Source: a virus. Taken from it: DNA of 64,000 nt. How positions within the stretch are numbered: position 1 is the first letter of the stretch; each line of letters begins with the position of its first letter. The notes under the pieces are model-generated. The model ran no database searches. It saw only the letters and a list, made by a program, of their open reading frames with translations, and was not told where the DNA came from. The DNA lies in the IMG/VR virus record IMGVR_UViG_3300040770_000181, positions 3,173-67,172 of that record. One strand, 5' to 3'. Shown here one piece after another: positions 1 through 64,000 of the stretch. The translations under genes and the position numbers were made by a program.

Positions 1-670
1 AAGTGAAACTTTTCTAAAAAAGATTGTGCATTATTCAACAGAAGATGCTATAAAAGACGGGATTGTTAGTGATTTTAAAATCATTATCCATCAGTACAGT
101 TTAAATAGTGTAATTCCTGTTTCCTATGGTAAAGTTAAAAAATGGAAGAATACAGAATTAGCTGAATGTTTAAGGTTGTCTAAAGCTGTTACGAAAGCGT
201 ATGGACAACATAAAATGTTTGCAGCATTAAACAGAATGAGGTTTATTAATAGTACTAATTCTCTTGTACACCATGTAAATAATTGGATTAAAAATAATCC
301 AGATGAAAGATTTATTCTATTTACTGGTGATGAAAAAATTGGACTAAAATATAATTTACCAATGTATAACAGTAAAAGTGAAACTGATGCAGTTTTGCTT
401 GATTTCCTTAAAGGAGATATAAATCAGTTATGCTTAATTAAGAAAGGTTCTGCAGGTGTAACGTACCCAAACTTAAAAACTATACTAATTACAGCAATAA
501 ATAGTAATGGGGAAAATTTGGAACAAATGCTAGGTAGAAGTTTACTTACAGATACGGAAGATGCTGATATACATATATTTGTGAGTGACCAAGACTTCCA
601 ACTAAATTGGTTAAAACAAGCATTATATGGTATAAATAAGGATAAAATTTCGTATCTTTATAAGGAATAA
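1..670 (+). CDS. SF2 (UvsW-like) helicase, C-terminal part (5' truncated by window edge)
   Basis: Frame is open from base 2. Helicase motifs V/VI-like GSAGVTYPNL...EQMLGRS. Confidence 0.75.
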   Translation, partial: SETFLKKIVHYSTEDAIKDGIVSDFKIIIHQYSLNSVIPVSYGKVKKWKNTELAECLRLSKAVTKAYGQHKMFAALNRMRFINSTNSLVHHVNNWIKNNPDERFILFTGDEKIGLKYNLPMYNSKSETDAVLLDFLKGDINQLCLIKKGSAGVTYPNLKTILITAINSNGENLEQMLGRSLLTDTEDADIHIFVSDQDFQLNWLKQALYGINKDKISYLYKE

Positions 671-687
671 TAACAAAAATAAGAAAA

Positions 688-1536
688 ATGAAAGATGAAA
701 AAAAACCAGGATTAATTTTACCAGATGACATTGAGAAAGTAACACTTGTTGCTCCAAGAGATCTTGTCATTATTGGACAACCTAAAATTGGAAAAGGTGC
801 AATATTAGGAGATTTTACAAAAAGCAGAAATGCTCTTGTATTTGATTTAGAAAAAGGAGGTTATGAATATATAGAAGCTCGAAAGATTTCTACTTATGAA
901 TCTCAAGAAACTACACCATGGGGTAGTTACATGAATTATGTAAAAATTAGAAACGCTTTGTTAGACAAAAAAGGAAAATACGAATATCTAATTATAGATG
1001 GTTTGTCAGATCTTGATACTATGTCTGAAATGGGAGGAACGTTAGTTTATATGAATTCTGTTATTGGTAAAAACTTTAATAGAATTAAAAATACTAATGG
1101 TACTTATGGAGCACAATTTAATCCTGAAGACCCTGAATTCAAATCTGTATTAACCTTACCTGACGGTGCTGGTTATATGCACACTAGAAAATGGTTTATG
1201 GCACAAGTGGAAATCTTTACACAAATCTCACCATATCGATTATACGCAGCTCACATTGCTGACAAGTATATTAAAGATAATGCTAAAGAAGAAGTGATTG
1301 CATCTGAAATTGCTTTAACAGGACAATTAAAAAGAATATTTGCATCTAAAGTGACTTCACTTGCTAAAATTATAGCAGACGGAGATGAAAGATTTTTAAA
1401 TTTTGATGTTTTGAATGATAGCATTCTTGCAGGAAGCAGAGCACCACAATTAAAAGGAAGAATATTAATTTCACGTAAAGAGGCTAATGGAAATATAAAA
1501 ACTTTCTGGGACTCAATTTATCCACCTAATTCATAA
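688..1536 (+). CDS. AAA-family P-loop ATPase (AAA_24/Sak4-like phage recombination ATPase)
   Basis: Walker A-like GQPKIGKG and Walker B IIDGLS; position in replication module. Confidence 0.7.
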   Translation: MKDEKKPGLILPDDIEKVTLVAPRDLVIIGQPKIGKGAILGDFTKSRNALVFDLEKGGYEYIEARKISTYESQETTPWGSYMNYVKIRNALLDKKGKYEYLIIDGLSDLDTMSEMGGTLVYMNSVIGKNFNRIKNTNGTYGAQFNPEDPEFKSVLTLPDGAGYMHTRKWFMAQVEIFTQISPYRLYAAHIADKYIKDNAKEEVIASEIALTGQLKRIFASKVTSLAKIIADGDERFLNFDVLNDSILAGSRAPQLKGRILISRKEANGNIKTFWDSIYPPNS

Positions 1537-1540
1537 AATT

Positions 1541-1657
1541 ATGAAAAAAGTTTTTACAGCAACGGAGTTACTAAAAAAACATCCTACTGCTACAGAAAAT
1601 ATAACAAAAATGAAAAAAGAAAATTCTTTTGAGTATAAAAAAATTATTAATAAATAA
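1541..1657 (+). CDS. 38-aa small ORF (MKKVFTATELLKKHPTATENITK...), possibly a truncated paralog of the 11476 gene
   Basis: Manually translated; not in ORF track; fills intergenic gap with A-rich leader. Confidence 0.4.
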   Translation: MKKVFTATELLKKHPTATENITKMKKENSFEYKKIINK

Positions 1658-1666
1658 AATAACAAT

Positions 1667-1822
1667 ATGGAATTTTCAATAGAAGACAAAAAAGATTATG
1701 TAAAGTTCTTAGAAAACGAACTTAAAATAGAAAAAGAGAAAACTGAATCGCTCTTTACTAATTACAATTCTTTTAATATTATGAAGGATTTGGTTAACAT
1801 GAATTTAATAATTAAAAACTAA
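1667..1822 (+). CDS. 51-aa hypothetical protein (MEFSIEDKKDYVKFLENELKIEKEK...)
   Basis: Manually translated; fills gap before 1828 in the operon orientation. Confidence 0.55.
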   Translation: MEFSIEDKKDYVKFLENELKIEKEKTESLFTNYNSFNIMKDLVNMNLIIKN

Positions 1823-1827
1823 GAAGT

Positions 1828-2703
1828 ATGAGTGCAATTGGAGGAGTTAAAAAAGAAACGAGTGACTTTGGAAAGAGAGTGGGTTTAATGGAAGCTAAAG
1901 TGCTTATCATTAATCCAACAATGGAAGAATACAAGGATAAATTAGGCATGGAATTGAAAGAAGATTCAAAAGCTGCAGAATATATTGGAGAAAGTAGAGA
2001 TGGTAACACTACGTTACGATTAGATGTTTGGTTAGCTGATGCTAAAGATGCTGCTAGAAGAATGAAAGTTTCTTTCTTTTTAGAAGATAAAGAACGTCAA
2101 AACAAAGATGAAACAAAAAAGCAATATATAAATAGTGTTGGTAATTGCTCTTGGGCTGCTGATCCTAATGATTTGCCAGATTGGTTTAAAGCAAGAGATT
2201 ATAGAGTGGCTAAAATAGGTGAAGAAGAACTTTATGAGTTTTTACGAACTTGGTTAGGTAATCTTGATTATCGTAGTTCTGCAACTGTTTTAGAAATTGA
2301 ATGGAAAAAGTTAATGAAAAACAACACTAAAGATCTTGCTGACCAAATTAATGGTGAGTGGGCAACTAATGTTGGTGCATTAGCAACTGTTGTAATTAAA
2401 GACAAAGATGGTGCTATTCAAGAATATCAAGGAGTTTATAACAGAGGATTTTTACCTGTTTATGCTCTTAAGCAATTTAAAATGCTTGATTATAATGATC
2501 CAAGTGTTCTAGAAGCTATTCAAAGTAAACCTACTAGAGATCAAAAAGTTCATGAAAAATTTGCTTTGAAAGTTACAGGAGAACATGGTTGTAAAGATTT
2601 CTTCTTGTTAGGAGATATTAAAGACTATGATCCTTCTGAAAACATTGTAACTTCTAATGATGCCATTTTAAATGGAGAGGATGAAGAAGAACATTTTATT
2701 TAA
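1828..2703 (+). CDS. Conserved crAss-like replication protein, putative ssDNA-binding/annealing protein
   Basis: 291 aa with acidic C-terminal tail (GEDEEEHFI); located between AAA ATPase and primase. Confidence 0.45.
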   Translation: MSAIGGVKKETSDFGKRVGLMEAKVLIINPTMEEYKDKLGMELKEDSKAAEYIGESRDGNTTLRLDVWLADAKDAARRMKVSFFLEDKERQNKDETKKQYINSVGNCSWAADPNDLPDWFKARDYRVAKIGEEELYEFLRTWLGNLDYRSSATVLEIEWKKLMKNNTKDLADQINGEWATNVGALATVVIKDKDGAIQEYQGVYNRGFLPVYALKQFKMLDYNDPSVLEAIQSKPTRDQKVHEKFALKVTGEHGCKDFFLLGDIKDYDPSENIVTSNDAILNGEDEEEHFI

Positions 2704-2721
2704 TCATTAATGACTTAGTAG

Positions 2722-2756
2722 AAAGCCTCTCAAATCTTGGGAGGCTTTTTATTTTA
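2722..2756 (+). terminator. Rho-independent terminator
   Basis: AAAGCCTC...GAGGCTTT hairpin followed by a T-run just after the 2703 stop. Confidence 0.75.
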
Positions 2757-2766
2757 TATATAACTT

Positions 2767-3771
2767 ATGATACAAGGATCAAAAAAAGTAATATTAACAC
2801 CAGATGCTATTCTTTCAAAGATTAGTGCATTTGATGTTTTTATGATGTATATGCCACACAAAAATTGGCATGTGAATGATGTAACTATTTCACCATTTAG
2901 AACAGAGACAAATCCCTCTTTTTTAATAGGTAATAGAAATGGAGGACTGAGCTTTATAGATTTTGGAGATACAAGTAAAAAAGGAGATTGTTTTACATTT
3001 ATAAAAATGTTGTACAATCTTGATTCTATGGATGATGTATTAAAAATGATAGATAAAGATTTTCATCTTGGTATATCCTCAGGAATATATACAGGAGAAC
3101 ATAAAAAGATTATTAGTGAATATAAACAACCTGAAGAATTAGGTAAAAGATATTCCTTGGTACAAGTTAAAGTTAGAAAGTTTACAAAATTAGAGTTGTC
3201 TTATTGGAATGGGTATTATCAAGATATTTCAGATCTCAAAAGAGAACAAATCTATTCTGTAGATAAAGTTTATTTAAACAAACAACTGTTTCCATTAAAA
3301 GAAACAGAACTAAGATTTGGATATTTTTATGAAGGTAATTGGAAAATTTACAGACCGTTTAGTCCTAAAAAAACAAAATGGGTACCTAACAATGTTCCAA
3401 TGAATTATTTAGAAGGTAAAGAAAATGTAAAAAACTGTAAAGTGGCTTTAGTTACTAAAAGTAAAAAAGACAAAATGGTTATTATGAAAGTTTACCCTCA
3501 TGTATGTGCTGTACAAGCTGAAGGTATGGCTTGTTTTTCTGAAGACAATGTAGAATATTTAAAAGCAAACTCAGATAGACAAGTTTTATTATTTGATTCC
3601 GATGAAGTGGGAGTAAAGAATTCTCAACAAATAACTAGTATTTTTGATTTGGAATATTGTAATGTACCAAAACAATATTTGTCTGAAGGAATTAATGACT
3701 ACGCATCATATGGAAAAGAAAAAGGACTTTTAGCATTAGAACAACAATTTAAAGACAAAGGAATATTATGA
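2767..3771 (+). CDS. DNA primase (DnaG-like/Toprim, crAss-like type)
   Basis: N-terminal degenerate zinc-finger-like SPFRTETNPSF...GDCFTF; Toprim DxD motif LLFDSDEVG. Confidence 0.75.
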   Translation: MIQGSKKVILTPDAILSKISAFDVFMMYMPHKNWHVNDVTISPFRTETNPSFLIGNRNGGLSFIDFGDTSKKGDCFTFIKMLYNLDSMDDVLKMIDKDFHLGISSGIYTGEHKKIISEYKQPEELGKRYSLVQVKVRKFTKLELSYWNGYYQDISDLKREQIYSVDKVYLNKQLFPLKETELRFGYFYEGNWKIYRPFSPKKTKWVPNNVPMNYLEGKENVKNCKVALVTKSKKDKMVIMKVYPHVCAVQAEGMACFSEDNVEYLKANSDRQVLLFDSDEVGVKNSQQITSIFDLEYCNVPKQYLSEGINDYASYGKEKGLLALEQQFKDKGIL

Positions 3772-3995
3772 GTGTAAAAGTAGAAGTAACAATAAAAGAA
3801 ATACCAACTGCATGTAGCAAATGTCAGTTTTATTCTTTAACTCGTTATCGTTGTCACAATGAAATGGGGGATGAATCTAAATGTAGTTTAGGCTATATGA
3901 CAGGAGACATGAGAGATGTTAATATGTACACTGACAGAAATAGAGAAAAAAGATATTTTAATTGTAGAATAGAAGATAATATTTTAATAGATTAA
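3768..3995 (+). CDS. Small Cys-rich hypothetical protein
   Basis: 75-aa ORF with ATGA overlap; CxxC plus further Cys residues. Confidence 0.6.
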   Translation: MSVKVEVTIKEIPTACSKCQFYSLTRYRCHNEMGDESKCSLGYMTGDMRDVNMYTDRNREKRYFNCRIEDNILID

Positions 3996-3997
3996 TT

Positions 3998-4249
3998 ATG
4001 ATGAAATATGTGCATGAATTGGAAGAAGGTGACGAAATTATAGTTTCAGGATTAGATTTACGTTATTTTAAAGTGGTAAGAAAACCAGTATTAAGAACAA
4101 AACCAGCAGGTTGGCAAAACTCTGTACATGGATATAAATCTGTAAAAGTTTTAGAAACTTTTGAAGAAGTTAGATCAGAGTCTGAACCCAGAGAGATTTA
4201 CATGGATTTGAATTACAAAGGATGTTGGTTAGTAAAAACAAAAAATTAA
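3998..4249 (+). CDS. Hypothetical protein (paralog of 4254 gene)
   Basis: Shares GDEIxV and DLNYKxxW motifs with the next ORF. Confidence 0.65.
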   Translation: MMKYVHELEEGDEIIVSGLDLRYFKVVRKPVLRTKPAGWQNSVHGYKSVKVLETFEEVRSESEPREIYMDLNYKGCWLVKTKN

Positions 4250-4253
4250 AATT

Positions 4254-4577
4254 ATGGAAATAGAAATAAATGATTTGAGAATTGGAGATGAAATTTTAGT
4301 ATTAGGGCAAGTTCCTAAACTACTTACTATTTTAGAAAATCCTTCAGAAAAAGGATTTTATAAATACAATCCAACTAAAGTGCAATACAATACATTTCGT
4401 TGTAGAAACAATGTACAAAGATTGTTAAAACCTAAAAATAGTTGGAACCGTGTAAAACAAATTTACGACGTTATTATGGTGGAAGAAAAAACTAATGTAT
4501 TAGAACCATGTGAAGAAGGTGAAGGGGAAACAAAAAAAATAGACCTTAATTATAAAAGAATGTGGAAACTTAATTAA
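4254..4577 (+). CDS. Hypothetical protein (paralog of 3998 gene)
   Basis: GDEILV...DLNYKRMW motifs. Confidence 0.65.
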   Translation: MEIEINDLRIGDEILVLGQVPKLLTILENPSEKGFYKYNPTKVQYNTFRCRNNVQRLLKPKNSWNRVKQIYDVIMVEEKTNVLEPCEEGEGETKKIDLNYKRMWKLN

Positions 4578-4592
4578 TAAATAAAAAAAGAT

Positions 4593-6917
4593 ATGATACT
4601 AGAAAAACAAACAGAAGTTGTAATATTATCAGATGGAGAGGAAACTCAATCATCTATTGGAATGTCATTAGACTTAGATTCTGCTCAAATGTTGATGCAG
4701 ATGTTAAGTAAAAACCTCTATTCAGATGGTATAGGTTCTACTATTAGAGAAACAGCAAGTAATGCTTTAGATTCTCACAGAAGAGCAGGAGTGACAGATC
4801 CAATTATTGTAGGATTAAGAATTAACGCTGAAAGTAATTATGAATTTACAGTTGAAGATTTTGGATCAGGATTAGATGCTGATGATGTAGAAAATATCAT
4901 AAGTAAATATGGTAAATCTACTAAAAGAGCAGATGCAAATGCATTAGGAATGTTTGGTCTTGGATTTAAATCTCCATTAGCTTATTGTTCATCTTTCTTT
5001 TTTACATGTAGAAAAGATGGTGTTGAAAGAAAGTATATGATGTATGAAGGAGAAGATGTAAATACAATAGATCTTTTATATGAAACACCAACAACAGAAA
5101 GAAATGGAGTAAAAATTATTGTTCCTGTAAAATGGAGTGATAGAGGAGATTTTTATGAAAAAACAAAAGAACAATTAGCTTATTTTGAAAATGTATTTTT
5201 TGATGTAAATGTTGGTGGAAGTGGAATTGATAATGATTTTATTATAGCAAGATCAGAACATTTTCAGTTTTCAGAAATTGCTAATGATTCTAATCTTCAT
5301 CTTTGTTTAGATAATGTTTATTATCCATTAGATTATACAAAACTTGGAATTAATACATTGACTGTTCCTATTGGACTTAAATTTAGTTTGTCTGATGGTA
5401 TTTTCCCTACACCAAATAGAGAAAGTATTAGATACACTTCTGAAGCAAAAGCTATTATTTTAGCTAAACTTGTAGAAGTGGCAGATTATTACATGATAAA
5501 GTTTAATGAAAGTATTGTAGATTCTTCTGATTTACATGCTGCTTTTGATTTTTACACAGCTAGAGAGAGATACGTAGTTCAATCTTTTGATCCTACAAAT
5601 AAAATAGCAATTACATCGTTGATAAAAATGTCAACTATTGTTATGAAAACTCCTAGTATAATAGGAATAACTCATTTAAAATTAGGAAGTTTAGCTAACA
5701 ACAAAGAATGTCTTCTTACTGAGTATCAATCTAAATACAAATTAGAAAATGATAGATTTTCAGAAACAAAAGGATACTATAGTAGAATTATAACATTTAG
5801 AGATGTTAGACCAACTTTACGTTTGTTTACTGAAAGATTAGGTGGATTAAAAAAGCAATATATAAAACATATTGCTACTCATGGTAGTTACATGTTTGCT
5901 AAAAAAGAAAATCCTTATAAATTATTTCCTAGTGATAGAAATAAACATGAAAAAAATAACTTTTATAGTATTTTAAATTTACATGCTGTTCCTAAAGAAT
6001 TGTGGAGAACACATATTAAAGAATTTAAAGCATTACAAGACATGTTGCTTGCAAACGTTGAAAATGTAGATGATTTAGTTATTCCTCAAGCATGGATTGA
6101 TGCTAGAAAAAAGAAAAACATTGCAAATAGTACAGGTAGAGCTATAAAACTTAAAGGAGATATTTCTTGTAAAATAGGAGCGCCTCTTTTAAGATGGGTT
6201 GATGGTAAAGATTCAAAATTAGAACCTACAATTTTAAAATTAGAAGAAATTGCTCGTACTCCCTGTTTATATGTATATGGAAGTGTTGAAGATATTCCTG
6301 AATTAGATAAATTGTTTGCTGTAACTGAAGGTAAACAAAAATTAAAAACAGTTGTACTTTCTGCTAGAGAGTTAAAAGTTGTTAATAGTATTGAATTACA
6401 TAATTTAATGCCAATAAGAAAATTTATGGAAGGAAAAAGCAAAATCTTTAAAAGAATGGTTACTGGTTTTTTAATACAAAAATTAATAGAAAAATTTGGA
6501 TATGTGTTTGCTAATAGAGCAAATTTGTCTAGTATCTCTAGTAGTCTTGTTAAAAATATGGACAAACTTGTAGATTATAAAAGTGCAAATTATGTTTGTT
6601 CAAGATCAGATGTTCAAGATGCTATGGTTGAAGTGGCAGAAACTCACAATCTATTTGATGGTGATATGTATCCTGAATACTTAGCAATGAAAGAATTGTT
6701 AGAAACTTTACCATTTCTTAATCCTGTTATGAAAACAATGACATCTTACAGTGGTACTCATAATCCAGATATGATTGAAGTTTTGTGTGATTTGTTTAAA
6801 TATTACAAACAAAGAATTGATTACACAAACTATCATCTTGTTATAGAGGATAATGTTATAGAAGAAATTCTTTCAGAAGAAGAAACAACAGAAGTAATAA
6901 ACCAATCAATTAATTAA
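4593..6917 (+). CDS. rIIA: RIIA-like protein with N-terminal GHKL (Hsp90/MORC-like) ATPase
   Basis: GHKL motifs RETASNALDS, EDFGSGL, GMFGLGFKS; followed by an RIIB-like gene. Confidence 0.75.
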   Translation: MILEKQTEVVILSDGEETQSSIGMSLDLDSAQMLMQMLSKNLYSDGIGSTIRETASNALDSHRRAGVTDPIIVGLRINAESNYEFTVEDFGSGLDADDVENIISKYGKSTKRADANALGMFGLGFKSPLAYCSSFFFTCRKDGVERKYMMYEGEDVNTIDLLYETPTTERNGVKIIVPVKWSDRGDFYEKTKEQLAYFENVFFDVNVGGSGIDNDFIIARSEHFQFSEIANDSNLHLCLDNVYYPLDYTKLGINTLTVPIGLKFSLSDGIFPTPNRESIRYTSEAKAIILAKLVEVADYYMIKFNESIVDSSDLHAAFDFYTARERYVVQSFDPTNKIAITSLIKMSTIVMKTPSIIGITHLKLGSLANNKECLLTEYQSKYKLENDRFSETKGYYSRIITFRDVRPTLRLFTERLGGLKKQYIKHIATHGSYMFAKKENPYKLFPSDRNKHEKNNFYSILNLHAVPKELWRTHIKEFKALQDMLLANVENVDDLVIPQAWIDARKKKNIANSTGRAIKLKGDISCKIGAPLLRWVDGKDSKLEPTILKLEEIARTPCLYVYGSVEDIPELDKLFAVTEGKQKLKTVVLSARELKVVNSIELHNLMPIRKFMEGKSKIFKRMVTGFLIQKLIEKFGYVFANRANLSSISSSLVKNMDKLVDYKSANYVCSRSDVQDAMVEVAETHNLFDGDMYPEYLAMKELLETLPFLNPVMKTMTSYSGTHNPDMIEVLCDLFKYYKQRIDYTNYHLVIEDNVIEEILSEEETTEVINQSIN

Positions 6918-6923
6918 ATAAAT

Positions 6924-8372
6924 ATGAAACAGAAATTTTTAAGTTTAGAATGGTTCAAGAGTAAAGTGAATCAAGCAGCAGAAACAGTTATTGAAAGAAG
7001 ATTAGATAAAATCTTAGATAAACTAGAAGAAGAAGAAGAAGGAGGAGAATATCCCGAAGAATCAATTCATCTTATGCAAGATGAATATGCTCCTAAGTAT
7101 GTATTTAAAGCGTACACTTCATTAAAGCTTGTTGGAGACACATTAAATGTTGTGTTGAACAATGGAACCATTTTAATGAAAACAGGCGCTACAGAAGAAG
7201 ATTTCCATAAAATAAAAGCTGCAAATTGTATGCAAGATGTTATGGATGTTATTAACACTCCAGAAGTGGCAGCAGAAAAGGAAGAAGAAAGAAAAAAAGA
7301 AGAGCGTATCATAGCTTTAAGTAAAGGAACAGATTTATTACTAGAAACTGGAGACTTTAACATAAAAGATGGATCTGTTTTTATTAATGGAATTTCTAGA
7401 AGTCTTCCTCAATTGTTAGTGGAACAATTTATTGAAGTTGTGTCCACTATAGAAAATCGTTATGAAGGAAGACTGAGTAAAGATGACTTAAATGTTTTGC
7501 TAAACGAAGATGATGAGTATTTATCATTAAAACGTTTCTTTATGTGGTGTTGTTTAAACCCACGTGCTGAAGTGGCTAATGATCTTTATGATTTCTTAGC
7601 TAGAAATTCCTTTAGAATCACTAAACAAGGTTTCTTTGTTGCATTACGTAACGTTGTTACAGTGAATGAAAATGGTGTGAACGACACTGATCTTGTTAAG
7701 TTTATTAGTAATGCTTACAACAAGATAAAAGCTGTTTGGAAAAAGAATCCAGCTGGGTACTTAGTTGTTAAAACAGAATCAGGAGACTATGAACTTGAAA
7801 AAATTGGACTTCATGGTACTATTCATACTAAGATTGGAATTCTTTCTGAACTTTACTTGGATTTACCTAATATGAAGGAAAACAGATTCACTGATGCCCA
7901 TACAAGAACATTTGATATTCGTATTGGGAAAGTAGTAAACATGCCTTCTGAAAAATGTAATTGGAATAGAGCAGATTGTGGACATGCAGGATTACACTTT
8001 ACGGCTGATGAGATTAATTATGTAGGATGTGGAGACACATCTGTTATTGTTCTTATTAATCCTATGAAAGTTGTAGGTATTGGAAAAGCTAAAGGTAGAT
8101 GTTATGAATATTTACCAATAATGGCTGTGCCAAGAGAAGAAGTTACTCAAATTTTACATGATGGTGCTTTTGACACTCTTCAACTTGATGAAGATTATGT
8201 CGTAAGAGAATTAGAATCTTTACAAGAAAAAGTCCAAGAAGGATTTACAATAGAGACAACTAAACACCAATTTAACCTACCTAGTATTTCATTAAGTGAA
8301 ATTGCTAGTATAGTTAAATCTTTAGATAGCATGAAAAGTGTTATTGAAAGAAGAGTAAGATCTATAGACTAA
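6924..8372 (+). CDS. rIIB: RIIB-like protein
   Basis: Adjacent to RIIA-like gene; C-terminal domain with IGKVVNMP...CGHAGLHF...KGRCYEY typical of RIIB homologs. Confidence 0.65.
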   Translation: MKQKFLSLEWFKSKVNQAAETVIERRLDKILDKLEEEEEGGEYPEESIHLMQDEYAPKYVFKAYTSLKLVGDTLNVVLNNGTILMKTGATEEDFHKIKAANCMQDVMDVINTPEVAAEKEEERKKEERIIALSKGTDLLLETGDFNIKDGSVFINGISRSLPQLLVEQFIEVVSTIENRYEGRLSKDDLNVLLNEDDEYLSLKRFFMWCCLNPRAEVANDLYDFLARNSFRITKQGFFVALRNVVTVNENGVNDTDLVKFISNAYNKIKAVWKKNPAGYLVVKTESGDYELEKIGLHGTIHTKIGILSELYLDLPNMKENRFTDAHTRTFDIRIGKVVNMPSEKCNWNRADCGHAGLHFTADEINYVGCGDTSVIVLINPMKVVGIGKAKGRCYEYLPIMAVPREEVTQILHDGAFDTLQLDEDYVVRELESLQEKVQEGFTIETTKHQFNLPSISLSEIASIVKSLDSMKSVIERRVRSID

Positions 8373-8385
8373 CTAAAAAAGTTAT

Positions 8386-8425
8386 GTGGGATAACAAAGT
8401 ATATTACGTATCTTTGTTATTCCAC
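8386..8425 (+). promoter_or_regulatory. Bacteroidota-type promoter (-7 TATCTTTG at 8409-8416) inside a 14-bp inverted repeat
   Basis: GTGGGATAACAAAG / CTTTGTTATTCCAC arms (one mismatch); TAnnTTTG consensus 22 nt before the 8439 start. Confidence 0.65.
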
Positions 8426-8438
8426 TAATTTATACAAA

Positions 8439-8843
8439 ATGGCAAAAGCAAAGAAAGTAGTTACATCAAGAGTAGCTAAAACCAGAAATGGAGGAACAAT
8501 GAGCGAAAGTGCTTTTTGGAGTTTTATCAGGAGTGCCCTACGACAAAAGTCTAGATTTTGGGCTCCTATAACCCAAGCAAAACTATTAGCTAAAAGACCT
8601 TATACAGGTCAAAATAAAAGACAAAAGTTTGAATATCAATGTAATGAGTGTAAGCTTTACTTTCCTGAAAAGTTAATAAACGTAGATCATTTAGTCCCTG
8701 CAGGTAGTCTTAACAACCCTCAAGATCTTCCAGGATTTGTCGAAAGACTATTTTGTGAAGTGGACAAATTACAAGTTTTATGTGAACCTTGTCATAATGT
8801 TAAAACACAATTAGAAAAACAAGCTAAATTAAAAAAATTATGA
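8439..8843 (+). CDS. HNH endonuclease
   Basis: CNECK...VDHLVP...LQVLCEPCHNVKT HNH/zinc motifs. Confidence 0.85.
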   Translation: MAKAKKVVTSRVAKTRNGGTMSESAFWSFIRSALRQKSRFWAPITQAKLLAKRPYTGQNKRQKFEYQCNECKLYFPEKLINVDHLVPAGSLNNPQDLPGFVERLFCEVDKLQVLCEPCHNVKTQLEKQAKLKKL

Positions 8844-9010
8844 TAAAAAGTATTATTAGTAGATTCACTATGGTAAAAACTGGTTCAACACTGTATGATG
8901 AAATAAGTCATGAAGTAGTTTATTATTGGCAAGATATGTATTTTAATCAATATTTAGCAAACAATAGATGGGGATGTAGAGTTTTAATTAGACAAAAAAA
9001 GACAACATGA
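8840..9010 (+). CDS. 56-aa hypothetical protein (MIKSIISRFTMVKTGSTLYDEISHEVVYYWQD...)
   Basis: Manually translated; ATGA overlaps with both neighbours. Confidence 0.6.
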   Translation: MIKSIISRFTMVKTGSTLYDEISHEVVYYWQDMYFNQYLANNRWGCRVLIRQKKTT

Positions 9011-9426
9011 GTTTAGATGTAAGAATGCATAGAATTTATCATATTAGTTATGATAACGGAAAAACATTAGAAGTGAAAGAAGAAGAAGTGTATAATGCTA
9101 ATATTACACATAATCTTGGAAAAATGGCTGAAAAAGCTGGTTTATATGAAGCTTTGTGGCGTCCATATAGATTAAAAACAGATTATGTTCAACAAGATGA
9201 TTATGTTATTGAAGGAAAGTTTGAAGGAGCTTCAACTACTTTAGCAGAGGAAATTTCTCCTATTATAGAAAAAGGACTTCAAGATTTAAAAAATCGTCCT
9301 GATTATTTTAGAACATTTGATTCAGAGAATGGATGGGGAATATATGATCATTTTGTTCCCTTTGTAGAAAAGTATTTAACAGCTTTAAAATCATGGCCAG
9401 AAGCCATAATAACAACAGATAGATAA
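9007..9426 (+). CDS. Hypothetical phage protein
   Basis: 139-aa ORF with NITHNLGKMA motif; no function recognised. Confidence 0.65.
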   Translation: MSLDVRMHRIYHISYDNGKTLEVKEEEVYNANITHNLGKMAEKAGLYEALWRPYRLKTDYVQQDDYVIEGKFEGASTTLAEEISPIIEKGLQDLKNRPDYFRTFDSENGWGIYDHFVPFVEKYLTALKSWPEAIITTDR

Positions 9427-9427
9427 T

Positions 9428-9556
9428 ATGAAAACATTCACAATAATGTATCTTCCTCATGGCAAAGAAGCTAAAGAATGGATAGATGTAGAAGCTAATT
9501 CAAAAGAAGAAGCTATGAGTAATTTTAAAGGAGGAATGATTATCCAAATAAGATGA
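9428..9556 (+). CDS. 42-aa hypothetical protein (MKTFTIMYLPHGKEAKEWIDVEANSKEEA...)
   Basis: Manually translated; abuts 9426 stop and overlaps 9553 start (ATGA). Confidence 0.55.
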   Translation: MKTFTIMYLPHGKEAKEWIDVEANSKEEAMSNFKGGMIIQIR

Positions 9557-9861
9557 TAATAGCTTATAAACTTTTTAGAGTTATGAAAGATGGGTCAATA
9601 TCTTCTTTATTTATTAACAAAAAAGAAAGATATCCATTAAATGTTTGGATGGATTTTCAAGATGTTCCCACTAAAGGGTTTAAACAACGTCCAGGATGGC
9701 ATAGTGTGGCTTTTCCATATGCACCACATCTTTCAGAAAAAGGAAGAAAATGGTTTAAAGTGGGAATAGAAAACATTGTAGTTGAACAAAGGCCAGAAAG
9801 CCAAGGAGGCAGATGGTTTTTATCAAAAAGATTAAAAATAATAGAAAAAATAAATATATAA
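9553..9861 (+). CDS. Hypothetical phage protein
   Basis: 102-aa ORF with KGFKQRPGWH motif; TAATG coupling to the next gene. Confidence 0.65.
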   Translation: MIIAYKLFRVMKDGSISSLFINKKERYPLNVWMDFQDVPTKGFKQRPGWHSVAFPYAPHLSEKGRKWFKVGIENIVVEQRPESQGGRWFLSKRLKIIEKINI

Positions 9862-10907
9862 TGGACCAAACGTCAACAGAAGCAGAATATAGAGCATTAA
9901 AAATTGACAGTAGTTCAAGTTTAAAAGACTTTAGCATGGACCGTAAAAAATACAGAAAAAAGTATGTATACGGTGAACGTGTTGAAGAAAAAGAAAACTT
10001 AGCTGCAAACATGGGAAGAATAGTAGAAACATTACTATTAGAGCCTGAAGAATTTGATAATAGATTTTATCTATCGTCATGCACAGGTGCACCAACAGGA
10101 TTAATGCTTGAGTTTACTGAAGCATTATACAAAGTTACTAAAGCAGTGACAGATGAAGATGGAATGGTAAATGCAGATTTTAATGAGCTAACTCAAGAAG
10201 CTTATAAATTATCAGGATTTAAAATAAAATATGAAGCTGTAATGGGTAAATTTATTGACTCAGATGCTGAAGTGTATTACAATGAAATTAGAACAGTAAG
10301 ATCAAGAAATTTAACTGTTATAACATTGCAAGAAATTAGTAATGCTGAAAAAATTGTAGAAGAATTAAAAATAAATGATGTTACTGCTGGGATTGTTAAT
10401 TTAATAAACAGTGATAGATACACTATTCTTGATCAATATAAAATTCAAGGATATGTAGTAGATAATCATTTATTTAAATCTATGCTTGACAAAGTGGTAA
10501 TTGACCACAGAAACAAAACAGTAACTCCTTATGACCTTAAATGTGTTTGGAGTGTAGAAGGCTTTTACGAAGATTATTACTTGTACAGAAGAGCGTACAT
10601 ACAAGCTTTTCTTTATTTTCATGCTATGCTTGCATTAGCTCAAGATCCTAATGGACCTTGTTTTGAATATAAAGTGGAATATGTACAGTTTATTATTTGT
10701 GATTCTATTAATTATTTTAATCCTTTAATCTACACTCTTGAATTAGAGGACATGGAAGATGCTTATAATGGTTTTGTGCACAAAGGAAGAACTTATCCAG
10801 GAGTAAAATCTATTATTTCAGATTTACTATGGGCACAAAGTACTGATATATGGCATATAAGTAGAAAAAATTATGAAAACAAAGGTATAACTAATATTAA
10901 AGGATAA
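9861..10907 (+). CDS. PD-(D/E)XK exonuclease (ExoVIII/Cas4-like)
   Basis: FKSMLDKV...PYDLKC...YIQAFLY nuclease motifs. Start reassigned to ATG 9861 (TAATG overlap) rather than 9813. Confidence 0.7.
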   Translation: MDQTSTEAEYRALKIDSSSSLKDFSMDRKKYRKKYVYGERVEEKENLAANMGRIVETLLLEPEEFDNRFYLSSCTGAPTGLMLEFTEALYKVTKAVTDEDGMVNADFNELTQEAYKLSGFKIKYEAVMGKFIDSDAEVYYNEIRTVRSRNLTVITLQEISNAEKIVEELKINDVTAGIVNLINSDRYTILDQYKIQGYVVDNHLFKSMLDKVVIDHRNKTVTPYDLKCVWSVEGFYEDYYLYRRAYIQAFLYFHAMLALAQDPNGPCFEYKVEYVQFIICDSINYFNPLIYTLELEDMEDAYNGFVHKGRTYPGVKSIISDLLWAQSTDIWHISRKNYENKGITNIKG

Positions 10908-11479
10908 TGGGATTAAAAAAAACAATAACTAGTATTTTTATGGTGCCCACTTTAAAAATACCTAAAGGTGCATTAATTGACAATGGGTTTATAAATGGTT
11001 ATGTCGGTGATACATCAAGAGAATATCAACATCAAGAATCTATATATGTTTTGTTTAAACCAACTAATTTAGAAAAATTTAAAGAATTTCTAGAAGAAGA
11101 GTATGAACGAACAAAAGACATTATAGAAGAATATGATTATACTGATGGATATGTTGTAGTTGTTTATAAGTTAAATAAAAAATATAAAAAAGATTTTGAA
11201 AAAGTAGAAAAAGGAATGTATTCTCAAACCTCTCCTTCATTTCAAAAAGATTTTTCTAAAACAATCAGTGTAAGAAAAGGAGCAGTAACTACTGATTTAA
11301 TAAGTTTGCAATATAAAATCTTTAATAAAACTCAAGATCTTGTTGATTTTTGGGAAGATAAGCTAGGAACAACATTTAAAAAAGAATATGAGTTGTGGGA
11401 AGCGTTTGACAGAGATAAAGAATTGCTAGACATAACTAAAATAAAAGAAGAATTAACTTTAAAAAAAGAAAAAATATGA
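10907..11479 (+). CDS. Conserved hypothetical protein
   Basis: 190-aa ORF translationally coupled to both neighbours. Confidence 0.7.
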   Translation: MGLKKTITSIFMVPTLKIPKGALIDNGFINGYVGDTSREYQHQESIYVLFKPTNLEKFKEFLEEEYERTKDIIEEYDYTDGYVVVVYKLNKKYKKDFEKVEKGMYSQTSPSFQKDFSKTISVRKGAVTTDLISLQYKIFNKTQDLVDFWEDKLGTTFKKEYELWEAFDRDKELLDITKIKEELTLKKEKI

Positions 11480-11868
11480 GTGGAATAGAATTAATGGATA
11501 AACATCCTTTGAGTACAACTAAACTAAAAAAATGGTTAATAGCTAAAGTTATGGATTCAATTTTAGAAAATAATGAAATGCCAGAACAGTTTAAAGAATT
11601 TGTTTTGTCTTCTTTTGAAACTAACGAACAATTAGGAGACATTTATGAAGATAATGCTGCATCATTGTTTGAATTTTTTGATTCTTACAGCATTTTTATT
11701 CAGATTGTAAAAGGAGTGGGAACAGATTGGTTTGCTGTTTTACAAGGAGAAACATCTGATGTTTGTGGAAGCAGAAAAAAAGCAAACCGAGTTGCTTTAG
11801 AAACTGCATTCCCAATATTAGAAAAATTGTTAACTCCTAGCCCTATACAATCTTTAGATTCTAACTAA
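11476..11868 (+). CDS. Hypothetical protein
   Basis: 130-aa ORF with ATGA overlap. Confidence 0.65.
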   Translation: MSGIELMDKHPLSTTKLKKWLIAKVMDSILENNEMPEQFKEFVLSSFETNEQLGDIYEDNAASLFEFFDSYSIFIQIVKGVGTDWFAVLQGETSDVCGSRKKANRVALETAFPILEKLLTPSPIQSLDSN

Positions 11869-11894
11869 AAGAATTATACAATAATTAATGGTAT

Positions 11895-11922
11895 GGGGCA
11901 AATTTAATGATATCTTTGCCCC
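11895..11922 (+). promoter_or_regulatory. Bacteroidota-type promoter (-7 TATCTTTG at 11911-11918) within GGGGCAAA/TTTGCCCC inverted repeat
   Basis: TAnnTTTG in the intergenic gap upstream of RNR; perfect 8-bp arms. Confidence 0.65.
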
Positions 11923-11950
11923 CCTAAAAATAATTTAAACAACTATATAT

Positions 11951-13825
11951 ATGAACACTGGATTACAAATTTTAAGTGATTTAACAATATTTAGCAAATA
12001 TGCTAAATATCTACCTGAACAGAACAGAAGAGAAGATTGGAATGAGATTGTTTCTCGTTATGAATTGATGATGATTACAAAATATCCTAAATTAGAAGAG
12101 GCTATTAAAGAAAGCAGTCAGTTTATTAGAGATAAAAAAGTTTTACCTTCTATGAGAGCGTTACAGTTTGCTGGACCAGCTGCTGAAGTTAATAATGCTA
12201 GGATATACAATTGTTGTTTTCTTCCTATGGATAACATTGCAAGTTTTAGTGAAACTATGTTTTTACTATTAGGAGGTACAGGTGTTGGATATTCAGTGCA
12301 AAGACATCACGTAGCTGAGTTACCTGCAATAACAAAACCAGGAAAGAAAAGAACTTATCTTGTAGAAGATTCCATTATGGGTTGGGCAGATGCTGTTAAA
12401 GTTTTAATGAGAGCTTATCTAGAAGGTAAGTTTACACCAAACTTTGATTTTAGAGCTGTTAGACACAAAGGAGCACGGTTAGTTACTGCTGGAGGAAAAG
12501 CACCAGGTCCAGAACCATTAAAGATTTGTTTAGTTCACATCCAAGCAATTCTTGACAGAAAAGCAGTGGGAGAACAACTAAGCCCATTAGATTGCCATGA
12601 CATACTTTGTCATATAGCTAACTCAGTTTTATCAGGAGGAATTAGAAGAAGCGCAATGATTTCTTTATTTAGTTTTGATGATGAACAAATGGTTACATGT
12701 AAATATGGAGCATGGTGGGAATTAAACGAACAAAGAGGTCGTGCAAACAATTCTGCTGTATTAGAAAGAGATAAAATAACTGAAGCAGATTTTAAAAATC
12801 TTTGGTTAAGAATTGAAAATTCAGGATCAGGAGAACCAGGAACTTATTGGACTAATAACATAGATTGGGGAACTAACCCTTGTTGTGAAATTGGTTTAAG
12901 ACCTTATCAGTTTTGTAATCTTTGCGAAGTGAATGTTGATAACATTGAAAGTCAAACAGATTTAAATGATAGAGTGGGTGTTGCAGCCTTTTTCGGCACA
13001 TTACAAGCAGGATTTTCAAACTTTCATTATCTACGTCCAATATGGACACAAACAACGCAGAAAGACGCTTTATTGGGAATTGGAATGACAGGAATTGGTT
13101 CTGGTAAAATTCTAGAATTTGATTTAAAGATTGCAGCAAATACAGCAAAGGTGGTTAATAGTCTTATTTCAGAAAAAATTGGAGTTAATGAAGCTGCTAG
13201 AGTTACTTGTATTAAACCTGCAGGAACAACTTCTTTAGCTTTAGGTGTAGCATCAGGTATTCATGCTTGGCATGCTCCTTTCTATTTAAGAACAATGAGA
13301 TTTAACAAGAATGAAGCTGTTGCAATGTATTTAATGATTAATCATCCTGAACTATGTGAAGATGATTTATTACGTCCTACAGATACAATTTGTGTACGTA
13401 TTCCAGTTAAAGCACCAGAAGGATCTATAATGAGAACAGAATCTGCTATTGATACACTAGAAAGAGTAAAAAGATTTTCTCTTGACTGGGTTAGAGAAGG
13501 ACACATTAGTGGAGATAACACTCATAACGTTAGTGCTACAATTTCTATTGATAAAAAAAGAATGTACGATGACAAAAATGAATGGCAAGCATCTGTTGAA
13601 TGGATGTGGGAAAACAGAGAAGTTTATAATGGACTATCAGTTTTAGATTATGATGGAGGAACTTATGTACAAGCACCTTTTGAAGATATTACAGAAGAAG
13701 AATACAACAAATTAAGTGTTAACTTAAAAACTGTAAACTTTAGTGGTGTTGTTGAAATGGATGACAATGTAGAATTTGGACAAACTGCAGCTTGTGCAGG
13801 TGGAGCATGTGAAATAGAAATATAA
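11951..13825 (+). CDS. nrdJ: Class II (adenosylcobalamin-dependent) ribonucleotide reductase
   Basis: PSMR, YNCCF, catalytic TNPCCEI, KPAGT and C-terminal ACAGGAC redox pair; no ATP cone; no NrdB in the window. Confidence 0.9.
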   Translation: MNTGLQILSDLTIFSKYAKYLPEQNRREDWNEIVSRYELMMITKYPKLEEAIKESSQFIRDKKVLPSMRALQFAGPAAEVNNARIYNCCFLPMDNIASFSETMFLLLGGTGVGYSVQRHHVAELPAITKPGKKRTYLVEDSIMGWADAVKVLMRAYLEGKFTPNFDFRAVRHKGARLVTAGGKAPGPEPLKICLVHIQAILDRKAVGEQLSPLDCHDILCHIANSVLSGGIRRSAMISLFSFDDEQMVTCKYGAWWELNEQRGRANNSAVLERDKITEADFKNLWLRIENSGSGEPGTYWTNNIDWGTNPCCEIGLRPYQFCNLCEVNVDNIESQTDLNDRVGVAAFFGTLQAGFSNFHYLRPIWTQTTQKDALLGIGMTGIGSGKILEFDLKIAANTAKVVNSLISEKIGVNEAARVTCIKPAGTTSLALGVASGIHAWHAPFYLRTMRFNKNEAVAMYLMINHPELCEDDLLRPTDTICVRIPVKAPEGSIMRTESAIDTLERVKRFSLDWVREGHISGDNTHNVSATISIDKKRMYDDKNEWQASVEWMWENREVYNGLSVLDYDGGTYVQAPFEDITEEEYNKLSVNLKTVNFSGVVEMDDNVEFGQTAACAGGACEIEI

Positions 13826-13832
13826 ATTAAAA

Positions 13833-14045
13833 ATGGAAAAAAGATCAGAACAAGAAAACAATGAATTAGTTGAAAAATTAAATTTTATTGGAATTACCAA
13901 AGGTACATCTCATAGTGCCTACTTAAATTCTTGTACAGAATACAATACTACTAGTACAAGAGAAACAATAGATCTTGAGTATAACGCAGCATTACAAGAC
14001 ATGATTTTAATGGCAGAACAAGCTAATTTAATAAACAAACAATAA
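13833..14045 (+). CDS. Hypothetical protein
   Basis: 70-aa ORF between nrdJ and recA. Confidence 0.55.
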   Translation: MEKRSEQENNELVEKLNFIGITKGTSHSAYLNSCTEYNTTSTRETIDLEYNAALQDMILMAEQANLINKQ

Positions 14046-14047
14046 AC

Positions 14048-15115
14048 ATGGCAAAAGCAGTAAAAAAGAAAGAGGAGCCTACGGGTAAAAGCAAATTACA
14101 AGATGCAATGGATAAGTTAAACAAAACTTATGGTACTGGATCTGTTCTCGCACTAGATTCGCAAACAACAGGAGATTATGATGTTATCAGTACAGGGAGT
14201 ATTGGTTTTGATTATGTAACTCTTGGTGTAGGTGGATTTGTTAAAGGAAAAATGTATGAACTTATGGGCTGGGAGGGAACTGGTAAATCTACTATATGTG
14301 GACATGCCACTGCAGAATGTCAAAAAGCAGGTGGAACTGTTCTTTATATTGATGGAGAGAATGCTGTTGATAAAAAATATTTTCAAGAATTAGGAGTGGA
14401 TACTAAGAAAATGTTGCTTTCTCAACCATCTTGTGGTGAGGAAGGATTTAACATAGCTATGACCATGATTGAATCTGGAGAAATTGATCTTGTTATTATT
14501 GATTCAGATTCTTCTTTAATTCCTAAAAAGCAACTTGATGGGGATGTAGGTGATTCTACAATAGGTCACAAATCACGATTAAACAGTAATGCATATCCAA
14601 AATTAAAAGGAGCATTATCAAAACATAATGTTTGTGTGATTGTTATTTCTCAATACAGAGAAAAAATTGGTGTTATGTTTGGTAATCCTACTACTACTCA
14701 AGGTGGACATGCTTTAAAATTCTACGCTGATTGTAGAATAGAAGTTACTAAATCACAAGCTAAAGATGGAGATGTTGTTTATGGTAACATTACTAAAGTA
14801 AAATCTATCAAAAATAAAATGACTCCTCCTTATAGATTAGCTCAATTTGAAATTGTTTATGGTGTAGGGATTGATAAAGTTGATGAGATGATGACCCTCT
14901 TAAATGATTATGAATTAGGAAGGAAATATGGTCAAACTATGACAGTTGATGAAGTGAAATATAATCTTGAAGAATTTAAAGACCTAGTTAGAGATAATCC
15001 TGAGTTTTATGATGAACTAAAAGAAAAAATCATTGCTAAAATTAAACACGTAGAATCAGAAGAAGTTTTTGAAGAAATAGAAACTTTAGATAACCAACAA
15101 AATTTAGACTTATGA
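14048..15115 (+). CDS. recA: RecA recombinase
   Basis: STGSIGFD, Walker A GWEGTGKST, VIIDS, QYREKIGVMFGNP, GGHALKFY. Confidence 0.95.
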   Translation: MAKAVKKKEEPTGKSKLQDAMDKLNKTYGTGSVLALDSQTTGDYDVISTGSIGFDYVTLGVGGFVKGKMYELMGWEGTGKSTICGHATAECQKAGGTVLYIDGENAVDKKYFQELGVDTKKMLLSQPSCGEEGFNIAMTMIESGEIDLVIIDSDSSLIPKKQLDGDVGDSTIGHKSRLNSNAYPKLKGALSKHNVCVIVISQYREKIGVMFGNPTTTQGGHALKFYADCRIEVTKSQAKDGDVVYGNITKVKSIKNKMTPPYRLAQFEIVYGVGIDKVDEMMTLLNDYELGRKYGQTMTVDEVKYNLEEFKDLVRDNPEFYDELKEKIIAKIKHVESEEVFEEIETLDNQQNLDL

Positions 15116-15438
15116 ATGGAAAAGAATTTGATATTGTAGTAGAAGAAAGATTAAAAAAAACAGTGGCAACTCTTCTTGTAAAAGCCAAAGAATATAGAAG
15201 GAATGATGATGCAATGCATAATTTTGATAAAGCTGCTCAACTAGGTAACACTACAAGAGAAAAAGCTTTGTGGGGCTTTGCATTAAAGCATTATGTTTCT
15301 TTTATGGACATTCTTGATGATATGGATAAAGGCCATTTGCCTACTGAAAGTCACATTGATGAAAAAATTGGAGATTTGATTAATTATTTGATCTTGTGTG
15401 AAGCAAGTATTAAAGACAAAATCCGATCTGTTGAGTAA
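15112..15438 (+). CDS. All-alpha NTP-pyrophosphatase-like / nucleotide-modification-associated (DUF1599/Nmad1-like) protein
   Basis: KAKEY...NF...K...DEKIGDLINY pattern of that family. Confidence 0.5.
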   Translation: MNGKEFDIVVEERLKKTVATLLVKAKEYRRNDDAMHNFDKAAQLGNTTREKALWGFALKHYVSFMDILDDMDKGHLPTESHIDEKIGDLINYLILCEASIKDKIRSVE

Positions 15439-15826
15439 ATGTAAAACTTGTGGAAAAAATGCTGAAAGTGATTATTGCTTTCAGCATAAACCACGTAAAC
15501 CCATGAAAACTAGTATGATGAAAAAGTCTTTTACCACTACAAAAGTAGTTGACAATGCATACATTCAACAAGTTGCAATGTTTAGAGAAATATGGAGACA
15601 AAAACAACATTACTCAGAAATTAGTGGAGAGTATTTAGGATCAGAAGCATTAAGTATTTATTTTCATCACATCTTAGCTAAAGAAAAATATCCTGAAGCT
15701 TGTCTGGACCCTGAAAATATAGTACTTTTGTCTTTGGATGAACATACAAATGTAGAAAGTAACATGTATAGATATGAAGAAATTAATAAAAGGAGAGAAA
15801 CTCTTAAAACTAAATACAATATTTAA
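15398..15826 (+). CDS. NinG/HNH-like nuclease (start possibly TTG 15431)
   Basis: N-terminal CxxC...C; FHHILAK...NIVLL...HT HNH-like core. Confidence 0.6.
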   Translation: MKQVLKTKSDLLSKCKTCGKNAESDYCFQHKPRKPMKTSMMKKSFTTTKVVDNAYIQQVAMFREIWRQKQHYSEISGEYLGSEALSIYFHHILAKEKYPEACLDPENIVLLSLDEHTNVESNMYRYEEINKRRETLKTKYNI

Positions 15827-15956
15827 GATTACAAAATTTGATTTTTTGTTTGCTGCTTTAAACAAAGTTATAAATCAAAGAATTAAAGAAATTAAAAAAG
15901 ATGTAATTAAAACAAAATCATCCACTCATTCTAGTAAATACAATAAATTTAAATAG
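15774..15956 (+). CDS. Possible small basic hypothetical protein
   Basis: 60-aa ORF ending 2 nt before phoH, but overlaps the upstream gene by 53 nt; start uncertain. Confidence 0.3.
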   Translation: MKKLIKGEKLLKLNTIFKITKFDFLFAALNKVINQRIKEIKKDVIKTKSSTHSSKYNKFK

Positions 15957-15958
15957 TT

Positions 15959-16606
15959 ATGAAAGAAACCAACAGAGAAAGAAAGGGAGAAATTAAATAC
16001 AATGTCACCCTTAATGAAGAACAAAAAGAAGCTACAGGACTTATTCATAATAATCAAATTGTGATTGTTACAGGTAGAGCAGGTTCTGGAAAGTCTTTGG
16101 TATGTGCACGAGCTGCATTAAATTTTCTTATGAAAAAAGAATGTGAACAAATCTATGTAACAAGAGCTGCTATAGAAGTTGGTAATTCCTTAGGATACTT
16201 ACCTGGAGGTTTAGATGATAAATTTAACCCTTATTTGGAAGCTTTTAATGAAAATTTGTATAAATGCTATGATAAAGTGAAGATTGATGATTTTATTAAA
16301 AACAAAAAAATTATAGCATACCCTATACAGTATATTAGAGGAAAAACTGTAGATGATATTTTAGTTGTAGAAGAAGCACAAAATCTTACTAAACCAGAAA
16401 TGTTAGCCATTTTAACTAGACTTGGTAAAACAGGTAAAATTATTATAAATGGAGATCTTGAACAACAAGATACAAGAGATTCTATGACTGGTCTTGCTTA
16501 TGCAATTGAGTTATCAAAAAACATAGAAGGCATTGAATGGATTAAATTAAAAGAAAATCACAGATCTGACCTTGTTGGACAGATTTTAACTTATGAATAT
16601 AAATAA
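15959..16606 (+). CDS. phoH: PhoH-family ATPase
   Basis: GRAGSGKS, YIRGKT, VEEAQN, LTRLG, GDLEQQD, HRS motifs. Confidence 0.92.
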   Translation: MKETNRERKGEIKYNVTLNEEQKEATGLIHNNQIVIVTGRAGSGKSLVCARAALNFLMKKECEQIYVTRAAIEVGNSLGYLPGGLDDKFNPYLEAFNENLYKCYDKVKIDDFIKNKKIIAYPIQYIRGKTVDDILVVEEAQNLTKPEMLAILTRLGKTGKIIINGDLEQQDTRDSMTGLAYAIELSKNIEGIEWIKLKENHRSDLVGQILTYEYK

Positions 16607-16616
16607 ATAAATAAAT

Positions 16617-16916
16617 ATGAAAAACCAATTTAGTTACACAATTACTCACAATACAGGGACAGAAGCAGCCCCTGTTATTATTAGCACGAAAGCTTCTTTT
16701 AATATTGAAAAAGTTATTAGAAGTATGGAAGTTTCAGATGGTTCACTTGTAGTGATTCTTGATGATTTTCATGAAGAAATGGTTATGGGGCCTGACACTG
16801 TTAACACAAGTACAAACAGACTTGTCAAAGGCAAAAGAGAAATGAGTGTTGTACAATCAGAAATTCAATTACACGGAGAAGACAAAGAAAGATTTTTTAA
16901 CTTATTAACAGTATAA
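16617..16916 (+). CDS. Hypothetical protein
   Basis: 99-aa ORF in operon. Confidence 0.65.
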   Translation: MKNQFSYTITHNTGTEAAPVIISTKASFNIEKVIRSMEVSDGSLVVILDDFHEEMVMGPDTVNTSTNRLVKGKREMSVVQSEIQLHGEDKERFFNLLTV

Positions 16917-16918
16917 TT

Positions 16919-17176
16919 ATGGAAATCAATGAAAACTTAAAAGAAGCTACATTAACTTTTGGAGAAAAATTAGTAGGATTATCATTTAATCCTTCAGGAG
17001 ATGAAAAAGTAAATAAAGTTAAACAATTATGTGCTGAATTAATGGATGTATTATATAATGATATTCCAGAAGATGGCGACCGAACTTATTTGCAAGACAC
17101 ACTTTTTAATAAAAGTGTAGGAGACATTTTAAATGCTCAAATGACTGCAGTAAAATTATTAACATTAAAATATTAA
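16919..17176 (+). CDS. Small helical-hairpin protein, possible Acb2/Tad1-like anti-defence sponge
   Basis: FNPS..V.K.K..CAEL / AQMTAVK two-helix pattern; family assignment is tentative. Confidence 0.4.
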   Translation: MEINENLKEATLTFGEKLVGLSFNPSGDEKVNKVKQLCAELMDVLYNDIPEDGDRTYLQDTLFNKSVGDILNAQMTAVKLLTLKY

Positions 17177-17178
17177 AA

Positions 17179-17472
17179 ATGGCATTAGAATTTAAAAAAT
17201 TAAGAGGACATAGAGTTTATGTTTCTCTTCCTAAACAAGATGAAAGCAAACTTATTGTAGATGAAAATACTAAAGAAGCTTTAAATAAAGAACTATTGGC
17301 TAAAATGTCAAAGTTAGTAGTTTATGCTGTTGGAGATCTTGTCACTGATATTGTGGAAGGAGATTCTATTTTAGTTGATCCAAGTAAGCTATCAGGAGGA
17401 TTGTTAGTTCCTCTAACTTCAGATAAAAATGTGTTGTTAATTTCATCTTTTGACGTAATTCACGTCTGGTAA
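17179..17472 (+). CDS. GroES-like co-chaperonin
   Basis: KLRGHRVYV...LIVD...VYAVGDLV.DIVEGDSILV Cpn10 pattern. Confidence 0.7.
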   Translation: MALEFKKLRGHRVYVSLPKQDESKLIVDENTKEALNKELLAKMSKLVVYAVGDLVTDIVEGDSILVDPSKLSGGLLVPLTSDKNVLLISSFDVIHVW

Positions 17473-17473
17473 G

Positions 17474-18229
17474 ATGGAATATAAATTCATAAGTTGCAAA
17501 TGCGTTACCTATGGAAGAGTTGATCTACTTGAGGAAGCTATACAAAGCTTTCTCAAGCAAGATTACCCTGCTGATAGATGTGAATTAATCATAGTGAATG
17601 ATTATCCTTTACAAACGCTTGTTTATAACCATCCAAACATCACAATTATAAACATGCCTAAAACTTTTACCACTATTGGTGATAAAGAACAATATGCTAC
17701 ATATATGTGTGCTGGAGACATTATCTGCCAATGGGATGATGATGATATTGCATTACCAAATCATTTAAGTAACGTCAATAAATATTTTACAGATGAAACT
17801 AATATCCTTCATTGGAAAAATGGTATATTTTATAATGAACCTCATATTACTGCTATTACTTTTGTTGGTAATTCTGGCATTGTTTTCAGAAAATCAGCAT
17901 GGGAAGCTATAGGAGGACATCCTCTTGAAAATGCTGGTTATGATATGACTTTTATTGAATCTTTAAATGCATATGGAGGAAGAACTTTTGCTGAACCTCC
18001 TAAACCAGAAGCTAGTTGGATATATAGATGGCATATGAGCTCTGCTGATTTGTATCATCAATCAGGTATGGGAACTGATGTTCCTGGTAGACCAAATATT
18101 TTAGAAAGGCATTCGCAACATATAGAGATTCTTAGATTAAAAGGAAGAATACCCACAGGAGAAATTAAATTAAAACCTTATTGGCGCCAAGATTATGTTC
18201 AACTGTTAAAAGAATTTATTGATAAATAA
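17474..18229 (+). CDS. Glycosyltransferase family 2
   Basis: ISCKCVTYGR..LLEEAIQSFLKQDY...ELIIVND and WDDDD GT-A motifs. Confidence 0.85.
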   Translation: MEYKFISCKCVTYGRVDLLEEAIQSFLKQDYPADRCELIIVNDYPLQTLVYNHPNITIINMPKTFTTIGDKEQYATYMCAGDIICQWDDDDIALPNHLSNVNKYFTDETNILHWKNGIFYNEPHITAITFVGNSGIVFRKSAWEAIGGHPLENAGYDMTFIESLNAYGGRTFAEPPKPEASWIYRWHMSSADLYHQSGMGTDVPGRPNILERHSQHIEILRLKGRIPTGEIKLKPYWRQDYVQLLKEFIDK

Positions 18230-18230
18230 C

Positions 18231-18260
18231 AAAAAACCCTCTATCACTAGAGGGTTTTTT
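18231..18260. terminator. Bidirectional Rho-independent terminator at the strand-switch point
   Basis: AAAAAACCCTCT-ATCACT-AGAGGGTTTTTT perfect hairpin between convergent gene blocks. Confidence 0.9.
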
Positions 18261-18262
18261 TA

Positions 18263-18370
18263 TTACTTGGTTGGTGGTTTCCTACTAGGAGAACTTTCTT
18301 TCATGACCATTGGTTTCTTTTTACTAGGAATAGAAACTTTAGGTGCTTTTTTAGGACTTCCTGATTTCAT
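18263..18370 (-). CDS. 35-aa Lys/Pro/Ser-rich basic peptide (MKSGSPKKAPKVSIPSKKKPMVMKESSPSRKPPTK)
   Basis: Manually translated; exactly fills the gap between the 18380 stop and the terminator. Confidence 0.6.
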   Translation of the reverse strand: MKSGSPKKAPKVSIPSKKKPMVMKESSPSRKPPTK

Positions 18371-18379
18371 AATAGTTTT

Positions 18380-18637
18380 TTATGGTTGGTTAGATAATGT
18401 TGCTACACCTTTTTCAACAGCGTTACCCATTAATTTTTCAATTATTTTATTAGCATCATTAGCCATTAAAATAACTGTAGCTTGTTCAGTATTTAAAACT
18501 GCTCTAAGAGTGTTTAAAAGATGTCCAAATTCAGCACCATTTAATTCAAATTTATCTTCTGCAGTCCAGGTATATTTCTTAGCTGGATCATATTTTTCAA
18601 TTGATACTTCTACTGCGTCTTCTATTTCTTCTTTCAT
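18380..18637 (-). CDS. Hypothetical protein
   Basis: 85-aa ORF with a promoter-like element upstream. Confidence 0.7.
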   Translation of the reverse strand: MKEEIEDAVEVSIEKYDPAKKYTWTAEDKFELNGAEFGHLLNTLRAVLNTEQATVILMANDANKIIEKLMGNAVEKGVATLSNQP

Positions 18638-18654
18638 AATTTTGGTTTTAAGAT

Positions 18655-18690
18655 TTGTGTAAAAGTAATAAAAAATATTAAGTTACACAA
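18655..18690 (-). promoter_or_regulatory. Promoter-like element TTG-N20-TACTTTTA within TTGTGTAA/TTACACAA inverted repeat
   Basis: One mismatch from TAnnTTTG; same 20-nt spacing as the 22169 and 56739 promoters. Confidence 0.45.
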
Positions 18691-18694
18691 GGTT

Positions 18695-18988
18695 TTATCT
18701 TTTATAATCCAAAACAATGTCAAAAACTATTGTAGCTGAGGTAGTTATAGATTTACTCATATCTAATTTAATTTTCATTAAATTACAAAACTTTAAAATT
18801 TCTTCTATAAGCATATTGTTATATTTAGGAAGACTTGAAGCTATCCTAAATCTATAACAATTAATACTTTTTGAAATTTCAAGACAACATAACTCATCAA
18901 CAGAAGATATTACACCTTCTAAGTGAGCAAGAAACACTTCATCGTTATCTTGCATCACTTTAGGAAAATGTTTTCTATTTATCTCCAT
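18695..18988 (-). CDS. Hypothetical protein
   Basis: 97-aa ORF coupled to the 18990 gene. Confidence 0.65.
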   Translation of the reverse strand: MEINRKHFPKVMQDNDEVFLAHLEGVISSVDELCCLEISKSINCYRFRIASSLPKYNNMLIEEILKFCNLMKIKLDMSKSITTSATIVFDIVLDYKR

Positions 18989-18989
18989 A

Positions 18990-19172
18990 TTATATTGGAG
19001 CTATTGTTGTAGTCGTTGTTGTTGTAGTTGGTCCACAACATTCGTATGATACAATTTCTTGCCATTTTCCCACTTTTGGTTTATTTTTACGAAGAATTAA
19101 ACTTCCTGCTACAACTCTTCCGCTTCCATCGATGCGAACAAAGGCCTTTAGGTCTCTCTTACTTGTACTCAT
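18990..19172 (-). CDS. 60-aa protein with C-terminal poly-Thr tail (CCGPTTTTTTTTIAPI)
   Basis: ORF track; Thr run uses mixed ACT/ACA/ACG codons. Confidence 0.75.
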   Translation of the reverse strand: MSTSKRDLKAFVRIDGSGRVVAGSLILRKNKPKVGKWQEIVSYECCGPTTTTTTTTIAPI

Positions 19173-19183
19173 AATAATTGTAT

Positions 19184-20200
19184 TTAATAATTAATGTTAT
19201 ATTTTGTTTGTAATTCTTTTAATTTATTTGCATAATAAGAAGTGCAATATTTTTTTGATTCTTCACTATTTATAACAATATCTATCTGAGTGTCTAACAT
19301 TGGATTTAGACCAGTATGATATTTTCCTTTATAAAAAGCAGGATAACCATTTCCCATTTCAGAAACAATCCCTGCATTGTGAAATATAGTGTTTGTTTTT
19401 AATTTTTCAATAGAATCTGAGGCCCATGCAAAGTTTAATTCAGGTACCACTTTAGTTTCTTGATTTCTTAACCAAAGATTCCAAAGAACAGCCCACATAT
19501 CTGCACACCAGGATTGAAAACCACTATTTTCATCTGCAAAGAATTCTCTATTTACTTGACCAAGATATGTTCTGATTAGAATACAATCATTCATAACCTT
19601 ACTCCAGTAATATGAATCTACATTCTTTAAGAGATATTGAGCACCTCCAGAATGTAAATTATTGTTTTCAGCTATCTTTCTATCGATTCCGATAATTGCA
19701 CATAGCTCGCCCAGTATATCTCTACTTTTATATTCTTCAAGCTTATCTGGTAACACCTGGTTAACTTTACTGTCAAAATAGTCTGCATTTATATAACTGT
19801 TAGTATCTGAAAGATAATGTACATCATCTTCAAGAAATTTATCAATATTAAAATCTTTCATAAAAAGAATATCAGAGTCACAATAAAAAATTGCTTTGTT
19901 ACTCATCTCAGGACGTTCTTTAAAATACTTCCAAGCAGTGTAAGGTCTTAATACAGGTATATAAATACCTAATAAAGAATTTACATCATCCTCATCAGTA
20001 TAAAAGTTAAATTCCGCCTCAGGATATAAACTAATAATTTGATCCCATTTAGTATTTTGAGTTCTACCTTTAGGAACAAACAAAAGCACAATAGCTTTAT
20101 CTGAGTGTCCTAAGTCTCTTAAGCTGTCAAGCCAAAGATGCACTTGCCAAGTGTAATACGTATCATCTGGGCAAATTGTTAGAAATTTTAAATCTTTCAT
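19184..20200 (-). CDS. GT-A glycosyltransferase resembling peptidyl-serine alpha-galactosyltransferase / Hyp O-arabinosyltransferase (GT96/GT95-like)
   Basis: YYTWQ, YIPVLRP, CDSDIL (DxD), HSGG, WCADMW, IFHNAG in the same order as the plant SGT1/HPAT motifs. Start moved to Met 20200 because the promoter element covers the 20227 start. Confidence 0.65.
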   Translation of the reverse strand: MKDLKFLTICPDDTYYTWQVHLWLDSLRDLGHSDKAIVLLFVPKGRTQNTKWDQIISLYPEAEFNFYTDEDDVNSLLGIYIPVLRPYTAWKYFKERPEMSNKAIFYCDSDILFMKDFNIDKFLEDDVHYLSDTNSYINADYFDSKVNQVLPDKLEEYKSRDILGELCAIIGIDRKIAENNNLHSGGAQYLLKNVDSYYWSKVMNDCILIRTYLGQVNREFFADENSGFQSWCADMWAVLWNLWLRNQETKVVPELNFAWASDSIEKLKTNTIFHNAGIVSEMGNGYPAFYKGKYHTGLNPMLDTQIDIVINSEESKKYCTSYYANKLKELQTKYNINY

Positions 20201-20224
20201 ATATGTAATTATTGGTTTAATGTA

Positions 20225-20232
20225 CAAATATA
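20225..20232 (-). promoter_or_regulatory. Bacteroidota -7 promoter element TATATTTG upstream of the GT96-like gene
   Basis: Exact TAnnTTTG 24 nt upstream of Met 20200; -33 element not clear. Confidence 0.55.
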
Positions 20233-20247
20233 ATAAAATTATTTAAA

Positions 20248-20388
20248 TTATACTACTGTTGTAGTGGTAGTTGTGGTTGCAACTGATTTTTTAGTAGCAG
20301 CATTTATTTTTATTAATCTGTCTAATTGCTTAGATATTTGATATAATAATTTAGCTTCTGTGCTCATTCCTGCTTGTTTTGAATTCAT
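20248..20388 (-). CDS. 46-aa protein with C-terminal poly-Thr tail (MNSKQAGMSTEAKLLYQISKQLDRLIKINAATKKSVATTTTTTTVV)
   Basis: Manually translated; absent from the ORF track; fills the gap between lysozyme and GT; mixed Thr codons. Confidence 0.7.
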   Translation of the reverse strand: MNSKQAGMSTEAKLLYQISKQLDRLIKINAATKKSVATTTTTTTVV

Positions 20389-20406
20389 TACGTTTAGTTT
20401 AAATTG

Positions 20407-20904
20407 TTATATTTTTGTAAAGTATAAATTACTTTCTGCTTTTCTTCTTCTGATAAGTCCTCTTAATTGAACACCGTCTGCTGTTATGTATTTAGTTTCT
20501 ATCCATTTTCTAATAGAAGCTTCAGAAGCTCTGTTGTTTATTAATTTATACAATGTAGAAGACCCACCTGTATTATAAACATAAGAAACCAAAGCATCAA
20601 ATTGATTTTGATTTAAAGGAACTTTTATTTTTTGCATAACAATATGCTCTCTAGGATCTAAATCTTGTAACATTAATTTAGTAGCTTCTGCTTTAGTTTT
20701 AACTTTTGCTGATTTATATGCCAAAGCTTTATTAGCAATTCCTTTTAAAAAATTACCTTTAGAATCACGCATAGCATGACCATATCCTTCAGTCCATATA
20801 CCAATTGGATCCATTTTTGGTTGTAAACCAATCATAGTTAAATCTCCATCATGTAAAGACTCAAATTCTTGAATTAATTGTATTCCTACATTACTCGTTT
20901 TCAT
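20407..20904 (-). CDS. Endolysin, GH24 phage lysozyme
   Basis: Catalytic E...D...T (EFE...DPIGIWTEGYGH), LNQNQFDALVS, GLIRRRKAE. Confidence 0.9.
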   Translation of the reverse strand: MKTSNVGIQLIQEFESLHDGDLTMIGLQPKMDPIGIWTEGYGHAMRDSKGNFLKGIANKALAYKSAKVKTKAEATKLMLQDLDPREHIVMQKIKVPLNQNQFDALVSYVYNTGGSSTLYKLINNRASEASIRKWIETKYITADGVQLRGLIRRRKAESNLYFTKI

Positions 20905-21151
20905 CGTTTTGTTTTTTTGCTAAAGAATTAGAATAAGTTGTTAATGATAATAAAGCAGCAATAAGCCCTGCTTCAATGCCTAAAAGCATTGCTGCATCTG
21001 CATAAGACTTGCCTAACTCCCATGTAAATATAGAATGATTTAGGTTTCTAACAAAGTCTAATGCAAAAACAAGAGCCAAAACTCTTCTAATTGAAATTTT
21101 ACTATTTGTCCCTAACCACAATGGTTCTATATATTTAAAAATTCTTTTCAT
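20891..21151 (-). CDS. Putative holin
   Basis: 86 aa, two hydrophobic segments, adjacent to endolysin. Confidence 0.55.
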   Translation of the reverse strand: MKRIFKYIEPLWLGTNSKISIRRVLALVFALDFVRNLNHSIFTWELGKSYADAAMLLGIEAGLIAALLSLTTYSNSLAKKQNDENE

Positions 21152-21777
21152 TTATGTAATTTTATTTTCCAGTATAAGTTTACACCTACATGAAAGTTTT
21201 TTTGTGTATCTATTCCTCCATATAAACCAATTATTTGATCTTTTTTGTCTTTAAACATAAAGCCTGCGTTTAATTGTACAGTATTTGGTACAGGACTAAC
21301 TTCAACTCCTCCACCATAATACACTTGATTAACAGGTTTAGAAAGTTTTGTAATAGTAGTAGTTATAGTTGGGTATTTTAATGAATAAGATGTTTTTCTT
21401 CCAACAATAAGGTTTTCACTAACTGTATCAATTATATTTACATATCCAATGTCATCAATTTTAATTGAGTCTTTATGTATATTTTGTTCAGTGTACTTAT
21501 CAACTAAACCATTATATTGTTTAACCAGCCTATTATAATTTGGATCTGCAACATATTTAATTTTAATTTCAGGTTTACCAACAATAGTTTTAATTAATTT
21601 TGGTTTAGTTACAATTGTATCAGTGACTTTTTTCCATATAGTATCCGTCTTTACAATAATTTCAGGAGAAGTTATTGCATCTCTTTCACATTTTTGTAAA
21701 ACAATAACAATTACTAGTATTGCAATTAATGCAACTAGTAAATTATCTTTAAACCAAGTTAAAATTTTAGACACCAT
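21148..21777 (-). CDS. Putative spanin-like membrane protein
   Basis: N-terminal TM ending in LQKC; C-terminal amphipathic beta-strands; lies in the lysis cassette. Confidence 0.45.
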   Translation of the reverse strand: MVSKILTWFKDNLLVALIAILVIVIVLQKCERDAITSPEIIVKTDTIWKKVTDTIVTKPKLIKTIVGKPEIKIKYVADPNYNRLVKQYNGLVDKYTEQNIHKDSIKIDDIGYVNIIDTVSENLIVGRKTSYSLKYPTITTTITKLSKPVNQVYYGGGVEVSPVPNTVQLNAGFMFKDKKDQIIGLYGGIDTQKNFHVGVNLYWKIKLHK

Positions 21778-22099
21778 TAGCTTTATTTATTGATATGTAA
21801 ATATTAGCTATGTATTGAATTAAAACTCCCATAGCAATTAAAACACTTATTGTCCAAATAATTCTGTTTTTAAATGTTTCTTGGTCTATTAATTTTTTTT
21901 CAAGTTCTTTTACTTTTGCTTGCAATGATCTAATATCATTTACAACACCTCCATCTTTTGTTAATGCATTTCCTAAAATAGCATCTACAACTTGGGAGAT
22001 CTTTGTGTCGATGGAAGTCACTTTTCCTTCCAGCTCTTCAAGACGCTGATCCATACTTTTTAATTCTTTTTCTATTTGTTTTTCGAAAGTTTCTGGCAT
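21767..22099 (-). CDS. Coiled-coil protein with C-terminal TM helix (holin/XhlA-like)
   Basis: Heptad repeats then IIWTISVLIAMGVLIQYIA; first gene of the lysis cassette. Confidence 0.5.
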   Translation of the reverse strand: MPETFEKQIEKELKSMDQRLEELEGKVTSIDTKISQVVDAILGNALTKDGGVVNDIRSLQAKVKELEKKLIDQETFKNRIIWTISVLIAMGVLIQYIANIYISINKANGV

Positions 22100-22168
22100 A
22101 TTATTAAAATATTAATCACGCTCTTTCTTGGGCATGGCATAGTGTTTTTGATTAGGTTAAGTTAATAG

Positions 22169-22199
22169 CAAAAGTAAGGCTAAAATACTATAGATACAA
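22169..22199 (-). promoter_or_regulatory. Bacteroidota sigma-A-type promoter TTG-N20-TACTTTTG driving the lysis cassette
   Basis: -7 at 22169-22176 and -33 TTG at 22197-22199 on the minus strand. Confidence 0.75.
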
Positions 22200-22251
22200 C
22201 ACAAGCAATAACTTAAAGTACATAATATAGCATTACACAAAATTATTTTTA

Positions 22252-22259
22252 TATATTTG
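22252..22259 (+). promoter_or_regulatory. -7 element TATATTTG for the multidomain glycosyltransferase gene
   Basis: Exact TAnnTTTG 24 nt before ATG 22284; divergent from the lysis promoter. Confidence 0.65.
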
Positions 22260-22283
22260 TAGTATAATTCAAAATAATTCATT

Positions 22284-25200
22284 ATGCCAACAAGCTATAC
22301 TGTTTTTAAAGAAGAAATTAAAGATTATTTCTTAAAAAATGTGCCAAATTCTAAAAGAATTTTGGATGTAGGACCAGGGGAAGGAACATATTCTACCCTC
22401 CTAAATAATATGGGGTATCAAATAGATGCTATAGAAATATGGAGACCATATATTGAAAAATATTCACTTAGAGAAAAATATGATAATGTATATTTAGGAG
22501 ATATATTAGAATTTAATGTAGAAAACTATGATTTTATTATATTAGGAGATGTTCTTGAACACATTCCTGTTAAATTAGCTCAAGAACTTATAAACAAATT
22601 TCAAAGAAAAGGTATAGAATATATGGTAGCAGTTCCTTATATGATGGAACAAGGAGAATGGGGTGGTAATATACATGAAACTCATTATCAGCCAGATCTT
22701 ACACCAGAAAATATGTTAGAAAGATACCCATCTTTAGAATTACTTTATTCTAATGAATGGTATGGTTATTATATTTCTAAGAATATAAAAGTAGAAAAAG
22801 CATATGTATTATATGCAAATGCAGCTTATTTTAAAACTGTACAAGGATGTGTAGCTTCTATAAAAGCTGTAAGTGATTTACCAATATTTGTTTATTTAAT
22901 GAATTTTAATGCAAAAATTGAAGGAGCTAAAACTGTTTATTGGAATTGTGATATTAAGGAAAATATTCAATCTGATTATATTGATAGGTCTGATCCTAAT
23001 ATTTATAATATTCTTATACAAAGACCTGAAATTGTTAAACATTGTTTGCTTAATTACGCAGATACAGTGGCATACATTGATTCAGATTCTGTTGCTACAC
23101 ACAATGTAGATAAAATCTTTTCTTTAGCTCCTAAGCAAGCTGTACACCCTTATTTTGTAGAAGGAATGTATGATTGGTTACAATATAATGGTAAAGGAGG
23201 AGTAGAAGATGAAACTGAATATCATAAAAGCCTTGAATACCCTGCATGTGAATTATTTAATGTTAATCAATTTGTTAGAAAAAAATATAGACAAACAGGT
23301 TATTTTGTAGCATCTAAATGGAATATTAAATTTCTTAATGAATGGATATGGATGTGTAATCACCCTGAAGTTAAGCAAAATCCACAATTATATGCTCCTT
23401 ATAATGAAGAAACTCTTCTTAATGTTTTGTTGTGGAAACATAATATACAAGTGGGACTTCCTTATTTATATGTTAATGGTAATCTTGAAACAATTAAAAA
23501 CATAAATAATAATGAATCTATTGAAGAAAAAGATTGGTTTAGATTAGTTAAAAAAGAAGATATATTATTTTTTCATGGAGAAAAATCATATTCTAAAATG
23601 ATAGAAATGACAGAAGAAATTGGTAAACATGAAACTAAATTAACAATTTTATTTTTAGCTCCCCATTTATCTACAGGAGGTATGCCTGCTTTTTTATTAG
23701 AAAGAATAAAAGGACTATTAAATTTAGGACATGAAATATTTGTTATAGAATATCAAAACTATAGTATGGATTTTGTTGTTCAACGTAATGCCATTATAGA
23801 ATTAATTGGTAAATCAAGTTTTTATACTTTATCTGAAAATAAAAAAGAATTATTAAACATTATTAATGATATTAATCCAGATATAGTTCATATTGATGAA
23901 ATGTCTGAAAGATTAGATAATTCTGTTATAAAAGAACTGTATGATTCTAATAGATCTTATAGAATTATAGAAACATGTCATGATATTTCTTTTAATCCAG
24001 AAACTAAACACTTTACACCAGACGCCTATGCTTTTTGCACTCCTTATCATTTGGATACTTTTAAAGATAATCAAGGGGAAAAATCAGTAATTGAATTTCC
24101 CATAAATCCCACTGTGTTCTTTCAAGCAGGAGCACAAGCAGTATTAGGAATGGACCCTAAGAAAAAACACATAGTTAATATTGGTTTGTGGACTTCAGGT
24201 AAAAATCAAAAAGAAATGTTGCTTGTAGCAAAAAATATGCCTGAACATGAATTTCATTTTGTAGGTAATCAAGCTGGTAATTTTGAATCTTATTGGAAAC
24301 CTTTAATGGAGACCCTCCCCCCCAATGTTACTGTATGGGGAGAAAGATCAGATGCACATACGTTTATGGAAGCAGCTGATATTTTTATGTTCAATTCTAC
24401 TTGGGAATGTAATCCTCTTGTATTAAGAGAAGCTATAGGATATGGTAAATCTATTATTGCTAGAAATCTCCCTCAATACAAAAACATGTTTATTTCGTAT
24501 ATAGAAGATTTATCTGATGTACATTTAAAAGAACAAGTGAAATATTTAATTAAAAACCCTGCTAGATATTGGGTTCCAACTAATAACACTTCTATTCACT
24601 TTGCAGAAAATCATGTAAATCTATACAAAAAAATTATGAAACAAAAACCACAACAACAGATAAACACTTCTTATCAAATACACCAACATTTTGTTGGACA
24701 GCCTTTTATTGAAATAACAGGAGATTCTAAATCACTTTTTACAGTGGAATTTTGGGATAAAGAGGAATTAATACATGCAGCAAAAATAACTGTCAATAGT
24801 TGGGTAAAAGTTAATAGAGAGTATTACACAGATTGGATTACCAGAATTTATAAAGATGATGTCTTAGTATATGATAAACCATTAGACTATACTGGTAAAA
24901 GAGTTTATATATCATTTGATAGTTCTTCTTTAGGAGATACTATAGCTTGGTTCCCTTATGTAGAAGAATTTAGAAAAAAACATAATTGTACTGTTATAGT
25001 TTCTACGTATAAAAATTTCCTTTTTAAAGAATCTTATCCAGAGCTTGAATTTGTTGAACCAGGAACAGTAGTAAACAATATATTTGGTATGTATAAACTT
25101 GGGTGGTTCTATGATGATAATAAGGAACCAGTTCTTCCTAATACAATTCCTTTACAACAAACAGCCACTAACATATTAGGTTTAGAATATACTGAAATTA

Positions 25201-25718
25201 GACCAAAAATCAGTTTTAAAAAAACTATATCAGGTCCTCAAAGTTATGTAGCTATAGCAACTAACTCTACAGCTGGTTGTAAATTTTGGACAAAAGAAAA
25301 TTGGCAAGCAGTTATAAATTATCTTGTTAACTGTGGATATAACGTAATTAACACTTCTTTAGAAGATAATTCTTTTACTAACTGTGCAACTCTTACAGAT
25401 AAATCAATAGAAGGAACTATGTCATGTATTTCTAATAGTGAATTCTTTATAGGATTGTCATCAGGGTTATCATGGTTAGCATGGACATTAAATAAAGAAG
25501 TTATAATGATTTCTAACTTTACTGAGGAAAATCATGAATTTAAATGTCATAGACCTATAGTAAAAAGTGTTTGTCATGGATGTTGGAATAATAAAAATTT
25601 CAAATTTGATAAAGGAGATTGGAATTGGTGTCCTATTAACAAAGGCACTGACAAACAGTTTGAATGTCAATCCTCTATCACTCCTCAAATGATAATAGAA
25701 ATAATTGATTCTTTATAA
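22284..25718 (+). CDS. Four-domain enzyme: class I SAM methyltransferase + GT-A fold GT + GT4 + TibC/Aah-like autotransporter heptosyltransferase (GT9-like)
   Basis: LDVGPGEG; YIDSDS; LFLAPHLSTGG...NSTWECNPLVLREA; SSLGDTIAW...GLSSGLSWLAW...CHGC-x15-C-x11-C. Confidence 0.85.
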   Translation: MPTSYTVFKEEIKDYFLKNVPNSKRILDVGPGEGTYSTLLNNMGYQIDAIEIWRPYIEKYSLREKYDNVYLGDILEFNVENYDFIILGDVLEHIPVKLAQELINKFQRKGIEYMVAVPYMMEQGEWGGNIHETHYQPDLTPENMLERYPSLELLYSNEWYGYYISKNIKVEKAYVLYANAAYFKTVQGCVASIKAVSDLPIFVYLMNFNAKIEGAKTVYWNCDIKENIQSDYIDRSDPNIYNILIQRPEIVKHCLLNYADTVAYIDSDSVATHNVDKIFSLAPKQAVHPYFVEGMYDWLQYNGKGGVEDETEYHKSLEYPACELFNVNQFVRKKYRQTGYFVASKWNIKFLNEWIWMCNHPEVKQNPQLYAPYNEETLLNVLLWKHNIQVGLPYLYVNGNLETIKNINNNESIEEKDWFRLVKKEDILFFHGEKSYSKMIEMTEEIGKHETKLTILFLAPHLSTGGMPAFLLERIKGLLNLGHEIFVIEYQNYSMDFVVQRNAIIELIGKSSFYTLSENKKELLNIINDINPDIVHIDEMSERLDNSVIKELYDSNRSYRIIETCHDISFNPETKHFTPDAYAFCTPYHLDTFKDNQGEKSVIEFPINPTVFFQAGAQAVLGMDPKKKHIVNIGLWTSGKNQKEMLLVAKNMPEHEFHFVGNQAGNFESYWKPLMETLPPNVTVWGERSDAHTFMEAADIFMFNSTWECNPLVLREAIGYGKSIIARNLPQYKNMFISYIEDLSDVHLKEQVKYLIKNPARYWVPTNNTSIHFAENHVNLYKKIMKQKPQQQINTSYQIHQHFVGQPFIEITGDSKSLFTVEFWDKEELIHAAKITVNSWVKVNREYYTDWITRIYKDDVLVYDKPLDYTGKRVYISFDSSSLGDTIAWFPYVEEFRKKHNCTVIVSTYKNFLFKESYPELEFVEPGTVVNNIFGMYKLGWFYDDNKEPVLPNTIPLQQTATNILGLEYTEIRPKISFKKTISGPQSYVAIATNSTAGCKFWTKENWQAVINYLVNCGYNVINTSLEDNSFTNCATLTDKSIEGTMSCISNSEFFIGLSSGLSWLAWTLNKEVIMISNFTEENHEFKCHRPIVKSVCHGCWNNKNFKFDKGDWNWCPINKGTDKQFECQSSITPQMIIEIIDSL

Positions 25719-25745
25719 AAAAAGCCCCTTAATTGGGGCTTTTTT
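25717..25745. terminator. Bidirectional Rho-independent terminator
   Basis: AAAAAAAGCCCC-TTAATT-GGGGCTTTTTT between convergent genes. Confidence 0.9.
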
Positions 25746-25749
25746 ATGA

Positions 25750-26970
25750 TTAATAATCAGATTCAATATACATTCTATTTACACCAACAGAAGCTGCAGT
25801 GGCACCAGCATTAGTTGCACCAGGCCCTATTGCACAAGTTGGTATAAGAAGAGCTGTTGTAGTTGGTAAATCTAAAGTTATAGAACTATCTATTAATGTC
25901 ACATTTGATGAAAGATCATCTATTCTATAATAAACAACTGAATCATTTGGTTTACAATAAATAAAGAAATCATAAACATTGTTAGTTGCTAATGCTGGTT
26001 GAACAGCAATAGTTTCTTTTATAGCAACCCCCACTCCATCATTGTGCATAAAAGAAATAGCAGTATCTGCTGTATCAACAGCAAATCCCAACATATTAAA
26101 TTTAGTAGAAGGATCTGCAGTTAATAATGCTGTTGTATCTACACACATTCCTACAAATAATCTATTAGTAGGTGTCCATGTATTAAATCCAGCTCTACAA
26201 AAAAAGAAAAACCCTCCTGAAGTAGGAATTGCTCCTCTGTAAAAGATTGGTTCTCCTCTTAAACTGTTCATAGTATTAACACCTGTTGCAGCAGTAAATG
26301 TATTTTTTCTTAAAGAAGTGTATCTATTTGTTGTAGATGGTAATACAGAAACTCCTGCAACTATAGCAGTTACAAGGGAACCTATCATATATCCTGAAGT
26401 TGCTCCTGGGTTCCACATTACAACGTTATTTTTAAACAAAGCAGCTTGAAAAGGAGTGTCAGCTCCAGTGGGACCTTTCCATTTAGGAAGCATTCTTCCA
26501 GCAACATTTTTTGAATAAATTCTAACACCATTAACAGAAGGAGCAGCAGGATCTGCAATACCATCAAAATCTTGATATTTAGAAATATTTAAAGTTTCTA
26601 AAACTGAAGATAATATAGTTCCAAGACTCCACCCTATTCCAGACTCATAAAACATTGTTGCTCCTGGAATTAATAAAACTTCTCCTGTTCCTAAATATTC
26701 TATTCCAGAAACATCTTTAAGAACAGAAATAAGATTTGAAGTTGTTAAATTTTTGTTTCTAATAAAAATAGATTTAAGTTGTCTAGATATCCCTGTAGCA
26801 GGAGCAGGACAAATTATAGTAGTACCTATTGTTGTTATTTTTCCTTGTGCTGACCCTGGAACTGCTGAAACAAAAGGATCAATATCTACGTAATTTACTT
26901 GATAGTCTATATCAGCAATGGAAGTTGTTTTAATTCTAAAACTTTCGTTATTATTTTGTAAAAATATCAT
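25750..26970 (-). CDS. Putative tail/fibre-associated structural protein
   Basis: C-terminal half is paralogous to the C-terminus of the 30823 fibre (VRIYSKNVAGRMLPKW vs [16 protein letters not shown]). Confidence 0.6.
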   Translation of the reverse strand: MIFLQNNNESFRIKTTSIADIDYQVNYVDIDPFVSAVPGSAQGKITTIGTTIICPAPATGISRQLKSIFIRNKNLTTSNLISVLKDVSGIEYLGTGEVLLIPGATMFYESGIGWSLGTILSSVLETLNISKYQDFDGIADPAAPSVNGVRIYSKNVAGRMLPKWKGPTGADTPFQAALFKNNVVMWNPGATSGYMIGSLVTAIVAGVSVLPSTTNRYTSLRKNTFTAATGVNTMNSLRGEPIFYRGAIPTSGGFFFFCRAGFNTWTPTNRLFVGMCVDTTALLTADPSTKFNMLGFAVDTADTAISFMHNDGVGVAIKETIAVQPALATNNVYDFFIYCKPNDSVVYYRIDDLSSNVTLIDSSITLDLPTTTALLIPTCAIGPGATNAGATAASVGVNRMYIESDY

Positions 26971-26974
26971 ATTA

Positions 26975-29900
26975 TTATAATTTTAATGTGTTGATTGAAT
27001 AATTTCTTGCAAAGTTAAAGGAAATTCCTGAAGTTCCACTAGTACCAGATGATCCAAATGTTGTTCCAGATGACCCAGATGTTCCAGTAGTTCCTGCTGT
27101 ACCGCTTGTTCCACTTGTTCCACTAGTTCCTAAAGAAGCAAATATTCCAGCATTTACAGCGTCAACAGTGGGATATTTTGATCCAGAACCATCAGTAACT
27201 AAAGAATCTTGTTTATTAAAAAGATTTTCTTTAACTGTTATATCTGGCACTACAACTTCTGCCCAACCTAAATTTTTTCTTGCATATTGTTTATTATCTG
27301 AAGGAGCCTCTAATACAGGATTAAGTTCTTTTAACTTATCCTCAATAAGAAATGAAGTTGTTTTTTTATTAAGAAGCTCATACTGAGTTGTTTCAATATA
27401 ATTATCTAAATTATATTCAGCAGCACCTGTAGTTTCATTAAAAGTAAGTTGTTTATTGTTTTGTGATATAAAAAATTCATTAAGAAGAGTAATTTGTCCA
27501 GAAACATATCCCAAATATTTTCCAGAACTTAATTGATTTAAACTCAAATATTCTTGTCCAACTGTTCTACTAACAAAACTTGGTGGAACTATAAATACAC
27601 TTCCGTCTGTATTTAAAACTATAGATTTATTAATTGTAACTCCATTATAAGATGTTTGAGAATTATAAGAAGTAAAATTACCTGTTATAAGTAATTTTCC
27701 ATTTGTAGTTAAAACTATTGTAAAAATCTCAAGATTAAAACCAGTTCCTGTTACAAATGAAGTATCTATAGATCCATCTAAATTTAATTTAACAATTCTC
27801 CCTGCTGGTGTACCATTATAGAATGTCATAGTTCTCCCATACACATATAACTTTCCATCAAGAGCATATAATAATCTATGATAATTAGTACCTGTTCCAG
27901 TAACACTAATACCTGTACCAACATTAAAAGTAGTGTCTCTACTACCATTAGAAAGTATTTTAACTATAAGTGGAGAACTAAAACCATTAAATGTAGGAGC
28001 ATAAGTAGTAACATACACTCCACTGCCATCAGCAGCTGCTAATGCATCAGTTACTGCAGACCCGTTACCCCAAACGCCTGTTGCAAAAGTAAGATCTCTA
28101 AGCCCATCAGCGGATATTCTAATTAAATTAGAACCAGCACTTCCTCCAAAAGTAGTAAAAAACCCACATACATAAATTTGTAGGTTATCTGGAGTAAAAG
28201 ACATACCTTGAACACTACCATTTGCACCTCCAAAAGTATTAAAAGCTAAGTCTACTGAACCATCAAGATTAAATCTAGATATTCTATTTTTCCCCACACC
28301 ATTTATTGATGTAAAATCACCTCCTATTAAAAGTTTTTTTGTTACAGGATCTTCTAAAATAGAGTTAGAGGAAAAAGCATTACCATTCATTGCAGTTGGC
28401 GGCTTAAAACTTGAATCTATAAGTCCATCATTTTTTATTTTAATTACATATTGTGCTTGAATTCCAGCATAAGATATAAAATTACCATAAGCATAAAAAC
28501 CACCACCAGTAGCTTGATAAATATCAGCAATAAAATTATTAGTAGGTAAAAATATTCCAGGATTGTAAAAAGTTTTAAGAAGTTGAATTTTATCTGCTGT
28601 CTTATTTACAGTGATAACATCCTGTAAACTTTTTTTAACAAAGGGAATAGTTTTATTATCAAACCATTCTTTGGTTATTACTGATCTTTCTTCTAAATCA
28701 ATTCCAACAATAGTAGAAAAAGGCAACGTAATAGTATTAACACCTAAATTAATTTTATTAGATTTAGTTATTAATCCTTCTTCATTTAAAGTAAGTAAAT
28801 TAGTAAAAGTAATTGGAGGGCTTATTTTAACTAATTTATTAAGAGGTAAAAATACACCAAAAATATTATTTAAAGCATCAACTTCAATATGTCTTAACTC
28901 TTCAGTAGATGATAAAATCTCAGTTATTGCACCAGTTGTTTTAGAAATTTTATGAATTAAATTAGGAGCACCTGTTTCTGGTTTTCTTGATGTAGCTATT
29001 ATATCTTCTTGAGGAGTAAGTGCAGTATAATAAGGTTGATTGCCAACAGGAAATGTAGCCAATGTTGAAAAAACTCCACTAGCAGATATTTTAGACAAAG
29101 TTCGAGTTGAATTTACACTTGCAAAGTATAAATTATTATCTTTATCACATAATGGTCTTGTCCACCAAGCAGTATTAGGAAAAGGTATATTAGATCTTAC
29201 TTTATCAGGAGTCCATTTATCTGCACCACCAGGAGGATATAAATTTTGTACGTATAAATTATCTAAATTATCTAATTTAAAAGGAGCTTTATCATCACTA
29301 GTATAGCCATTAACACTGAAATTTAAATAAGTAGCTACAACTCCAGCAGGAGATATTTTAACAATTTTATCAGTGTCAAAGCTAAGTGAAGGAACTTGAG
29401 CAAATAAATTTCCTTGCTTATCAAATTCCAGAAAACTTACAAATTTTCCTGGAATAGCAAATACTGTTACTACACCACTTTGAGTCATTTTATATATAGT
29501 TCCTGAAACGTAATGTGATATAAAAATATTGCTATTAGCATCAATTACTAAATCAAAATGATCATCATTAAATGGAGTACTTCCTAATACACTACTAGTG
29601 CCATTAGTATTAACTTTATAAACTTTACCTCCTCTAGTTAATACATATGTAATTCCAGTAGTTTTATCTATTTTAAAAGCTCTAAGTTCAGATTGTATAG
29701 TAGCTGGTCCAGGTTCTAATATAATAAAATCTGAAATACTATATGCAGTAGTTTGTAAATTTTTTAATTGGGTAAAAGTCAATCCAGAATTTTCTAAAAT
29801 ACCACTATTAATAATCACAGGTTTTACTACAGAAATGTTGCTAATATTTTCTAAAATACTACTATCAACATAACCTCCATTTAAATATTTAGGTAAATAA

Positions 29901-30442
29901 TTATTAGTACCTTGTGCTGCTGGTATGTCACTTAAAGTAGCTAAAGTGTAAACCCCTCCAGATTTTTTAGGAGCATAAAAGTAATTATTAGCATTTAAAT
30001 CAGGATGTAATAAAAATGTGTTTTGAAAACTATCTCTAACAACATTAAAACCGTAAGTAGTTGGATCAAATGATGCTCTTTGAATTTCTCCAAACCAATC
30101 AATACTACCTGTAAAAGCAGCTACACCTATTCCTATAACAGTTTTACTTTTAAAAGGATTTGTTCCACTTGCATCTAATATAATATTTTTATCAATTGCA
30201 CTATTTCCGTTAGTTAATACAGATTCTAAATTTTGATTTCCTCCTACAGCTAATAAACCTTGATTAACTGCATCAACTGTTGCATATTTAGTTCCAGTAC
30301 CATCAAAAACTAAACTATTTTGTTTGTTAGAAATTTCTTCTTTATTTAATAAAGAAACCCAAGAACCATCTCCTCTTAACCAATTTGATAAATCAGGAGT
30401 GCCTATCATACCTAAATCTGCAATTTTAATTTTACCAGCCAT
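26975..30442 (-). CDS. Tail fibre / receptor-binding protein with NHL-like and delta-60-like beta-propeller repeats, foldon-like motif and short GTS tail
   Basis: WLRGDGSW N-terminus; repeats such as GGDFTSING..RISRFNLDGSVD; EAPSDNKQYARKNLGW; terminal GTSGTS run. Confidence 0.7.
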   Translation of the reverse strand: MAGKIKIADLGMIGTPDLSNWLRGDGSWVSLLNKEEISNKQNSLVFDGTGTKYATVDAVNQGLLAVGGNQNLESVLTNGNSAIDKNIILDASGTNPFKSKTVIGIGVAAFTGSIDWFGEIQRASFDPTTYGFNVVRDSFQNTFLLHPDLNANNYFYAPKKSGGVYTLATLSDIPAAQGTNNYLPKYLNGGYVDSSILENISNISVVKPVIINSGILENSGLTFTQLKNLQTTAYSISDFIILEPGPATIQSELRAFKIDKTTGITYVLTRGGKVYKVNTNGTSSVLGSTPFNDDHFDLVIDANSNIFISHYVSGTIYKMTQSGVVTVFAIPGKFVSFLEFDKQGNLFAQVPSLSFDTDKIVKISPAGVVATYLNFSVNGYTSDDKAPFKLDNLDNLYVQNLYPPGGADKWTPDKVRSNIPFPNTAWWTRPLCDKDNNLYFASVNSTRTLSKISASGVFSTLATFPVGNQPYYTALTPQEDIIATSRKPETGAPNLIHKISKTTGAITEILSSTEELRHIEVDALNNIFGVFLPLNKLVKISPPITFTNLLTLNEEGLITKSNKINLGVNTITLPFSTIVGIDLEERSVITKEWFDNKTIPFVKKSLQDVITVNKTADKIQLLKTFYNPGIFLPTNNFIADIYQATGGGFYAYGNFISYAGIQAQYVIKIKNDGLIDSSFKPPTAMNGNAFSSNSILEDPVTKKLLIGGDFTSINGVGKNRISRFNLDGSVDLAFNTFGGANGSVQGMSFTPDNLQIYVCGFFTTFGGSAGSNLIRISADGLRDLTFATGVWGNGSAVTDALAAADGSGVYVTTYAPTFNGFSSPLIVKILSNGSRDTTFNVGTGISVTGTGTNYHRLLYALDGKLYVYGRTMTFYNGTPAGRIVKLNLDGSIDTSFVTGTGFNLEIFTIVLTTNGKLLITGNFTSYNSQTSYNGVTINKSIVLNTDGSVFIVPPSFVSRTVGQEYLSLNQLSSGKYLGYVSGQITLLNEFFISQNNKQLTFNETTGAAEYNLDNYIETTQYELLNKKTTSFLIEDKLKELNPVLEAPSDNKQYARKNLGWAEVVVPDITVKENLFNKQDSLVTDGSGSKYPTVDAVNAGIFASLGTSGTSGTSGTAGTTGTSGSSGTTFGSSGTSGTSGISFNFARNYSINTLKL

Positions 30443-30443
30443 T

Positions 30444-30812
30444 TTATGTTGTTGTTATTATGGTTATAGAAGACAAACTATTTAGATATTCTTCTTTTTT
30501 ACTACTATATTCATTTTTAGCACATTCTCTTAAATGTAATATGTTTAAAGGAATATCTGTTCCATTTATAATTTTCCTTTCTATAGCTTCTTGCAATCCT
30601 TGAATATTAGAAATGCATTGACTACAATCTTCTCTAAGTAAGTTTATATTATATTCCACTTCAAGATCTGTCAAATTCTCAGTAAAATTTACAGGATTTC
30701 CACTTAATACATACTCTTTATATTCAGGATATAAAGGAGAACTTTCATTCATAGGAATAAACACATTGTTTTCATCTATTATATACCCACTTTTTGTTGA
30801 AAAATATTTCAT
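30444..30812 (-). CDS. Putative tail fibre assembly/chaperone-like protein
   Basis: FIPMNESSPLYPEYKEY pattern; lies between two fibre genes. Confidence 0.45.
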   Translation of the reverse strand: MKYFSTKSGYIIDENNVFIPMNESSPLYPEYKEYVLSGNPVNFTENLTDLEVEYNINLLREDCSQCISNIQGLQEAIERKIINGTDIPLNILHLRECAKNEYSSKKEEYLNSLSSITIITTT

Positions 30813-30822
30813 AATTTAAATT

Positions 30823-33800
30823 TTATTGATCGGTTTCTATATACATTGAACAAATGTCTAATCCCACTGCTAATGCTGTTGCATTATTAGTTCGCCATGC
30901 TCTAGGAGTAAGTAATATAGTTGAATTAGAAATTTGTGTAGTTGGTGTTAAATTAAGCACTCCTGTTACTGTTACTTGTGTTCCTAAATTTTTAATTTCA
31001 TACCCTATTCTACCAGCAAAGTTAGGATATGAAAATAATACAATATCCCAAGCGGTATTTGTTAATGTTGGTGCTCCTAATGCTGTACCCATAGGAATAG
31101 GAGTTTGTGCAATAGATCCTCCATAAAAAAAGTACCATTGTGTAGCATCAGTAGATAATTGTCCAAATCCCATTGCATTTAATAATGTACTTGGTTCAAC
31201 ATTAGTAGGAGAAGATACGTTACCGTGCATTCCTATAAACATTCTTGCTCCTGCAACAACAGCTGCATCTGAAATTACAATTCTTTCCATATAAGTAAAC
31301 CCACCAAGACCTGTTCCATCCCCTGTAGTAAATTGAGACCCCGTTGCTGCATAAAAATGTCCACATAAACCTCCAGCAGTTGCTACTGAAACATAACCTA
31401 ATCTTTTAATTCTTGTAGCAATATTTGTTACAGCAACGTTTCTTGTTGTAGCTGTACCAACAACAACTGCTGTAGAAACCCCTGTTTGTATAGGAGCTGT
31501 TGTTGCATTTCCTAAAGGTTGCCAATAAACTGCTCTGTTTCTTCCCCAATGAGGTTGTAATACAGAGTCTAAACCAGATGGAGCAATAAAAGCAGGAAGT
31601 AATCTTCCACCTACAGATCTAGCAAAAATAGATAATGCTCCTAATGGTGGTATTGGAGGAGTAACAACAGTAGCATTTAAATTTAAAGAATTATTTGTAT
31701 CATCATAAATACAAACATCTATAATACTCCAAGCTCCTGCAACAGCAACACCTATACGAAGTGCTTGCCCTGGTAATAATATAAAAGGAAGATTAATAGC
31801 AAGTCCGTCTATAGTTTCCCCTGTTGCAGGATAAACATCTAATGTGTTTAAACCACTATTTACAACAGTAATCATATCACTTAAAACTGCAGATGGTAAT
31901 ATTACACCACTATCTAAAGGAGTAGTTGTTATTGTATTTACTTTAGCAGTTAATAATAACGCATTTCCTTGTACAGTCCCTGTTGCAGCTAAAGATGTAT
32001 TATAAGTAAAACTATACCCACCACCACCAGCACCAGATGTACCAGAAGTACCTGTTAACCCTGAACTACCCGAAGTACCAGCAGTTCCAGAAGTTCCAAC
32101 AGCACCTGTTAATCCAGAAGAACCAGATGTACCTGTAGTTCCACTAATTCCGCTAGTTCCAGAAGTACCAACAACACCATTTACACCATTTGTTCCACTA
32201 GTTCCACTTGTACCTGTACCTCCATTTAAACCAGAAGTTCCAGATGTTCCAGTAGTACCTGATGTGCCATTTACACCTGTTAAACCACTAGTTCCTGTTG
32301 TACCTGAACTACCACTAGTTCCTGTAAGCCCTGATGATCCAGAGGTTCCCGATGTACCAAGACTAAGACCTGATGAACCACTTGTTCCAGTAGTTCCTGA
32401 CGTTCCACTAGTACCAATTGCTCCATTAATCCCAGAAGTTCCACTAGTGCCACTAGTTCCTTCAACACCGTTAATACCACTAGTCCCTGATGTACCAGTA
32501 ATACCAGAAGTTCCACTTGTACCGCTAGTACCACTTGTACCTACAATTCCATTAATACCACTTGTACCAGATGTGCCAGATGTTCCTGTTACGCCATTAA
32601 TTCCACTAGTGCCAGATGTGCCACTAGTTCCATTTACTCCAGAAGTACCTGAAGTTCCTGTTGTGCCACTTGACCCTGATACTCCATTTATTCCAGAAGT
32701 ACCAGAAGTACCACTTGTTCCAGATATACCAGAAGTACCTGTTAATCCACTTGTTCCATTAACACCAGAAGTGCCTGTTAAACCAGAACTACCAGATGTC
32801 CCTGTTGTACCACTTGTTCCTAAAACACCATTAACACCACTTGAGCCACTTGTGCCTGAAGTTCCAGAAGTACCAGAAATTGCACTAGTTCCTGAACTAC
32901 CACTAGTTCCTATTAATCCATTAAGTCCAGAAGTTCCTGATGTGCCATTACTGCCAGTAATTCCACTTGTTCCAGTAATTCCACTTGTTCCATTTAATCC
33001 AGATGTGCCAGAGCTTCCAGAAGTTCCATTAGAACCTGCAGGTCCTTGAGATCCAACAAAAATATTACTTCTTACATAAGAAACACTGTTTGTTCCATCG
33101 TAAGTTAAACATATATTTCTTGGACCACCACCTGCAGTTTTTAATGCAAAATATTTAACAATTAATCTATCAGTAGTTAATAAAGTAAATCCTGGTTGTG
33201 TTATTGTAGAAGTATAAAGAGTTGTAACAAGCCCCATTATATCTCCTGTAGATCCTGAAAATAATTGAGTTTCCGTTCCACCTAAATCTCTTTTATATAC
33301 ACGAATAACTATTTCATTAGTTCCTCCAGAAGAATCAATATTAGCATATGTTCTAAATACCCATGGACCTGCTGGAATTTCCTCAACTCCTGGTTTACCT
33401 GATATTGTTACAAAAGATTGAATTAAAACTTCTCCACTAGACGTAGTTATAGACTGACAATTTGTTATTTCTGTATTAACAGGAACAAAAAGTCGTAAAT
33501 CTTTATAAGGAACAATATCAGAATTGACATTGTGTAAATACCAAAATTGAGGAATAGCCTGGTCTCCATTTAAACCAGAAGTACCTGCACTTCCACTAGT
33601 ACCACTAGAACCACTAGTACCACTAGATCCACTGGATCCTGCAGTACCACTACTGCCTGTTGTTCCAGACGTAGCAGATGTTCCAGATGTTCCTGTTGTA
33701 CCAGATGTACCTGTTGTACCACTTGTGCCATTTAAAGCAGAAGTTCCTGAAGTTCCATTTGTACCATTTATAGCGGATGTTCCTGATGTACCATTTATTC

Positions 33801-35004
33801 CAGAGCTACCAGATGTTCCTGAACTTCCAGATGTTCCAGTAGTTCCATTAATACCAGATGTTCCTGAAGTACCATTAATACCTGAAGACCCACTAGTTCC
33901 AGTTGTTCCTGAACTACCTGATATACCATTAGTTCCATTTACAGCACTAGTTCCACTAGTTCCTGTTGTACCTGAAGTACCATTATTTCCAGTTGAGCCA
34001 CTTGATCCACTTGTTCCACTTGTTCCAGTTGTTCCACTTGTTCCAGTTAAACCACTACTTCCTGACGTTCCTGAAGTGCCTGTAGTTCCACTAGTACCAT
34101 TTGTTCCGTTAATTCCATTAATACCACTAATTCCACTTGTTCCTGATGTACTACTAGTCCCAGAGGTTCCATTAGTCCCTAAAACAGAAATTCCACTTGT
34201 ACCAGAAGTTCCTAGTGTTCCATTAATTCCTGAACTTCCTGAACTTCCTGAAGATCCTCCATCTGTTGATACATTGTAATAAACAAATAAAGATTGAGAA
34301 GGGTCAGGAGCAGTAACCATAGTTATTGTATTTCCTAAAACTGTATAATCTATTCCATTATATTGTGTAACACCATTTTGAATTACTATAACTGCTGCTG
34401 GATTGGTAGGAATCTCTAATAAAGTAAAAATTTTATTAACACCATCTATAATTCCAATAGGAGTTTCTGATTTTGTAATACTTGAACTTCCAGAACTTCC
34501 TGACGTTCCTGTTGTACCAGATGTACCATCAAATCCTTCTTTACCATTAGTTCCTGATGTACCATCAATTCCTGAAGTACCTGATGTGCCAGTTAAACCA
34601 CTAGAGCCACTTGTTCCAACAGATCCGCTTGTTCCTGCTGAACCACTTGTTCCATTAACGCCACTACTACCAGAAGTTCCATCTGATCCATTTATACCAC
34701 TAGTACCATTTATACCAGAAGTTCCATCTACTCCACTAGTCCCATCTACTCCAGTGGTACCATCTAAACCATTAATACCTGATGTACCTGATTCACCAGA
34801 AGTTCCACTAGTGCTAGATAATCCTGAAGAACCAGAAGTTCCTGCAGAGCCTGAAGTTAATAAAGCAAGATCTATTTTTTCTAATGCTGTCTGAAAAGAA
34901 TCATTAGTATTAATACCTGTATAAATAAGATTAGCCCCCTCGTAAAAAACGCATTGGGAGCTAAGAATTATTGGGCAAGCATCTGGTGTACAAATTATTG
35001 ACAT
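30823..35004 (-). CDS. Tail fibre with three long Gly-Thr-Ser collagen-like blocks separated by globular domains
   Basis: Gly-X-Y periodicity ([12 protein letters not shown]) over roughly half of 1393 aa; Cys-containing N-terminus; globular C-terminus. Confidence 0.8.
32020..33050 (-). repeat. GTS Gly-X-Y repeat block 3
   Basis: Degenerate 9-nt tandem repeats. Confidence 0.9.
33565..34260 (-). repeat. GTS Gly-X-Y repeat block 2
   Basis: Degenerate 9-nt tandem repeats. Confidence 0.9.
34481..34858 (-). repeat. GTS Gly-X-Y repeat block 1
   Basis: Degenerate 9-nt tandem repeats encoding GTS/GSS/GID triplets. Confidence 0.9.
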
Positions 35005-35023
35005 CTATATTTTTATTAAATTG

Positions 35024-38000
35024 TTATTGTCTTGATTGAGTAGTCACTTTTATTCCCATTTCTTTTGCATATTCTGGAGCTACATAAGGTAAAACTTCTG
35101 TTTGAAGTTGTGACAGAATTGGTACAAGGCTAATGACAGCTTTTAAACCATGTGCTTTTTTGTGGTCTTCTGTAAATTCTTTTGCAACTTGCATTATAAC
35201 TCTTTCTGCTTTTGAAATTAAACCTAAAGAAGGTAAAATAGAACCTTGTGTCATACTTTGAAAAGATACAGGACTGTAATAAAAAGTAATTTCATCTGTA
35301 ATTTTATTAATCATTTTTAAAACAAACTTGTATTGATTCTTTGTTATCTTACTTTCATCTTCTGGAGGATCAACAATTTTTGCTGTTAATATAATACCCA
35401 TCATAGAAAACAAAACACCTAATTCTTTCATTTCATTACTTAATTCTTTTCTTACTAAGTCATAAAATTCTTCTTGAGTAATTTCTAACTCTTGCCCTGT
35501 TTTAAGAAAATATTCTCTTTTCTTATTTTCAAGCATTTCATCTAAAATTTTTAATCCTTCTTCTGTTCCTGAAATAATATCACGCATTTTGCTAATATTT
35601 CCTAATCCCAGTTGTTGCCAAGTTTTAAAAAAGAGTCTCACTCTACCATATTCCCATTCTCCTAATTGAGAATTTTTATCTATATCAGTTATTCTGTCTC
35701 CAAGTAATTTAGGCATCCACGTTTTAAACATCATAAAAGAAGAAAAAATAGCATCTCGTCTATATCCTGCTTTATTATCTGTATTCATTTGCCCATTTAG
35801 TTTTCTTCCAAATTCAACAATGCTTGTTCTAAATTTAGCTAATTCTTCTAAACTAACACCAGGAATTACCACTTCATTGTTTTCAATTTTAGCAAGAGTT
35901 AACAAAGACTCTTTTTTCATTTCAGCAGCTCTAGCCTCAAAAGAATCTTCTAATGTTTTTCTATCTTGTTCAGACAATGTATATTTAGTTTGTCTGTCTT
36001 TTTCTTTAAGAAATTGTCTAATATTAACAATTTTACCGTTAACAATAGTAGAGTTTTCTATAAAAGATAAAGCATTTGCTAACTGTAATTTCTTTTCAGG
36101 AAAAGCATTTGTAATCATCATCACATCACTAAAAGACCATGTAGATAAATAAGCACTTATCCCTTGTTTTTTTGCTATTTTTCTTCTTTCTTCATCAGTA
36201 ATGTTATCATTTAAAGGAACAAATAAATCTAACAAGCCTGTTTCAATTTCAGAAATATTTCCAACAGTAACTCTTGCATTGTTTCTTTCAAATTGTCCCC
36301 ATGTATACACTCCTCCAGAATTAATAAACATTTGAAATTGGTTACCAAACCAGTTAGCAATAGCAATTAACGGTTTTAAACCTACAGCAATTGCTCTTGT
36401 GTATGTATCAAGATTGTGTATTGTTTTTTTTACGTTAGTAGAATACTTAGCTTTTTGTTCATCTGTTTTTCCTGCTTTATTTGCAAATGCTGTAATTCCT
36501 TTATTAAAAGTTGTTCCCAAGTCTTGTCCTAAATTATACAAAGCATCTTCAGCTATCACTTTCATAATATCTGCATTTTTGTTTTCGTTCTTGTTTACTT
36601 TAGGGTTCATAGAACTATCAAAAATAACTTGATTGTTTTCATCTAACATTAAAGAACCTTTTGCTTTTTCCACTTCCAATAAAACTTTAAAAGTATCTTC
36701 TAATGAATCAGCTTTTTCATAATCTAATAAAGCTTTTATCCATAAAGCTCCCACTCTATTTAAATCAGTAGATAATTGTCTTACTTCTTTATCTGTTCTT
36801 GTAAAGTATTTAGGTATTGCTCTTACTGGTTGACCAGTTTCAGGATCAATTTTTGACATACCTTGCTCTTCATTGATTTTAGTAGTATACAATCCTCTAA
36901 AAACATCTGCAGTTTCTGATAAAACATTAGAAGCAGACCCCATTTTTTGTAGAATAGTAGCTTCAATTAATGGAAAAAAAGAAGAATCTCTTTTATTAAA
37001 ATATCCTATTTCTTTTGCTTTTTCATTTAAATTTGTAAAGTACTCCCACATGTTAAGAGCATGCTCTCTACCCTTTAAAGTTTTATATTCAGGAGAATAA
37101 TGTGGTTCTTCAATTATTGTTTGTTTAAACAGCTCATTAAAATAATAAGAATCATATCCATTAAAAGTTGGAAGATCAATAAAAATTTCATTACGAAGAT
37201 TTTTTAATCTGTATTCTTTTATACTTTCATTCTCTTCTTCATCAGCAGAAAATGTAGTGTTTTCAATAGTAGTAGAGTTAGCTAAAAATAATTCATTTGC
37301 TAATCTTTTATATTCTGTTTTATTTATATTGTCTAAGAAAAACTGTTTGTTTTTATTTTCTTTAGCATCTGAAACATCTTTGTAAAATTTAGGATCAAGT
37401 TTTTTAATTAAATTTAAACCTGTTTCACTCATTGTTCCAATTAAATCAAATGCTTTTTTACCTATTTTTGATGCTTCTTCTTCTAAAGGAACTAATAGTT
37501 TTCCAAAAGTATCCATTTGTTTAGCATATGCAATGTTAACTAAAGACCCAGCATTTATATTTAAATTTGCTACAAGTTTAATTAACTTAGCAGACAGCTT
37601 AGATGCTTCTTCCCATGTTTTAGAAAACCCACTAATAGCTACTTCAGGTTTTAAAGCACTTTCTGCATTGTCTACAATACCTTCTTTTACAGCAAGTTGC
37701 CCAGCATATATTCTCATAAGATCTATAATCTTATTTTGCATAATTTTTGTAGAGTCTGTAGCGTATTTTAATCTTTGTAAAGTTTTTTTGTTTTCTGCTG
37801 TTAGACTTTCTTTAGGGTATTGTGATAAAAACACTTCATCCATAGAAGCAAACTTTTCTCCACTTTTTTGATAATCTAGTAAATTTTGTAAGTGTGCTTT
37901 TATTTCACCCTTAGTCATTGTTGAATAATCTGCATTTTGAAGACTGTCTATAGTTTGTTTAGCACTATTTAAAAATTCTTCAGCTACAGTGTATAAAGGA

Positions 38001-39871
38001 GCAAAGTTTAATTTAATTTGTAAGTTACGTATAGCAGCACTTAATTGATTTAGTCTTATATCCTTTGCAAACTTGTTTTCTCCTTTAGGAGCTTTGTAAA
38101 GTTTTTCATGATATGCTTGTAAAGATTTTACAAGATCATCCACTTCACTGTTTCCTGTAGTTTCAGAAGCACTAGGAACAGGTAATAAATATAAATTTGT
38201 TTCTTTAAAAACATCTAAATTTCCTATTTCTAATGAAACAGGTATTGTAGATTGTTGCCCAGTTATTGACAAAGCTGAATCATAGTTTAATATAAACGGA
38301 ACCATTCTAGTCTTACCTAATTGATTTGTGCTTACACCATTGTCTCTATCGATTTTTACATACTCTCCCATTTGAGGAACCCAAACTTCTTGTTTGTACC
38401 AAGGAATATCAGTTTCTCTTGTTTTATCAATACTTGTAAACTTCCAGTCTAAAGTATCTACTTTCATTTGCTCAGTACCATCTTTTGCTGTAACAGGATA
38501 AATTGCTTTAAAATCCACAGTGGAACCAAGCATGCCTTCTTCTTTAAAATTAACAACTTTAGATTCAATTAAAAACTTTGTTCCTGCAGGATAAGAACTA
38601 ATCAAGCCTTGAGCAAATTGTCCAAGTTGTATTTGTAAAGCAGCAGATAAATTACTACTAACAGGCACTGAAGTAAAAGCTTTTTTATTTCCTTGCTTGT
38701 CTATAAGATTTTCTACTATATATTTTTCAATAAATTTGTGTCCTTCATCACCCCACATTTTTTTAGCTTCATCTAAAACTTTTTGTGCATCAGTTCTTTC
38801 TTTTTTAAATTTACCTTTTTTGCTTGTTTTTATTTTTTCTGTAACAGTTTTTGCAACTCTTTCTCCATCATAAGTGTAATGTCTATCATCTGGATTAGCA
38901 TCTTGGAGAACTAATCTACTATTCATATCACGATACTTTTCATAAAGAGTATCTATACTTTCTTTTACAGAATCTGTTATCTGAAAATAGACCCCCCCCG
39001 TTGATTGTAAATCATTAACAGTTCCAGATTCAGCAGACATAATCTGTGTTGCTGCTTCTTCAAATATACTAATATTAGATTTTCCGTAAACACCACGAAT
39101 AAAATCAAGAATGTTTTGCCACCACCCTTGTATAGTTGTTCTAGTTTCAAGAGCCATAAGCTCAGGAAACTCTGTAGAGCCTTCGTTTTGAAAGATTATC
39201 ACTTCAGCTATAAGTTTATCTACAGCTTCTTTTTTAATCTTTCTAATGTCAGGTTTGCCATTAGGCAACTGGTAGTTTTTATTTCCTTTGTAAGCATCAA
39301 GGGTCCTTTTGTAAATTGCAAACTTATCAATTTGACTAATTAATCTTGTAACAACACTTGGATTTGTTTGCTCTAATATACCAGTAGCAATGTGAACCAT
39401 TTCTTCTGTAAGAGTTACATCTTCTTTTCCTTGTGCAATAGCTATAATACCATGAACAAGATCTGCTACACCATTAACATTTTTAATACTAACACTAGGA
39501 TTTCCTTTAGCATAATCAGTTAAAGTTTGCATACCAATACCCATTTTAGTAGCAGCAAGTTTAACTTTTTCAATAGTTTGAGTAGAAGCTGTTGAAGCAG
39601 GTATATCTTCTACTTGATAGTTTATATTATTTTGGCTATCAATTTTTTTAAATGCTTCTTTATTAGGAATAGCTTTATTGTCTTCTTCATAAAACAGATT
39701 CCCTATAATGTCAAATCTTTTTTTAGCATCTGCAGTCCATTCTTTATTTAATTTCCTAAACAAATTTCCATCTACAATGTTTCTATATATATCAATGGCC
39801 CCCTTAGTTCGTAAGGAGGCTTTTGATGATGCTTCTGCTGTTTTGAATTTTTTCTTATCGTTACAACTCAT
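35024..39871 (-). CDS. Large virion ejection/cargo protein with degenerate zincin-like and PD-(D/E)XK-like domains
   Basis: EEMVH at 39392-39406; STVDF...DTLDWKF...QMGEY near 38360-38600; directly downstream of the vRNAP gene. Confidence 0.6.
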   Translation of the reverse strand: MSCNDKKKFKTAEASSKASLRTKGAIDIYRNIVDGNLFRKLNKEWTADAKKRFDIIGNLFYEEDNKAIPNKEAFKKIDSQNNINYQVEDIPASTASTQTIEKVKLAATKMGIGMQTLTDYAKGNPSVSIKNVNGVADLVHGIIAIAQGKEDVTLTEEMVHIATGILEQTNPSVVTRLISQIDKFAIYKRTLDAYKGNKNYQLPNGKPDIRKIKKEAVDKLIAEVIIFQNEGSTEFPELMALETRTTIQGWWQNILDFIRGVYGKSNISIFEEAATQIMSAESGTVNDLQSTGGVYFQITDSVKESIDTLYEKYRDMNSRLVLQDANPDDRHYTYDGERVAKTVTEKIKTSKKGKFKKERTDAQKVLDEAKKMWGDEGHKFIEKYIVENLIDKQGNKKAFTSVPVSSNLSAALQIQLGQFAQGLISSYPAGTKFLIESKVVNFKEEGMLGSTVDFKAIYPVTAKDGTEQMKVDTLDWKFTSIDKTRETDIPWYKQEVWVPQMGEYVKIDRDNGVSTNQLGKTRMVPFILNYDSALSITGQQSTIPVSLEIGNLDVFKETNLYLLPVPSASETTGNSEVDDLVKSLQAYHEKLYKAPKGENKFAKDIRLNQLSAAIRNLQIKLNFAPLYTVAEEFLNSAKQTIDSLQNADYSTMTKGEIKAHLQNLLDYQKSGEKFASMDEVFLSQYPKESLTAENKKTLQRLKYATDSTKIMQNKIIDLMRIYAGQLAVKEGIVDNAESALKPEVAISGFSKTWEEASKLSAKLIKLVANLNINAGSLVNIAYAKQMDTFGKLLVPLEEEASKIGKKAFDLIGTMSETGLNLIKKLDPKFYKDVSDAKENKNKQFFLDNINKTEYKRLANELFLANSTTIENTTFSADEEENESIKEYRLKNLRNEIFIDLPTFNGYDSYYFNELFKQTIIEEPHYSPEYKTLKGREHALNMWEYFTNLNEKAKEIGYFNKRDSSFFPLIEATILQKMGSASNVLSETADVFRGLYTTKINEEQGMSKIDPETGQPVRAIPKYFTRTDKEVRQLSTDLNRVGALWIKALLDYEKADSLEDTFKVLLEVEKAKGSLMLDENNQVIFDSSMNPKVNKNENKNADIMKVIAEDALYNLGQDLGTTFNKGITAFANKAGKTDEQKAKYSTNVKKTIHNLDTYTRAIAVGLKPLIAIANWFGNQFQMFINSGGVYTWGQFERNNARVTVGNISEIETGLLDLFVPLNDNITDEERRKIAKKQGISAYLSTWSFSDVMMITNAFPEKKLQLANALSFIENSTIVNGKIVNIRQFLKEKDRQTKYTLSEQDRKTLEDSFEARAAEMKKESLLTLAKIENNEVVIPGVSLEELAKFRTSIVEFGRKLNGQMNTDNKAGYRRDAIFSSFMMFKTWMPKLLGDRITDIDKNSQLGEWEYGRVRLFFKTWQQLGLGNISKMRDIISGTEEGLKILDEMLENKKREYFLKTGQELEITQEEFYDLVRKELSNEMKELGVLFSMMGIILTAKIVDPPEDESKITKNQYKFVLKMINKITDEITFYYSPVSFQSMTQGSILPSLGLISKAERVIMQVAKEFTEDHKKAHGLKAVISLVPILSQLQTEVLPYVAPEYAKEMGIKVTTQSRQ

Positions 39872-39881
39872 GGTTTATTTA

Positions 39882-42800
39882 TTAAAATGGAGTACAAGAG
39901 TCATCGTTAAGTTCTTCTTGCCAAGTTTCCTCAATTAATTCTTGAGATGTTGTTAAAGTTTTGCCTAACTGTGATTCAACATGTTTTCCTATTATGCTAA
40001 CAAATTCGTTTAAAACTTCATTACTAAGTTCTGCATATCTTTTTTCGATTGCTGCAGTTCTAGTAGCATTAGTTGAAATAGCCATATTTAATTTTGCAAA
40101 CTGTGCAACTTTAGGGCGTAAGTCTATTAATTTTTGTTTATCCTCAGAACTTATAAAATCAAACTCATTAAAATCTACATCCATCAACACTTGCATGTTA
40201 TCTGAAACTTGTTTAATAGAATCTTTAAATGAATTTAATCTTCCAACTGGACGAGTTCCTTCATAATAATTAGAAGGTAATACTAATCTAGTAAATCCAT
40301 ATGCATCTAATCTTTCATTTAGTCCTACAATGTCAGTTCCTCCTTGTGGAATACCACTTACTTTTGAAACAACTACAACATTATAAAAATGTCTACTTTG
40401 TGTACCATTGATAAAATTCTTAGAAAATTTATTATCTCTTTCAAATTCTGCCCAATCTGTAAATCCTTCTCCTTTTGCAAGATCATCTTTAGCCATTGTA
40501 CTTCCTGCTATAAATCTAATAACATCTCCAACAACTTTTCCCATTCCAAGGGGAGTTAATGTAACTTCAGTACCATCAGGAAGCGTGTATGTTCCTGATT
40601 GTAATTCAGTACTACGATTAGTTATAGTTTTAGTACCAGCTTTTATTTTAGCAATATTGTCTGGTTGCATTTCTAATCTACTTTTTGCAGCAACAACTGC
40701 AGCTGATGCAACACGTGCTGCTTCTTTAGCTGCTGCCATTATAGCAGGGTCTACAGTTTGTGTAGGTTGTTCAACAGAAAGACCTAAAATGTTTTCTATA
40801 ACAGAATCTTCAACCTCTGCTGACGTTAGCAATTTTCCTGTAGCATCTCTTGTTTCTATTACTTTATCATATCCATTATCTAAAGCAGATTCTCTTTTAG
40901 TATCATAAAATTCCTGAGCTCTAAAGGAATCTCCCCAAGCATTGATGGCTTTAAACAAAAACTTTCTTGTTATTTTACCAGTCATTTTGCTTTCAGTCAC
41001 TTGCATTAATGGAACTTTTTCTCCTTTATCATTAGTTGTATAAACTTTTTGTAAAAGTACTCTGTGAATATGAGAGTAATCACCCACTTTTCTTCTTCTT
41101 GCTTTTTCAGCTTTTCCAACATACGTTTCAGAACTATAAGTAATAAAATCATTTCTTCCTTCTGATGTAAACGGAGAAATAGCAATTATTTTAGGGAGTT
41201 GCCCTTTTTTTACTGCATCTTTAAGCTTTAAATCAATACTTTCATCAGGATTATAAAGCCTATCATCATACATACTTTGTAATAATTTTGCTCTTCTTAC
41301 AGGAACAATATCTGTATTACTATAATTTTCTCTTTCAAACACATTTAGGTTACTAAATTCTGCTAAGTTACTAATATTTTCTAAGTTAGACAATGTTTCA
41401 TTGTATATTTTTTGAAAATCATTGTAAGGAAGTAATGTAGTAAATGATATTTTAGATTTGTTTAATCCAGATTGTAATAAAGCAACTCTAACTAGCTGAG
41501 CGTAAAGGTCTTTGTTCTCAGATTTTAAGTGTTCTCTTAATTCATTAAATCCATATATTACTAAATTTTGATCATAAACTTTATTATCCCTACCTGCTAA
41601 ATATAAGTTATTAACTTTTCCTTGATTTTCTCCTGAATCCATTTTAAGAGAGTTAACTATTATGTTTCCAAATAAAGGATGTTCAGTATTTGGTTTGATT
41701 CCTTTTAATTCATTTCCAAGAATAGTATCAATATAATCTATTATTTTAACTGAAGATGATTTCTCTGTTTCAGATCCTAATAAAACTGATTTTATGTTTT
41801 GAACAAATTCTGGAGAAGTTTGTATTGCCCAGTCAAACATATCATTTACAGCTTTTTGAGAAACCTTTACAAAGTCTCTATCATTTAAATTTACATAAGG
41901 TAATAAAACACTTTCCATCACTGCTCTTATTTTTGGCTTATCAGATATTAATATCTGAGCAAACGCATCTCTAAAATCATTAATAGTTTCTGTTAATGGA
42001 CCAACAAATGAACTTTCTAATATGTCAGTTACAGACGATATAATAGTTTTTTTAGCTCTCTCAAGTTGAATTCTTTTTTTAAATACTAAATATGGATCAT
42101 TAAAGTTTGCTGTATCATGGTTTGTACCTTGTGTTACATTAAACATGTGTGAAGACATCTTAGCATATTTTAAAAACTCTTTCAAGATATATTGTTGTTG
42201 AAGTTTTTGTACATCATCCATGTTATCTCTGTTTTCCTTCTTATTAAAAGGAAGCATTTTATATAATTCTTGTTCAGAAGGAATACCTAAAACTTCCATT
42301 ACTTTAGTAGTTTTGTATTCATCCATAGTTTCAGTGGCTATACTATCAATAAACAACCAAGAGTATCCTTTGTTTTCTATATTAGCAAGATAATCTCTAA
42401 TGATTGGTTGGTTCATAAAATATGCAACAGTTTTAATTGGCACACCAAGATCTGATAAAAATAACCAAGTGCTTGTAACGTTTGGTGTAGCTCCAAGTTC
42501 CATAATCCATGGTCCTTTTGAGATATCCACATATCCATCAATAAACATTCCATTTACATCAGAAATAAAATCACCTGCAGCATCTTTTATTCTAGAAAGA
42601 ATAGGTCTTCTTTTTCCATTTACCATTGCTGAGTTATATTCTTGAAAATTAATATTAGGATTTGTAGCAAAAACATTACTGTTTGTAGTTCCTCCTAAAA
42701 TAATTTTATCTGCATCATCAATTAAATCTCCATTTAACCGATCTAAATCTATATAGGTAAGTGATCTTTGTCTTTGTGCATGTCCTGTTTGTGCAACAGC

Positions 42801-45800
42801 AGCAATACCAATAGCTTGTTTACCAGAAACAAAAGCATGTCTAAGCCCAGTCATAAACTTTCTGCTTAACATATTTCCTACTGATGTATAATCTATTTTT
42901 ACGTTACCCATTTGTTTTTGAATATCTTCAGATAAAGCTTTTAAACTTGACGCATCATTAGGTTTAACAAGACTAGCAAAGTTAGACTCATGCGATACTA
43001 AATTTTCAAGAGATTGAATATATTCATTTTCTAATGATTTTTTGTAAAGAGTGTCAATTACATCTTCTCTTTGTGTAGAATATTCCTCAGGAAACATACT
43101 TTCCATAAGAGCGTCTTCCATACTACCTAAAGGTAATGAATCTTTTATTCCTGCTACATAATCATCAAAATAACCTGCATCATACAACTTACCATATTGT
43201 TCTTTTGCTTTATCACCAATACCAAAAAATGGTACAACTTTTAATCTTCCTGCATTGTCAGAAAATAAATTCTTTAAATACATAGACAATTTATCAATAT
43301 CAAAATCCGATCCTGCTTTCTTTACAAGAGCAGAAGGTATAATTACTGAATCCCCAAATTCTTTTGGCAAGAATTTTTTAATTTTAAATACATCAATAGA
43401 GTTTTGTTTTTGAGTAGGAATACGATATGCAATTCCTGCTAAAGCAGCTAGCTCTTTTTGTCCTTCTGGACTGTTATTAAAATATGCTAAAAGTTCTGCA
43501 TCCGTTTTCTTAGATTTGAACCATCTACCAACCATAACTTCACAATAACGTTTTCCATCTTCATCCTCGTAAAATTTAAGTACATCAGAAGAGTAGACAG
43601 GCTTACCATTAAGTTCTCCTGTTACAACTCTGTTTTCTTCAAGTAATGCAGAAGACACTTGTACTTTCATTCCTCCTGATATTTTAGGACGAACAATGTT
43701 TTTATCTGCAATAGAGTAAAGAATGTTTCTAATTTGTTGGTACACAGGAGTAGCTTCAAGAACAACATGCCCTTTTTCAAAACCTTCAAATGCATCTAAC
43801 AAGTTATAATTAACTTCTCTTTTAATAATTTCGTCTCTTAATGTGTCAATAAGTTTTGTTCTATCTTTAATTGTATATTGTTTTTTCCCATCTACAGTGG
43901 ATTCTACTAGTCCCAGTTTTTTTAATAAAGAGTTATATCCCTCTATTGTCTTTGCTTCAAGAAGTGCTTGGTTATGTTTAATTTCTTTGTATAAAGGAGA
44001 TGCAATTTCTTTTGCTTCTTCTGTACCTACTTCCATCCATGCTGCAAACCTAAGATCAAAATCTTCAATTTTTTTTCCTTCTTTATCAAAAATTTTAAAA
44101 TCAACTGGTACACCAGCTTCTAAAAAGTCCATGGTTGCAAGTTTAGTTATCTGAGACCCTTGTGTAACCATAGGCGTGTCTTTAGAAGGCACTTCAGACT
44201 GAACAGCAACAATAGAGAAAGGAATTTTACTAACTGCTCTAAGATCACTTGTTTTAAGAGTACCATCTAGTTCTTCTTGAGATTGAAAAGGAGTTTCATC
44301 AAATGCACCTGTTGAGGTGTATAAAGGAGAAACTTTTTCTGTTCCCACTTTACTACCAGAAGCAAACACAGCATAATCAATATCCTCTTTTTGCATCTTA
44401 TTATAAAGTTTAATTGCATTAGAGTTAGGATTCATTATGTGTAAGATTCTAAAAGATAATGGTACCAATGCAAACTTATGCAAAACAATATCATTATAAT
44501 TTCTTCCATTATCTTTACTTCCTCTAGTAATAGGTTTGATAGGAGTGTATGTACTTTTTATTTCAGGGTTTCCTGCTTTAAATAATACTTTTTCTTCATC
44601 AGACAATTTAATTCCTTTAACATTCTTTTCATAAGCAATGTCAAACATGTATTGTCTTTCATTAGCCTCAGTCCATGACCCATCTCTTAATTTAAAAACT
44701 CTATTTGCTTTTAATGTAATGTATCCACCACCATCTGTTTCTTCATAAGCATCATCATAATCTTGTAAATCATTTACACTTAATACATCTTCTGCAGTTA
44801 TAGTTCTAAAATGGTCTCTTAACATATCTGTATGACCAATATCTCCTTCTGCATATCCTTTATCTTCATTGTAAAGTTTATTAAGAGAAGTGTTAACAAC
44901 AGAAGAATTACTAATTAAAGGTTGCCCAGGAGAATTAAAGTTTTTAATACGTTTTAATTCATCTTTATATTGGTAAGGATCTGAATAAATAATTTTGTGT
45001 AACTCTATGTTAGAAATCATATAATTAGCTGCCAACAATCTTAACTCCTGTAACAATGTTTCAGGTGTTAAATTTTCCATTTCATTAAATAACAATTCTT
45101 TAACTACAAAACCATCTTCTGTATATTCAGTTATTTGATATTGTGCTAACAAGTCAGCAGTTTCATTTGCTTCTTTTTCTATAAAAGCTTGAACAGCTGC
45201 ATCTATTTTAGCTTGATACCCTTTAAATGCAGCACCTTTTCCATAACCATAATAAAGTTGTTCTGCTGAATACTTAGAGTTAGCAGTAGACATTATTTCA
45301 TTGTGTAATGCATCTCCTAAAATAGATTTAAAAAAACGTAAATCTGTTGTGTTTCTTCCTTTTACTGAAGGAATGTTTCTTTTTTCTTTTGCTAAATTTA
45401 CTTCAGCAAAAAAGTAATCTCTAAAAATTTCTTTATGTTTGTCTAACTTGTACGTAGCATTACTAACAAATGGAGAATCGGCAGTGTGCATCTTAACAAA
45501 ATATTCTAATGACGCATCCCCAGGAACAAGATTTGCATACTTTCCTGATATGTTAAGATTTATTTCTTGAACAATTCTTTCTTTAATAGATTGTTTAGAA
45601 GATTGTTTTTTCTTACCAGTAGATTCATTGTTAGTACCATCAATAATAGTAACTTTTAATAAATCATTAGTTCCTTGTTTTCTACCACCATTACCAATAA
45701 GGTCAAACATTTTTCCAAGTAATACAGAACCTTTAGTAAAACTGTCAGTTAATAAATATTTGTAAGCAGTACCGTCTAATTCACTAATACTCTTCATTTT

Positions 45801-48800
45801 AGAAAGAGTGTTATGTAAATCACTAACAACATTAGTTCCAATAAATGTTTGAGACCTTTCACCATTAATATTAAAGTAAGTACTCTCATGATCAGGTTTA
45901 TCTAATATAGCTAGTACAACACTTAACTGACTAAGACGTTTGTCAATATTTAATGTTCTTGCATTTACAACTGTTATAGCAGAATCTCCTTCTGTTTGTT
46001 TACCATTTGCATCTGTAATCATTTGAGGATCTCCTATTACAACAAGAGATTCTTTTATTTTAGTAACAGCTTCAAAAAACAAAGCACGTTGTGTGTCATC
46101 TAAATTAAACTTAACATCTCTTAATGTAATATTAATTCCAAGGTTTTTTAAAAAATTTACATAACCTTCTGGAGCTTTTACATTAAATTCTGGTAATGCT
46201 TTTAGTTTAGCTGAAGCATAAAATTTATAATTTTCCTTATTATAAGTAAAGAAAGGTGATTGATCTTGTTTAATTGTTTGAGACATTTTACTAATCAATT
46301 CTCTTTTTTGTTGTTTTGATGCATTGTTAAGAGTAGTGTCTCCAATAACAACAGACCCATCTCCTAAAACAAATACAGTTACAATATCTGCATTTTGTTT
46401 TTTCATAGATTTCCAGAAAGATGCAATCAATTGAAAGTCATGTGCTTTAATATCAGCTAGATTTAATGTAGTGCCAGGTTTTTTTCCTGTCATTCTTGAA
46501 TACAATAAAGAATAGTTGTCATTCTTCATAGCCATTCCATTAAGTTTTTTAAACATGTCTTCAATATTAACAGAGTTGTGTAACTCACTAACAAGATCTA
46601 TGTAAACTTTATCTGCAGGCAATAATGTTCTACCACCAATAGATGATGGTTTGTTCTTTAAGACACCGTCTATTAGTTGTTTTTCTGGAAGTGTTCCTAA
46701 CATTAACTTAATAGCACTATTTGATTTTCTAAATGAATCAATCTTATCAGCACCATCGTATTCTCCTTTACCAGTAGTAGAAGCAGAATCATCTTCTAAA
46801 ACAATCTCATCATTTTCATCAAAGTCTACTGAGTAAGATTTTAAATTAAGTACATGCTCTTTAACAATATTATCCCATTGTGCAGAAACTGTTCTGTAAA
46901 GAGTTGTAAAATTATTAGCACCTATAATATCATCAGCTGAAATTGCTGTAGTTCTTTTTATTGAAATTAAGTTTAAAACTTCTGCTTTTAACCTAGTATA
47001 TAATTCTGTTTTATTAATACTTTCTATAGTGAACACACTCTTATCATCTTTAATCATGTTTGCTAGAGTTGAATAAGTCATGTGTTGTATAATGTCATGA
47101 AATTGTACTTCAGGAATTCCTACAACACGAAATGCAGAAGTAGCATCCCCAGTAGCATTAGCTACATCAATGATTCCTTTGTTAGCATAGGAAAGCCCAC
47201 TAGTATAAGGATTATAGTCTTTATAGTATCCATTACCTATTTTACTAAATAATTTTTGTGTATTGCTCAATGCTGCCTCACCTGTAAAAAATTCCTTTAT
47301 AAACGCAACAAGTTCACTAAACATTCTTGATATAAGAGAACCTCCTTTTTTTCTGTCAGCAATTTTGCCTGTCATAACAAAGTCTCTAAATTCTTCAGCT
47401 AGCTCTTCTTTTAATTGTTCGTTTGTTGCTACACTATATGCAATTCTTTCTCCTGTAAACCTATCAATGTAAGTTCCTTTTCTATCTCTAAATTCATCTA
47501 TAATTGTTTGTTTATCAGCAGGACCTGTAAACATTTTCCACACTGCTTCAAACACTTCATGGTAAGCTGTACCTGCTTCTGCATTCTCATAAATATATAT
47601 AGCACCATCATGTAACATTCCCCAAGCTTGTCTACCATTAGTAGCTTGAATAATATTCTTCACTCTATATACAGGAACGTTTGGAAAGTTTGCTTTTATA
47701 AACTCTTCAACTTGTGCCCAGTTTTCTGGAGGAATAGTTTGTGATACATACTCTTGAACTAATCTATAGTTATCATCATTTACAGGAGTAGGAGGAGGAA
47801 TGTCATCACCAGCATCTAAAACTGTAACAGGAGCTGCTTGTCCAACTGGAGGATCAGCAACTGCTGGTTGATTAGGCATTTGTGAAGCTTTTACAAAAGG
47901 TTCAACTTTTGCTTCTATAGATTTTATAAATACACTAGCAGCTTTTTGTTGTGCAATATCTCTTTGCTGTTCTTCTGTTTTATTCATATCTGCTGGTGCC
48001 ACTGGATATGTTAATGACAGTTTTATAATAGCAGGCAGAGTTTGATCTAAATCTAAAGTAACTTTTCCTGTTGGAGCGATAGTAAAAACAAGGTTTCCAA
48101 ACACAGGATGAGAAATAGTATTAAGACCATCCATTACAAAAACAGGAGTTACAGGAGCTGGCCTAGTTAAAGCATCGTATTCTGCAACTAATGCAGTTAG
48201 ACCGTTAGCATCATCCCATGCTTTCATTGCAGCATCTAGAGCTTCAAGAGTTATTAACTGTTGATTAGAATCTCTAATTGCTTTCTGAACTACTTTATCA
48301 TTTTTTCTTTCATTAACTAACACATTAATTTTTTCAGCTAATATTTCTGCTGGACTTTTTTGAGTAGCTTTTTCAGCAGCTTTATCAGCAGCTTCTTTTT
48401 CTTCTCTATATTTCTTAGCTAAAGATTTTTTTATTACACTATAAGCAAAATTTATTTCATCTTGAGATGTTCCAGTAGACTGTATTTCAATAGCAGGTAA
48501 AGATTTTTCTTTATTGACCTCTACATTAAATGCAGCATCTATAGTAAAATAAACATTACCAATAGTTGCATTGTTATATATATTTTCTGTTACTCCATCA
48601 AACACAACAGTACTTGCTGTAGGTGTAGGGGTAACAGTAGGTGTAACAGTAGGTGTAACAGTTACAGTCACTGCAGGTTTAGTTGCTGTAGGTGCTGTTT
48701 TTGTTCTTACAGGAATATCAAATCTTTCTTTATTACCATCTAATGTAAAATAAATAGCTTTTCTATTAGTAGGTTGATCTTCTGATATAGGTCTAAATTG

Positions 48801-51800
48801 TGTAGCCAAAGGAATTTCTTTAGCTGATCTATTCTTTCCATCAGGAGTTTTATTAGATAATAAGTAAGATTGATAGTTTTGCCAAACAACTTTGTTAACA
48901 CTACCATCAGAATTAACTCCAGTTATTTGTATATAAGGAATGTTAACAGCATCTGATTTATTAACAACAGAAGAGTTTGTATTAAGATACATGTTGTTTA
49001 ACAAATAAAGAATGTCAGTTTTTCTTTCAAGAAGTCCACTAGGTGTAAAGTCAAAAGCTTTTTGAGAGTCTTTATTTAAACCAGACATAAAAAGTTTTTG
49101 AACCATTTTACCTTCTTCGTTTTGAGCAGACTCAAACCAAATGTTATTATACCCAGCATCTTTTCTTCTACCATCAGGATATTTTGCAATTCCCCAGTAT
49201 ACCACTGTTTTTAACCAGTCAAATAATTCTTTTGAATCTTCAGAAATTTCTCCCTGTTTCATTGTGTTCTTTGTAATTTGTAACATTACATCAAACATTG
49301 TTTCAGCCTCAGTAGAATTAAACTTTCTATTAAAAAGTTTAGCCATACCAACACCTGCAATTCTTAAGAATACTCTACCTTTTGGAGATTCAAAAATAAC
49401 ATTGTTTTCATCAACAGTATCTCCTGTTGATGCCACCTCAACCACTTTATTTTGACGTAAAGTATCTTGAGTTATTAATCCTGCGTCTTCTGCAGATGTT
49501 CTAGCATCAGAGGGTACAGTTGTAATTCCTTTTGAATCTGTTGTAGTAACCAATTCAGGTATACCAAAAGAAGCTGTGATAGCTTCTGAATAAGGAGCGT
49601 CTGTAAGAGCTAATTGTTCATCTCTCCATTCTTTATATCTTTTTTCTAAGACAGCTACATCATCAGGATGAGTGTCATCTCTAAACATTGAACCATAAAC
49701 TTTTTGTCCTGCTGCGTTGTAATAATTTCCTTTTAATTCAGCTGCAGGAAACACTTGATAAATACCATTATTAATAGCATCACCACCTTCAGGAATTCTA
49801 ACTCCTTCTTGGTCAACAGGAAATCCTTCTTCATCAGTCATAACTAATACAATAACGTCATCATTACTATATTTAGCTCTATCTTTTGCAGATAAGTCTG
49901 ACATTAAATGTTCTACAAGACCAGGTATAACATCGTTTTCTGTTTTATTTGTAACAACTTGTCCACGGATCTCATCTCGGTTTTTAAACGTATGTAAGTT
50001 ATTACCAAATATATTAGCTCTCTTTTGATGAGGTTTACCATCATCAACAGGTTTAGTACTAGTTACCACCTGCATATCAGTTTTTTTAGGAGCAGCTTCA
50101 TAAGGTCTAGTTCCAAAGAAATTTTGAACACTGTTCATGAGGGTTCCAAGAAATGATTTTTTTAATTCTTCATTTTCTTGCATTTTAATAGCTTCTAGTC
50201 TTAAAGTTTCAATGTCAGCAGCGTATTGTTCAAAAGCAGCAAGTATTTCTGCTTTAGCAATTTGTTCATTAATTAACTTATCAATGCCTTTATCTAAATC
50301 TGCTATTTCTTCAATTACTTTTTCTAACTGTGCATTAAGTTTTGGTATACCAAGTTCTTCATAAAAATCATTTAGGTCAGCTTCTAGTTCTAAAACTTGA
50401 GCTGTAAACCCTTGTTTGTTATCAATAAAATATTGTGCTCCTTCTTCTCCTAACATTTTTTCAAGGTTAGCTTGTAAAGCATCAATAGACAATGGTACAT
50501 TAGGATTATCTTCTTTAATACGTTTAATGTAATCATTAAATATAGATAAAGTTCTTTGAAGAGTATCTTCAATTTGTTTTAATAAAGACTCATTAGATTT
50601 AATAGCATCTGAAGTTATTTTAATAACATCATCTAATACATTAATATCATCTTTTAATTGCTTAATCATATCTCTACCTGATTCAGGAAGAGTTTCTAAG
50701 GTGTCTAAAAAGTCTTTAAAGAAAGGAATGTTACTTTCTAAGTCTTCTTTTTCTTCTTTTAATGTTTTAGTTTCAGCTTCAACAGTAGTATGAAGATCTG
50801 CAAGAGCAGCAATTGTTCTTCTTAAAATTACATTAGGTCTTTTTCTAACAGTCCCTTTAGCAGTTAAATCTCCTTTTGCTTGTTCTCTATCTCTTATTTC
50901 TTCTAACGCTGCTTTTTCTTTTTCAAATCTTTCTTTATTTCTTTCTAATTTTTTAGTAATTTCTTCAACACGTTTAACTCCATTAGTATAAAGGTCAGAA
51001 ATAATACTATTACGAACTTTTAATCTTTCAGATACAGTTGTTTTTGCTTTTCCAAATTCTACTAAAGCAGTTTGTTCTGCAGCAGTTAATTCTCCAACAG
51101 CAACTAACATAGCTTGTTTGTAATCTTTTTGAGCAACAAATTGATTATTCCAAACTTCTTTTCTTTGTACAACACCATTATCATCTACATAAGCAAATGT
51201 AAGTCTGTCCTTAGCATGATTGTATTCAAGTCTTCCTCTTACAGGCTGTCCCTTAGAATCTTTAATATTGTAATTTTTATATATTTTATTTTGATTAGCT
51301 TCTAAAAATTTATATTTAGGGTTAGCTAACATTTCACTAGACTTAGTTAATGAATAAGAATTAAACTCTGCTTCAGAAACATCTCTAATAACTCCGTTAG
51401 AACCTTTTATTTTTATTGTACCATCTTCATTTTTTCCTAATACAGTTAATCTAGGTTGACTAAATACTGCAGCACCTTTAGCTGTATAAGCAATTGTTTT
51501 ACCTAAAGCATATTCAGTTCCTATTTCAACTTGTCTATCTCCATTTTTAGTTTTAATAGTAATTTTTTCTTTAGGAGTTTCTTCTGCAAGCTTTTTTTCT
51601 CCAGCAGGTTTTTCTGTATAGTTTTCAGGTTTGTTTTTTATATCTTGATATTCTTTTACAAATTCTCTTCTACGCATAGCAAGTTCAATTACATCTTGCA
51701 ATGCAACTTTAAGATCATCTTTGTCTAATGTGTCAGAATCTGCAACATCAGCTAAAGCACCTTTAATTGATTCTTCACTAGGAATACCACTTACCATAAC

Positions 51801-53921
51801 ATCTTCCAACACAGCCATTGTATTCACTCCAGCAACTGCAAGTTCAGAGTTTAGTTCTGGTAATCTTCTATCGTAGTCCATAACTTTTGAACCAGCATAT
51901 ACAAGTTTTTCTATAACAGCATCTGAGTAAACTCTTTCTCCTGTTTCTTTATTTACAACACCTGAATATTTTAACGTAGCAGCATCATACATTTTAGAAG
52001 CATGTGCAGCATGAGTTTCTATATTAGCTAACCTAGCAAGGAAAGATTCCTTAGTATCCAAAGCTGTAGCAACTTCTGTTTGTTGTAACCCTACAAAGTT
52101 TTCTATAGCAGCTAATCTAAGATCTGCTATTTCTGAAGCTATTGCATCTTTAGCACCATATTTTAAACGAGTGGCTATAAAGTTATGGGCATAATCAAAT
52201 TCAAGATCTTTAGATTCTAAAATATCTCCTCTTCTAATTGCAGCTTCTCTATCAGCTTGTATACTTTCTGCAGCAACAACATTACGATAAGCATCTATCA
52301 TCTTATCTTTTATTCTTGTTTTGTTCAAAGCTACTATAGATGTTTCTCTATCTATAGATTCTTGTCCACCATATCCAGTAAAACCTCTTTCACCTATTTT
52401 TCCAGTTTGTCCAAAAGAAGGCAAACCATTTTTTACTCCAACAATACCTGAAGATTGTAAAGCTCCAGAAAATGCTCCAGTAAATATATTAAGAGTACCT
52501 TCTCCTGTAGTTAAAGCTTCTTTAACACCAAACAATAAACCATCTGCTAAAGCAGAAGGAGTTTCATTACGGTATTTTTTATCAAAATAATGCTGAGTAC
52601 CTGTTTGAATAGCAAACTGTGCTCCTTCTTCAAAACCTTCTGAAGTGTTAAAAAACAAAGAAGCAACATTTTTAGCTTGATACATTCTTTTCCCAAATCC
52701 TTTTGCTGCTAAAGAGGAAACATATTCTCCTTCTGCATTTCTAACAACATTATTTAATATGTTTTTTTCAGCTTTAAAAGAAGAAGAAAATATTTTAGGA
52801 AGTTGTATGTAGTTAGTTGCTGTTAATAAAGCAGTATTTAAACCAAAACTCCAATCACCAACTTCTGCAGCAGCTCTATTAATTTCTTCTAACTCCATTC
52901 CGTCTGGAGCATAACCATATTTTTCAGTAAAGTCAGCAATTTTCTCAGCTCTAAATTGTTGAGAGTTACCCAAAGCTTCCATACCAGCTTCACCAAATGT
53001 ACCAAACGTTGCAACAATAGCCCGATCAGATTGCATTAAACCTTTACCAATGTTAACTTTTGCACCACCCCAAAGGTTTTCAAGTGCTGAAGTTGTTCTT
53101 GCCATTCTTTCAGCAGCAGGAAGCAATGAAGCTTCAGCAATAGCAGTGTCAGCAGATGCAGCAAGTTTAGACCCTGCTCCCATTAACTTACCTGTTAATC
53201 CAATTGCTTTTAATGCACCACCCCAAGCAAAACCTGAAGCCATTGCACCTACAGAAAATCCTAAGTTTTTAATAATATTATCAAATAAAAAGTTACCAGA
53301 AAATACATTAGCTGGTTCCCACCAATCTCCTGTTCTTTCTCTTTCTGTTTTATAATGAGCAAAGCTGTCTTCCATCTCTGCTGTAACATTATTAAGATAA
53401 TTAGTAAGGTCATTATTATAAAATGATTCTACTTTACCATCTTCTGCTGCTTTAGCTATCCCATAAACAAGTCCTGCTGTACCATTAACAAAAGTAGTAG
53501 TAGCAATTCCTGCCATTTTAACAACACCATTAACTGCTTTTTGGCCAAGAGTTTGTCCTCCTGCATATGCAGTTTCATTATCAATTCCTTTATATGTTAA
53601 AGGATATCTGTTAGATAATTGATTTGTATTAATTGTAAATTTAGTAGTATCTTCTGCTGAACCATTAGCTCTTGCCATACTTTCAGCAATAGAGTCTGTT
53701 TTTATATTTGCATTGTTAGACTGCCCTCTAATAGGTCTTGGGCCTGCACTTGATCTTTGAGCAGGTTGAGTGGTATCCATACTACCAGCATCTCCTACAT
53801 TTGTACCTCTTTCTCCTAACCAAGCGTCAAATCCACTATCAGTGGATGCAGGGGTTAGTGATGGTGTTGCTGGACTTAGTAATTGTAAATCTTGTGGTGT
53901 CAATAAGTTTTCTTCTTCCAT
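39882..53921 (-). CDS. Giant virion polyprotein containing the crAss-like virion RNA polymerase
   Basis: AGSDFDIDKL catalytic motif (DFDID at 43293-43307) preceded by RIPTQ; KPITRG, HKFA, SKVG and KISGG motifs; 4679 aa. Confidence 0.88.
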   Translation of the reverse strand: MEEENLLTPQDLQLLSPATPSLTPASTDSGFDAWLGERGTNVGDAGSMDTTQPAQRSSAGPRPIRGQSNNANIKTDSIAESMARANGSAEDTTKFTINTNQLSNRYPLTYKGIDNETAYAGGQTLGQKAVNGVVKMAGIATTTFVNGTAGLVYGIAKAAEDGKVESFYNNDLTNYLNNVTAEMEDSFAHYKTERERTGDWWEPANVFSGNFLFDNIIKNLGFSVGAMASGFAWGGALKAIGLTGKLMGAGSKLAASADTAIAEASLLPAAERMARTTSALENLWGGAKVNIGKGLMQSDRAIVATFGTFGEAGMEALGNSQQFRAEKIADFTEKYGYAPDGMELEEINRAAAEVGDWSFGLNTALLTATNYIQLPKIFSSSFKAEKNILNNVVRNAEGEYVSSLAAKGFGKRMYQAKNVASLFFNTSEGFEEGAQFAIQTGTQHYFDKKYRNETPSALADGLLFGVKEALTTGEGTLNIFTGAFSGALQSSGIVGVKNGLPSFGQTGKIGERGFTGYGGQESIDRETSIVALNKTRIKDKMIDAYRNVVAAESIQADREAAIRRGDILESKDLEFDYAHNFIATRLKYGAKDAIASEIADLRLAAIENFVGLQQTEVATALDTKESFLARLANIETHAAHASKMYDAATLKYSGVVNKETGERVYSDAVIEKLVYAGSKVMDYDRRLPELNSELAVAGVNTMAVLEDVMVSGIPSEESIKGALADVADSDTLDKDDLKVALQDVIELAMRRREFVKEYQDIKNKPENYTEKPAGEKKLAEETPKEKITIKTKNGDRQVEIGTEYALGKTIAYTAKGAAVFSQPRLTVLGKNEDGTIKIKGSNGVIRDVSEAEFNSYSLTKSSEMLANPKYKFLEANQNKIYKNYNIKDSKGQPVRGRLEYNHAKDRLTFAYVDDNGVVQRKEVWNNQFVAQKDYKQAMLVAVGELTAAEQTALVEFGKAKTTVSERLKVRNSIISDLYTNGVKRVEEITKKLERNKERFEKEKAALEEIRDREQAKGDLTAKGTVRKRPNVILRRTIAALADLHTTVEAETKTLKEEKEDLESNIPFFKDFLDTLETLPESGRDMIKQLKDDINVLDDVIKITSDAIKSNESLLKQIEDTLQRTLSIFNDYIKRIKEDNPNVPLSIDALQANLEKMLGEEGAQYFIDNKQGFTAQVLELEADLNDFYEELGIPKLNAQLEKVIEEIADLDKGIDKLINEQIAKAEILAAFEQYAADIETLRLEAIKMQENEELKKSFLGTLMNSVQNFFGTRPYEAAPKKTDMQVVTSTKPVDDGKPHQKRANIFGNNLHTFKNRDEIRGQVVTNKTENDVIPGLVEHLMSDLSAKDRAKYSNDDVIVLVMTDEEGFPVDQEGVRIPEGGDAINNGIYQVFPAAELKGNYYNAAGQKVYGSMFRDDTHPDDVAVLEKRYKEWRDEQLALTDAPYSEAITASFGIPELVTTTDSKGITTVPSDARTSAEDAGLITQDTLRQNKVVEVASTGDTVDENNVIFESPKGRVFLRIAGVGMAKLFNRKFNSTEAETMFDVMLQITKNTMKQGEISEDSKELFDWLKTVVYWGIAKYPDGRRKDAGYNNIWFESAQNEEGKMVQKLFMSGLNKDSQKAFDFTPSGLLERKTDILYLLNNMYLNTNSSVVNKSDAVNIPYIQITGVNSDGSVNKVVWQNYQSYLLSNKTPDGKNRSAKEIPLATQFRPISEDQPTNRKAIYFTLDGNKERFDIPVRTKTAPTATKPAVTVTVTPTVTPTVTPTPTASTVVFDGVTENIYNNATIGNVYFTIDAAFNVEVNKEKSLPAIEIQSTGTSQDEINFAYSVIKKSLAKKYREEKEAADKAAEKATQKSPAEILAEKINVLVNERKNDKVVQKAIRDSNQQLITLEALDAAMKAWDDANGLTALVAEYDALTRPAPVTPVFVMDGLNTISHPVFGNLVFTIAPTGKVTLDLDQTLPAIIKLSLTYPVAPADMNKTEEQQRDIAQQKAASVFIKSIEAKVEPFVKASQMPNQPAVADPPVGQAAPVTVLDAGDDIPPPTPVNDDNYRLVQEYVSQTIPPENWAQVEEFIKANFPNVPVYRVKNIIQATNGRQAWGMLHDGAIYIYENAEAGTAYHEVFEAVWKMFTGPADKQTIIDEFRDRKGTYIDRFTGERIAYSVATNEQLKEELAEEFRDFVMTGKIADRKKGGSLISRMFSELVAFIKEFFTGEAALSNTQKLFSKIGNGYYKDYNPYTSGLSYANKGIIDVANATGDATSAFRVVGIPEVQFHDIIQHMTYSTLANMIKDDKSVFTIESINKTELYTRLKAEVLNLISIKRTTAISADDIIGANNFTTLYRTVSAQWDNIVKEHVLNLKSYSVDFDENDEIVLEDDSASTTGKGEYDGADKIDSFRKSNSAIKLMLGTLPEKQLIDGVLKNKPSSIGGRTLLPADKVYIDLVSELHNSVNIEDMFKKLNGMAMKNDNYSLLYSRMTGKKPGTTLNLADIKAHDFQLIASFWKSMKKQNADIVTVFVLGDGSVVIGDTTLNNASKQQKRELISKMSQTIKQDQSPFFTYNKENYKFYASAKLKALPEFNVKAPEGYVNFLKNLGINITLRDVKFNLDDTQRALFFEAVTKIKESLVVIGDPQMITDANGKQTEGDSAITVVNARTLNIDKRLSQLSVVLAILDKPDHESTYFNINGERSQTFIGTNVVSDLHNTLSKMKSISELDGTAYKYLLTDSFTKGSVLLGKMFDLIGNGGRKQGTNDLLKVTIIDGTNNESTGKKKQSSKQSIKERIVQEINLNISGKYANLVPGDASLEYFVKMHTADSPFVSNATYKLDKHKEIFRDYFFAEVNLAKEKRNIPSVKGRNTTDLRFFKSILGDALHNEIMSTANSKYSAEQLYYGYGKGAAFKGYQAKIDAAVQAFIEKEANETADLLAQYQITEYTEDGFVVKELLFNEMENLTPETLLQELRLLAANYMISNIELHKIIYSDPYQYKDELKRIKNFNSPGQPLISNSSVVNTSLNKLYNEDKGYAEGDIGHTDMLRDHFRTITAEDVLSVNDLQDYDDAYEETDGGGYITLKANRVFKLRDGSWTEANERQYMFDIAYEKNVKGIKLSDEEKVLFKAGNPEIKSTYTPIKPITRGSKDNGRNYNDIVLHKFALVPLSFRILHIMNPNSNAIKLYNKMQKEDIDYAVFASGSKVGTEKVSPLYTSTGAFDETPFQSQEELDGTLKTSDLRAVSKIPFSIVAVQSEVPSKDTPMVTQGSQITKLATMDFLEAGVPVDFKIFDKEGKKIEDFDLRFAAWMEVGTEEAKEIASPLYKEIKHNQALLEAKTIEGYNSLLKKLGLVESTVDGKKQYTIKDRTKLIDTLRDEIIKREVNYNLLDAFEGFEKGHVVLEATPVYQQIRNILYSIADKNIVRPKISGGMKVQVSSALLEENRVVTGELNGKPVYSSDVLKFYEDEDGKRYCEVMVGRWFKSKKTDAELLAYFNNSPEGQKELAALAGIAYRIPTQKQNSIDVFKIKKFLPKEFGDSVIIPSALVKKAGSDFDIDKLSMYLKNLFSDNAGRLKVVPFFGIGDKAKEQYGKLYDAGYFDDYVAGIKDSLPLGSMEDALMESMFPEEYSTQREDVIDTLYKKSLENEYIQSLENLVSHESNFASLVKPNDASSLKALSEDIQKQMGNVKIDYTSVGNMLSRKFMTGLRHAFVSGKQAIGIAAVAQTGHAQRQRSLTYIDLDRLNGDLIDDADKIILGGTTNSNVFATNPNINFQEYNSAMVNGKRRPILSRIKDAAGDFISDVNGMFIDGYVDISKGPWIMELGATPNVTSTWLFLSDLGVPIKTVAYFMNQPIIRDYLANIENKGYSWLFIDSIATETMDEYKTTKVMEVLGIPSEQELYKMLPFNKKENRDNMDDVQKLQQQYILKEFLKYAKMSSHMFNVTQGTNHDTANFNDPYLVFKKRIQLERAKKTIISSVTDILESSFVGPLTETINDFRDAFAQILISDKPKIRAVMESVLLPYVNLNDRDFVKVSQKAVNDMFDWAIQTSPEFVQNIKSVLLGSETEKSSSVKIIDYIDTILGNELKGIKPNTEHPLFGNIIVNSLKMDSGENQGKVNNLYLAGRDNKVYDQNLVIYGFNELREHLKSENKDLYAQLVRVALLQSGLNKSKISFTTLLPYNDFQKIYNETLSNLENISNLAEFSNLNVFERENYSNTDIVPVRRAKLLQSMYDDRLYNPDESIDLKLKDAVKKGQLPKIIAISPFTSEGRNDFITYSSETYVGKAEKARRRKVGDYSHIHRVLLQKVYTTNDKGEKVPLMQVTESKMTGKITRKFLFKAINAWGDSFRAQEFYDTKRESALDNGYDKVIETRDATGKLLTSAEVEDSVIENILGLSVEQPTQTVDPAIMAAAKEAARVASAAVVAAKSRLEMQPDNIAKIKAGTKTITNRSTELQSGTYTLPDGTEVTLTPLGMGKVVGDVIRFIAGSTMAKDDLAKGEGFTDWAEFERDNKFSKNFINGTQSRHFYNVVVVSKVSGIPQGGTDIVGLNERLDAYGFTRLVLPSNYYEGTRPVGRLNSFKDSIKQVSDNMQVLMDVDFNEFDFISSEDKQKLIDLRPKVAQFAKLNMAISTNATRTAAIEKRYAELSNEVLNEFVSIIGKHVESQLGKTLTTSQELIEETWQEELNDDSCTPF

Positions 53922-53923
53922 GA

Positions 53924-56722
53924 TTATAGTCCATTGTTTATTAAATTGTCGAGCATTGCTTTGTTATTTATATCTGATGTAATCCATTTAGTTGCGTCAT
54001 CTGCACTTGTAAAACGGTTAGGGGTTATATCTCCTTTGTTTGCTTTAGCAGGAACACCTATTACGCCAGCGTTTGTTTTTACATATAAGTATACACCATG
54101 TCCTCCTCCGTCTAATTTAACAACTTCTGCTCCTAAAACATTTGTTGAATTAAATTTTTCTTGGAACATACTACCAGGAATCATAGCTCCCTTATAAGCA
54201 TCAGGATGATTTGGTTTAAGTTTACCTGCATTTGTAGTACCAGCAACTCCACTTGCTTGTAAGCGTCTGGCTGTTGCTGAAGGGCCTGCAGGAACATCAA
54301 TAATAGACCCTTTTAAATAATTAGCTTCCATAGAGCTAATAGGAATAGATTTTACTAAACCTGCTGCATTATATAAGTTTAAAGAGAAATCTTCTTTTTT
54401 ACTAAAGGCTCCACCTCTATCTATTTGTATTTGTGTAGAAAAGTTTTTTTCATCTGTGTACAAACTATTAAAAGCATCCAAACCTCCTGTGTCTTTGTGA
54501 TTGTTTAAAACTAATTTTACTCTATCATTAGTAGATTCTCTTTCTGCTCCTTTTGCATCTTTATTATAAATAGTATAAGCTAGTGGTTGTGGAGTAATAG
54601 AATTATCTGATAAATATTTTTCTTGGGCTGCAAGAACATTAGCAAATTTTTGACTGTTAACTGTTGCAACAGCTTTAACTAAAGAAGGATTAGCAGGAGT
54701 TAATTGTCCAGAACTTTGTCCTAAACCTGTAACACCCATTAATTGATCAACACTCACTCCAAATTTTTGAGTAAGAGAAGCAGATGCTCTTTCATATTGT
54801 TTTTTTTCACTATCAGTTCTTGTAATAGTTCTTGCTGTACCAATAACTCCTCCTTGCATTCTTTGTACAATTGCTAAGTTTACTGCATCTGTTGCAGTGA
54901 CTGTTGCTTTTAATTGTTTACGTGGTTGAAACAGTCCACGATTGGTTGGAAAAAATGTAGCATTGTCTTCTTCATAAAGAGTAATTTCAAATGGTTTGTA
55001 TCCTTTACTTATTGATTCAACGTTAACTTCCTTTCCACCTGCAGCAACAACTAATGGATCGTTATTCATATTTGAATTTACAGAATCTGATTCATGTAAA
55101 TTAGCTTCTGCCTGTTGTGCTAAAGGTATTTTTGTTAGTAGTCCTGAATAAAGAGGGTTTGCTACTAATGCTTTATTAGATGATACTTTTATTGCTCGGT
55201 CATACATTCTAACCATATACCCAGGCGCTGATTTTTCATAAGCTGCCATTTGTTTTCTTACTTGATCTGGTGTAGGTGTTTTTCCATTTCCAAAATTTAA
55301 AGCAGATATATACTCAGCAACAACATCTCCTTGAATTTTTTTAAAGTCAGATGCAATATCTTCTGTTGATTGCATAAAATAACCAACATTAGATTGATAA
55401 GGAGTTCCTCCTGGAATTGCATCTCCAACAGTTGTTGGTTTTAATTTATTATTTGGATTAGTTTTATCATTGTCCCATTTAGTCTGTGCTAAATTTGTGT
55501 TCATCCTTCCTGTTTCAGCATTATAATTAGCTGTAGCATTAGAAGCCCATCCTCTTGCAGATGCATCTTTTTGTGCCCAGTCATCTCTTGCAGCTTGTAA
55601 CCTAGCTTGAGCAGCTTCATAAGGAACATTCTTCATAATTTCTGAAGTATATTGTTCAGTCACTCCACTCTTCATATAATTGTTTCTAACAGACATAATT
55701 TCTAAAGCAGCTTTATATCCTTCAACAGAACCAAACTGTGCAGCTTCTGTTTCTTTAGCTAATGTTTCTTCTCCAATACTAATAACTCTTGCTTCGATTG
55801 CAGAAACAGCTGATTGATAAGCTAGTTTTTCTTGAGGAGTTGTTACCTCTGTTGCCTTTTCCATTAGTTCAATTTTTCTTGCTTCTAATGTTTCAATTGC
55901 TGATGCTTTTTCTCTTTCATATTTTTGTATAAAAGAATTAATATCAGAGTAGCCTCTGTAATTATATATACCACGCATGGTTAATTCCTGCTTTGCTTCA
56001 GGTCTTTGTAAAACACCATCAATAGCAGCAGCAACATTTTGACTAAATCTACCTTCTTTTTTTTCTCTAATAGCGTAATCAGAAAGAATAGGCTGACCTT
56101 TAGAGTCATGCATAATTCTTTTATTTTCATCCATTCTAAATACATTATCTGCGCTCCATTTACTTTCTCCAACAGCTTTAATTGCTTCTAGCATATTTTT
56201 ATCTATGTCCCAAGATTGATCATACTTACCATTAAAAGCAACAGCAGATCCATCTTCTTCAAGAAGATTAGTATTATTATAATATTTGCTACGCTTTAAA
56301 CCATAATAGTATTCTGCATGAGGAGTAAGTTTACCTTCCTTTTTATCAGATTCCATCTGGGCTACTTGTTTTCTATCGTTTGCAGTAGATGATACAGCAG
56401 ATCTAATGATACTATCATTTGCTATATTTTTAATCATACTAGTAGTAGAATTCTGTAATTGAAAATTAGAAAAATCTCCACCAGCAATTCCTTTTAAACG
56501 ATTACCTGTATCATTTAATTTAGATTGAATATAAGATTTATCTACATCTCTACCTATGTCAAGACCAGCAACTTGATCAATACTTTCTTGTATTTTTTGG
56601 TATCCTTCATTGTATTGTTGTTGCTTCTGCATACCAACTTTAACCATTGCATCAATGGGTTGTTGTTCTACATAAGGGTTAAAGGTGGAGAGAGCTTGTG
56701 TATTATCTGTAAATGAAGCCAT
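53924..56722 (-). CDS. Virion ejection/cargo protein (vRNAP-associated)
   Basis: 932 aa immediately upstream of the vRNAP gene, as in crAss-like gene triads; no catalytic motif recognised. Confidence 0.55.
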   Translation of the reverse strand: MASFTDNTQALSTFNPYVEQQPIDAMVKVGMQKQQQYNEGYQKIQESIDQVAGLDIGRDVDKSYIQSKLNDTGNRLKGIAGGDFSNFQLQNSTTSMIKNIANDSIIRSAVSSTANDRKQVAQMESDKKEGKLTPHAEYYYGLKRSKYYNNTNLLEEDGSAVAFNGKYDQSWDIDKNMLEAIKAVGESKWSADNVFRMDENKRIMHDSKGQPILSDYAIREKKEGRFSQNVAAAIDGVLQRPEAKQELTMRGIYNYRGYSDINSFIQKYEREKASAIETLEARKIELMEKATEVTTPQEKLAYQSAVSAIEARVISIGEETLAKETEAAQFGSVEGYKAALEIMSVRNNYMKSGVTEQYTSEIMKNVPYEAAQARLQAARDDWAQKDASARGWASNATANYNAETGRMNTNLAQTKWDNDKTNPNNKLKPTTVGDAIPGGTPYQSNVGYFMQSTEDIASDFKKIQGDVVAEYISALNFGNGKTPTPDQVRKQMAAYEKSAPGYMVRMYDRAIKVSSNKALVANPLYSGLLTKIPLAQQAEANLHESDSVNSNMNNDPLVVAAGGKEVNVESISKGYKPFEITLYEEDNATFFPTNRGLFQPRKQLKATVTATDAVNLAIVQRMQGGVIGTARTITRTDSEKKQYERASASLTQKFGVSVDQLMGVTGLGQSSGQLTPANPSLVKAVATVNSQKFANVLAAQEKYLSDNSITPQPLAYTIYNKDAKGAERESTNDRVKLVLNNHKDTGGLDAFNSLYTDEKNFSTQIQIDRGGAFSKKEDFSLNLYNAAGLVKSIPISSMEANYLKGSIIDVPAGPSATARRLQASGVAGTTNAGKLKPNHPDAYKGAMIPGSMFQEKFNSTNVLGAEVVKLDGGGHGVYLYVKTNAGVIGVPAKANKGDITPNRFTSADDATKWITSDINNKAMLDNLINNGL

Positions 56723-56738
56723 AGTCTATATTGTTTAA

Positions 56739-56769
56739 CAAAAGTAATAGAAAAAATTAGAACTACCAA
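56739..56769 (-). promoter_or_regulatory. Promoter TTG-N20-TACTTTTG driving the cargo/vRNAP operon
   Basis: -7 at 56739-56746 and -33 TTG at 56767-56769; identical architecture to the 22169 promoter. Confidence 0.75.
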
Positions 56770-56794
56770 GTTTATTAGTTAGACTTGGTAATTC
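56751..56794 (-). terminator. Putative terminator of the upstream structural operon, overlapping the promoter
   Basis: GAATTACCAAGT/ACTTGGTAGTTC 12-bp stem (one mismatch) followed on the minus strand by TAATTTTTT. Confidence 0.55.
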
Positions 56795-56810
56795 TTTATA
56801 ATTAAGTTAG

Positions 56811-59519
56811 TTACATTCTTTTTAGTGATCTTAAAATAGCACCATTACGTCCTACAATGGTTTCTGCTTTTGCTGCTTTTGCTGCATCTGCTTTAGCACT
56901 ATCTTTTAAAATTTTTAGTCTTGCATTAAGTATAGCTTGCTGATCAGCATTGTTTCCTGTTCCACCTTTATAAGTTGTATCAAATTGAGCTAATGGATTT
57001 TCATTAATTGCTCTATAATTTTTATCAAATCTATAGTTATACATATTCTCATATGTTTGTAGTGTTCTGTTCTCTAATGCATTTTTAGAATATTTATCAG
57101 CTATAGAACTTAATGCAGCTTGCGTAATTGCTTTAGTGTTAGATTTAGCTTGTGATTGTCTAATGTATTGTTGATCATATAATCCAATATTCTTTAATTG
57201 AGCATCATTCATAGTGGCTCTGTTTTGTGAATACACTTGATCTTTTTTAGACTGATTCATTCTAAACTCGTCTGCTCCCACTTTTTGATTAGCAGCATAT
57301 TTTTGAGCATTTAACTGTGCCTGAAATGCAGGATTACCCTGACCCATTCTTTGTGCTGCTCTGTAATCAGCTTGATTTTCATTACGAATATCTTGCAATG
57401 AAATGTCAAAAGGAACATCTAACTGTGGTTGATAAGACTGTGCTTGTACAGGATCTAATTGATTATTAGATAATGCATACATTTCTCCTGCTAGTTGACG
57501 AGGATTTAATTGTTCAGTATCATTAGTTCTTAAAAAAGGAAGTGCTCTATTAAATAAATCCATATAAGGGTCACGCTTGTTTGCTTCCACTGCATCTATT
57601 GGAGGGTTTGCTCTTTCATCAGGTTGATCAGCACCAACTGGTACAGGCTGTGCTACTGGTGTTGCTGCTGCTTTAGGTTTACCTAAAGTTGACATATATT
57701 TCATTGTTCTTGTTCCCCAAAGACTATCTTCATTACTAGCTAAATTTTTAGAAAGATTTTGTGCTTTACCATAAGTTGTTAAAGGCTCAGAATCAATAAC
57801 TGCTTGAGCATACTTAGGAGCAGATTTATGATATTCTTTTTGAAACGCTAAAACATCTGCTTTACTTCTTGATTTTTCTGCTGTGTTGTATAAAGCAGAT
57901 ATTTTATCATATGTAGCTTGATCTACTTCTGGAAGCGGATCTGTAATTTTTGGTAAATCTACACCTGCTTGTGCTTTAAATATGTCAGTGCCATACTTAG
58001 ATCCTTTAACTGGTTTTGCTTTTCTAATATGTCCTTTTGACAAATGAAAAGCATCTAACCCACGTTCTTCTGCTTCTTGATTAATAGCACTTTGAAGGTC
58101 TCCAGCTTTTGCTTTTTTAACAGCAATGTCTTGAAGTTGTGTATCAAATCCTTTTGCCATTGCTTTTCTAGTATTAAATTTTAATTCTTCTATAGAAGTT
58201 CTAGGAGAAGCATCACCTTCTTCTATAAAGTTCTTTTGACTACTTTTATTAATTTTGGCTTCTTCTTTAGAGAGTTTATCTACATATTTTTGAAATGATT
58301 TTCCAGAAGCTTTTGAATCTCCTAACAATGCTGCGTTTTCTTTTGATATTCTTAATGCTCCAAAAACAATACCATCACTAATAGGCTCATTATCTTGCAC
58401 CTCAACATCAGCACCACCTTCCATATGACCACCTTCTCCCATAACTTTAACTCCTATACCTGTTCTACCAGAACCATCAGACTCATCATGTGTATTACCA
58501 TTAGCCATATATGTAATTCCAGAACCTTCAGAATAAGGATTATGAGAAACTGCTTCTAGCTCTCCACCCCACTCAGTTTGATACTCTCCACCATTTTCAT
58601 AAGAAGGCATATCTCCACCACTAGCATACATAGGATATTCCCCCCCTTCTTCATACATAGGAAGCTCTGTTCCATTTTCAGCAAATGAACTATACTGTTG
58701 TTGTACTGCTTGCCCAAATTGATTTCCTTGCATGCCTGCTATATTTCTACCAGTAGCATCTGTAAACTTCTTTGTTTTTTCAGCACTTCTATCTATAAGA
58801 CCACCCGCAAGTGTAAGTAAAGGTTTAGCAACCATTTTAGCAATAGGACCTACACCAGGAATCATTCCCACTGCATCTCCTGCAACTGCTCCAAATTGTG
58901 AACCAGCATCATTTTTCATTAAAGCACTTGCGCCTCTAGAAGCCATACCACTTGCTTGCCCCATTTGTGTACTTGTTATGCCACCAAATTGTGCTTTACG
59001 TATATTGCCACCATATTCAGCAGAATCAATAGGATTAGAACCTACACCATATACAGGGAAAAATTCTTCTCCTGTATTCATAGTATCTTCTGGTCTAACA
59101 TATTTTCTTTCAATTTGCTCAGGTCTTGTTCTTGATGCAGCTAATTGAACATCAGTGACTCTGTTCATTTGCTTAGCTTCTTGTAATGTTCTTTTCTGTT
59201 GTTTAGCTGTAGCAAATGCTCCCGCTAACCCCTCAACTACATTACCAGCAGCCCCTAATTGCCCTGCAAAATCAAAACCTGCTTTAGGTGCTTGAGAATT
59301 AAAATTGTTATCACCATAATTTTGATTTGGGTTTTGAGAACCACCCAAGCCTCCTTCAAAAGGAACTACTCCTCCATATAATTCAAGATCATCTCCACCA
59401 TATTGCATCTGCTTAAGCTCTTTACCATACTTAGCTCTAAAACTTGCTTCGTCTGGAAATGCTTTATAAAAATCTTTTTCATTTTTATAACCAGCTATTT
59501 TCATCATTTGTGCTTTCAT
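56811..59519 (-). CDS. Virion internal/cargo protein with repeated xxxGG motifs
   Basis: 902 aa; QYGG, EYGG, AQFGG, YEEGG, YASGG, YENGG; Gly/Ala-rich hydrophobic segments; Gln-rich C-terminus. Confidence 0.6.
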   Translation of the reverse strand: MKAQMMKIAGYKNEKDFYKAFPDEASFRAKYGKELKQMQYGGDDLELYGGVVPFEGGLGGSQNPNQNYGDNNFNSQAPKAGFDFAGQLGAAGNVVEGLAGAFATAKQQKRTLQEAKQMNRVTDVQLAASRTRPEQIERKYVRPEDTMNTGEEFFPVYGVGSNPIDSAEYGGNIRKAQFGGITSTQMGQASGMASRGASALMKNDAGSQFGAVAGDAVGMIPGVGPIAKMVAKPLLTLAGGLIDRSAEKTKKFTDATGRNIAGMQGNQFGQAVQQQYSSFAENGTELPMYEEGGEYPMYASGGDMPSYENGGEYQTEWGGELEAVSHNPYSEGSGITYMANGNTHDESDGSGRTGIGVKVMGEGGHMEGGADVEVQDNEPISDGIVFGALRISKENAALLGDSKASGKSFQKYVDKLSKEEAKINKSSQKNFIEEGDASPRTSIEELKFNTRKAMAKGFDTQLQDIAVKKAKAGDLQSAINQEAEERGLDAFHLSKGHIRKAKPVKGSKYGTDIFKAQAGVDLPKITDPLPEVDQATYDKISALYNTAEKSRSKADVLAFQKEYHKSAPKYAQAVIDSEPLTTYGKAQNLSKNLASNEDSLWGTRTMKYMSTLGKPKAAATPVAQPVPVGADQPDERANPPIDAVEANKRDPYMDLFNRALPFLRTNDTEQLNPRQLAGEMYALSNNQLDPVQAQSYQPQLDVPFDISLQDIRNENQADYRAAQRMGQGNPAFQAQLNAQKYAANQKVGADEFRMNQSKKDQVYSQNRATMNDAQLKNIGLYDQQYIRQSQAKSNTKAITQAALSSIADKYSKNALENRTLQTYENMYNYRFDKNYRAINENPLAQFDTTYKGGTGNNADQQAILNARLKILKDSAKADAAKAAKAETIVGRNGAILRSLKRM

Positions 59520-59524
59520 AATAT

Positions 59525-62500
59525 TTAGTATTTATCTAACCAGCCTTTTTCTGGTTTAGCAAAGTTAGTTAATTTTTTTCCATTTCTAGCCTGAGTGACA
59601 GACTGTTTACTATTTGATGATTGTTCAGCAACAGTGTTTAATATGTTTATAATTTCATCATCTTCATACATTTCTCTTAAGTCACCAATAGATTGTCTTG
59701 CCCCTTCATTAACTTTATTAAAAAGACTTGAATCTACTTTTTGTCCAGGTTTTAATTTGAACTCACTTCTTATATTCATTATTCTAGGATACATACCATC
59801 TTTTTTTAAATAATTGTAGTATTCTTCTCCGTATGAATCTTTAGTATAATTTGGATCTGCTTTTTGATTATAATTTATTTCCATGTAATTTTCCATTTTA
59901 TCTTGTATACCAGAACCATGTGTCATTTCATGTGCTAAGGTGCCTTTATCTCCATTATCTCTCATAGACATTGAGTGTATTTTTGGAATATATTTACCAG
60001 CTACATTGGGCTCTCCTCTTAACCTATTAAATGTAGACTCCATTTCATAATATCCTTCATCTGATTCTATATTATTTTGTAATCTATAATTATTTACAAA
60101 GTCAGAAGTAGATTTACCTGACATTTTTCTTTGATCATAAACAGGTAAAGTATCTAAACTTTTATTTATAACATTTACTGGATTTTTTCCTTCCATTAAA
60201 TAACCTATTTGAGAGTTTAACCTTCCTTTTGTAACTGGGTTGTTCATCCAATTTTTTACAAAAGGATCTACATCATTAGCCATTTTATATGTTGACTGTA
60301 TTTCTTCTCTATTGTTCCACCAATCTTCAACACCTAAACCACCAGATATTTTTTTTCCATTTTGAGCCATTGGGTATTCTGTAAACTTTTTAGCACCAGG
60401 AAACTTTTGTGTACCTGAGTTAGCTTGTACCATTCTTGGTTCTCCTACATCAGGAACAACGTATAACGGTATATCACCGTACCCATGTGTAGCCATTGTA
60501 TCTCCTGAGATTTCTGTTATCTCTCCAGGATGATCCCATTGACCACGATCATCTTTTACAACACCACCATTTTTTCTTAATTTTGGTTTAACTGTAGAAG
60601 TTTTATCAATTACTTTTCTATTAATCTCATAAGAAGGGTTGTAATCTTTAAGAGTGCTTTTACTTTTACTTTTACTCTTAGCTTTACTTTCAGATCTAAT
60701 ACTTCCTATTTTAGGTTTAGTTGTAGCAGTATTATCAATCCTAACATTTCCATCATTATCTACAAATGCTTTTTCTTTTAACAATTGTGTTAATGGTTTA
60801 CCTGTTTCTCTTGATGCTCTAACTTCTCCCATTCTTTTCTTTTTATTCTCTATTTGCAATAAACCTAAAGAAGCTGCTTGGGCATAAGGGTGTGGAATCA
60901 AACCCATAGTGTCTGATGCATTAGCTTCTTCTCCATTGTAATACGATTGTGCTATTCCTAATGCTGAGCCAATACCAGGAGCTTTTCTTAATAAAGGATG
61001 AACAAAAGTTTGACCAGAGTCAATAACTTCTTGATTAAAATTGTTTACAAGCTCAAGAGGTTCTTCTTCATTCCAATCTGGTTGTCTATATGCTCTTTCA
61101 GGATTCATTCCATTTTGTGCCTGAGGAATCTCTCCTCCATATTCTTTTTTCTTATTTTTTTTATTATATTCTTCTTGTTCTTTGTTAAATTTTTTAACTC
61201 TATTTTCATCTAAATTAATTAACTCATTAGTTGCCCAGCCTAATCCTCCAATACCTGCTGCTACTACTCCTAATGGAAGTGCATCTTTAGGATTTTCTTT
61301 TATGTAATTAAAAGGAGCACTAGCAATATCATTTATTGAATAATTTTTTCTAGAAAATTTATTTATATTTTTGTATTTTTCCATCCAATCCTCTATAACA
61401 TTAGGATTGGTATGTCCAGTTAACCCAACTATATCATGGTTAATTGCTTCGCGTTCATCCGTTGCACGTGCAACTTTTTGCCCAAATATTTCTCTATTAA
61501 ATCGTTCATGAGCTTTTTTTGTTTTTTCTGGTGAAAGCAATGTCTCCCCACTATAAACACCTTTCATTCCTCTTTTTTTAGCTTCTTCAATTCCTAATTG
61601 ATATAATAAATCTTGTGTCTGGTTTCCTTGTAATTTATCAGATACAGAAATCATAGAAGGGCTTACCCACTCAGGTTCACCTTTAATTGGAAAACCTTTA
61701 TCGTCATATGTAAACTGTCCAATTTCATCTCTTATCCAATTATTTTTATTTTCAAGACCTAAATAACCAAATGAACTTCCTTTTGAATCTTTTAAATGTA
61801 TTTTTGTATGTGTGCTACTGTTTGGACTATACTCTATATTTGGAACTAATGTTTCTGGTAAAGTTCTAATTTTTTTTCCAGGAATAAATTTTTTATTTGT
61901 AAATGATTTAACATCTTCAATTATATTACCTACTCCTTGTGATTGTAATCCTTGCATAAGTTCAGGGTTTATACCTGTTCTTATTTTTCCTAATCCAGAA
62001 AAAAGATTTTCCTTAGTAAGCAATCCAGCCCCTGCTAAATTAGCTGGGTCTAATACAGCATCTACAGCCATAGCTCCATAAGGATTTTGAATATTCATAG
62101 CTTCTGAAGGACGTTGCATTTCTCCAGTCATAGCTTTAGTAGCAAACATTTGTGGAATACTAGTTACTGCAGATATAGGCGTTCCAAATATTGATCCCAT
62201 TAACCCAGCATCTTTATTTTCATCAACTATCTTGTCAGCATATTGTTCTAACCAATTCCTAGGTCTTTTGTAATCATTCTGAACAGTTACTTCATCTAGT
62301 GCAATAGGTGATCTTTCTCCTGTAGAAGACAAAACATTCCCTTTATTATATTCTTCTCTGTATTCAGGAGTATTATATTTTACCTGCTTACCATTTTGAG
62401 CTTGAGGAATCTCCCCACCCATTTGATATTGAGGAGTTATCTTTCTAGTATTACCAGGACCAAGATCAGGCATAGGTCTATCTTGGTCAAAAGGAACATT

Positions 62501-63541
62501 ATACTTAGTGTTAGTTCCACCAAAGTTCATGTTAATATCTTCTTCTACTTTAAAAGATTTTGGTACCCTTGCTCTATTTCTTATATTAATATCCGATTCT
62601 AATTCATTACCAGACATATCTATTCCTTCAGAATCTAATAAAGTTGGTAGTGCTTGTACTTTTGGGTTTGGTTTTCTAACAGGAGCTGAAATGGGTTTAA
62701 TAAAAGAAGAGTATTCTGCTGCTTGGTCAGTTGCCACACCTGTTTTACGTTGAGTTGATTTGTTATTTTTTAAATCACTAACCTTACTAGAAGTATTACT
62801 TTTAGTAGGAGTGGTTTTATATTGTTTTAATATATCTTCTTTTTGTTCAGGATGTTGTTGTATAAGATCATTTATAATAGCTACAGCACCTATACCATCT
62901 TTTGCTCCTAACTTTAATGCACGTTGCACAACTTCAGGTTTATAAAGTTCATCAAGTAATCTATAATATTCTTTGTATCCTTCTCCTGATTTTCTAGCTT
63001 TTCTGGTCCATCCAGAATATTTAGTTAATTCTCCTGAAAGCTTAGAAGCAATTTCTGCATTTTTTAACGCTGCTTTAACAGCAGGCTGTAAAACAGTTCT
63101 TGTTTTTTCTACAGTTTTGACACCTTTAGCTAATTTTCCTAATTTAGAAACAGCTCCTGCACCAATAAGGTTTGTAGGATCTAAAATCATATCTGTAGCC
63201 ATAGCTAAATAAGGATGTTCTTTTTCATCTATACCTATACCTGCAGAAGGATTTTCATATTTAGGTGGAGCTTTTCTTGCACCAACAGCGTGTAGTCCTG
63301 CTTCAACAGCATAAGTGGTTGCTCTTGCAGGAGCAGAAAGTACATTATCTATTTTATCTAACCAACCAGTTTCTTCTTCTTTAGGAATTAACTTCTTTCC
63401 ATTTTGTGCTTTTTCTACTTCTTCTTGTTTTGCAGGAGCATTGTTTGCACCACAGTTATGACAATTATATAAATCAGCTTTAGATGATTCAGATGCTTTC
63501 CAAGACCATCCACAATTTGAACATGTTATTTTACTATCCAT
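59525..63541 (-). CDS. Modular (polyvalent-like) virion cargo protein: Zn ribbon, duplicated helical module, GNAT-like segment, HExxH zincin
   Basis: CSNC...CHNC; LDPTNLIGAG/LDPANLAGAG; HEMTH at 59918-59932; AQNG linkers. Confidence 0.6.
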   Translation of the reverse strand: MDSKITCSNCGWSWKASESSKADLYNCHNCGANNAPAKQEEVEKAQNGKKLIPKEEETGWLDKIDNVLSAPARATTYAVEAGLHAVGARKAPPKYENPSAGIGIDEKEHPYLAMATDMILDPTNLIGAGAVSKLGKLAKGVKTVEKTRTVLQPAVKAALKNAEIASKLSGELTKYSGWTRKARKSGEGYKEYYRLLDELYKPEVVQRALKLGAKDGIGAVAIINDLIQQHPEQKEDILKQYKTTPTKSNTSSKVSDLKNNKSTQRKTGVATDQAAEYSSFIKPISAPVRKPNPKVQALPTLLDSEGIDMSGNELESDINIRNRARVPKSFKVEEDINMNFGGTNTKYNVPFDQDRPMPDLGPGNTRKITPQYQMGGEIPQAQNGKQVKYNTPEYREEYNKGNVLSSTGERSPIALDEVTVQNDYKRPRNWLEQYADKIVDENKDAGLMGSIFGTPISAVTSIPQMFATKAMTGEMQRPSEAMNIQNPYGAMAVDAVLDPANLAGAGLLTKENLFSGLGKIRTGINPELMQGLQSQGVGNIIEDVKSFTNKKFIPGKKIRTLPETLVPNIEYSPNSSTHTKIHLKDSKGSSFGYLGLENKNNWIRDEIGQFTYDDKGFPIKGEPEWVSPSMISVSDKLQGNQTQDLLYQLGIEEAKKRGMKGVYSGETLLSPEKTKKAHERFNREIFGQKVARATDEREAINHDIVGLTGHTNPNVIEDWMEKYKNINKFSRKNYSINDIASAPFNYIKENPKDALPLGVVAAGIGGLGWATNELINLDENRVKKFNKEQEEYNKKNKKKEYGGEIPQAQNGMNPERAYRQPDWNEEEPLELVNNFNQEVIDSGQTFVHPLLRKAPGIGSALGIAQSYYNGEEANASDTMGLIPHPYAQAASLGLLQIENKKKRMGEVRASRETGKPLTQLLKEKAFVDNDGNVRIDNTATTKPKIGSIRSESKAKSKSKSKSTLKDYNPSYEINRKVIDKTSTVKPKLRKNGGVVKDDRGQWDHPGEITEISGDTMATHGYGDIPLYVVPDVGEPRMVQANSGTQKFPGAKKFTEYPMAQNGKKISGGLGVEDWWNNREEIQSTYKMANDVDPFVKNWMNNPVTKGRLNSQIGYLMEGKNPVNVINKSLDTLPVYDQRKMSGKSTSDFVNNYRLQNNIESDEGYYEMESTFNRLRGEPNVAGKYIPKIHSMSMRDNGDKGTLAHEMTHGSGIQDKMENYMEINYNQKADPNYTKDSYGEEYYNYLKKDGMYPRIMNIRSEFKLKPGQKVDSSLFNKVNEGARQSIGDLREMYEDDEIINILNTVAEQSSNSKQSVTQARNGKKLTNFAKPEKGWLDKY

Positions 63542-64000
63542 TACTTATAAGATATTTGAGCAGGCGTCAGTATAAACTGGCTTACTAAATGAATACTTGA
63601 TGTGTTATCTAAGATGTGTCGCACTCTTAGTTCTTTTGCTCTCAGAGGAGCTTTCTTAAATGATCTACTAGAATAGTCCATGTTAGAGATGTTAACAACT
63701 TTATCTATAGAAAGATTTTCACAAGACGTCAAGAACATTGGAATTTGTGAACTTTTTTGTAAAGCCCAGAAACTATTATACTGGTAAAAGTTATCACTCT
63801 TAGTATACACAATAGTTTTACTGTCTTCCTTGAAGATAGGATATTGACTATGTACAGAAAGGTTATTAAGCGGCTTAGAGACAAGATTTAATATTCCAGA
63901 GGATTGTTGTCCATTATATAAAATAGCTTTGTTAAACCATTGATCATTTGTTTCCACCTTGGTGTTATAATTAAACACACCAGTGTCTGATGGTAAATAC
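63541..64000 (-). CDS. Structural (tail stabilisation-like) protein, C-terminal part (5' end outside window)
   Basis: Frame open to the window edge; RAKELRVRHILDN C-terminal pattern; TAATG coupling to the 59525 gene. Confidence 0.5.
   Translation of the reverse strand, partial: YLPSDTGVFNYNTKVETNDQWFNKAILYNGQQSSGILNLVSKPLNNLSVHSQYPIFKEDSKTIVYTKSDNFYQYNSFWALQKSSQIPMFLTSCENLSIDKVVNISNMDYSSRSFKKAPLRAKELRVRHILDNTSSIHLVSQFILTPAQISYK

Follow-up and report, generated by a model that had tools for sequence, protein, structure and literature searches.

What do several glycosyltransferase genes do among genes for proteins with conspicuous threonine and serine tracts? We analysed this in a 64,000-nucleotide stretch of viral DNA (the window), for which an earlier note had proposed that a crAss-like phage glycosylates its own virion. 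All the genes it named were found in place, confirming the observation. The crAss-like assignment holds only loosely, on a DFDID motif in a giant ORF and a homologue of an annotated crAss-type muzzle, and the host is probably a member of the Bacteroidota. The genes concerned are the following.

17474-18229, plus strand: GT2 glycosyltransferase, 251 aa (PF00535), last gene of the plus-strand block
18380-18988 region, minus strand: two small ORFs, 85 aa (18380-18637) and 97 aa (18695-18988)
18990-19172, minus strand: 60-aa poly-Thr microprotein, ending CCGP-T8-IAPI
19184-20200, minus strand: Module A transferase (phrog_4417), 338 aa from M10; the ORF extends to a TTG at 20227 (347 aa)
20248-20388, minus strand: 46-aa poly-Thr microprotein, ending VA-T7-VV
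22284-25718, plus strand: Module B enzyme, 1144 aa, predicted four domains (Pfam, NCBIfam)
25750-26970, minus strand: 406-aa protein, probably a fibre tip (phrog_13925)
26975-30442, minus strand: 1155-aa fibre (PF17164)
30823-35004, minus strand: 1393-aa collagen-like fibre (PF01391, tail-fibre PHROGs)

Most likely, this uncultured crAss-like phage carries two separate sets of enzyme and target genes that attach sugars to its own particle proteins. The locus is two separable modules, A and B, rather than a single pathway. The earlier interpretation was therefore supported in part: both enzyme resemblances and both co-occurrences it had put forward held up, while the single assembly line did not. 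This two-module reading is based on folds, family membership, motifs and co-occurrence, so that glycosylation is proposed here on genomic evidence.

The Module A transferase starts at M10 in relatives, giving 338 aa rather than 347 aa. It matched phrog_4417 (2.9e-57), and Pfam and NCBIfam profile searches gave no match. Its AF2 model (pLDDT 97.6) adopts a GT-A fold, with SGT1 (E 3.9e-10) and HPAT1-3 (TM 0.58-0.62) as the best named fold matches, so the resemblance that the earlier note had pointed to is real. SGT1 is a plant and algal peptidyl-serine alpha-galactosyltransferase (CAZy GT96), and the HPAT/RDN proteins are hydroxyproline O-arabinosyltransferases (CAZy GT95). Sequence identity to both is 11-13%, which, together with the missing Pfam match, ties the phage enzyme to this family by fold only. 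Judged on the model, its nearest named relatives are protein O-glycosyltransferases. The match spans the whole length and includes the DxD motif, here DSD, whose D108 and D110 are invariant among 93 sequences. SGT1 and HPAT act on repetitive hydroxy-amino-acid peptides, but these are Ser-Hyp extensin motifs, whereas the presumed phage acceptor is poly-Thr. The phage enzyme also differs in being cytoplasmic, soluble and without membrane anchor, and has no Pfam family in common with them. Other proteins of its family are fused to methyltransferase, GT2, Skp1-type GlcNAc transferase (PF11397) or protein O-fucosyltransferase domains.

Two microproteins with tails of seven (46 aa) and eight (60 aa) threonines, as described before, flank this enzyme, and each is a candidate acceptor. 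The 46-aa protein, encoded directly upstream, is helical at its N-terminus and carries the T7 tail at its C-terminus. Upstream ORFs that likewise end in T7 occur in most of 80 relatives, and a tblastn search recovered its N-terminal domain from 28 of the 80. The 60-aa protein, encoded 11 nt downstream of the transferase, begins with a conserved domain of 46 aa, which closes with ECC(G/N)P, and continues as T8-IAPI. This domain is present in 76/80 relatives, and in 60/60 of those with enough flank. Among 890 homologues it is 73-92% identical; T7 is the modal run (157 of 246 runs), usually with a VAP or AAP linker. Both microproteins are thus conserved genes, and their Thr runs are written with a mixture of codons, among them the rare ACC and ACG. 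The 97-aa and 85-aa ORFs always follow the poly-Thr cassette, at conserved offsets (72/80 and 64/80 relatives, respectively). They gave no match in a PHROG search and may belong to Module A, which is conserved throughout the relatives sampled.

The proposed co-occurrence of enzyme and poly-Thr genes was tested and found both in close relatives and in independent phage lineages. Same-strand ORFs with T6 or longer runs lie within 1 kb of the enzyme in 75 of 80 close relatives. Their density falls from 0.5-0.9 per kb beside the enzyme to about 0.01 per kb at distances above 3 kb, a local enrichment of about 50-fold that chance does not explain. Close relatives in these counts share ancestry. The pairing recurs in 9 of 10 independent lineages checked (eight isolate phages and two metagenomic lineages), mostly Firmicutes phages, and a poly-Thr-tailed ORF ends less than 120 nt upstream of the enzyme in 83/88 Firmicutes-phage loci. 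The tails are found on the major tail or tail-tube protein of phiFL1A, Lactococcus 1706, VPE25, Staphylococcus SA2, Clostridium phiCTP1, Arcanobacterium TPWB06 and bIL285, on both capsid and tail protein in iLp84, and on the adjacent protein in Semele and Chryseobacterium MA9V-3. LP65 encodes the enzyme with only TETQ repeats in place of clear poly-Thr, and L164, L170 and L171 have the enzyme and no clear poly-Thr at the loci checked. In the phage's own genome, all eight T7 sites are on the coding strand. Poly-Thr linkers lie in an 1883-aa protein just outside the window, which matches phrog_37948 ('virion structural protein') and has a homologue annotated as a muzzle protein; two other structural-block proteins are also tagged.

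The placement of these tags bears on where Module A acts. The microprotein genes adjoin the lysis cassette, not the structural block, and the 46-aa N-terminal domain, at 73-92% identity, is unusually conserved; both would suit glycosylated microproteins that act apart from the virion, inside or outside the infected cell, for instance as mucin-like decoys, adhesins or regulators. We consider this unlikely, since Firmicutes phages carry the same tags on capsid and tail-tube subunits, identical tags occur within this phage's muzzle-like virion protein and the microprotein N-termini show, by inspection, no signal peptide. We infer instead that the Thr tracts are acceptors and that the microproteins are carried on the virion.

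Module B centres on the 1144-aa protein. Profile searches placed a methyltransferase at residues 14-110 (domain residues 1-165), a GT4 domain at residues 621-740 (PF00534, 36.9 bits versus a cutoff of 26.4; domain about 450-790) and a TibC/Aah domain at residues 820-1143 (TIGR04414, 251 bits versus a cutoff of 200). The four-domain architecture suggested earlier stands for these parts; residues about 170-440 are a probable GT-A domain, as a DSDS motif and a language-model lead suggest. The TibC/Aah resemblance given in the earlier note is likewise real: the curated HMM cutoff is passed, and the C-terminal domain aligned with PDB 4RAP TibC (phmmer, 7e-46), keeping its catalytic and Fe-site motifs (LGD and CxxC...WCP...FEC). 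Fusions of about 700, 1000 or 1150 aa occur in relatives, and each ends with the TibC domain. The acceptors classically used by TibC/Aah are autotransporters with a beta-helix rather than collagen repeats, and no autotransporter is encoded here. ADP-heptose pathway genes (gmhA, hldE) were not found in the phage's own record or in five complete TibC-positive relatives, so the host would have to supply the donor, unless a different sugar is used.

The candidate acceptor for this enzyme is the 1393-aa fibre, which matched Collagen (PF01391, 7.3e-87) as well as tail-fibre PHROGs. It has a globular tip at the C-terminus and three collagen-like blocks of proline-free Gly-Thr-Ser; of its 214 Gly-X-Y triplets, none contains Pro, and Ser/Thr fill 73% of the X and Y positions. 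The 1155-aa fibre has DUF5122 beta-propeller repeats (PF17164, 3.8e-33), with only a short Gly-Thr-Ser stretch near its C-terminus (about 27026-27136; weak Collagen match at residues 1105-1139), and is a possible minor acceptor. At its distal tip the collagen-like fibre has a domain that recurs in the 406-aa protein (BLASTP against residues 1075-1392, 24% identity, E 7e-15), which lacks a repeat tract. By sequence, the 406-aa protein is probably an alternative fibre tip and no obvious acceptor.

We then compared the distribution of enzyme and fibres, and the proposed co-occurrence was again positive. The TibC-type fusion is accessory, present in 16 of 41 related records. At least three collagen matches were found in 14/16 TibC-positive records and in 0/25 without TibC. 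In the records inspected, at most about 12 kb, and mostly less than 6 kb, separates the fibre genes from the TibC gene. Eight sampled TibC-positive fibres are proline-free Gly-Thr-Ser proteins with a Ser/Thr fraction of 0.7-0.98. Phages without TibC retain no more than a Gly-Pro/Ile/Val-Gln protein about 350 aa long, apart from one record, 85% complete, that encodes a short Gly-Thr-Ser protein. On the tree, TibC state changes four to seven times and collagen follows in three independent pairs, never in the opposite direction, too few pairs for the tree-corrected test to be decisive (sign test p = 0.25).

These distributions also bear on the earlier proposal of one line of priming, extending and capping enzymes, in which the plant-like enzyme primes, GT2, GT4 and GT-A extend and the methyltransferase caps one glycan on microproteins and fibres alike. 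The whole gene set does lie within 18 kb, and fusions of the plant-like family with methyltransferase and GT2 domains are seen in some other proteins. However, the plant-like enzyme and its tags occur in every relative sampled, and 25 of the 41 keep enzyme and poly-Thr ORFs without TibC fusion and Gly-Thr-Ser fibres. In the Firmicutes phages checked, the enzyme comes with poly-Thr tags, and the regions inspected carry no gene annotated as TibC-type. Because the TibC fusion and Gly-Thr-Ser fibres are gained and lost separately from Module A, the locus is not one assembly line, and we see little likelihood in a shared glycan. The GT2 (PF00535, 2e-8, 34.8 bits versus a cutoff of 23.3) has orthologues in TibC-positive and TibC-negative relatives alike, is missing from some complete genomes and is therefore assignable to neither module; its independence of TibC also speaks against the single pathway.

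Could the transferases instead act on the host envelope (LPS, capsule or another surface polysaccharide), blocking superinfection or aiding release, with the Ser/Thr tracts as unmodified flexible linkers? Serotype conversion of the host by phage glycosyltransferases is well known, as far as the work cited in PMC12619734 goes; polysaccharide synthesis typically involves GT2, GT4 and GT9-like folds, and TibC fusion and fibres could co-vary merely because both are host-specific. Yet the TibC domain scores above the equivalog cutoff of a protein-specific family with its motifs kept, and the named structures closest in fold to the plant-like enzyme belong to enzymes acting on peptides. Envelope modification is also hard to square with the tight enzyme/poly-Thr synteny over unrelated phage lineages and host phyla, and four relatives not returned by the enzyme search had zero T7 runs in 510 kb. 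We regard it as improbable. That the enzymes glycosylate the phage's DNA as a protection from restriction is far less probable still. DNA glucosylation is what phage glycosyltransferases are classically known for (work cited in PMC12619734), but profile searches gave no match to DNA glucosyltransferase families, the closest relatives of both key enzymes act on proteins, and the enzymes co-occur with protein tracts.

We found no paper describing either pairing, of a plant-like enzyme with poly-Thr or of a TibC-type enzyme with a Gly-Thr-Ser fibre. To our knowledge, the only sugar-coated phage particles in published work are those of mycobacteriophages. There, O-linked glycans are reported at the C-termini of capsid and tail-tube proteins (Freeman et al. 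2023, Cell Host Microbe, PMID 37329881, as cited in PMC12619734). Compared with that system as outlined in the citing paper, the present one shares phage-encoded glycosyltransferases paired with tails on virion subunits. It differs in its enzymes (an HPAT/SGT1-like GT-A and a TibC-type domain), in its tags (modular T7 units on microproteins and internal linkers of a muzzle-like protein), in its host (probably Bacteroidota, not Actinobacteria) and in being read from genes only. Module B resembles TibC/Aah (BAHT family, TIGR04414; PDB 4RAP, 4RB4) in passing the family cutoff and keeping LGD and the four iron-site Cys. In contrast to TibC/Aah, the phage domain is fused behind methyltransferase, GT-A and GT4, its co-varying candidate acceptor is a collagen-like Gly-Thr-Ser fibre rather than an autotransporter, and no ADP-heptose synthesis genes accompany it in the records searched. 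We know of no TibC-type enzyme acting on collagen repeats. Glycosylated collagen-like proteins include Bacillus anthracis BclA (Thr-linked glycans on GXT repeats), Riftia cuticle collagen and Mimivirus collagen, whose sugars presumably stabilise the helix or decorate it. The phage fibre shares their proline-poor repeats with hydroxy-amino acids in X or Y, which bear sugars in those proteins; the enzymes differ, and the phage-fibre setting is new.

On balance, we favour as rather likely that two independent 'tag plus transferase' systems, recognised from sequence, modify the phage's own proteins by O-glycosylation in the host cytoplasm, either ahead of assembly or while it proceeds. In Module A, the HPAT/SGT1-like GT-A enzyme with its DxD motif would recognise modular poly-Thr tags, typically T7 and often T7-VAP-T7, and place sugars on Thr hydroxyls of the two dedicated microproteins flanking its gene, of the muzzle-like protein's linkers and of two other structural-block proteins, producing short mucin-like glycan brushes. 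In Module B, the TibC-type domain would attach the first sugar to Ser/Thr in the collagen-like, proline-free Gly-Thr-Ser fibres; extending the glycan would fall to the GT4 and GT-A domains of the same protein, and capping it to the methyltransferase. If true, such a coat may stabilise the Pro-free triple helix, resist proteases, or serve in adhesion or shielding.

Every gene that the earlier note had named, in proposing one virion O-glycosylation locus at 17474-35004, was found in the window.

Genes of the window and of its own record (window positions unless prefixed; L200 and G000 are both handles for the own record; T6, T7 and T8 are runs of six, seven and eight Thr).
17474-18229, + strand: GT2 glycosyltransferase (PF00535, 34.8 bits against a gathering threshold of 23.3)
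18380-18988, - strand: two small ORFs of 97 and 85 aa, no family match
18990-19172, - strand: 60-aa microprotein ORF, C-terminus CCGP-T8-IAPI
19184-20227, - strand: 347-aa ORF of the plant-like enzyme; M10 is the start in relatives, giving 338 aa
20248-20388, - strand: 46-aa microprotein ORF, C-terminus VA-T7-VV
20407-20904: lysozyme of the lysis cassette
22284-25718, + strand: four-domain enzyme, 1144 aa
25750-26970, 26975-30442 and 30823-35004, - strand: fibre genes
39882-53921, - strand: 4679-aa ORF, DFDID-coding site at 43293-43307, no Pfam match
L200:593-6244 (G000:67592-73243, just past the right end of the window), - strand: 1883-aa muzzle-like virion protein (phrog_37948, 2.6e-103)
L200:9841-10944: 367-aa protein of the structural block with similar Thr tracts
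L200:12255-12767: 170-aa protein of the structural block with similar Thr tracts

The source is an IMG/VR virus record of 81,250 bp, of which the window covers positions 3173-67172; it is estimated to be about 70% complete, and complete relatives measure 108-121 kb and have direct terminal repeats. Genes for rIIA/rIIB, a ribonucleotide reductase and a UvsX-like recombinase are present in the record. The 4679-aa ORF is compatible with a crAss-type virion RNA polymerase set within a far bigger protein. The 1883-aa protein is 27-29% identical to the 'Muzzle protein' of phage csAssE-Sib and to structural proteins of Cellulophaga phages phi17:2 and phi4:1. Because of these homologues and the DFDID site, the description 'crAss-like, probably infecting Bacteroidota' seems reasonable in a loose sense. 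PHROG and Pfam searches with the large neighbouring ORFs (4679, 1615, 1338, 932 and 902 aa) returned zero matches.

The 338-aa enzyme belongs to phrog_4417 (2.9e-57) and has no match in Pfam or NCBIfam. An exhaustive search with it retrieved 768 cluster representatives (50% identity clusters, E up to 0.001). AlphaFold with an alignment of 93 sequences gave a model with a pLDDT of 97.6, whereas single-sequence AF2 of the 347-aa form reached only 35. Among Swiss-Prot models, the best fold match was the Arabidopsis peptidyl-serine alpha-galactosyltransferase SGT1 (E 3.9e-10, TM 0.59), followed by the hydroxyproline O-arabinosyltransferases HPAT1-3, RDN and PLENTY (TM 0.58-0.62 over residues 2-332); similarity to the GT8 glycogenin fold was lower (TM 0.43-0.47). 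The AFDB clusters gave three clusters of the enzyme's own family first and then many named 'Hydroxyproline O-arabinosyltransferase-like'. D108 and D110 of the DSD motif are invariant in the 93-sequence alignment. On the predicted structure, the enzyme is a GT-A fold nearest the GT95/GT96 families, with a DxD motif, the likeness being at the level of fold. The resemblance to SGT1/HPAT drawn in the earlier note thus stands for the fold; the structural alignments show only 11-13% identity, so the link to GT95/GT96 is one of fold. Other proteins carry the family in fusions with domains of the methyltransferase, GT2, Skp1-type GlcNAc transferase or protein O-fucosyltransferase kind. A predicted complex between the enzyme and the 60-aa microprotein scored 0.01, which is uninformative in either direction.

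The enzyme gene is flanked by poly-Thr ORFs well beyond this record. In 80 IMG/VR loci with 64-76% identity to the enzyme, same-strand ORFs with T6 or longer lay within 1 kb of it in 75, and the density of such ORFs was 0.5-0.9 per kb near the enzyme and fell to about 0.01 per kb at distances greater than 3 kb. Of the 80 loci, 76 encode the 60-aa protein's N-terminal domain. This protein has 890 homologues, 73-92% identical, with ECCNP before the Thr run and a VAP or AAP linker; the modal run length is seven (157/246 runs). The eight T7 sites of the own record all lie on the coding strand. In 510 kb from four relatives, picked via the muzzle-like protein and lying outside the 77 records that the enzyme search gave, there are zero T7 sites. 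The Thr runs are written in mixed codons, including ACC and ACG, both rare in the genome.

Several features of the neighbourhood were recorded alongside. The 97-aa and 85-aa ORFs lie downstream of the poly-Thr cassette in 72/80 and 64/80 relatives, respectively, and may be unrecognised components of the plant-like enzyme module. The cassette is expanded within 2 kb of the enzyme in relatives L009, L011, L038, L010, L015 and others. The added proteins, of 120-690 aa, carry poly-Thr linkers between small Cys-rich domains, with C-termini such as ...GYGVCLTITGGIITA, and together give the impression of tagged modules being shuffled. The 122-aa ORF at 30444-30812, which ends in ITIITTT, was weighed as a possible third tagged protein but ruled out: it has only T3 and is unconserved.

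Recurrence in unrelated phages is the stronger evidence because the 80 close relatives share ancestry. We sampled independent lineages through INPHARED matches and four metagenomic representatives. The enzyme lies within the head-tail module of Enterococcus phages phiFL1A and VPE25, Lactococcus phages 1706 and bIL285, Staphylococcus phage SA2, Clostridium phage phiCTP1 and Arcanobacterium phage TPWB06, and in all seven the major tail or tail-tube protein bears a poly-Thr tail. Lactobacillus phage iLp84 has T7-SK on a capsid and a tail protein, and in Lactobacillus phage Semele and Chryseobacterium phage MA9V-3 the adjacent protein bears poly-Thr. At 83 of 88 Firmicutes-phage loci, a poly-Thr-tailed ORF ended no more than 120 nt from the start of the enzyme. 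The pairing had exceptions in LP65, whose only repeats are TETQ, and in three loci that lack tracts. Firmicutes tails such as T6-KP-T7-QA resemble the T7-VAP-T7 design of the phage's own group. Two of the four metagenomic representatives have the same pairing, and the context of the other two (L173 and L174) is too short to judge. In L173, from a distant lineage, an HNH/NUMOD4 homing endonuclease gene (L173:2469-3008) separates the enzyme from a 30-aa remnant that is similar to the helical N-terminal part of the 46-aa microprotein but has no Thr tail. In SA2 (L179:2167-2430) and TPWB06 (L181:2220-2426), the major tail protein gene shares its 3' end with an overlapping poly-Thr ORF, an arrangement that suggests a frameshift-extended tail-tube isoform with heavier tagging.

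Of the eight T7 sites in the own record, six fall beyond the window; they belong to the 1883-aa protein (its C-terminal third) and to the 367-aa and 170-aa proteins. In the first of these, T6SSTSST7, T5ST3... and T7 linkers separate small Cys-containing domains; therefore, the tag sits on a bona fide virion protein of the phage itself. A phage transferase is thus genetically coupled to Ser/Thr tails of virion proteins, as found at 75/80 and 83/88 loci, in those independent isolates that were checked and on the muzzle-like protein. Two other roles for the transferases, glycosylation of phage DNA and serotype conversion, we rank low.

The second enzyme is the 1144-aa fusion, whose residues 820-1143 score 251 bits against TIGR04414 (BAHT), above the curated equivalog cutoff of 200, with the same result in the genome search. 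This domain aligned with PDB 4RAP at 7e-46 and keeps both the LGD motif (SSLGDTIAWFPY, compared with GTLGDLLGWFPY of 4RAP in the alignment) and the four-Cys iron site (CHGCW...WCP...FEC, compared with CYGCW...WCP...FEC). The TibC/Aah resemblance given in the earlier note is borne out by the score and by both motifs. Ahead of TibC lie a SAM methyltransferase, a probable GT-A domain and a GT4 domain (PF00534, 36.9 bits against a gathering threshold of 26.4). The GT-A assignment draws on a DSDS motif and a language-model lead to viral GT8/Nucleotid_trans clusters. We considered whether this domain is close kin of the plant-like enzyme and rejected it, since a profile comparison of residues 165-450 matched the DxD segment only, with a probability of 8%. 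A phmmer search of residues 165-800 against PDB gave nothing significant. The neighbouring proteins are collagen-like and beta-propeller fibres, and none has an autotransporter or AIDA-type repeat domain. Homologues of gmhA and hldE were found neither in the own record nor in five complete TibC-positive relatives, so 'heptose' is a mere guess from homology.

The 1393-aa fibre matches Collagen PF01391 (7.3e-87, 285.5 bits against a gathering score of 27.2) and has 214 Gly-X-Y triplets, Pro-free and 73% Ser/Thr. A TibC domain was found in 16 of 41 related records, always as the final domain, in fusions of about 700, 1000 or 1150 aa. Three or more Collagen matches occurred in 14/16 TibC-positive and 0/25 TibC-negative records. 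In the records inspected, the fibre genes lay no more than about 12 kb from the TibC gene, mostly under 6 kb. The eight TibC-positive fibres sampled are Pro-free Gly-Thr-Ser proteins with a Ser/Thr fraction of 0.7-0.98, whereas all that TibC-negative records have is a protein of about 350 aa, built of Gly-Pro/Ile/Val-Gln triplets, in which this fraction is 0.05-0.11. The exception is one TibC-negative record, 85% complete, with a short Gly-Thr-Ser protein. On a tree built from the plant-like enzyme, the TibC state changed four to seven times; in independent pairs, collagen followed TibC three times, went the opposite way zero times and did not differ once (p = 0.25, too few pairs for significance).

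The ~350-aa collagen-like protein is conserved in the TibC-negative loci L185-L190, with Gln in about two-thirds of Y positions. The fibre genes are unconserved in sequence across relatives, a pattern to be expected of receptor-binding proteins. The 406-aa protein (25750-26970, - strand) and the collagen-like fibre (in its part at 30823-31900, - strand) share a distal tip domain only (24% identity, E 7e-15), which suggests two fibres with related receptor-binding ends.

Enzymes and candidate acceptors, which the earlier note had expected to track together, did so in both pairings (75/80 and 83/88 for poly-Thr; 14/16 versus 0/25 for collagen). The single line of priming, extending and capping enzymes did not survive the comparison: the plant-like enzyme and poly-Thr ORFs persist in TibC-negative relatives. 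No TibC-type gene was annotated in the inspected regions of Firmicutes phages that pair the enzyme with poly-Thr. The GT2 gene follows neither module, having orthologues in TibC-positive and TibC-negative genomes and being missing from some complete ones. Going beyond the observed folds, family membership, motifs and co-occurrence, we propose that two tag-specific enzymes would O-glycosylate phage proteins in the cytoplasm; the acceptor sites, the sugars, entry of the microproteins into the virion and the biological role are likewise proposed. The first glyco-tag would consist of T7, often as T7-x-A/K-P-T7, with a dedicated HPAT/SGT1-like transferase as its reader, and could be appended to any surface protein: capsid, tail tube, muzzle or free-standing microproteins. 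In Bacteroidota phages, the TibC-type enzyme would sugar-coat the proline-free collagen-like fibres.

In mycobacteriophages, phage-encoded transferases act on C-terminal tails of virion proteins (Freeman 2023, cited in PMC12619734). The present phage is alike in the genetic coupling of a transferase to Ser/Thr tails on virion proteins. In the literature searched, glycosylated bacteriophage particles were reported only for mycobacteriophages, and our search turned up no publication on the enzyme family or on poly-Thr tags, none connecting the two, and none placing TibC-type enzymes in phages or on their fibres. The present case adds the joint presence of both modules in a single crAss-like lineage, tags borne by dedicated microproteins and by the muzzle-like protein, a difference in repeat composition that separates TibC-positive from TibC-negative relatives, and the absence of a phage heptose pathway (gmhA/hldE) from the own record and five complete TibC-positive relatives.

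We consider it quite possible, if short of probable, that phages of several bacterial phyla share a portable, modular glyco-tag with an HPAT/SGT1-like reader, to which Bacteroidota phages add an independently exchangeable TibC/collagen system. This can be tested directly, since carriers are available in culture, namely Enterococcus VPE25 and phiFL1A, Lactococcus 1706, Staphylococcus SA2 and Chryseobacterium MA9V-3. If true, the unannotated phrog_4417, with about 768 matching cluster representatives, would gain a testable function, and two compact enzyme-plus-tag pairs could be tried as tools for site-directed protein glycosylation. The enzyme fold would connect phage with plant or algal peptide O-glycosylation, and a possible stabilisation would be explained for proline-free Gly-Thr-Ser 'collagen' fibres, which are common in phages. 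Virion sugar coats would be widespread in Firmicutes and Bacteroidota phages, which would matter for the stability and host range of phages, for their adhesion to mucus or particles and for immune recognition during therapy; mucin-like glycan coats would then be common on phage particles rather than a mycobacteriophage curiosity.

What the first reader, a model, noticed from the sequence alone, without database searches (positions are those of the whole stretch)
22284..25718. Four-domain MTase-GT-GT4-TibC-like 'glycan assembly line' enzyme
Seen: SAM MTase (approx. 22284-22780), GT-A with DSD (approx. 22800-23590), GT4 (approx. 23640-24640) and a C-terminal domain with SSLGD and Cys1097/1100/1116/1128 (C-x2-C-x15-C-x11-C). 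Established: TibC/Aah autotransporter heptosyltransferases use an LGD catalytic Asp and a four-Cys Fe site (C339/342/358/370 as I recall, the same spacing) and glycosylate Ser in repetitive passenger domains. Chlorovirus A064R fuses GT domains with a methyltransferase for capsid glycan synthesis. Inference: a single polypeptide that initiates, extends and methyl-caps a glycan. ADP-heptose is not universal in Bacteroidota, so the donor may be different.
Basis: partly seen in the sequence, partly recalled or inferred. Interest (0 to 1): 0.8.

Follow-up and report, generated by a model that had tools for sequence, protein, structure and literature searches.

The report
Phage four-domain fibre-glycosylating enzyme
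A bacteriophage carries one 1144-residue protein that joins a methyltransferase, two sugar-adding enzymes and a relative of the E. coli adhesin heptosyltransferase TibC, and it sits beside tail-fibre genes made almost entirely of Gly-Thr-Ser repeats, so the phage probably sugar-coats its own fibres.

Summary
ORF 22284-25718 (+) encodes 1144 aa with four folded domains:
- a class-I SAM methyltransferase (1-165);
- a retaining GT8-like GT-A (170-448, D266xD268, H431);
- a GT4 GT-B (452-788, E708x7E716);
- a TibC/Aah-type (BAHT) domain (797-1144).

The BAHT domain matches TibC at phmmer E=9e-45 and VIA Z=38, rmsd 2.1 Å. It scores 251 bits on NCBIfam TIGR04414 (cut-off 200). It keeps the catalytic Asp (D885), T996/K1000/W1064 and Cys1097/1100/1116/1128. 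It lacks the β-hairpin thumb that builds the TibC dodecamer, and the adenine-reading Arg-286 is Thr.

The contig is an 81-kb phage fragment. No autotransporter was seen among the ORFs examined. The nearby genes on the opposite strand are proline-free (Gly-Thr-Ser)n collagen-like fibres.

This pairing recurs. It holds in 36 of 51 related loci, and most of the others examined carry other Ser/Thr-rich repeat proteins. It also holds in Microcystis phage Mel-JY01 and in a 735-kb phage. In the reverse test, 12 of 44 viral contigs chosen only for a (GTS)5 DNA pattern encode a BAHT, against 1 of 46 Gly-Pro-X controls (p=7e-4).

The N-terminal modules are swapped among relatives, while GT4-BAHT is the constant core.

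Best reading: a cytoplasmic enzyme that O-glycosylates the phage's own fibres. Donor sugars are unknown. I class it as a new variant of a known kind.

The parts
22284..25718 (+). Whole gene: 1144-aa four-domain enzyme (P0001). It is the only + strand gene between two - strand blocks. It has no predicted TM helix and no signal peptide.
   Evidence: maximum Kyte-Doolittle 19-aa window 1.46. The AF2 full-length model has mean pLDDT 86.9 and pTM 0.48, so the domains are confident but their mutual orientation is not.
22284..22778 (+). Domain 1: class-I SAM-dependent methyltransferase (aa 1-165). Motif I is D28-V-G30-P-G32-E-G34.
   Evidence: Pfam PF13489 scores 29.3 bits (cut-off 27) and PF08241 26.3 bits (cut-off 21.2). 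PDB 3cc8 matches at E=8.6e-6. The motif is invariant in 42 homologues.
22791..23627 (+). Domain 2: retaining-type GT-A, GT8-like (aa 170-448). It has the DxD D266/D268 and the HGEK His431.
   Evidence: No Pfam hit. AF2 gives pLDDT 89 and pTM 0.90. Foldseek's best matches are GT8, GT24 and GT6 retaining GT-A enzymes at TM about 0.5, E 1e-7 to 2e-9. Only 330 representatives occur among 1.84 billion proteins.
23637..24647 (+). Domain 3: GT4-family GT-B glycosyltransferase (aa 452-788). The EX7E motif is E708...E716.
   Evidence: Pfam PF00534 scores 36.9 bits (cut-off 26.4). VIA Z is 25-29 over 300-320 residues to HepE, BshA, MshA, PimA, PglA, WaaG and SdgB. E708 and E716 are invariant.
24672..25715 (+). 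Domain 4: BAHT (TibC/Aah-type) protein O-glycosyltransferase domain (aa 797-1144). It has an N-terminal β-barrel (about 797-866), the catalytic D885, donor contacts T996/K1000/W1064, and the Cys4 site C1097/C1100/C1116/C1128. The thumb is deleted at about 1029-1033, and Thr1045 replaces TibC Arg-286.
30823..35004 (-). Candidate acceptor: 1393-aa tail-fibre-like protein. It has at least 216 Gly-X-Y triplets in runs of 6 or more (X = T 55%, S 16%; Y = S 60%, T 14%, N 14%), with 1 Pro and 11 charged residues in the repeats.
   Evidence: Pfam Collagen 7e-87. PHROG tail-fibre families score up to 4e-87.
26975..30442 (-). Second candidate acceptor: 1155-aa β-propeller (DUF5122) fibre protein with a short C-terminal Gly-Thr-Ser tract (aa about 1103-1140).
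25750..26970 (-). 406-aa protein convergent with the enzyme gene. Its C-terminal domain is a paralogue of the C-terminal globular domain of the 1393-aa fibre.
   Evidence: BLASTP E=7e-15; phrog_13925 at 6e-19
17474..18229 (+). Separate GT2-family glycosyltransferase gene in the same neighbourhood. It is conserved upstream in relatives L007, L008 and L009.
   Evidence: Pfam PF00535 2e-8
19184..20227 (-). 347-aa conserved phage protein (phrog_4417). It is a possible further peptide O-glycosyltransferase (HPAT/GT95-like). This is a lead only.
   Evidence: the atlas feature search places a cluster in which 10% of members carry PF23452 HPAT at score 0.97; no Pfam or NCBIfam hit

Best explanation
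This is a soluble, cytoplasmic, phage-encoded modular glycosylation enzyme.

Proposed mechanism:
- The C-terminal BAHT domain, a thumb-less phage-type relative of TibC/Aah, transfers a first sugar from a nucleotide sugar made by the host onto Ser/Thr hydroxyls. The likely targets are the phage's own repeat-rich fibre proteins, above all the proline-free (Gly-Thr-Ser)n collagen-like fibre encoded about 5 kb downstream (30823-35004). This happens before or during virion assembly.
- The GT4 domain and then the GT8-like retaining GT-A domain extend the glycan.

What is shown and what is inferred:
- Shown by computation: four intact domains with conserved catalytic motifs; membership of the BAHT family by sequence and fold; strong and reciprocal genomic association with Ser/Thr-rich fibre genes; modular exchange of the N-terminal domains.
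- Inferred: the acceptor, the order of action, the donor sugars and the biological pay-off. The pay-off could be triple-helix stabilisation, protease or antibody shielding, or receptor specificity.
For: (1) Domain identities and intact active-site motifs.

(2) The BAHT catalytic base and three of four donor-binding residues defined for TibC (PMC4358343) are invariant or nearly invariant in 120 homologues.

(3) The context is a phage with no autotransporter among the ORFs examined. The contig is an IMG/VR virus record. It carries lysozyme, PhoH, RecA, collagen-like tail-fibre ORFs, and a 4679-aa ORF with a DFDID motif.

(4) Synteny: in the window and in L002, L003, L004, L007 and L009 a G-[ST]-[ST] collagen ORF lies within about 1-7 kb, convergent with the enzyme gene. 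Across 80 IMG/VR loci, 36 of 51 with at least 6 kb downstream have one. Of the 14 loci lacking one that I examined, 9 carry (T-P-T-x)n mucin-like proteins, 'STIGGG..NTASG' repeat proteins or a short Gly-Ser/Thr tract.

(5) Independent lineages with only 38-43% BAHT identity:
- Cultured Microcystis phage Mel-JY01 has a GT4...BAHT protein of 1226 aa flanked by GSS/GTS collagen ORFs.
- The 735-kb phage LR756501 has GT4 and GT4-BAHT genes beside a GSS/GTS ORF.

(6) Reverse test: 12 of 44 viral contigs chosen only by a (GGN-ACN-WSN)x5 DNA pattern encode a BAHT (E 1e-65 to 1e-189, varied architectures). Only 1 of 46 contigs chosen by a (GGN-CCN-NNN)x5 pattern does. Fisher p=6.8e-4, odds ratio 17.

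(7) No TM helix or signal peptide, so the enzyme and the nascent fibres share the cytoplasm.

(8) Precedents:
- Chlorovirus A064R (two sugar-adding domains plus a methyltransferase) and A111/114R (PMC7826918).
- SgtA glycosylating the collagen-like BclA3 (PMC7157674).
- Mycobacteriophage virion glycosylation, cited in papers listed.
Against: There is no biochemical or proteomic evidence. Gene adjacency is partly explained by shared ancestry within one phage clade.

15 of 51 related loci lack a collagen-type acceptor within 10 kb, and phage LR756504 has a stand-alone BAHT with no Ser/Thr-rich ORF within 12 kb.

Known BAHT substrates are β-helical autotransporter passengers, not collagen-like chains.

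The adenine-binding Arg is lost and the thumb is deleted, so donor and quaternary structure differ from the characterised enzymes.

A separate HPAT-like candidate (19184-20227) could be the true priming enzyme.

The contig is only about 70% complete, so other acceptors or pathway genes may be missing.
Confidence: 0.6

Rival explanations
1. The enzyme modifies host molecules rather than the virion. It would glycosylate host surface proteins, adhesins or envelope glycans during infection, for example to block superinfection or alter receptors, as seroconverting phages do.
For: The characterised BAHTs act on bacterial surface adhesins. Phage-encoded sugar-adding enzymes that remodel host O-antigen are well known (established knowledge). 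The gene stands alone on its strand, next to a lysis-type gene (lysozyme 20407-20904).
Against: The association is with phage-encoded Ser/Thr-repeat fibre genes, in several lineages and in the reverse test. No integrase or lysogeny gene was seen among the ORFs scanned. A four-step soluble cytoplasmic enzyme with no membrane anchor is not typical of O-antigen-modifying Gtr-type systems.
Confidence: 0.12
2. The enzyme does glycosylate phage proteins, but the main acceptor is not the collagen-like fibre. Candidates are the capsid, the β-propeller protein, or small poly-Thr-tailed proteins near 18990-20388. Alternatively the BAHT domain is not the initiator: a different enzyme (the HPAT-like ORF or the GT2) primes, and the four-domain protein only elaborates.
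For: Other Ser/Thr-rich proteins replace collagen in some relatives. An HPAT-like lead exists for ORF 19184-20227. First-reader notes report poly-Thr microproteins (not checked here). In mycobacteriophages the known acceptors are capsid and tail-tube proteins (literature cited).
Against: The BAHT domain is the only domain here with clear homology to a protein O-glycosyltransferase. The GTS collagen association is specific when compared with Gly-Pro-X collagen contigs.
Confidence: 0.15
3. The protein is a canonical ADP-heptose-dependent dodecameric BAHT, as first suggested, with extra domains fused to it.
For: It scores above the TIGR04414 equivalog cut-off. It keeps D110, T226, K230, W305, F368 and Cys4. 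Residue 300 is Ser, as in Aah, which accepts both heptose epimers.
Against: Arg-286 is replaced by Thr (Thr in at least 90% of 120 homologues). There is a 10-residue deletion of the thumb whose tip residues are required for dodecamer formation and activity in TibC. No gmhA, hldE-type or other NDP-sugar genes lie on the contig.
Confidence: 0.1
4. The enzyme acts on a non-protein acceptor: phage DNA hypermodification, or a free or lipid-linked oligosaccharide.
For: GT-B enzymes glucosylate DNA in T-even phages (established knowledge). The fused MTase family is generic.
Against: The BAHT domain is a close structural relative of a protein Ser O-glycosyltransferase (Z 38). No hydroxymethyl-pyrimidine pathway genes were seen. 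There is no membrane anchor for lipid-linked synthesis.
Confidence: 0.03

Closest known systems
TibC / Aah (BAHT family; PDB 4RAP, 4RB4; NCBIfam TIGR04414)
   Same: The fold matches, including the N-terminal β-barrel (Z 38.3, rmsd 2.1 Å over 343 aa, 29% identity). The catalytic Asp, Thr/Lys/Trp donor contacts, Phe-368 and the four Cys of the iron finger are kept with identical spacing. Ser at position 300 matches Aah.
   Different: Here it is the C-terminal domain of a four-domain phage protein, not a stand-alone enzyme next to an autotransporter gene. The β-hairpin thumb is deleted. Arg-286 is Thr. The likely acceptor is a collagen-like or other Ser/Thr-repeat fibre. The donor is unknown.
Chlorovirus PBCV-1 A064R and A111/114R
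   Same: These are virus-encoded single polypeptides that combine several sugar-adding domains, and in A064R a sugar O-methyltransferase, to build a glycan on a virion protein (PMC7826918).
   Different: The resemblance is in design; homology was not tested. The hosts are eukaryotic algae, the glycans are N-linked on the capsid, and there is no BAHT-type initiating domain.
Mycobacteriophage virion glycosylation (phage-encoded enzymes modifying capsid and tail-tube proteins)
   Same: Phage-encoded enzymes O-glycosylate the phage's own structural proteins in the host cytoplasm (literature cited by papers; my knowledge of Freeman et al. 2023).
   Different: Those are separate small enzymes. There is no BAHT domain and no collagen-like acceptor, and the hosts are Actinobacteria.
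Glycosylated bacterial collagen-like proteins BclA (B. anthracis) and BclA3/SgtA (C. difficile)
   Same: Thr-rich Gly-X-Y repeats are O-glycosylated by a dedicated enzyme encoded next to the collagen-like gene (PMC7157674).
   Different: Those are spore surface proteins of Firmicutes. SgtA is not a BAHT. Their repeats contain Pro (GPT), whereas the repeats here are essentially Pro-free.
Retaining GT4 enzymes (HepE, BshA, MshA, PimA, PglA, WaaG; SdgB, which glycosylates Ser-Asp repeats)
   Same: Domain 3 shares the GT-B fold (Z 25-29) and the EX7E motif.
   Different: Sequence identity is only 12-19%, so donor and acceptor cannot be transferred.
GT8 / GT24 / GT6 retaining GT-A enzymes (galactinol synthase, glycogenin, LPS α-galactosyltransferase RfaI, UGGT)
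   Same: Domain 2 shares the GT-A fold with a DxD motif and a C-terminal His.
   Different: TM is only about 0.5 and identity 11-16%. It matches no Pfam model. The family is small (330 representatives) and occurs mostly inside multidomain proteins.

Membership tests
BAHT (TibC/Aah autotransporter O-heptosyltransferases) | Scores above the curated family HMM threshold (NCBIfam equivalog TIGR04414) | tested here: met
   251 bits against a cut-off of 200, covering aa 820-1143. phmmer against TibC gives E=9e-45.
BAHT (TibC/Aah autotransporter O-heptosyltransferases) | Protomer fold: N-terminal flattened β-barrel plus an atypical GT-B catalytic domain | tested here: met
   VIA Z 38.3, rmsd 2.1 Å, 343 aa aligned; model 797-1144 against TibC 22-386. 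There are 7-8 β-strands at 797-866.
BAHT (TibC/Aah autotransporter O-heptosyltransferases) | Catalytic base Asp-110 in the LGD motif | tested here: met
   D885 aligns with D110 and is invariant in 42 homologues.
BAHT (TibC/Aah autotransporter O-heptosyltransferases) | Donor contacts Thr-226, Lys-230 (β-phosphate) and Trp-305 (heptose O4) | tested here: met
   T996, K1000 and W1064 are aligned and invariant.
BAHT (TibC/Aah autotransporter O-heptosyltransferases) | Arg-286 contacting adenine N1 (the basis of ADP specificity; R286A is inactive) | tested here: not met
   It aligns with Thr-1045, which is Thr in at least 90% of 120 homologues. The position is variable in other phage BAHTs: Ile, Arg or Leu.
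BAHT (TibC/Aah autotransporter O-heptosyltransferases) | Four Cys of the 1Fe-0S iron finger (C339/342/358/370) | tested here: met
   C1097, C1100, C1116 and C1128 have the same spacing and are invariant. Metal content cannot be tested here.
BAHT (TibC/Aah autotransporter O-heptosyltransferases) | β-hairpin thumb with a hydrophobic tip (Phe-265/Val-266) that mediates dodecamer assembly | tested here: not met
   There is a 10-residue deletion relative to an Aah-like enzyme. The deletion is shared by all four phage lineages compared. The model shows no hairpin at 1024-1040.
BAHT (TibC/Aah autotransporter O-heptosyltransferases) | Dodecameric ring | not testable with these tools
   Needs SEC-MALS or cryo-EM.
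BAHT (TibC/Aah autotransporter O-heptosyltransferases) | Encoded next to its autotransporter substrate (AIDA-I/TibA type) | tested here: not met
   The genome is a phage. The neighbours are collagen-like and β-propeller fibre genes. For contrast, see the E. coli plasmid locus L006, where the Aah-like gene abuts AIDA-I.
BAHT (TibC/Aah autotransporter O-heptosyltransferases) | Uses ADP-heptose | not testable with these tools
   No heptose or NDP-sugar pathway genes lie on the 81-kb contig. The host is unknown.
GT4 (Pfam Glycos_transf_1, retaining GT-B) | Pfam score above the gathering threshold, EX7E motif, GT-B fold | tested here: met
   PF00534 scores 36.9 bits against 26.4. E708 and E716 are invariant. 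Z is 25-29 to GT4 structures.
GT8 (retaining GT-A) | Sequence membership (Pfam Glyco_transf_8) plus DxD and a C-terminal His metal ligand | tested here: inconclusive
   There is no Pfam hit and the profile-against-PDB search gives only E=1.1. The fold's best matches are GT8, GT24 and GT6 at TM about 0.5. D266, D268 and H431 are invariant. I therefore call it GT8-like, not a member.
Class I SAM-dependent methyltransferases | Rossmann-type fold with a GxGxG SAM-binding motif; Pfam score above threshold | tested here: met
   PF13489 scores 29.3 against 27, and PF08241 26.3 against 21.2. G30, G32 and G34 are invariant. The substrate (sugar hydroxyl) is inferred only.

The most novel reading that the evidence does not exclude
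Phages have recruited a thumb-less branch of the autotransporter heptosyltransferase family as a dedicated maturation enzyme for proline-free (Gly-Thr-Ser)n collagen-like fibres. Dense O-glycosylation of Thr/Ser would take the place of hydroxyproline in stabilising the triple helix, as glycosylated Thr does in Riftia cuticle collagen (my knowledge). The freely exchangeable N-terminal modules (different methyltransferases, GT32-like, GT9, and sulfotransferase neighbours) would diversify the outer glycan as a fast-evolving determinant of host range or of evasion. This would be a widespread and so far unstudied phage glycoprotein system, present in more than 500 IMG/VR contigs and in a cultured cyanophage.
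Probability: 0.3. Interest if true: 0.85.

Novelty: new variant of a known kind. Interest (0 to 1): 0.7.

Why it matters
BAHTs are known only as partners of proteobacterial virulence autotransporters. Here a large branch sits in phages: at least 531 IMG/VR contigs, and 2250 full-length-sized database proteins at E<=0.001. It lacks the dodecamer thumb, is fused to further glycan-building domains, and is statistically tied to extraordinary Ser/Thr-only collagen-like fibres.

If confirmed, four things follow:
- Phage virion glycosylation would extend well beyond mycobacteriophages, to aquatic phages, to phages with a crAss-type polymerase motif (DFDID), and to cyanophages.
- It would offer a natural single-polypeptide toolbox for protein O-glycan synthesis.
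- It would explain how a proline-free triple helix could be stable.
- It would point to a glycan layer on phage fibres that could affect adsorption, host range and immune recognition.

A cultured carrier, Microcystis phage Mel-JY01, makes the idea directly testable.

Tried and rejected
- PHROGs has no family for the four-domain protein.
- DNA search of 50,697 phage records found no near relative, only a 72-nt stretch in huge phages. tblastn found no cultured phage with the full architecture.
- A profile of domain 2 against PDB sequences gave only a marginal GT8 hit around the DxD (E=1.1). The domain had to be identified by fold.
- phmmer of the GT4 domain against PDB sequences gave only weak PglA hits.
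- Searches of the 81-kb contig for SIS_2/GmhA, PfkB, CTP_transf_like, Epimerase, NTP_transferase and rfaE domain II found nothing. The contig is about 70% complete, so this does not show that the phage lacks them. The control output did not tell me whether Bacteroidota make ADP-heptose.
- Homodimer prediction of the BAHT domain (2 copies, alignment A2) returned 'no answer', score 0.00. This is evidence neither for nor against oligomerisation.
- A Bacteroidota-type -7 promoter motif (TAnnTTTG) lies 25 nt upstream of the start (22252-22259). The motif is not enriched in the window (105 found against 111 expected), so I draw no conclusion on promoter or host. The sigma-70 and terminator scans were at background.
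- Literature searches found no paper on a phage BAHT or on glycosylation of phage collagen-like fibres in the held library.

Full report
**1. Observation**

The window is part of an 81,250-bp IMG/VR virus record estimated at about 70% complete. ORF 22284-25718 on the + strand is a single 1144-aa frame.

Pfam finds three of the four domains:
- a class-I SAM methyltransferase at aa 14-110;
- a GT4/GT1-type GT-B at aa 465-740;
- a weak Glyco_transf_9 hit at aa 984-1084.

phmmer against all PDB sequences aligns aa 827-1142 with TibC residues 51-384 at E=9e-45. NCBIfam's equivalog model for Aah/TibC scores 251 bits against a cut-off of 200.

- D266-S-D268;
- SSLGD at 881-885;
- Cys at 1097, 1100, 1116 and 1128, spaced x2, x15, x11.

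The TibC paper confirms the Fe ligands Cys-339/342/358/370 and the catalytic Asp-110 (PMC4358343).

**2. Domain dissection**

An AF2 model of the whole protein, built from 42 aligned homologues, has mean pLDDT 86.9 but pTM 0.48. That means four confident domains with undefined mutual orientation.

BAHT domain:
- Structural alignment to TibC (4RAP) gives Z 38.3, rmsd 2.1 Å over 343 residues. It covers model 797-1144 and TibC 22-386, so the N-terminal β-barrel is present.

GT4 domain (452-788):
- It matches retaining GT4 enzymes at Z 25-29: HepE, BshA, MshA, PimA, PglA, WaaG and SdgB.
- It has an invariant EX7E motif, E708/E716.

Domain 2 (170-448):
- It has no Pfam hit. Modelled alone it reaches pLDDT 89 and pTM 0.90.
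- Its best fold matches are retaining GT-A enzymes of GT8, GT24 and GT6 at TM about 0.5.
- D266, D268 and H431 (HGEK) are invariant.
- An exhaustive profile search found only 330 cluster representatives among 1.84 billion proteins. Many are embedded in other multidomain proteins. It is a small, undescribed GT-A subfamily.

The protein has no TM segment or signal peptide.

**3. BAHT features, one by one**

I used the residue roles given in PMC4358343 and alignments with TibC and with an Aah-like enzyme that abuts an AIDA-I gene on an E. coli plasmid (L006).

Kept, and invariant or nearly invariant in 42-120 homologues:
- D110 = D885;
- T226 = T996;
- K230 = K1000;
- W305 = W1064;
- F368 = F1126;
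- all four Cys.

Position 300 is Ser, as in Aah.

Two features are not kept:
- Arg-286, which contacts adenine N1 and whose Ala mutant is inactive, is Thr-1045. It is Thr in at least 90% of 120 homologues.
- The β-hairpin thumb, whose tip Phe-265/Val-266 is required for dodecamer formation and activity, carries a 10-residue deletion. The model has no hairpin there.

The thumb deletion is shared by three other phage BAHT lineages. This defines a thumb-less phage-type BAHT.

**4. Context**

- The + strand ORFs upstream include RecA, PhoH and a GT2 glycosyltransferase, plus weaker hits to ribonucleotide-reductase, gyrase-B-type ATPase and helicase domains.
- The enzyme gene is the only + strand gene between a - strand block with a lysozyme and a long - strand structural block.
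- That block begins with three genes: a 406-aa protein, a 1155-aa β-propeller protein ending in a short GTS tract, and a 1393-aa protein with Pfam Collagen at 7e-87 and tail-fibre PHROGs.
- The C-terminal domain of the 406-aa protein is paralogous to that of the 1393-aa fibre.
- The 1393-aa fibre has at least 216 Gly-X-Y triplets in runs of 6 or more. X is Thr/Ser in 71% and Y is Ser/Thr in 74%. There is one Pro and 11 charged residues, and codon usage is mixed, which argues for selection at protein level.
- No NDP-sugar or heptose pathway gene lies on the contig.
- A 4679-aa ORF carries a DFDID motif at residue 3539. That would suggest a Bacteroidota host, but it remains a lead.

**5. Relatives and modularity**

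- The full four-domain architecture occurs in more than 120 clusters at 55-68% identity. In all, 2250 proteins have E<=0.001. They lie on contigs up to about 120 kb.
- IMG/VR holds at least 531 contigs with a relative of the BAHT domain.
- Among the 80 closest loci the architecture varies: MT-GTA-GT4-BAHT, GTA-GT4-BAHT, or GT4-BAHT alone.
- Pfam shows the N-terminal modules replaced in some: FkbM-type methyltransferase, FkbM plus GT32-like DXD domain, or GT9 plus Methyltransf_24.
- Some loci add a stand-alone GT9-like gene, or APS kinase plus sulfotransferase plus a nucleotidyltransferase.
- GT4-BAHT is the constant core. It recurs in Mel-JY01 and in the 735-kb phage LR756501.

The modules farthest from the BAHT vary most. 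That is what one expects if the BAHT primes the glycan and the outer sugars and caps diversify. This is an inference.

**6. Which acceptor?**

Within the clade:
- A G-[ST]-[ST] collagen ORF lies convergent and downstream in the window and in L002, L003, L004, L007/L008 and L009.
- The same holds in 36 of 51 loci with at least 6 kb of downstream sequence.
- Of the 14 loci without one that I examined, six carry about 1000-aa (T-P-T-x)n mucin-like proteins divergent from the enzyme gene (S+T up to 0.64 over 80 aa). Three of those and two more carry 'STIGGG..NTASG' repeat proteins that resemble YadA-head repeats. One carries a short Gly-Ser/Thr tract.

Shared ancestry could explain synteny within one clade, so I looked outside it:
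- Mel-JY01 (39% BAHT identity) and LR756501 (43%) both have GSS/GTS collagen ORFs next to their GT4/BAHT genes. LR756504 does not.
- Reverse test: of 44 searchable viral contigs selected only for a (GGN-ACN-WSN)x5 DNA pattern, 12 encode a BAHT. The scores range from E 1e-65 to 1e-189 and the frames from 396 to 1458 aa, so several lineages are represented.
- Of 46 contigs selected for a (GGN-CCN-NNN)x5 pattern, 1 encodes a BAHT. Fisher p=6.8e-4, odds ratio 17.
- The control contigs were on the whole more complete, so the difference is not an effect of length.

**7. Mechanism proposed**

Shown by computation: four intact catalytic domains, a cytoplasmic location, and a reciprocal association with Ser/Thr-repeat fibres.

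Inferred:
- The BAHT domain O-glycosylates Ser/Thr of nascent fibre chains.
- The GT4 domain and the GT8-like domain, both of retaining types, add α-linked sugars.
- The methyltransferase caps a sugar, as in chlorovirus A064R (PMC7826918).

The donor for the BAHT step is open. ADP-heptose is possible because T226, K230, W305 and Ser300 are kept. It is less certain because the adenine Arg is lost and no pathway genes were found.

One plausible pay-off is stabilisation of a Pro-free triple helix by glycosylated Thr (my knowledge of Riftia collagen and BclA). Shielding and receptor specificity are alternatives.

**8. Comparison and novelty**

- By HMM score, fold and catalytic residues, domain 4 is a BAHT-family member.
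- It fails three family features: the thumb, Arg-286 and the autotransporter partner. It is therefore best called a phage-type BAHT variant.
- Multidomain viral sugar-adding and methylating enzymes (chloroviruses), phage virion glycosylation (mycobacteriophages), and glycosylated bacterial collagen-like proteins (BclA, BclA3/SgtA; PMC7157674) are all known.
- The combination here, and the BAHT-collagen link, were not found in the literature searched.
- Automatic pipelines already label these proteins 'autotransporter strand-loop-strand O-heptosyltransferase'. That label is misleading for a phage.

**9. Relation to earlier notes of this scan**

Earlier notes on the same window had already proposed a virion O-glycosylation locus and flagged the GTS fibre. 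The cross-lineage and reverse-association tests here are independent checks of that idea.

**Verdict**

It is a new variant of a known kind, with interest 0.7.

Noticed in passing
L007:13425-16614 (relative; between the enzyme gene and its 2219-aa GTS fibre): This relative carries an extra cassette: a small nucleotidyl(adenylyl/cytidylyl)transferase, an APS kinase, a sulfotransferase and a 289-aa protein with a GT9-like C-terminal motif. That suggests some relatives sulfate the glycan or add further sugars.
   Followed up: partly
L047:2526-5840, L053:879-4130, L074:1138-4077, L082:2087-5416 (relatives): These relatives carry about 1000-aa proteins with long (T-P-T-x-T)n mucin-like tracts (S+T up to 0.64 per 80 aa), divergent from the enzyme gene. 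They occur in loci that lack the GTS collagen ORF, and an extra stand-alone GT9-like gene accompanies them.
   Followed up: partly
L021:10241-13216, L069:17162-21031, L072:17010-21053 (relatives): These relatives carry large fibre-like proteins built of 'STIGGGxxNTASG' repeats of about 14 residues. The repeats resemble the head (Hep_Hag) repeats of trimeric autotransporter adhesins. I did not check them with an HMM.
   Followed up: no
L005:2-3049 (+) versus annotated CDS 739-2298 (-) in Microcystis phage Mel-JY01 (PP395634.1): A 1016-codon open frame with 202 Gly-X-Y triplets (S+T 0.40) runs on the + strand, while the deposited annotation places a hypothetical CDS on the opposite strand. The collagen-like gene is probably annotated on the wrong strand. 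The BAHT-containing 1226-aa protein is annotated only as 'methyltransferase FkbM'.
   Followed up: partly
window 39882-53921 (-): This 4679-aa ORF contains a DFDID motif at residue 3539. I did not examine it further.
   Followed up: partly
window 19184-20227 (-): This conserved 347-aa phage protein (phrog_4417) has no Pfam or NCBIfam hit. It is conserved in L002, L003, L007 and L009. The atlas feature search places it near a cluster in which 10% of members carry the HPAT (GT95) family. It may be an additional peptide O-glycosyltransferase.
   Followed up: partly
window 25750-26970 (-) and 30823-35004 (-): The 406-aa protein and the 1393-aa fibre share a C-terminal globular domain of about 300 aa (24% identity, E=7e-15), and both end in MYIE[ST]D. 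This may be a duplicated distal or receptor-binding module.
   Followed up: partly
P0101 (database homologue, 112,468-bp contig): A four-domain homologue is deposited at NCBI under a 'Cytophagia bacterium' MAG. It lies on a contig of phage-genome size, so it is probably a phage contig binned with, or infecting, a Bacteroidota host.
   Followed up: no
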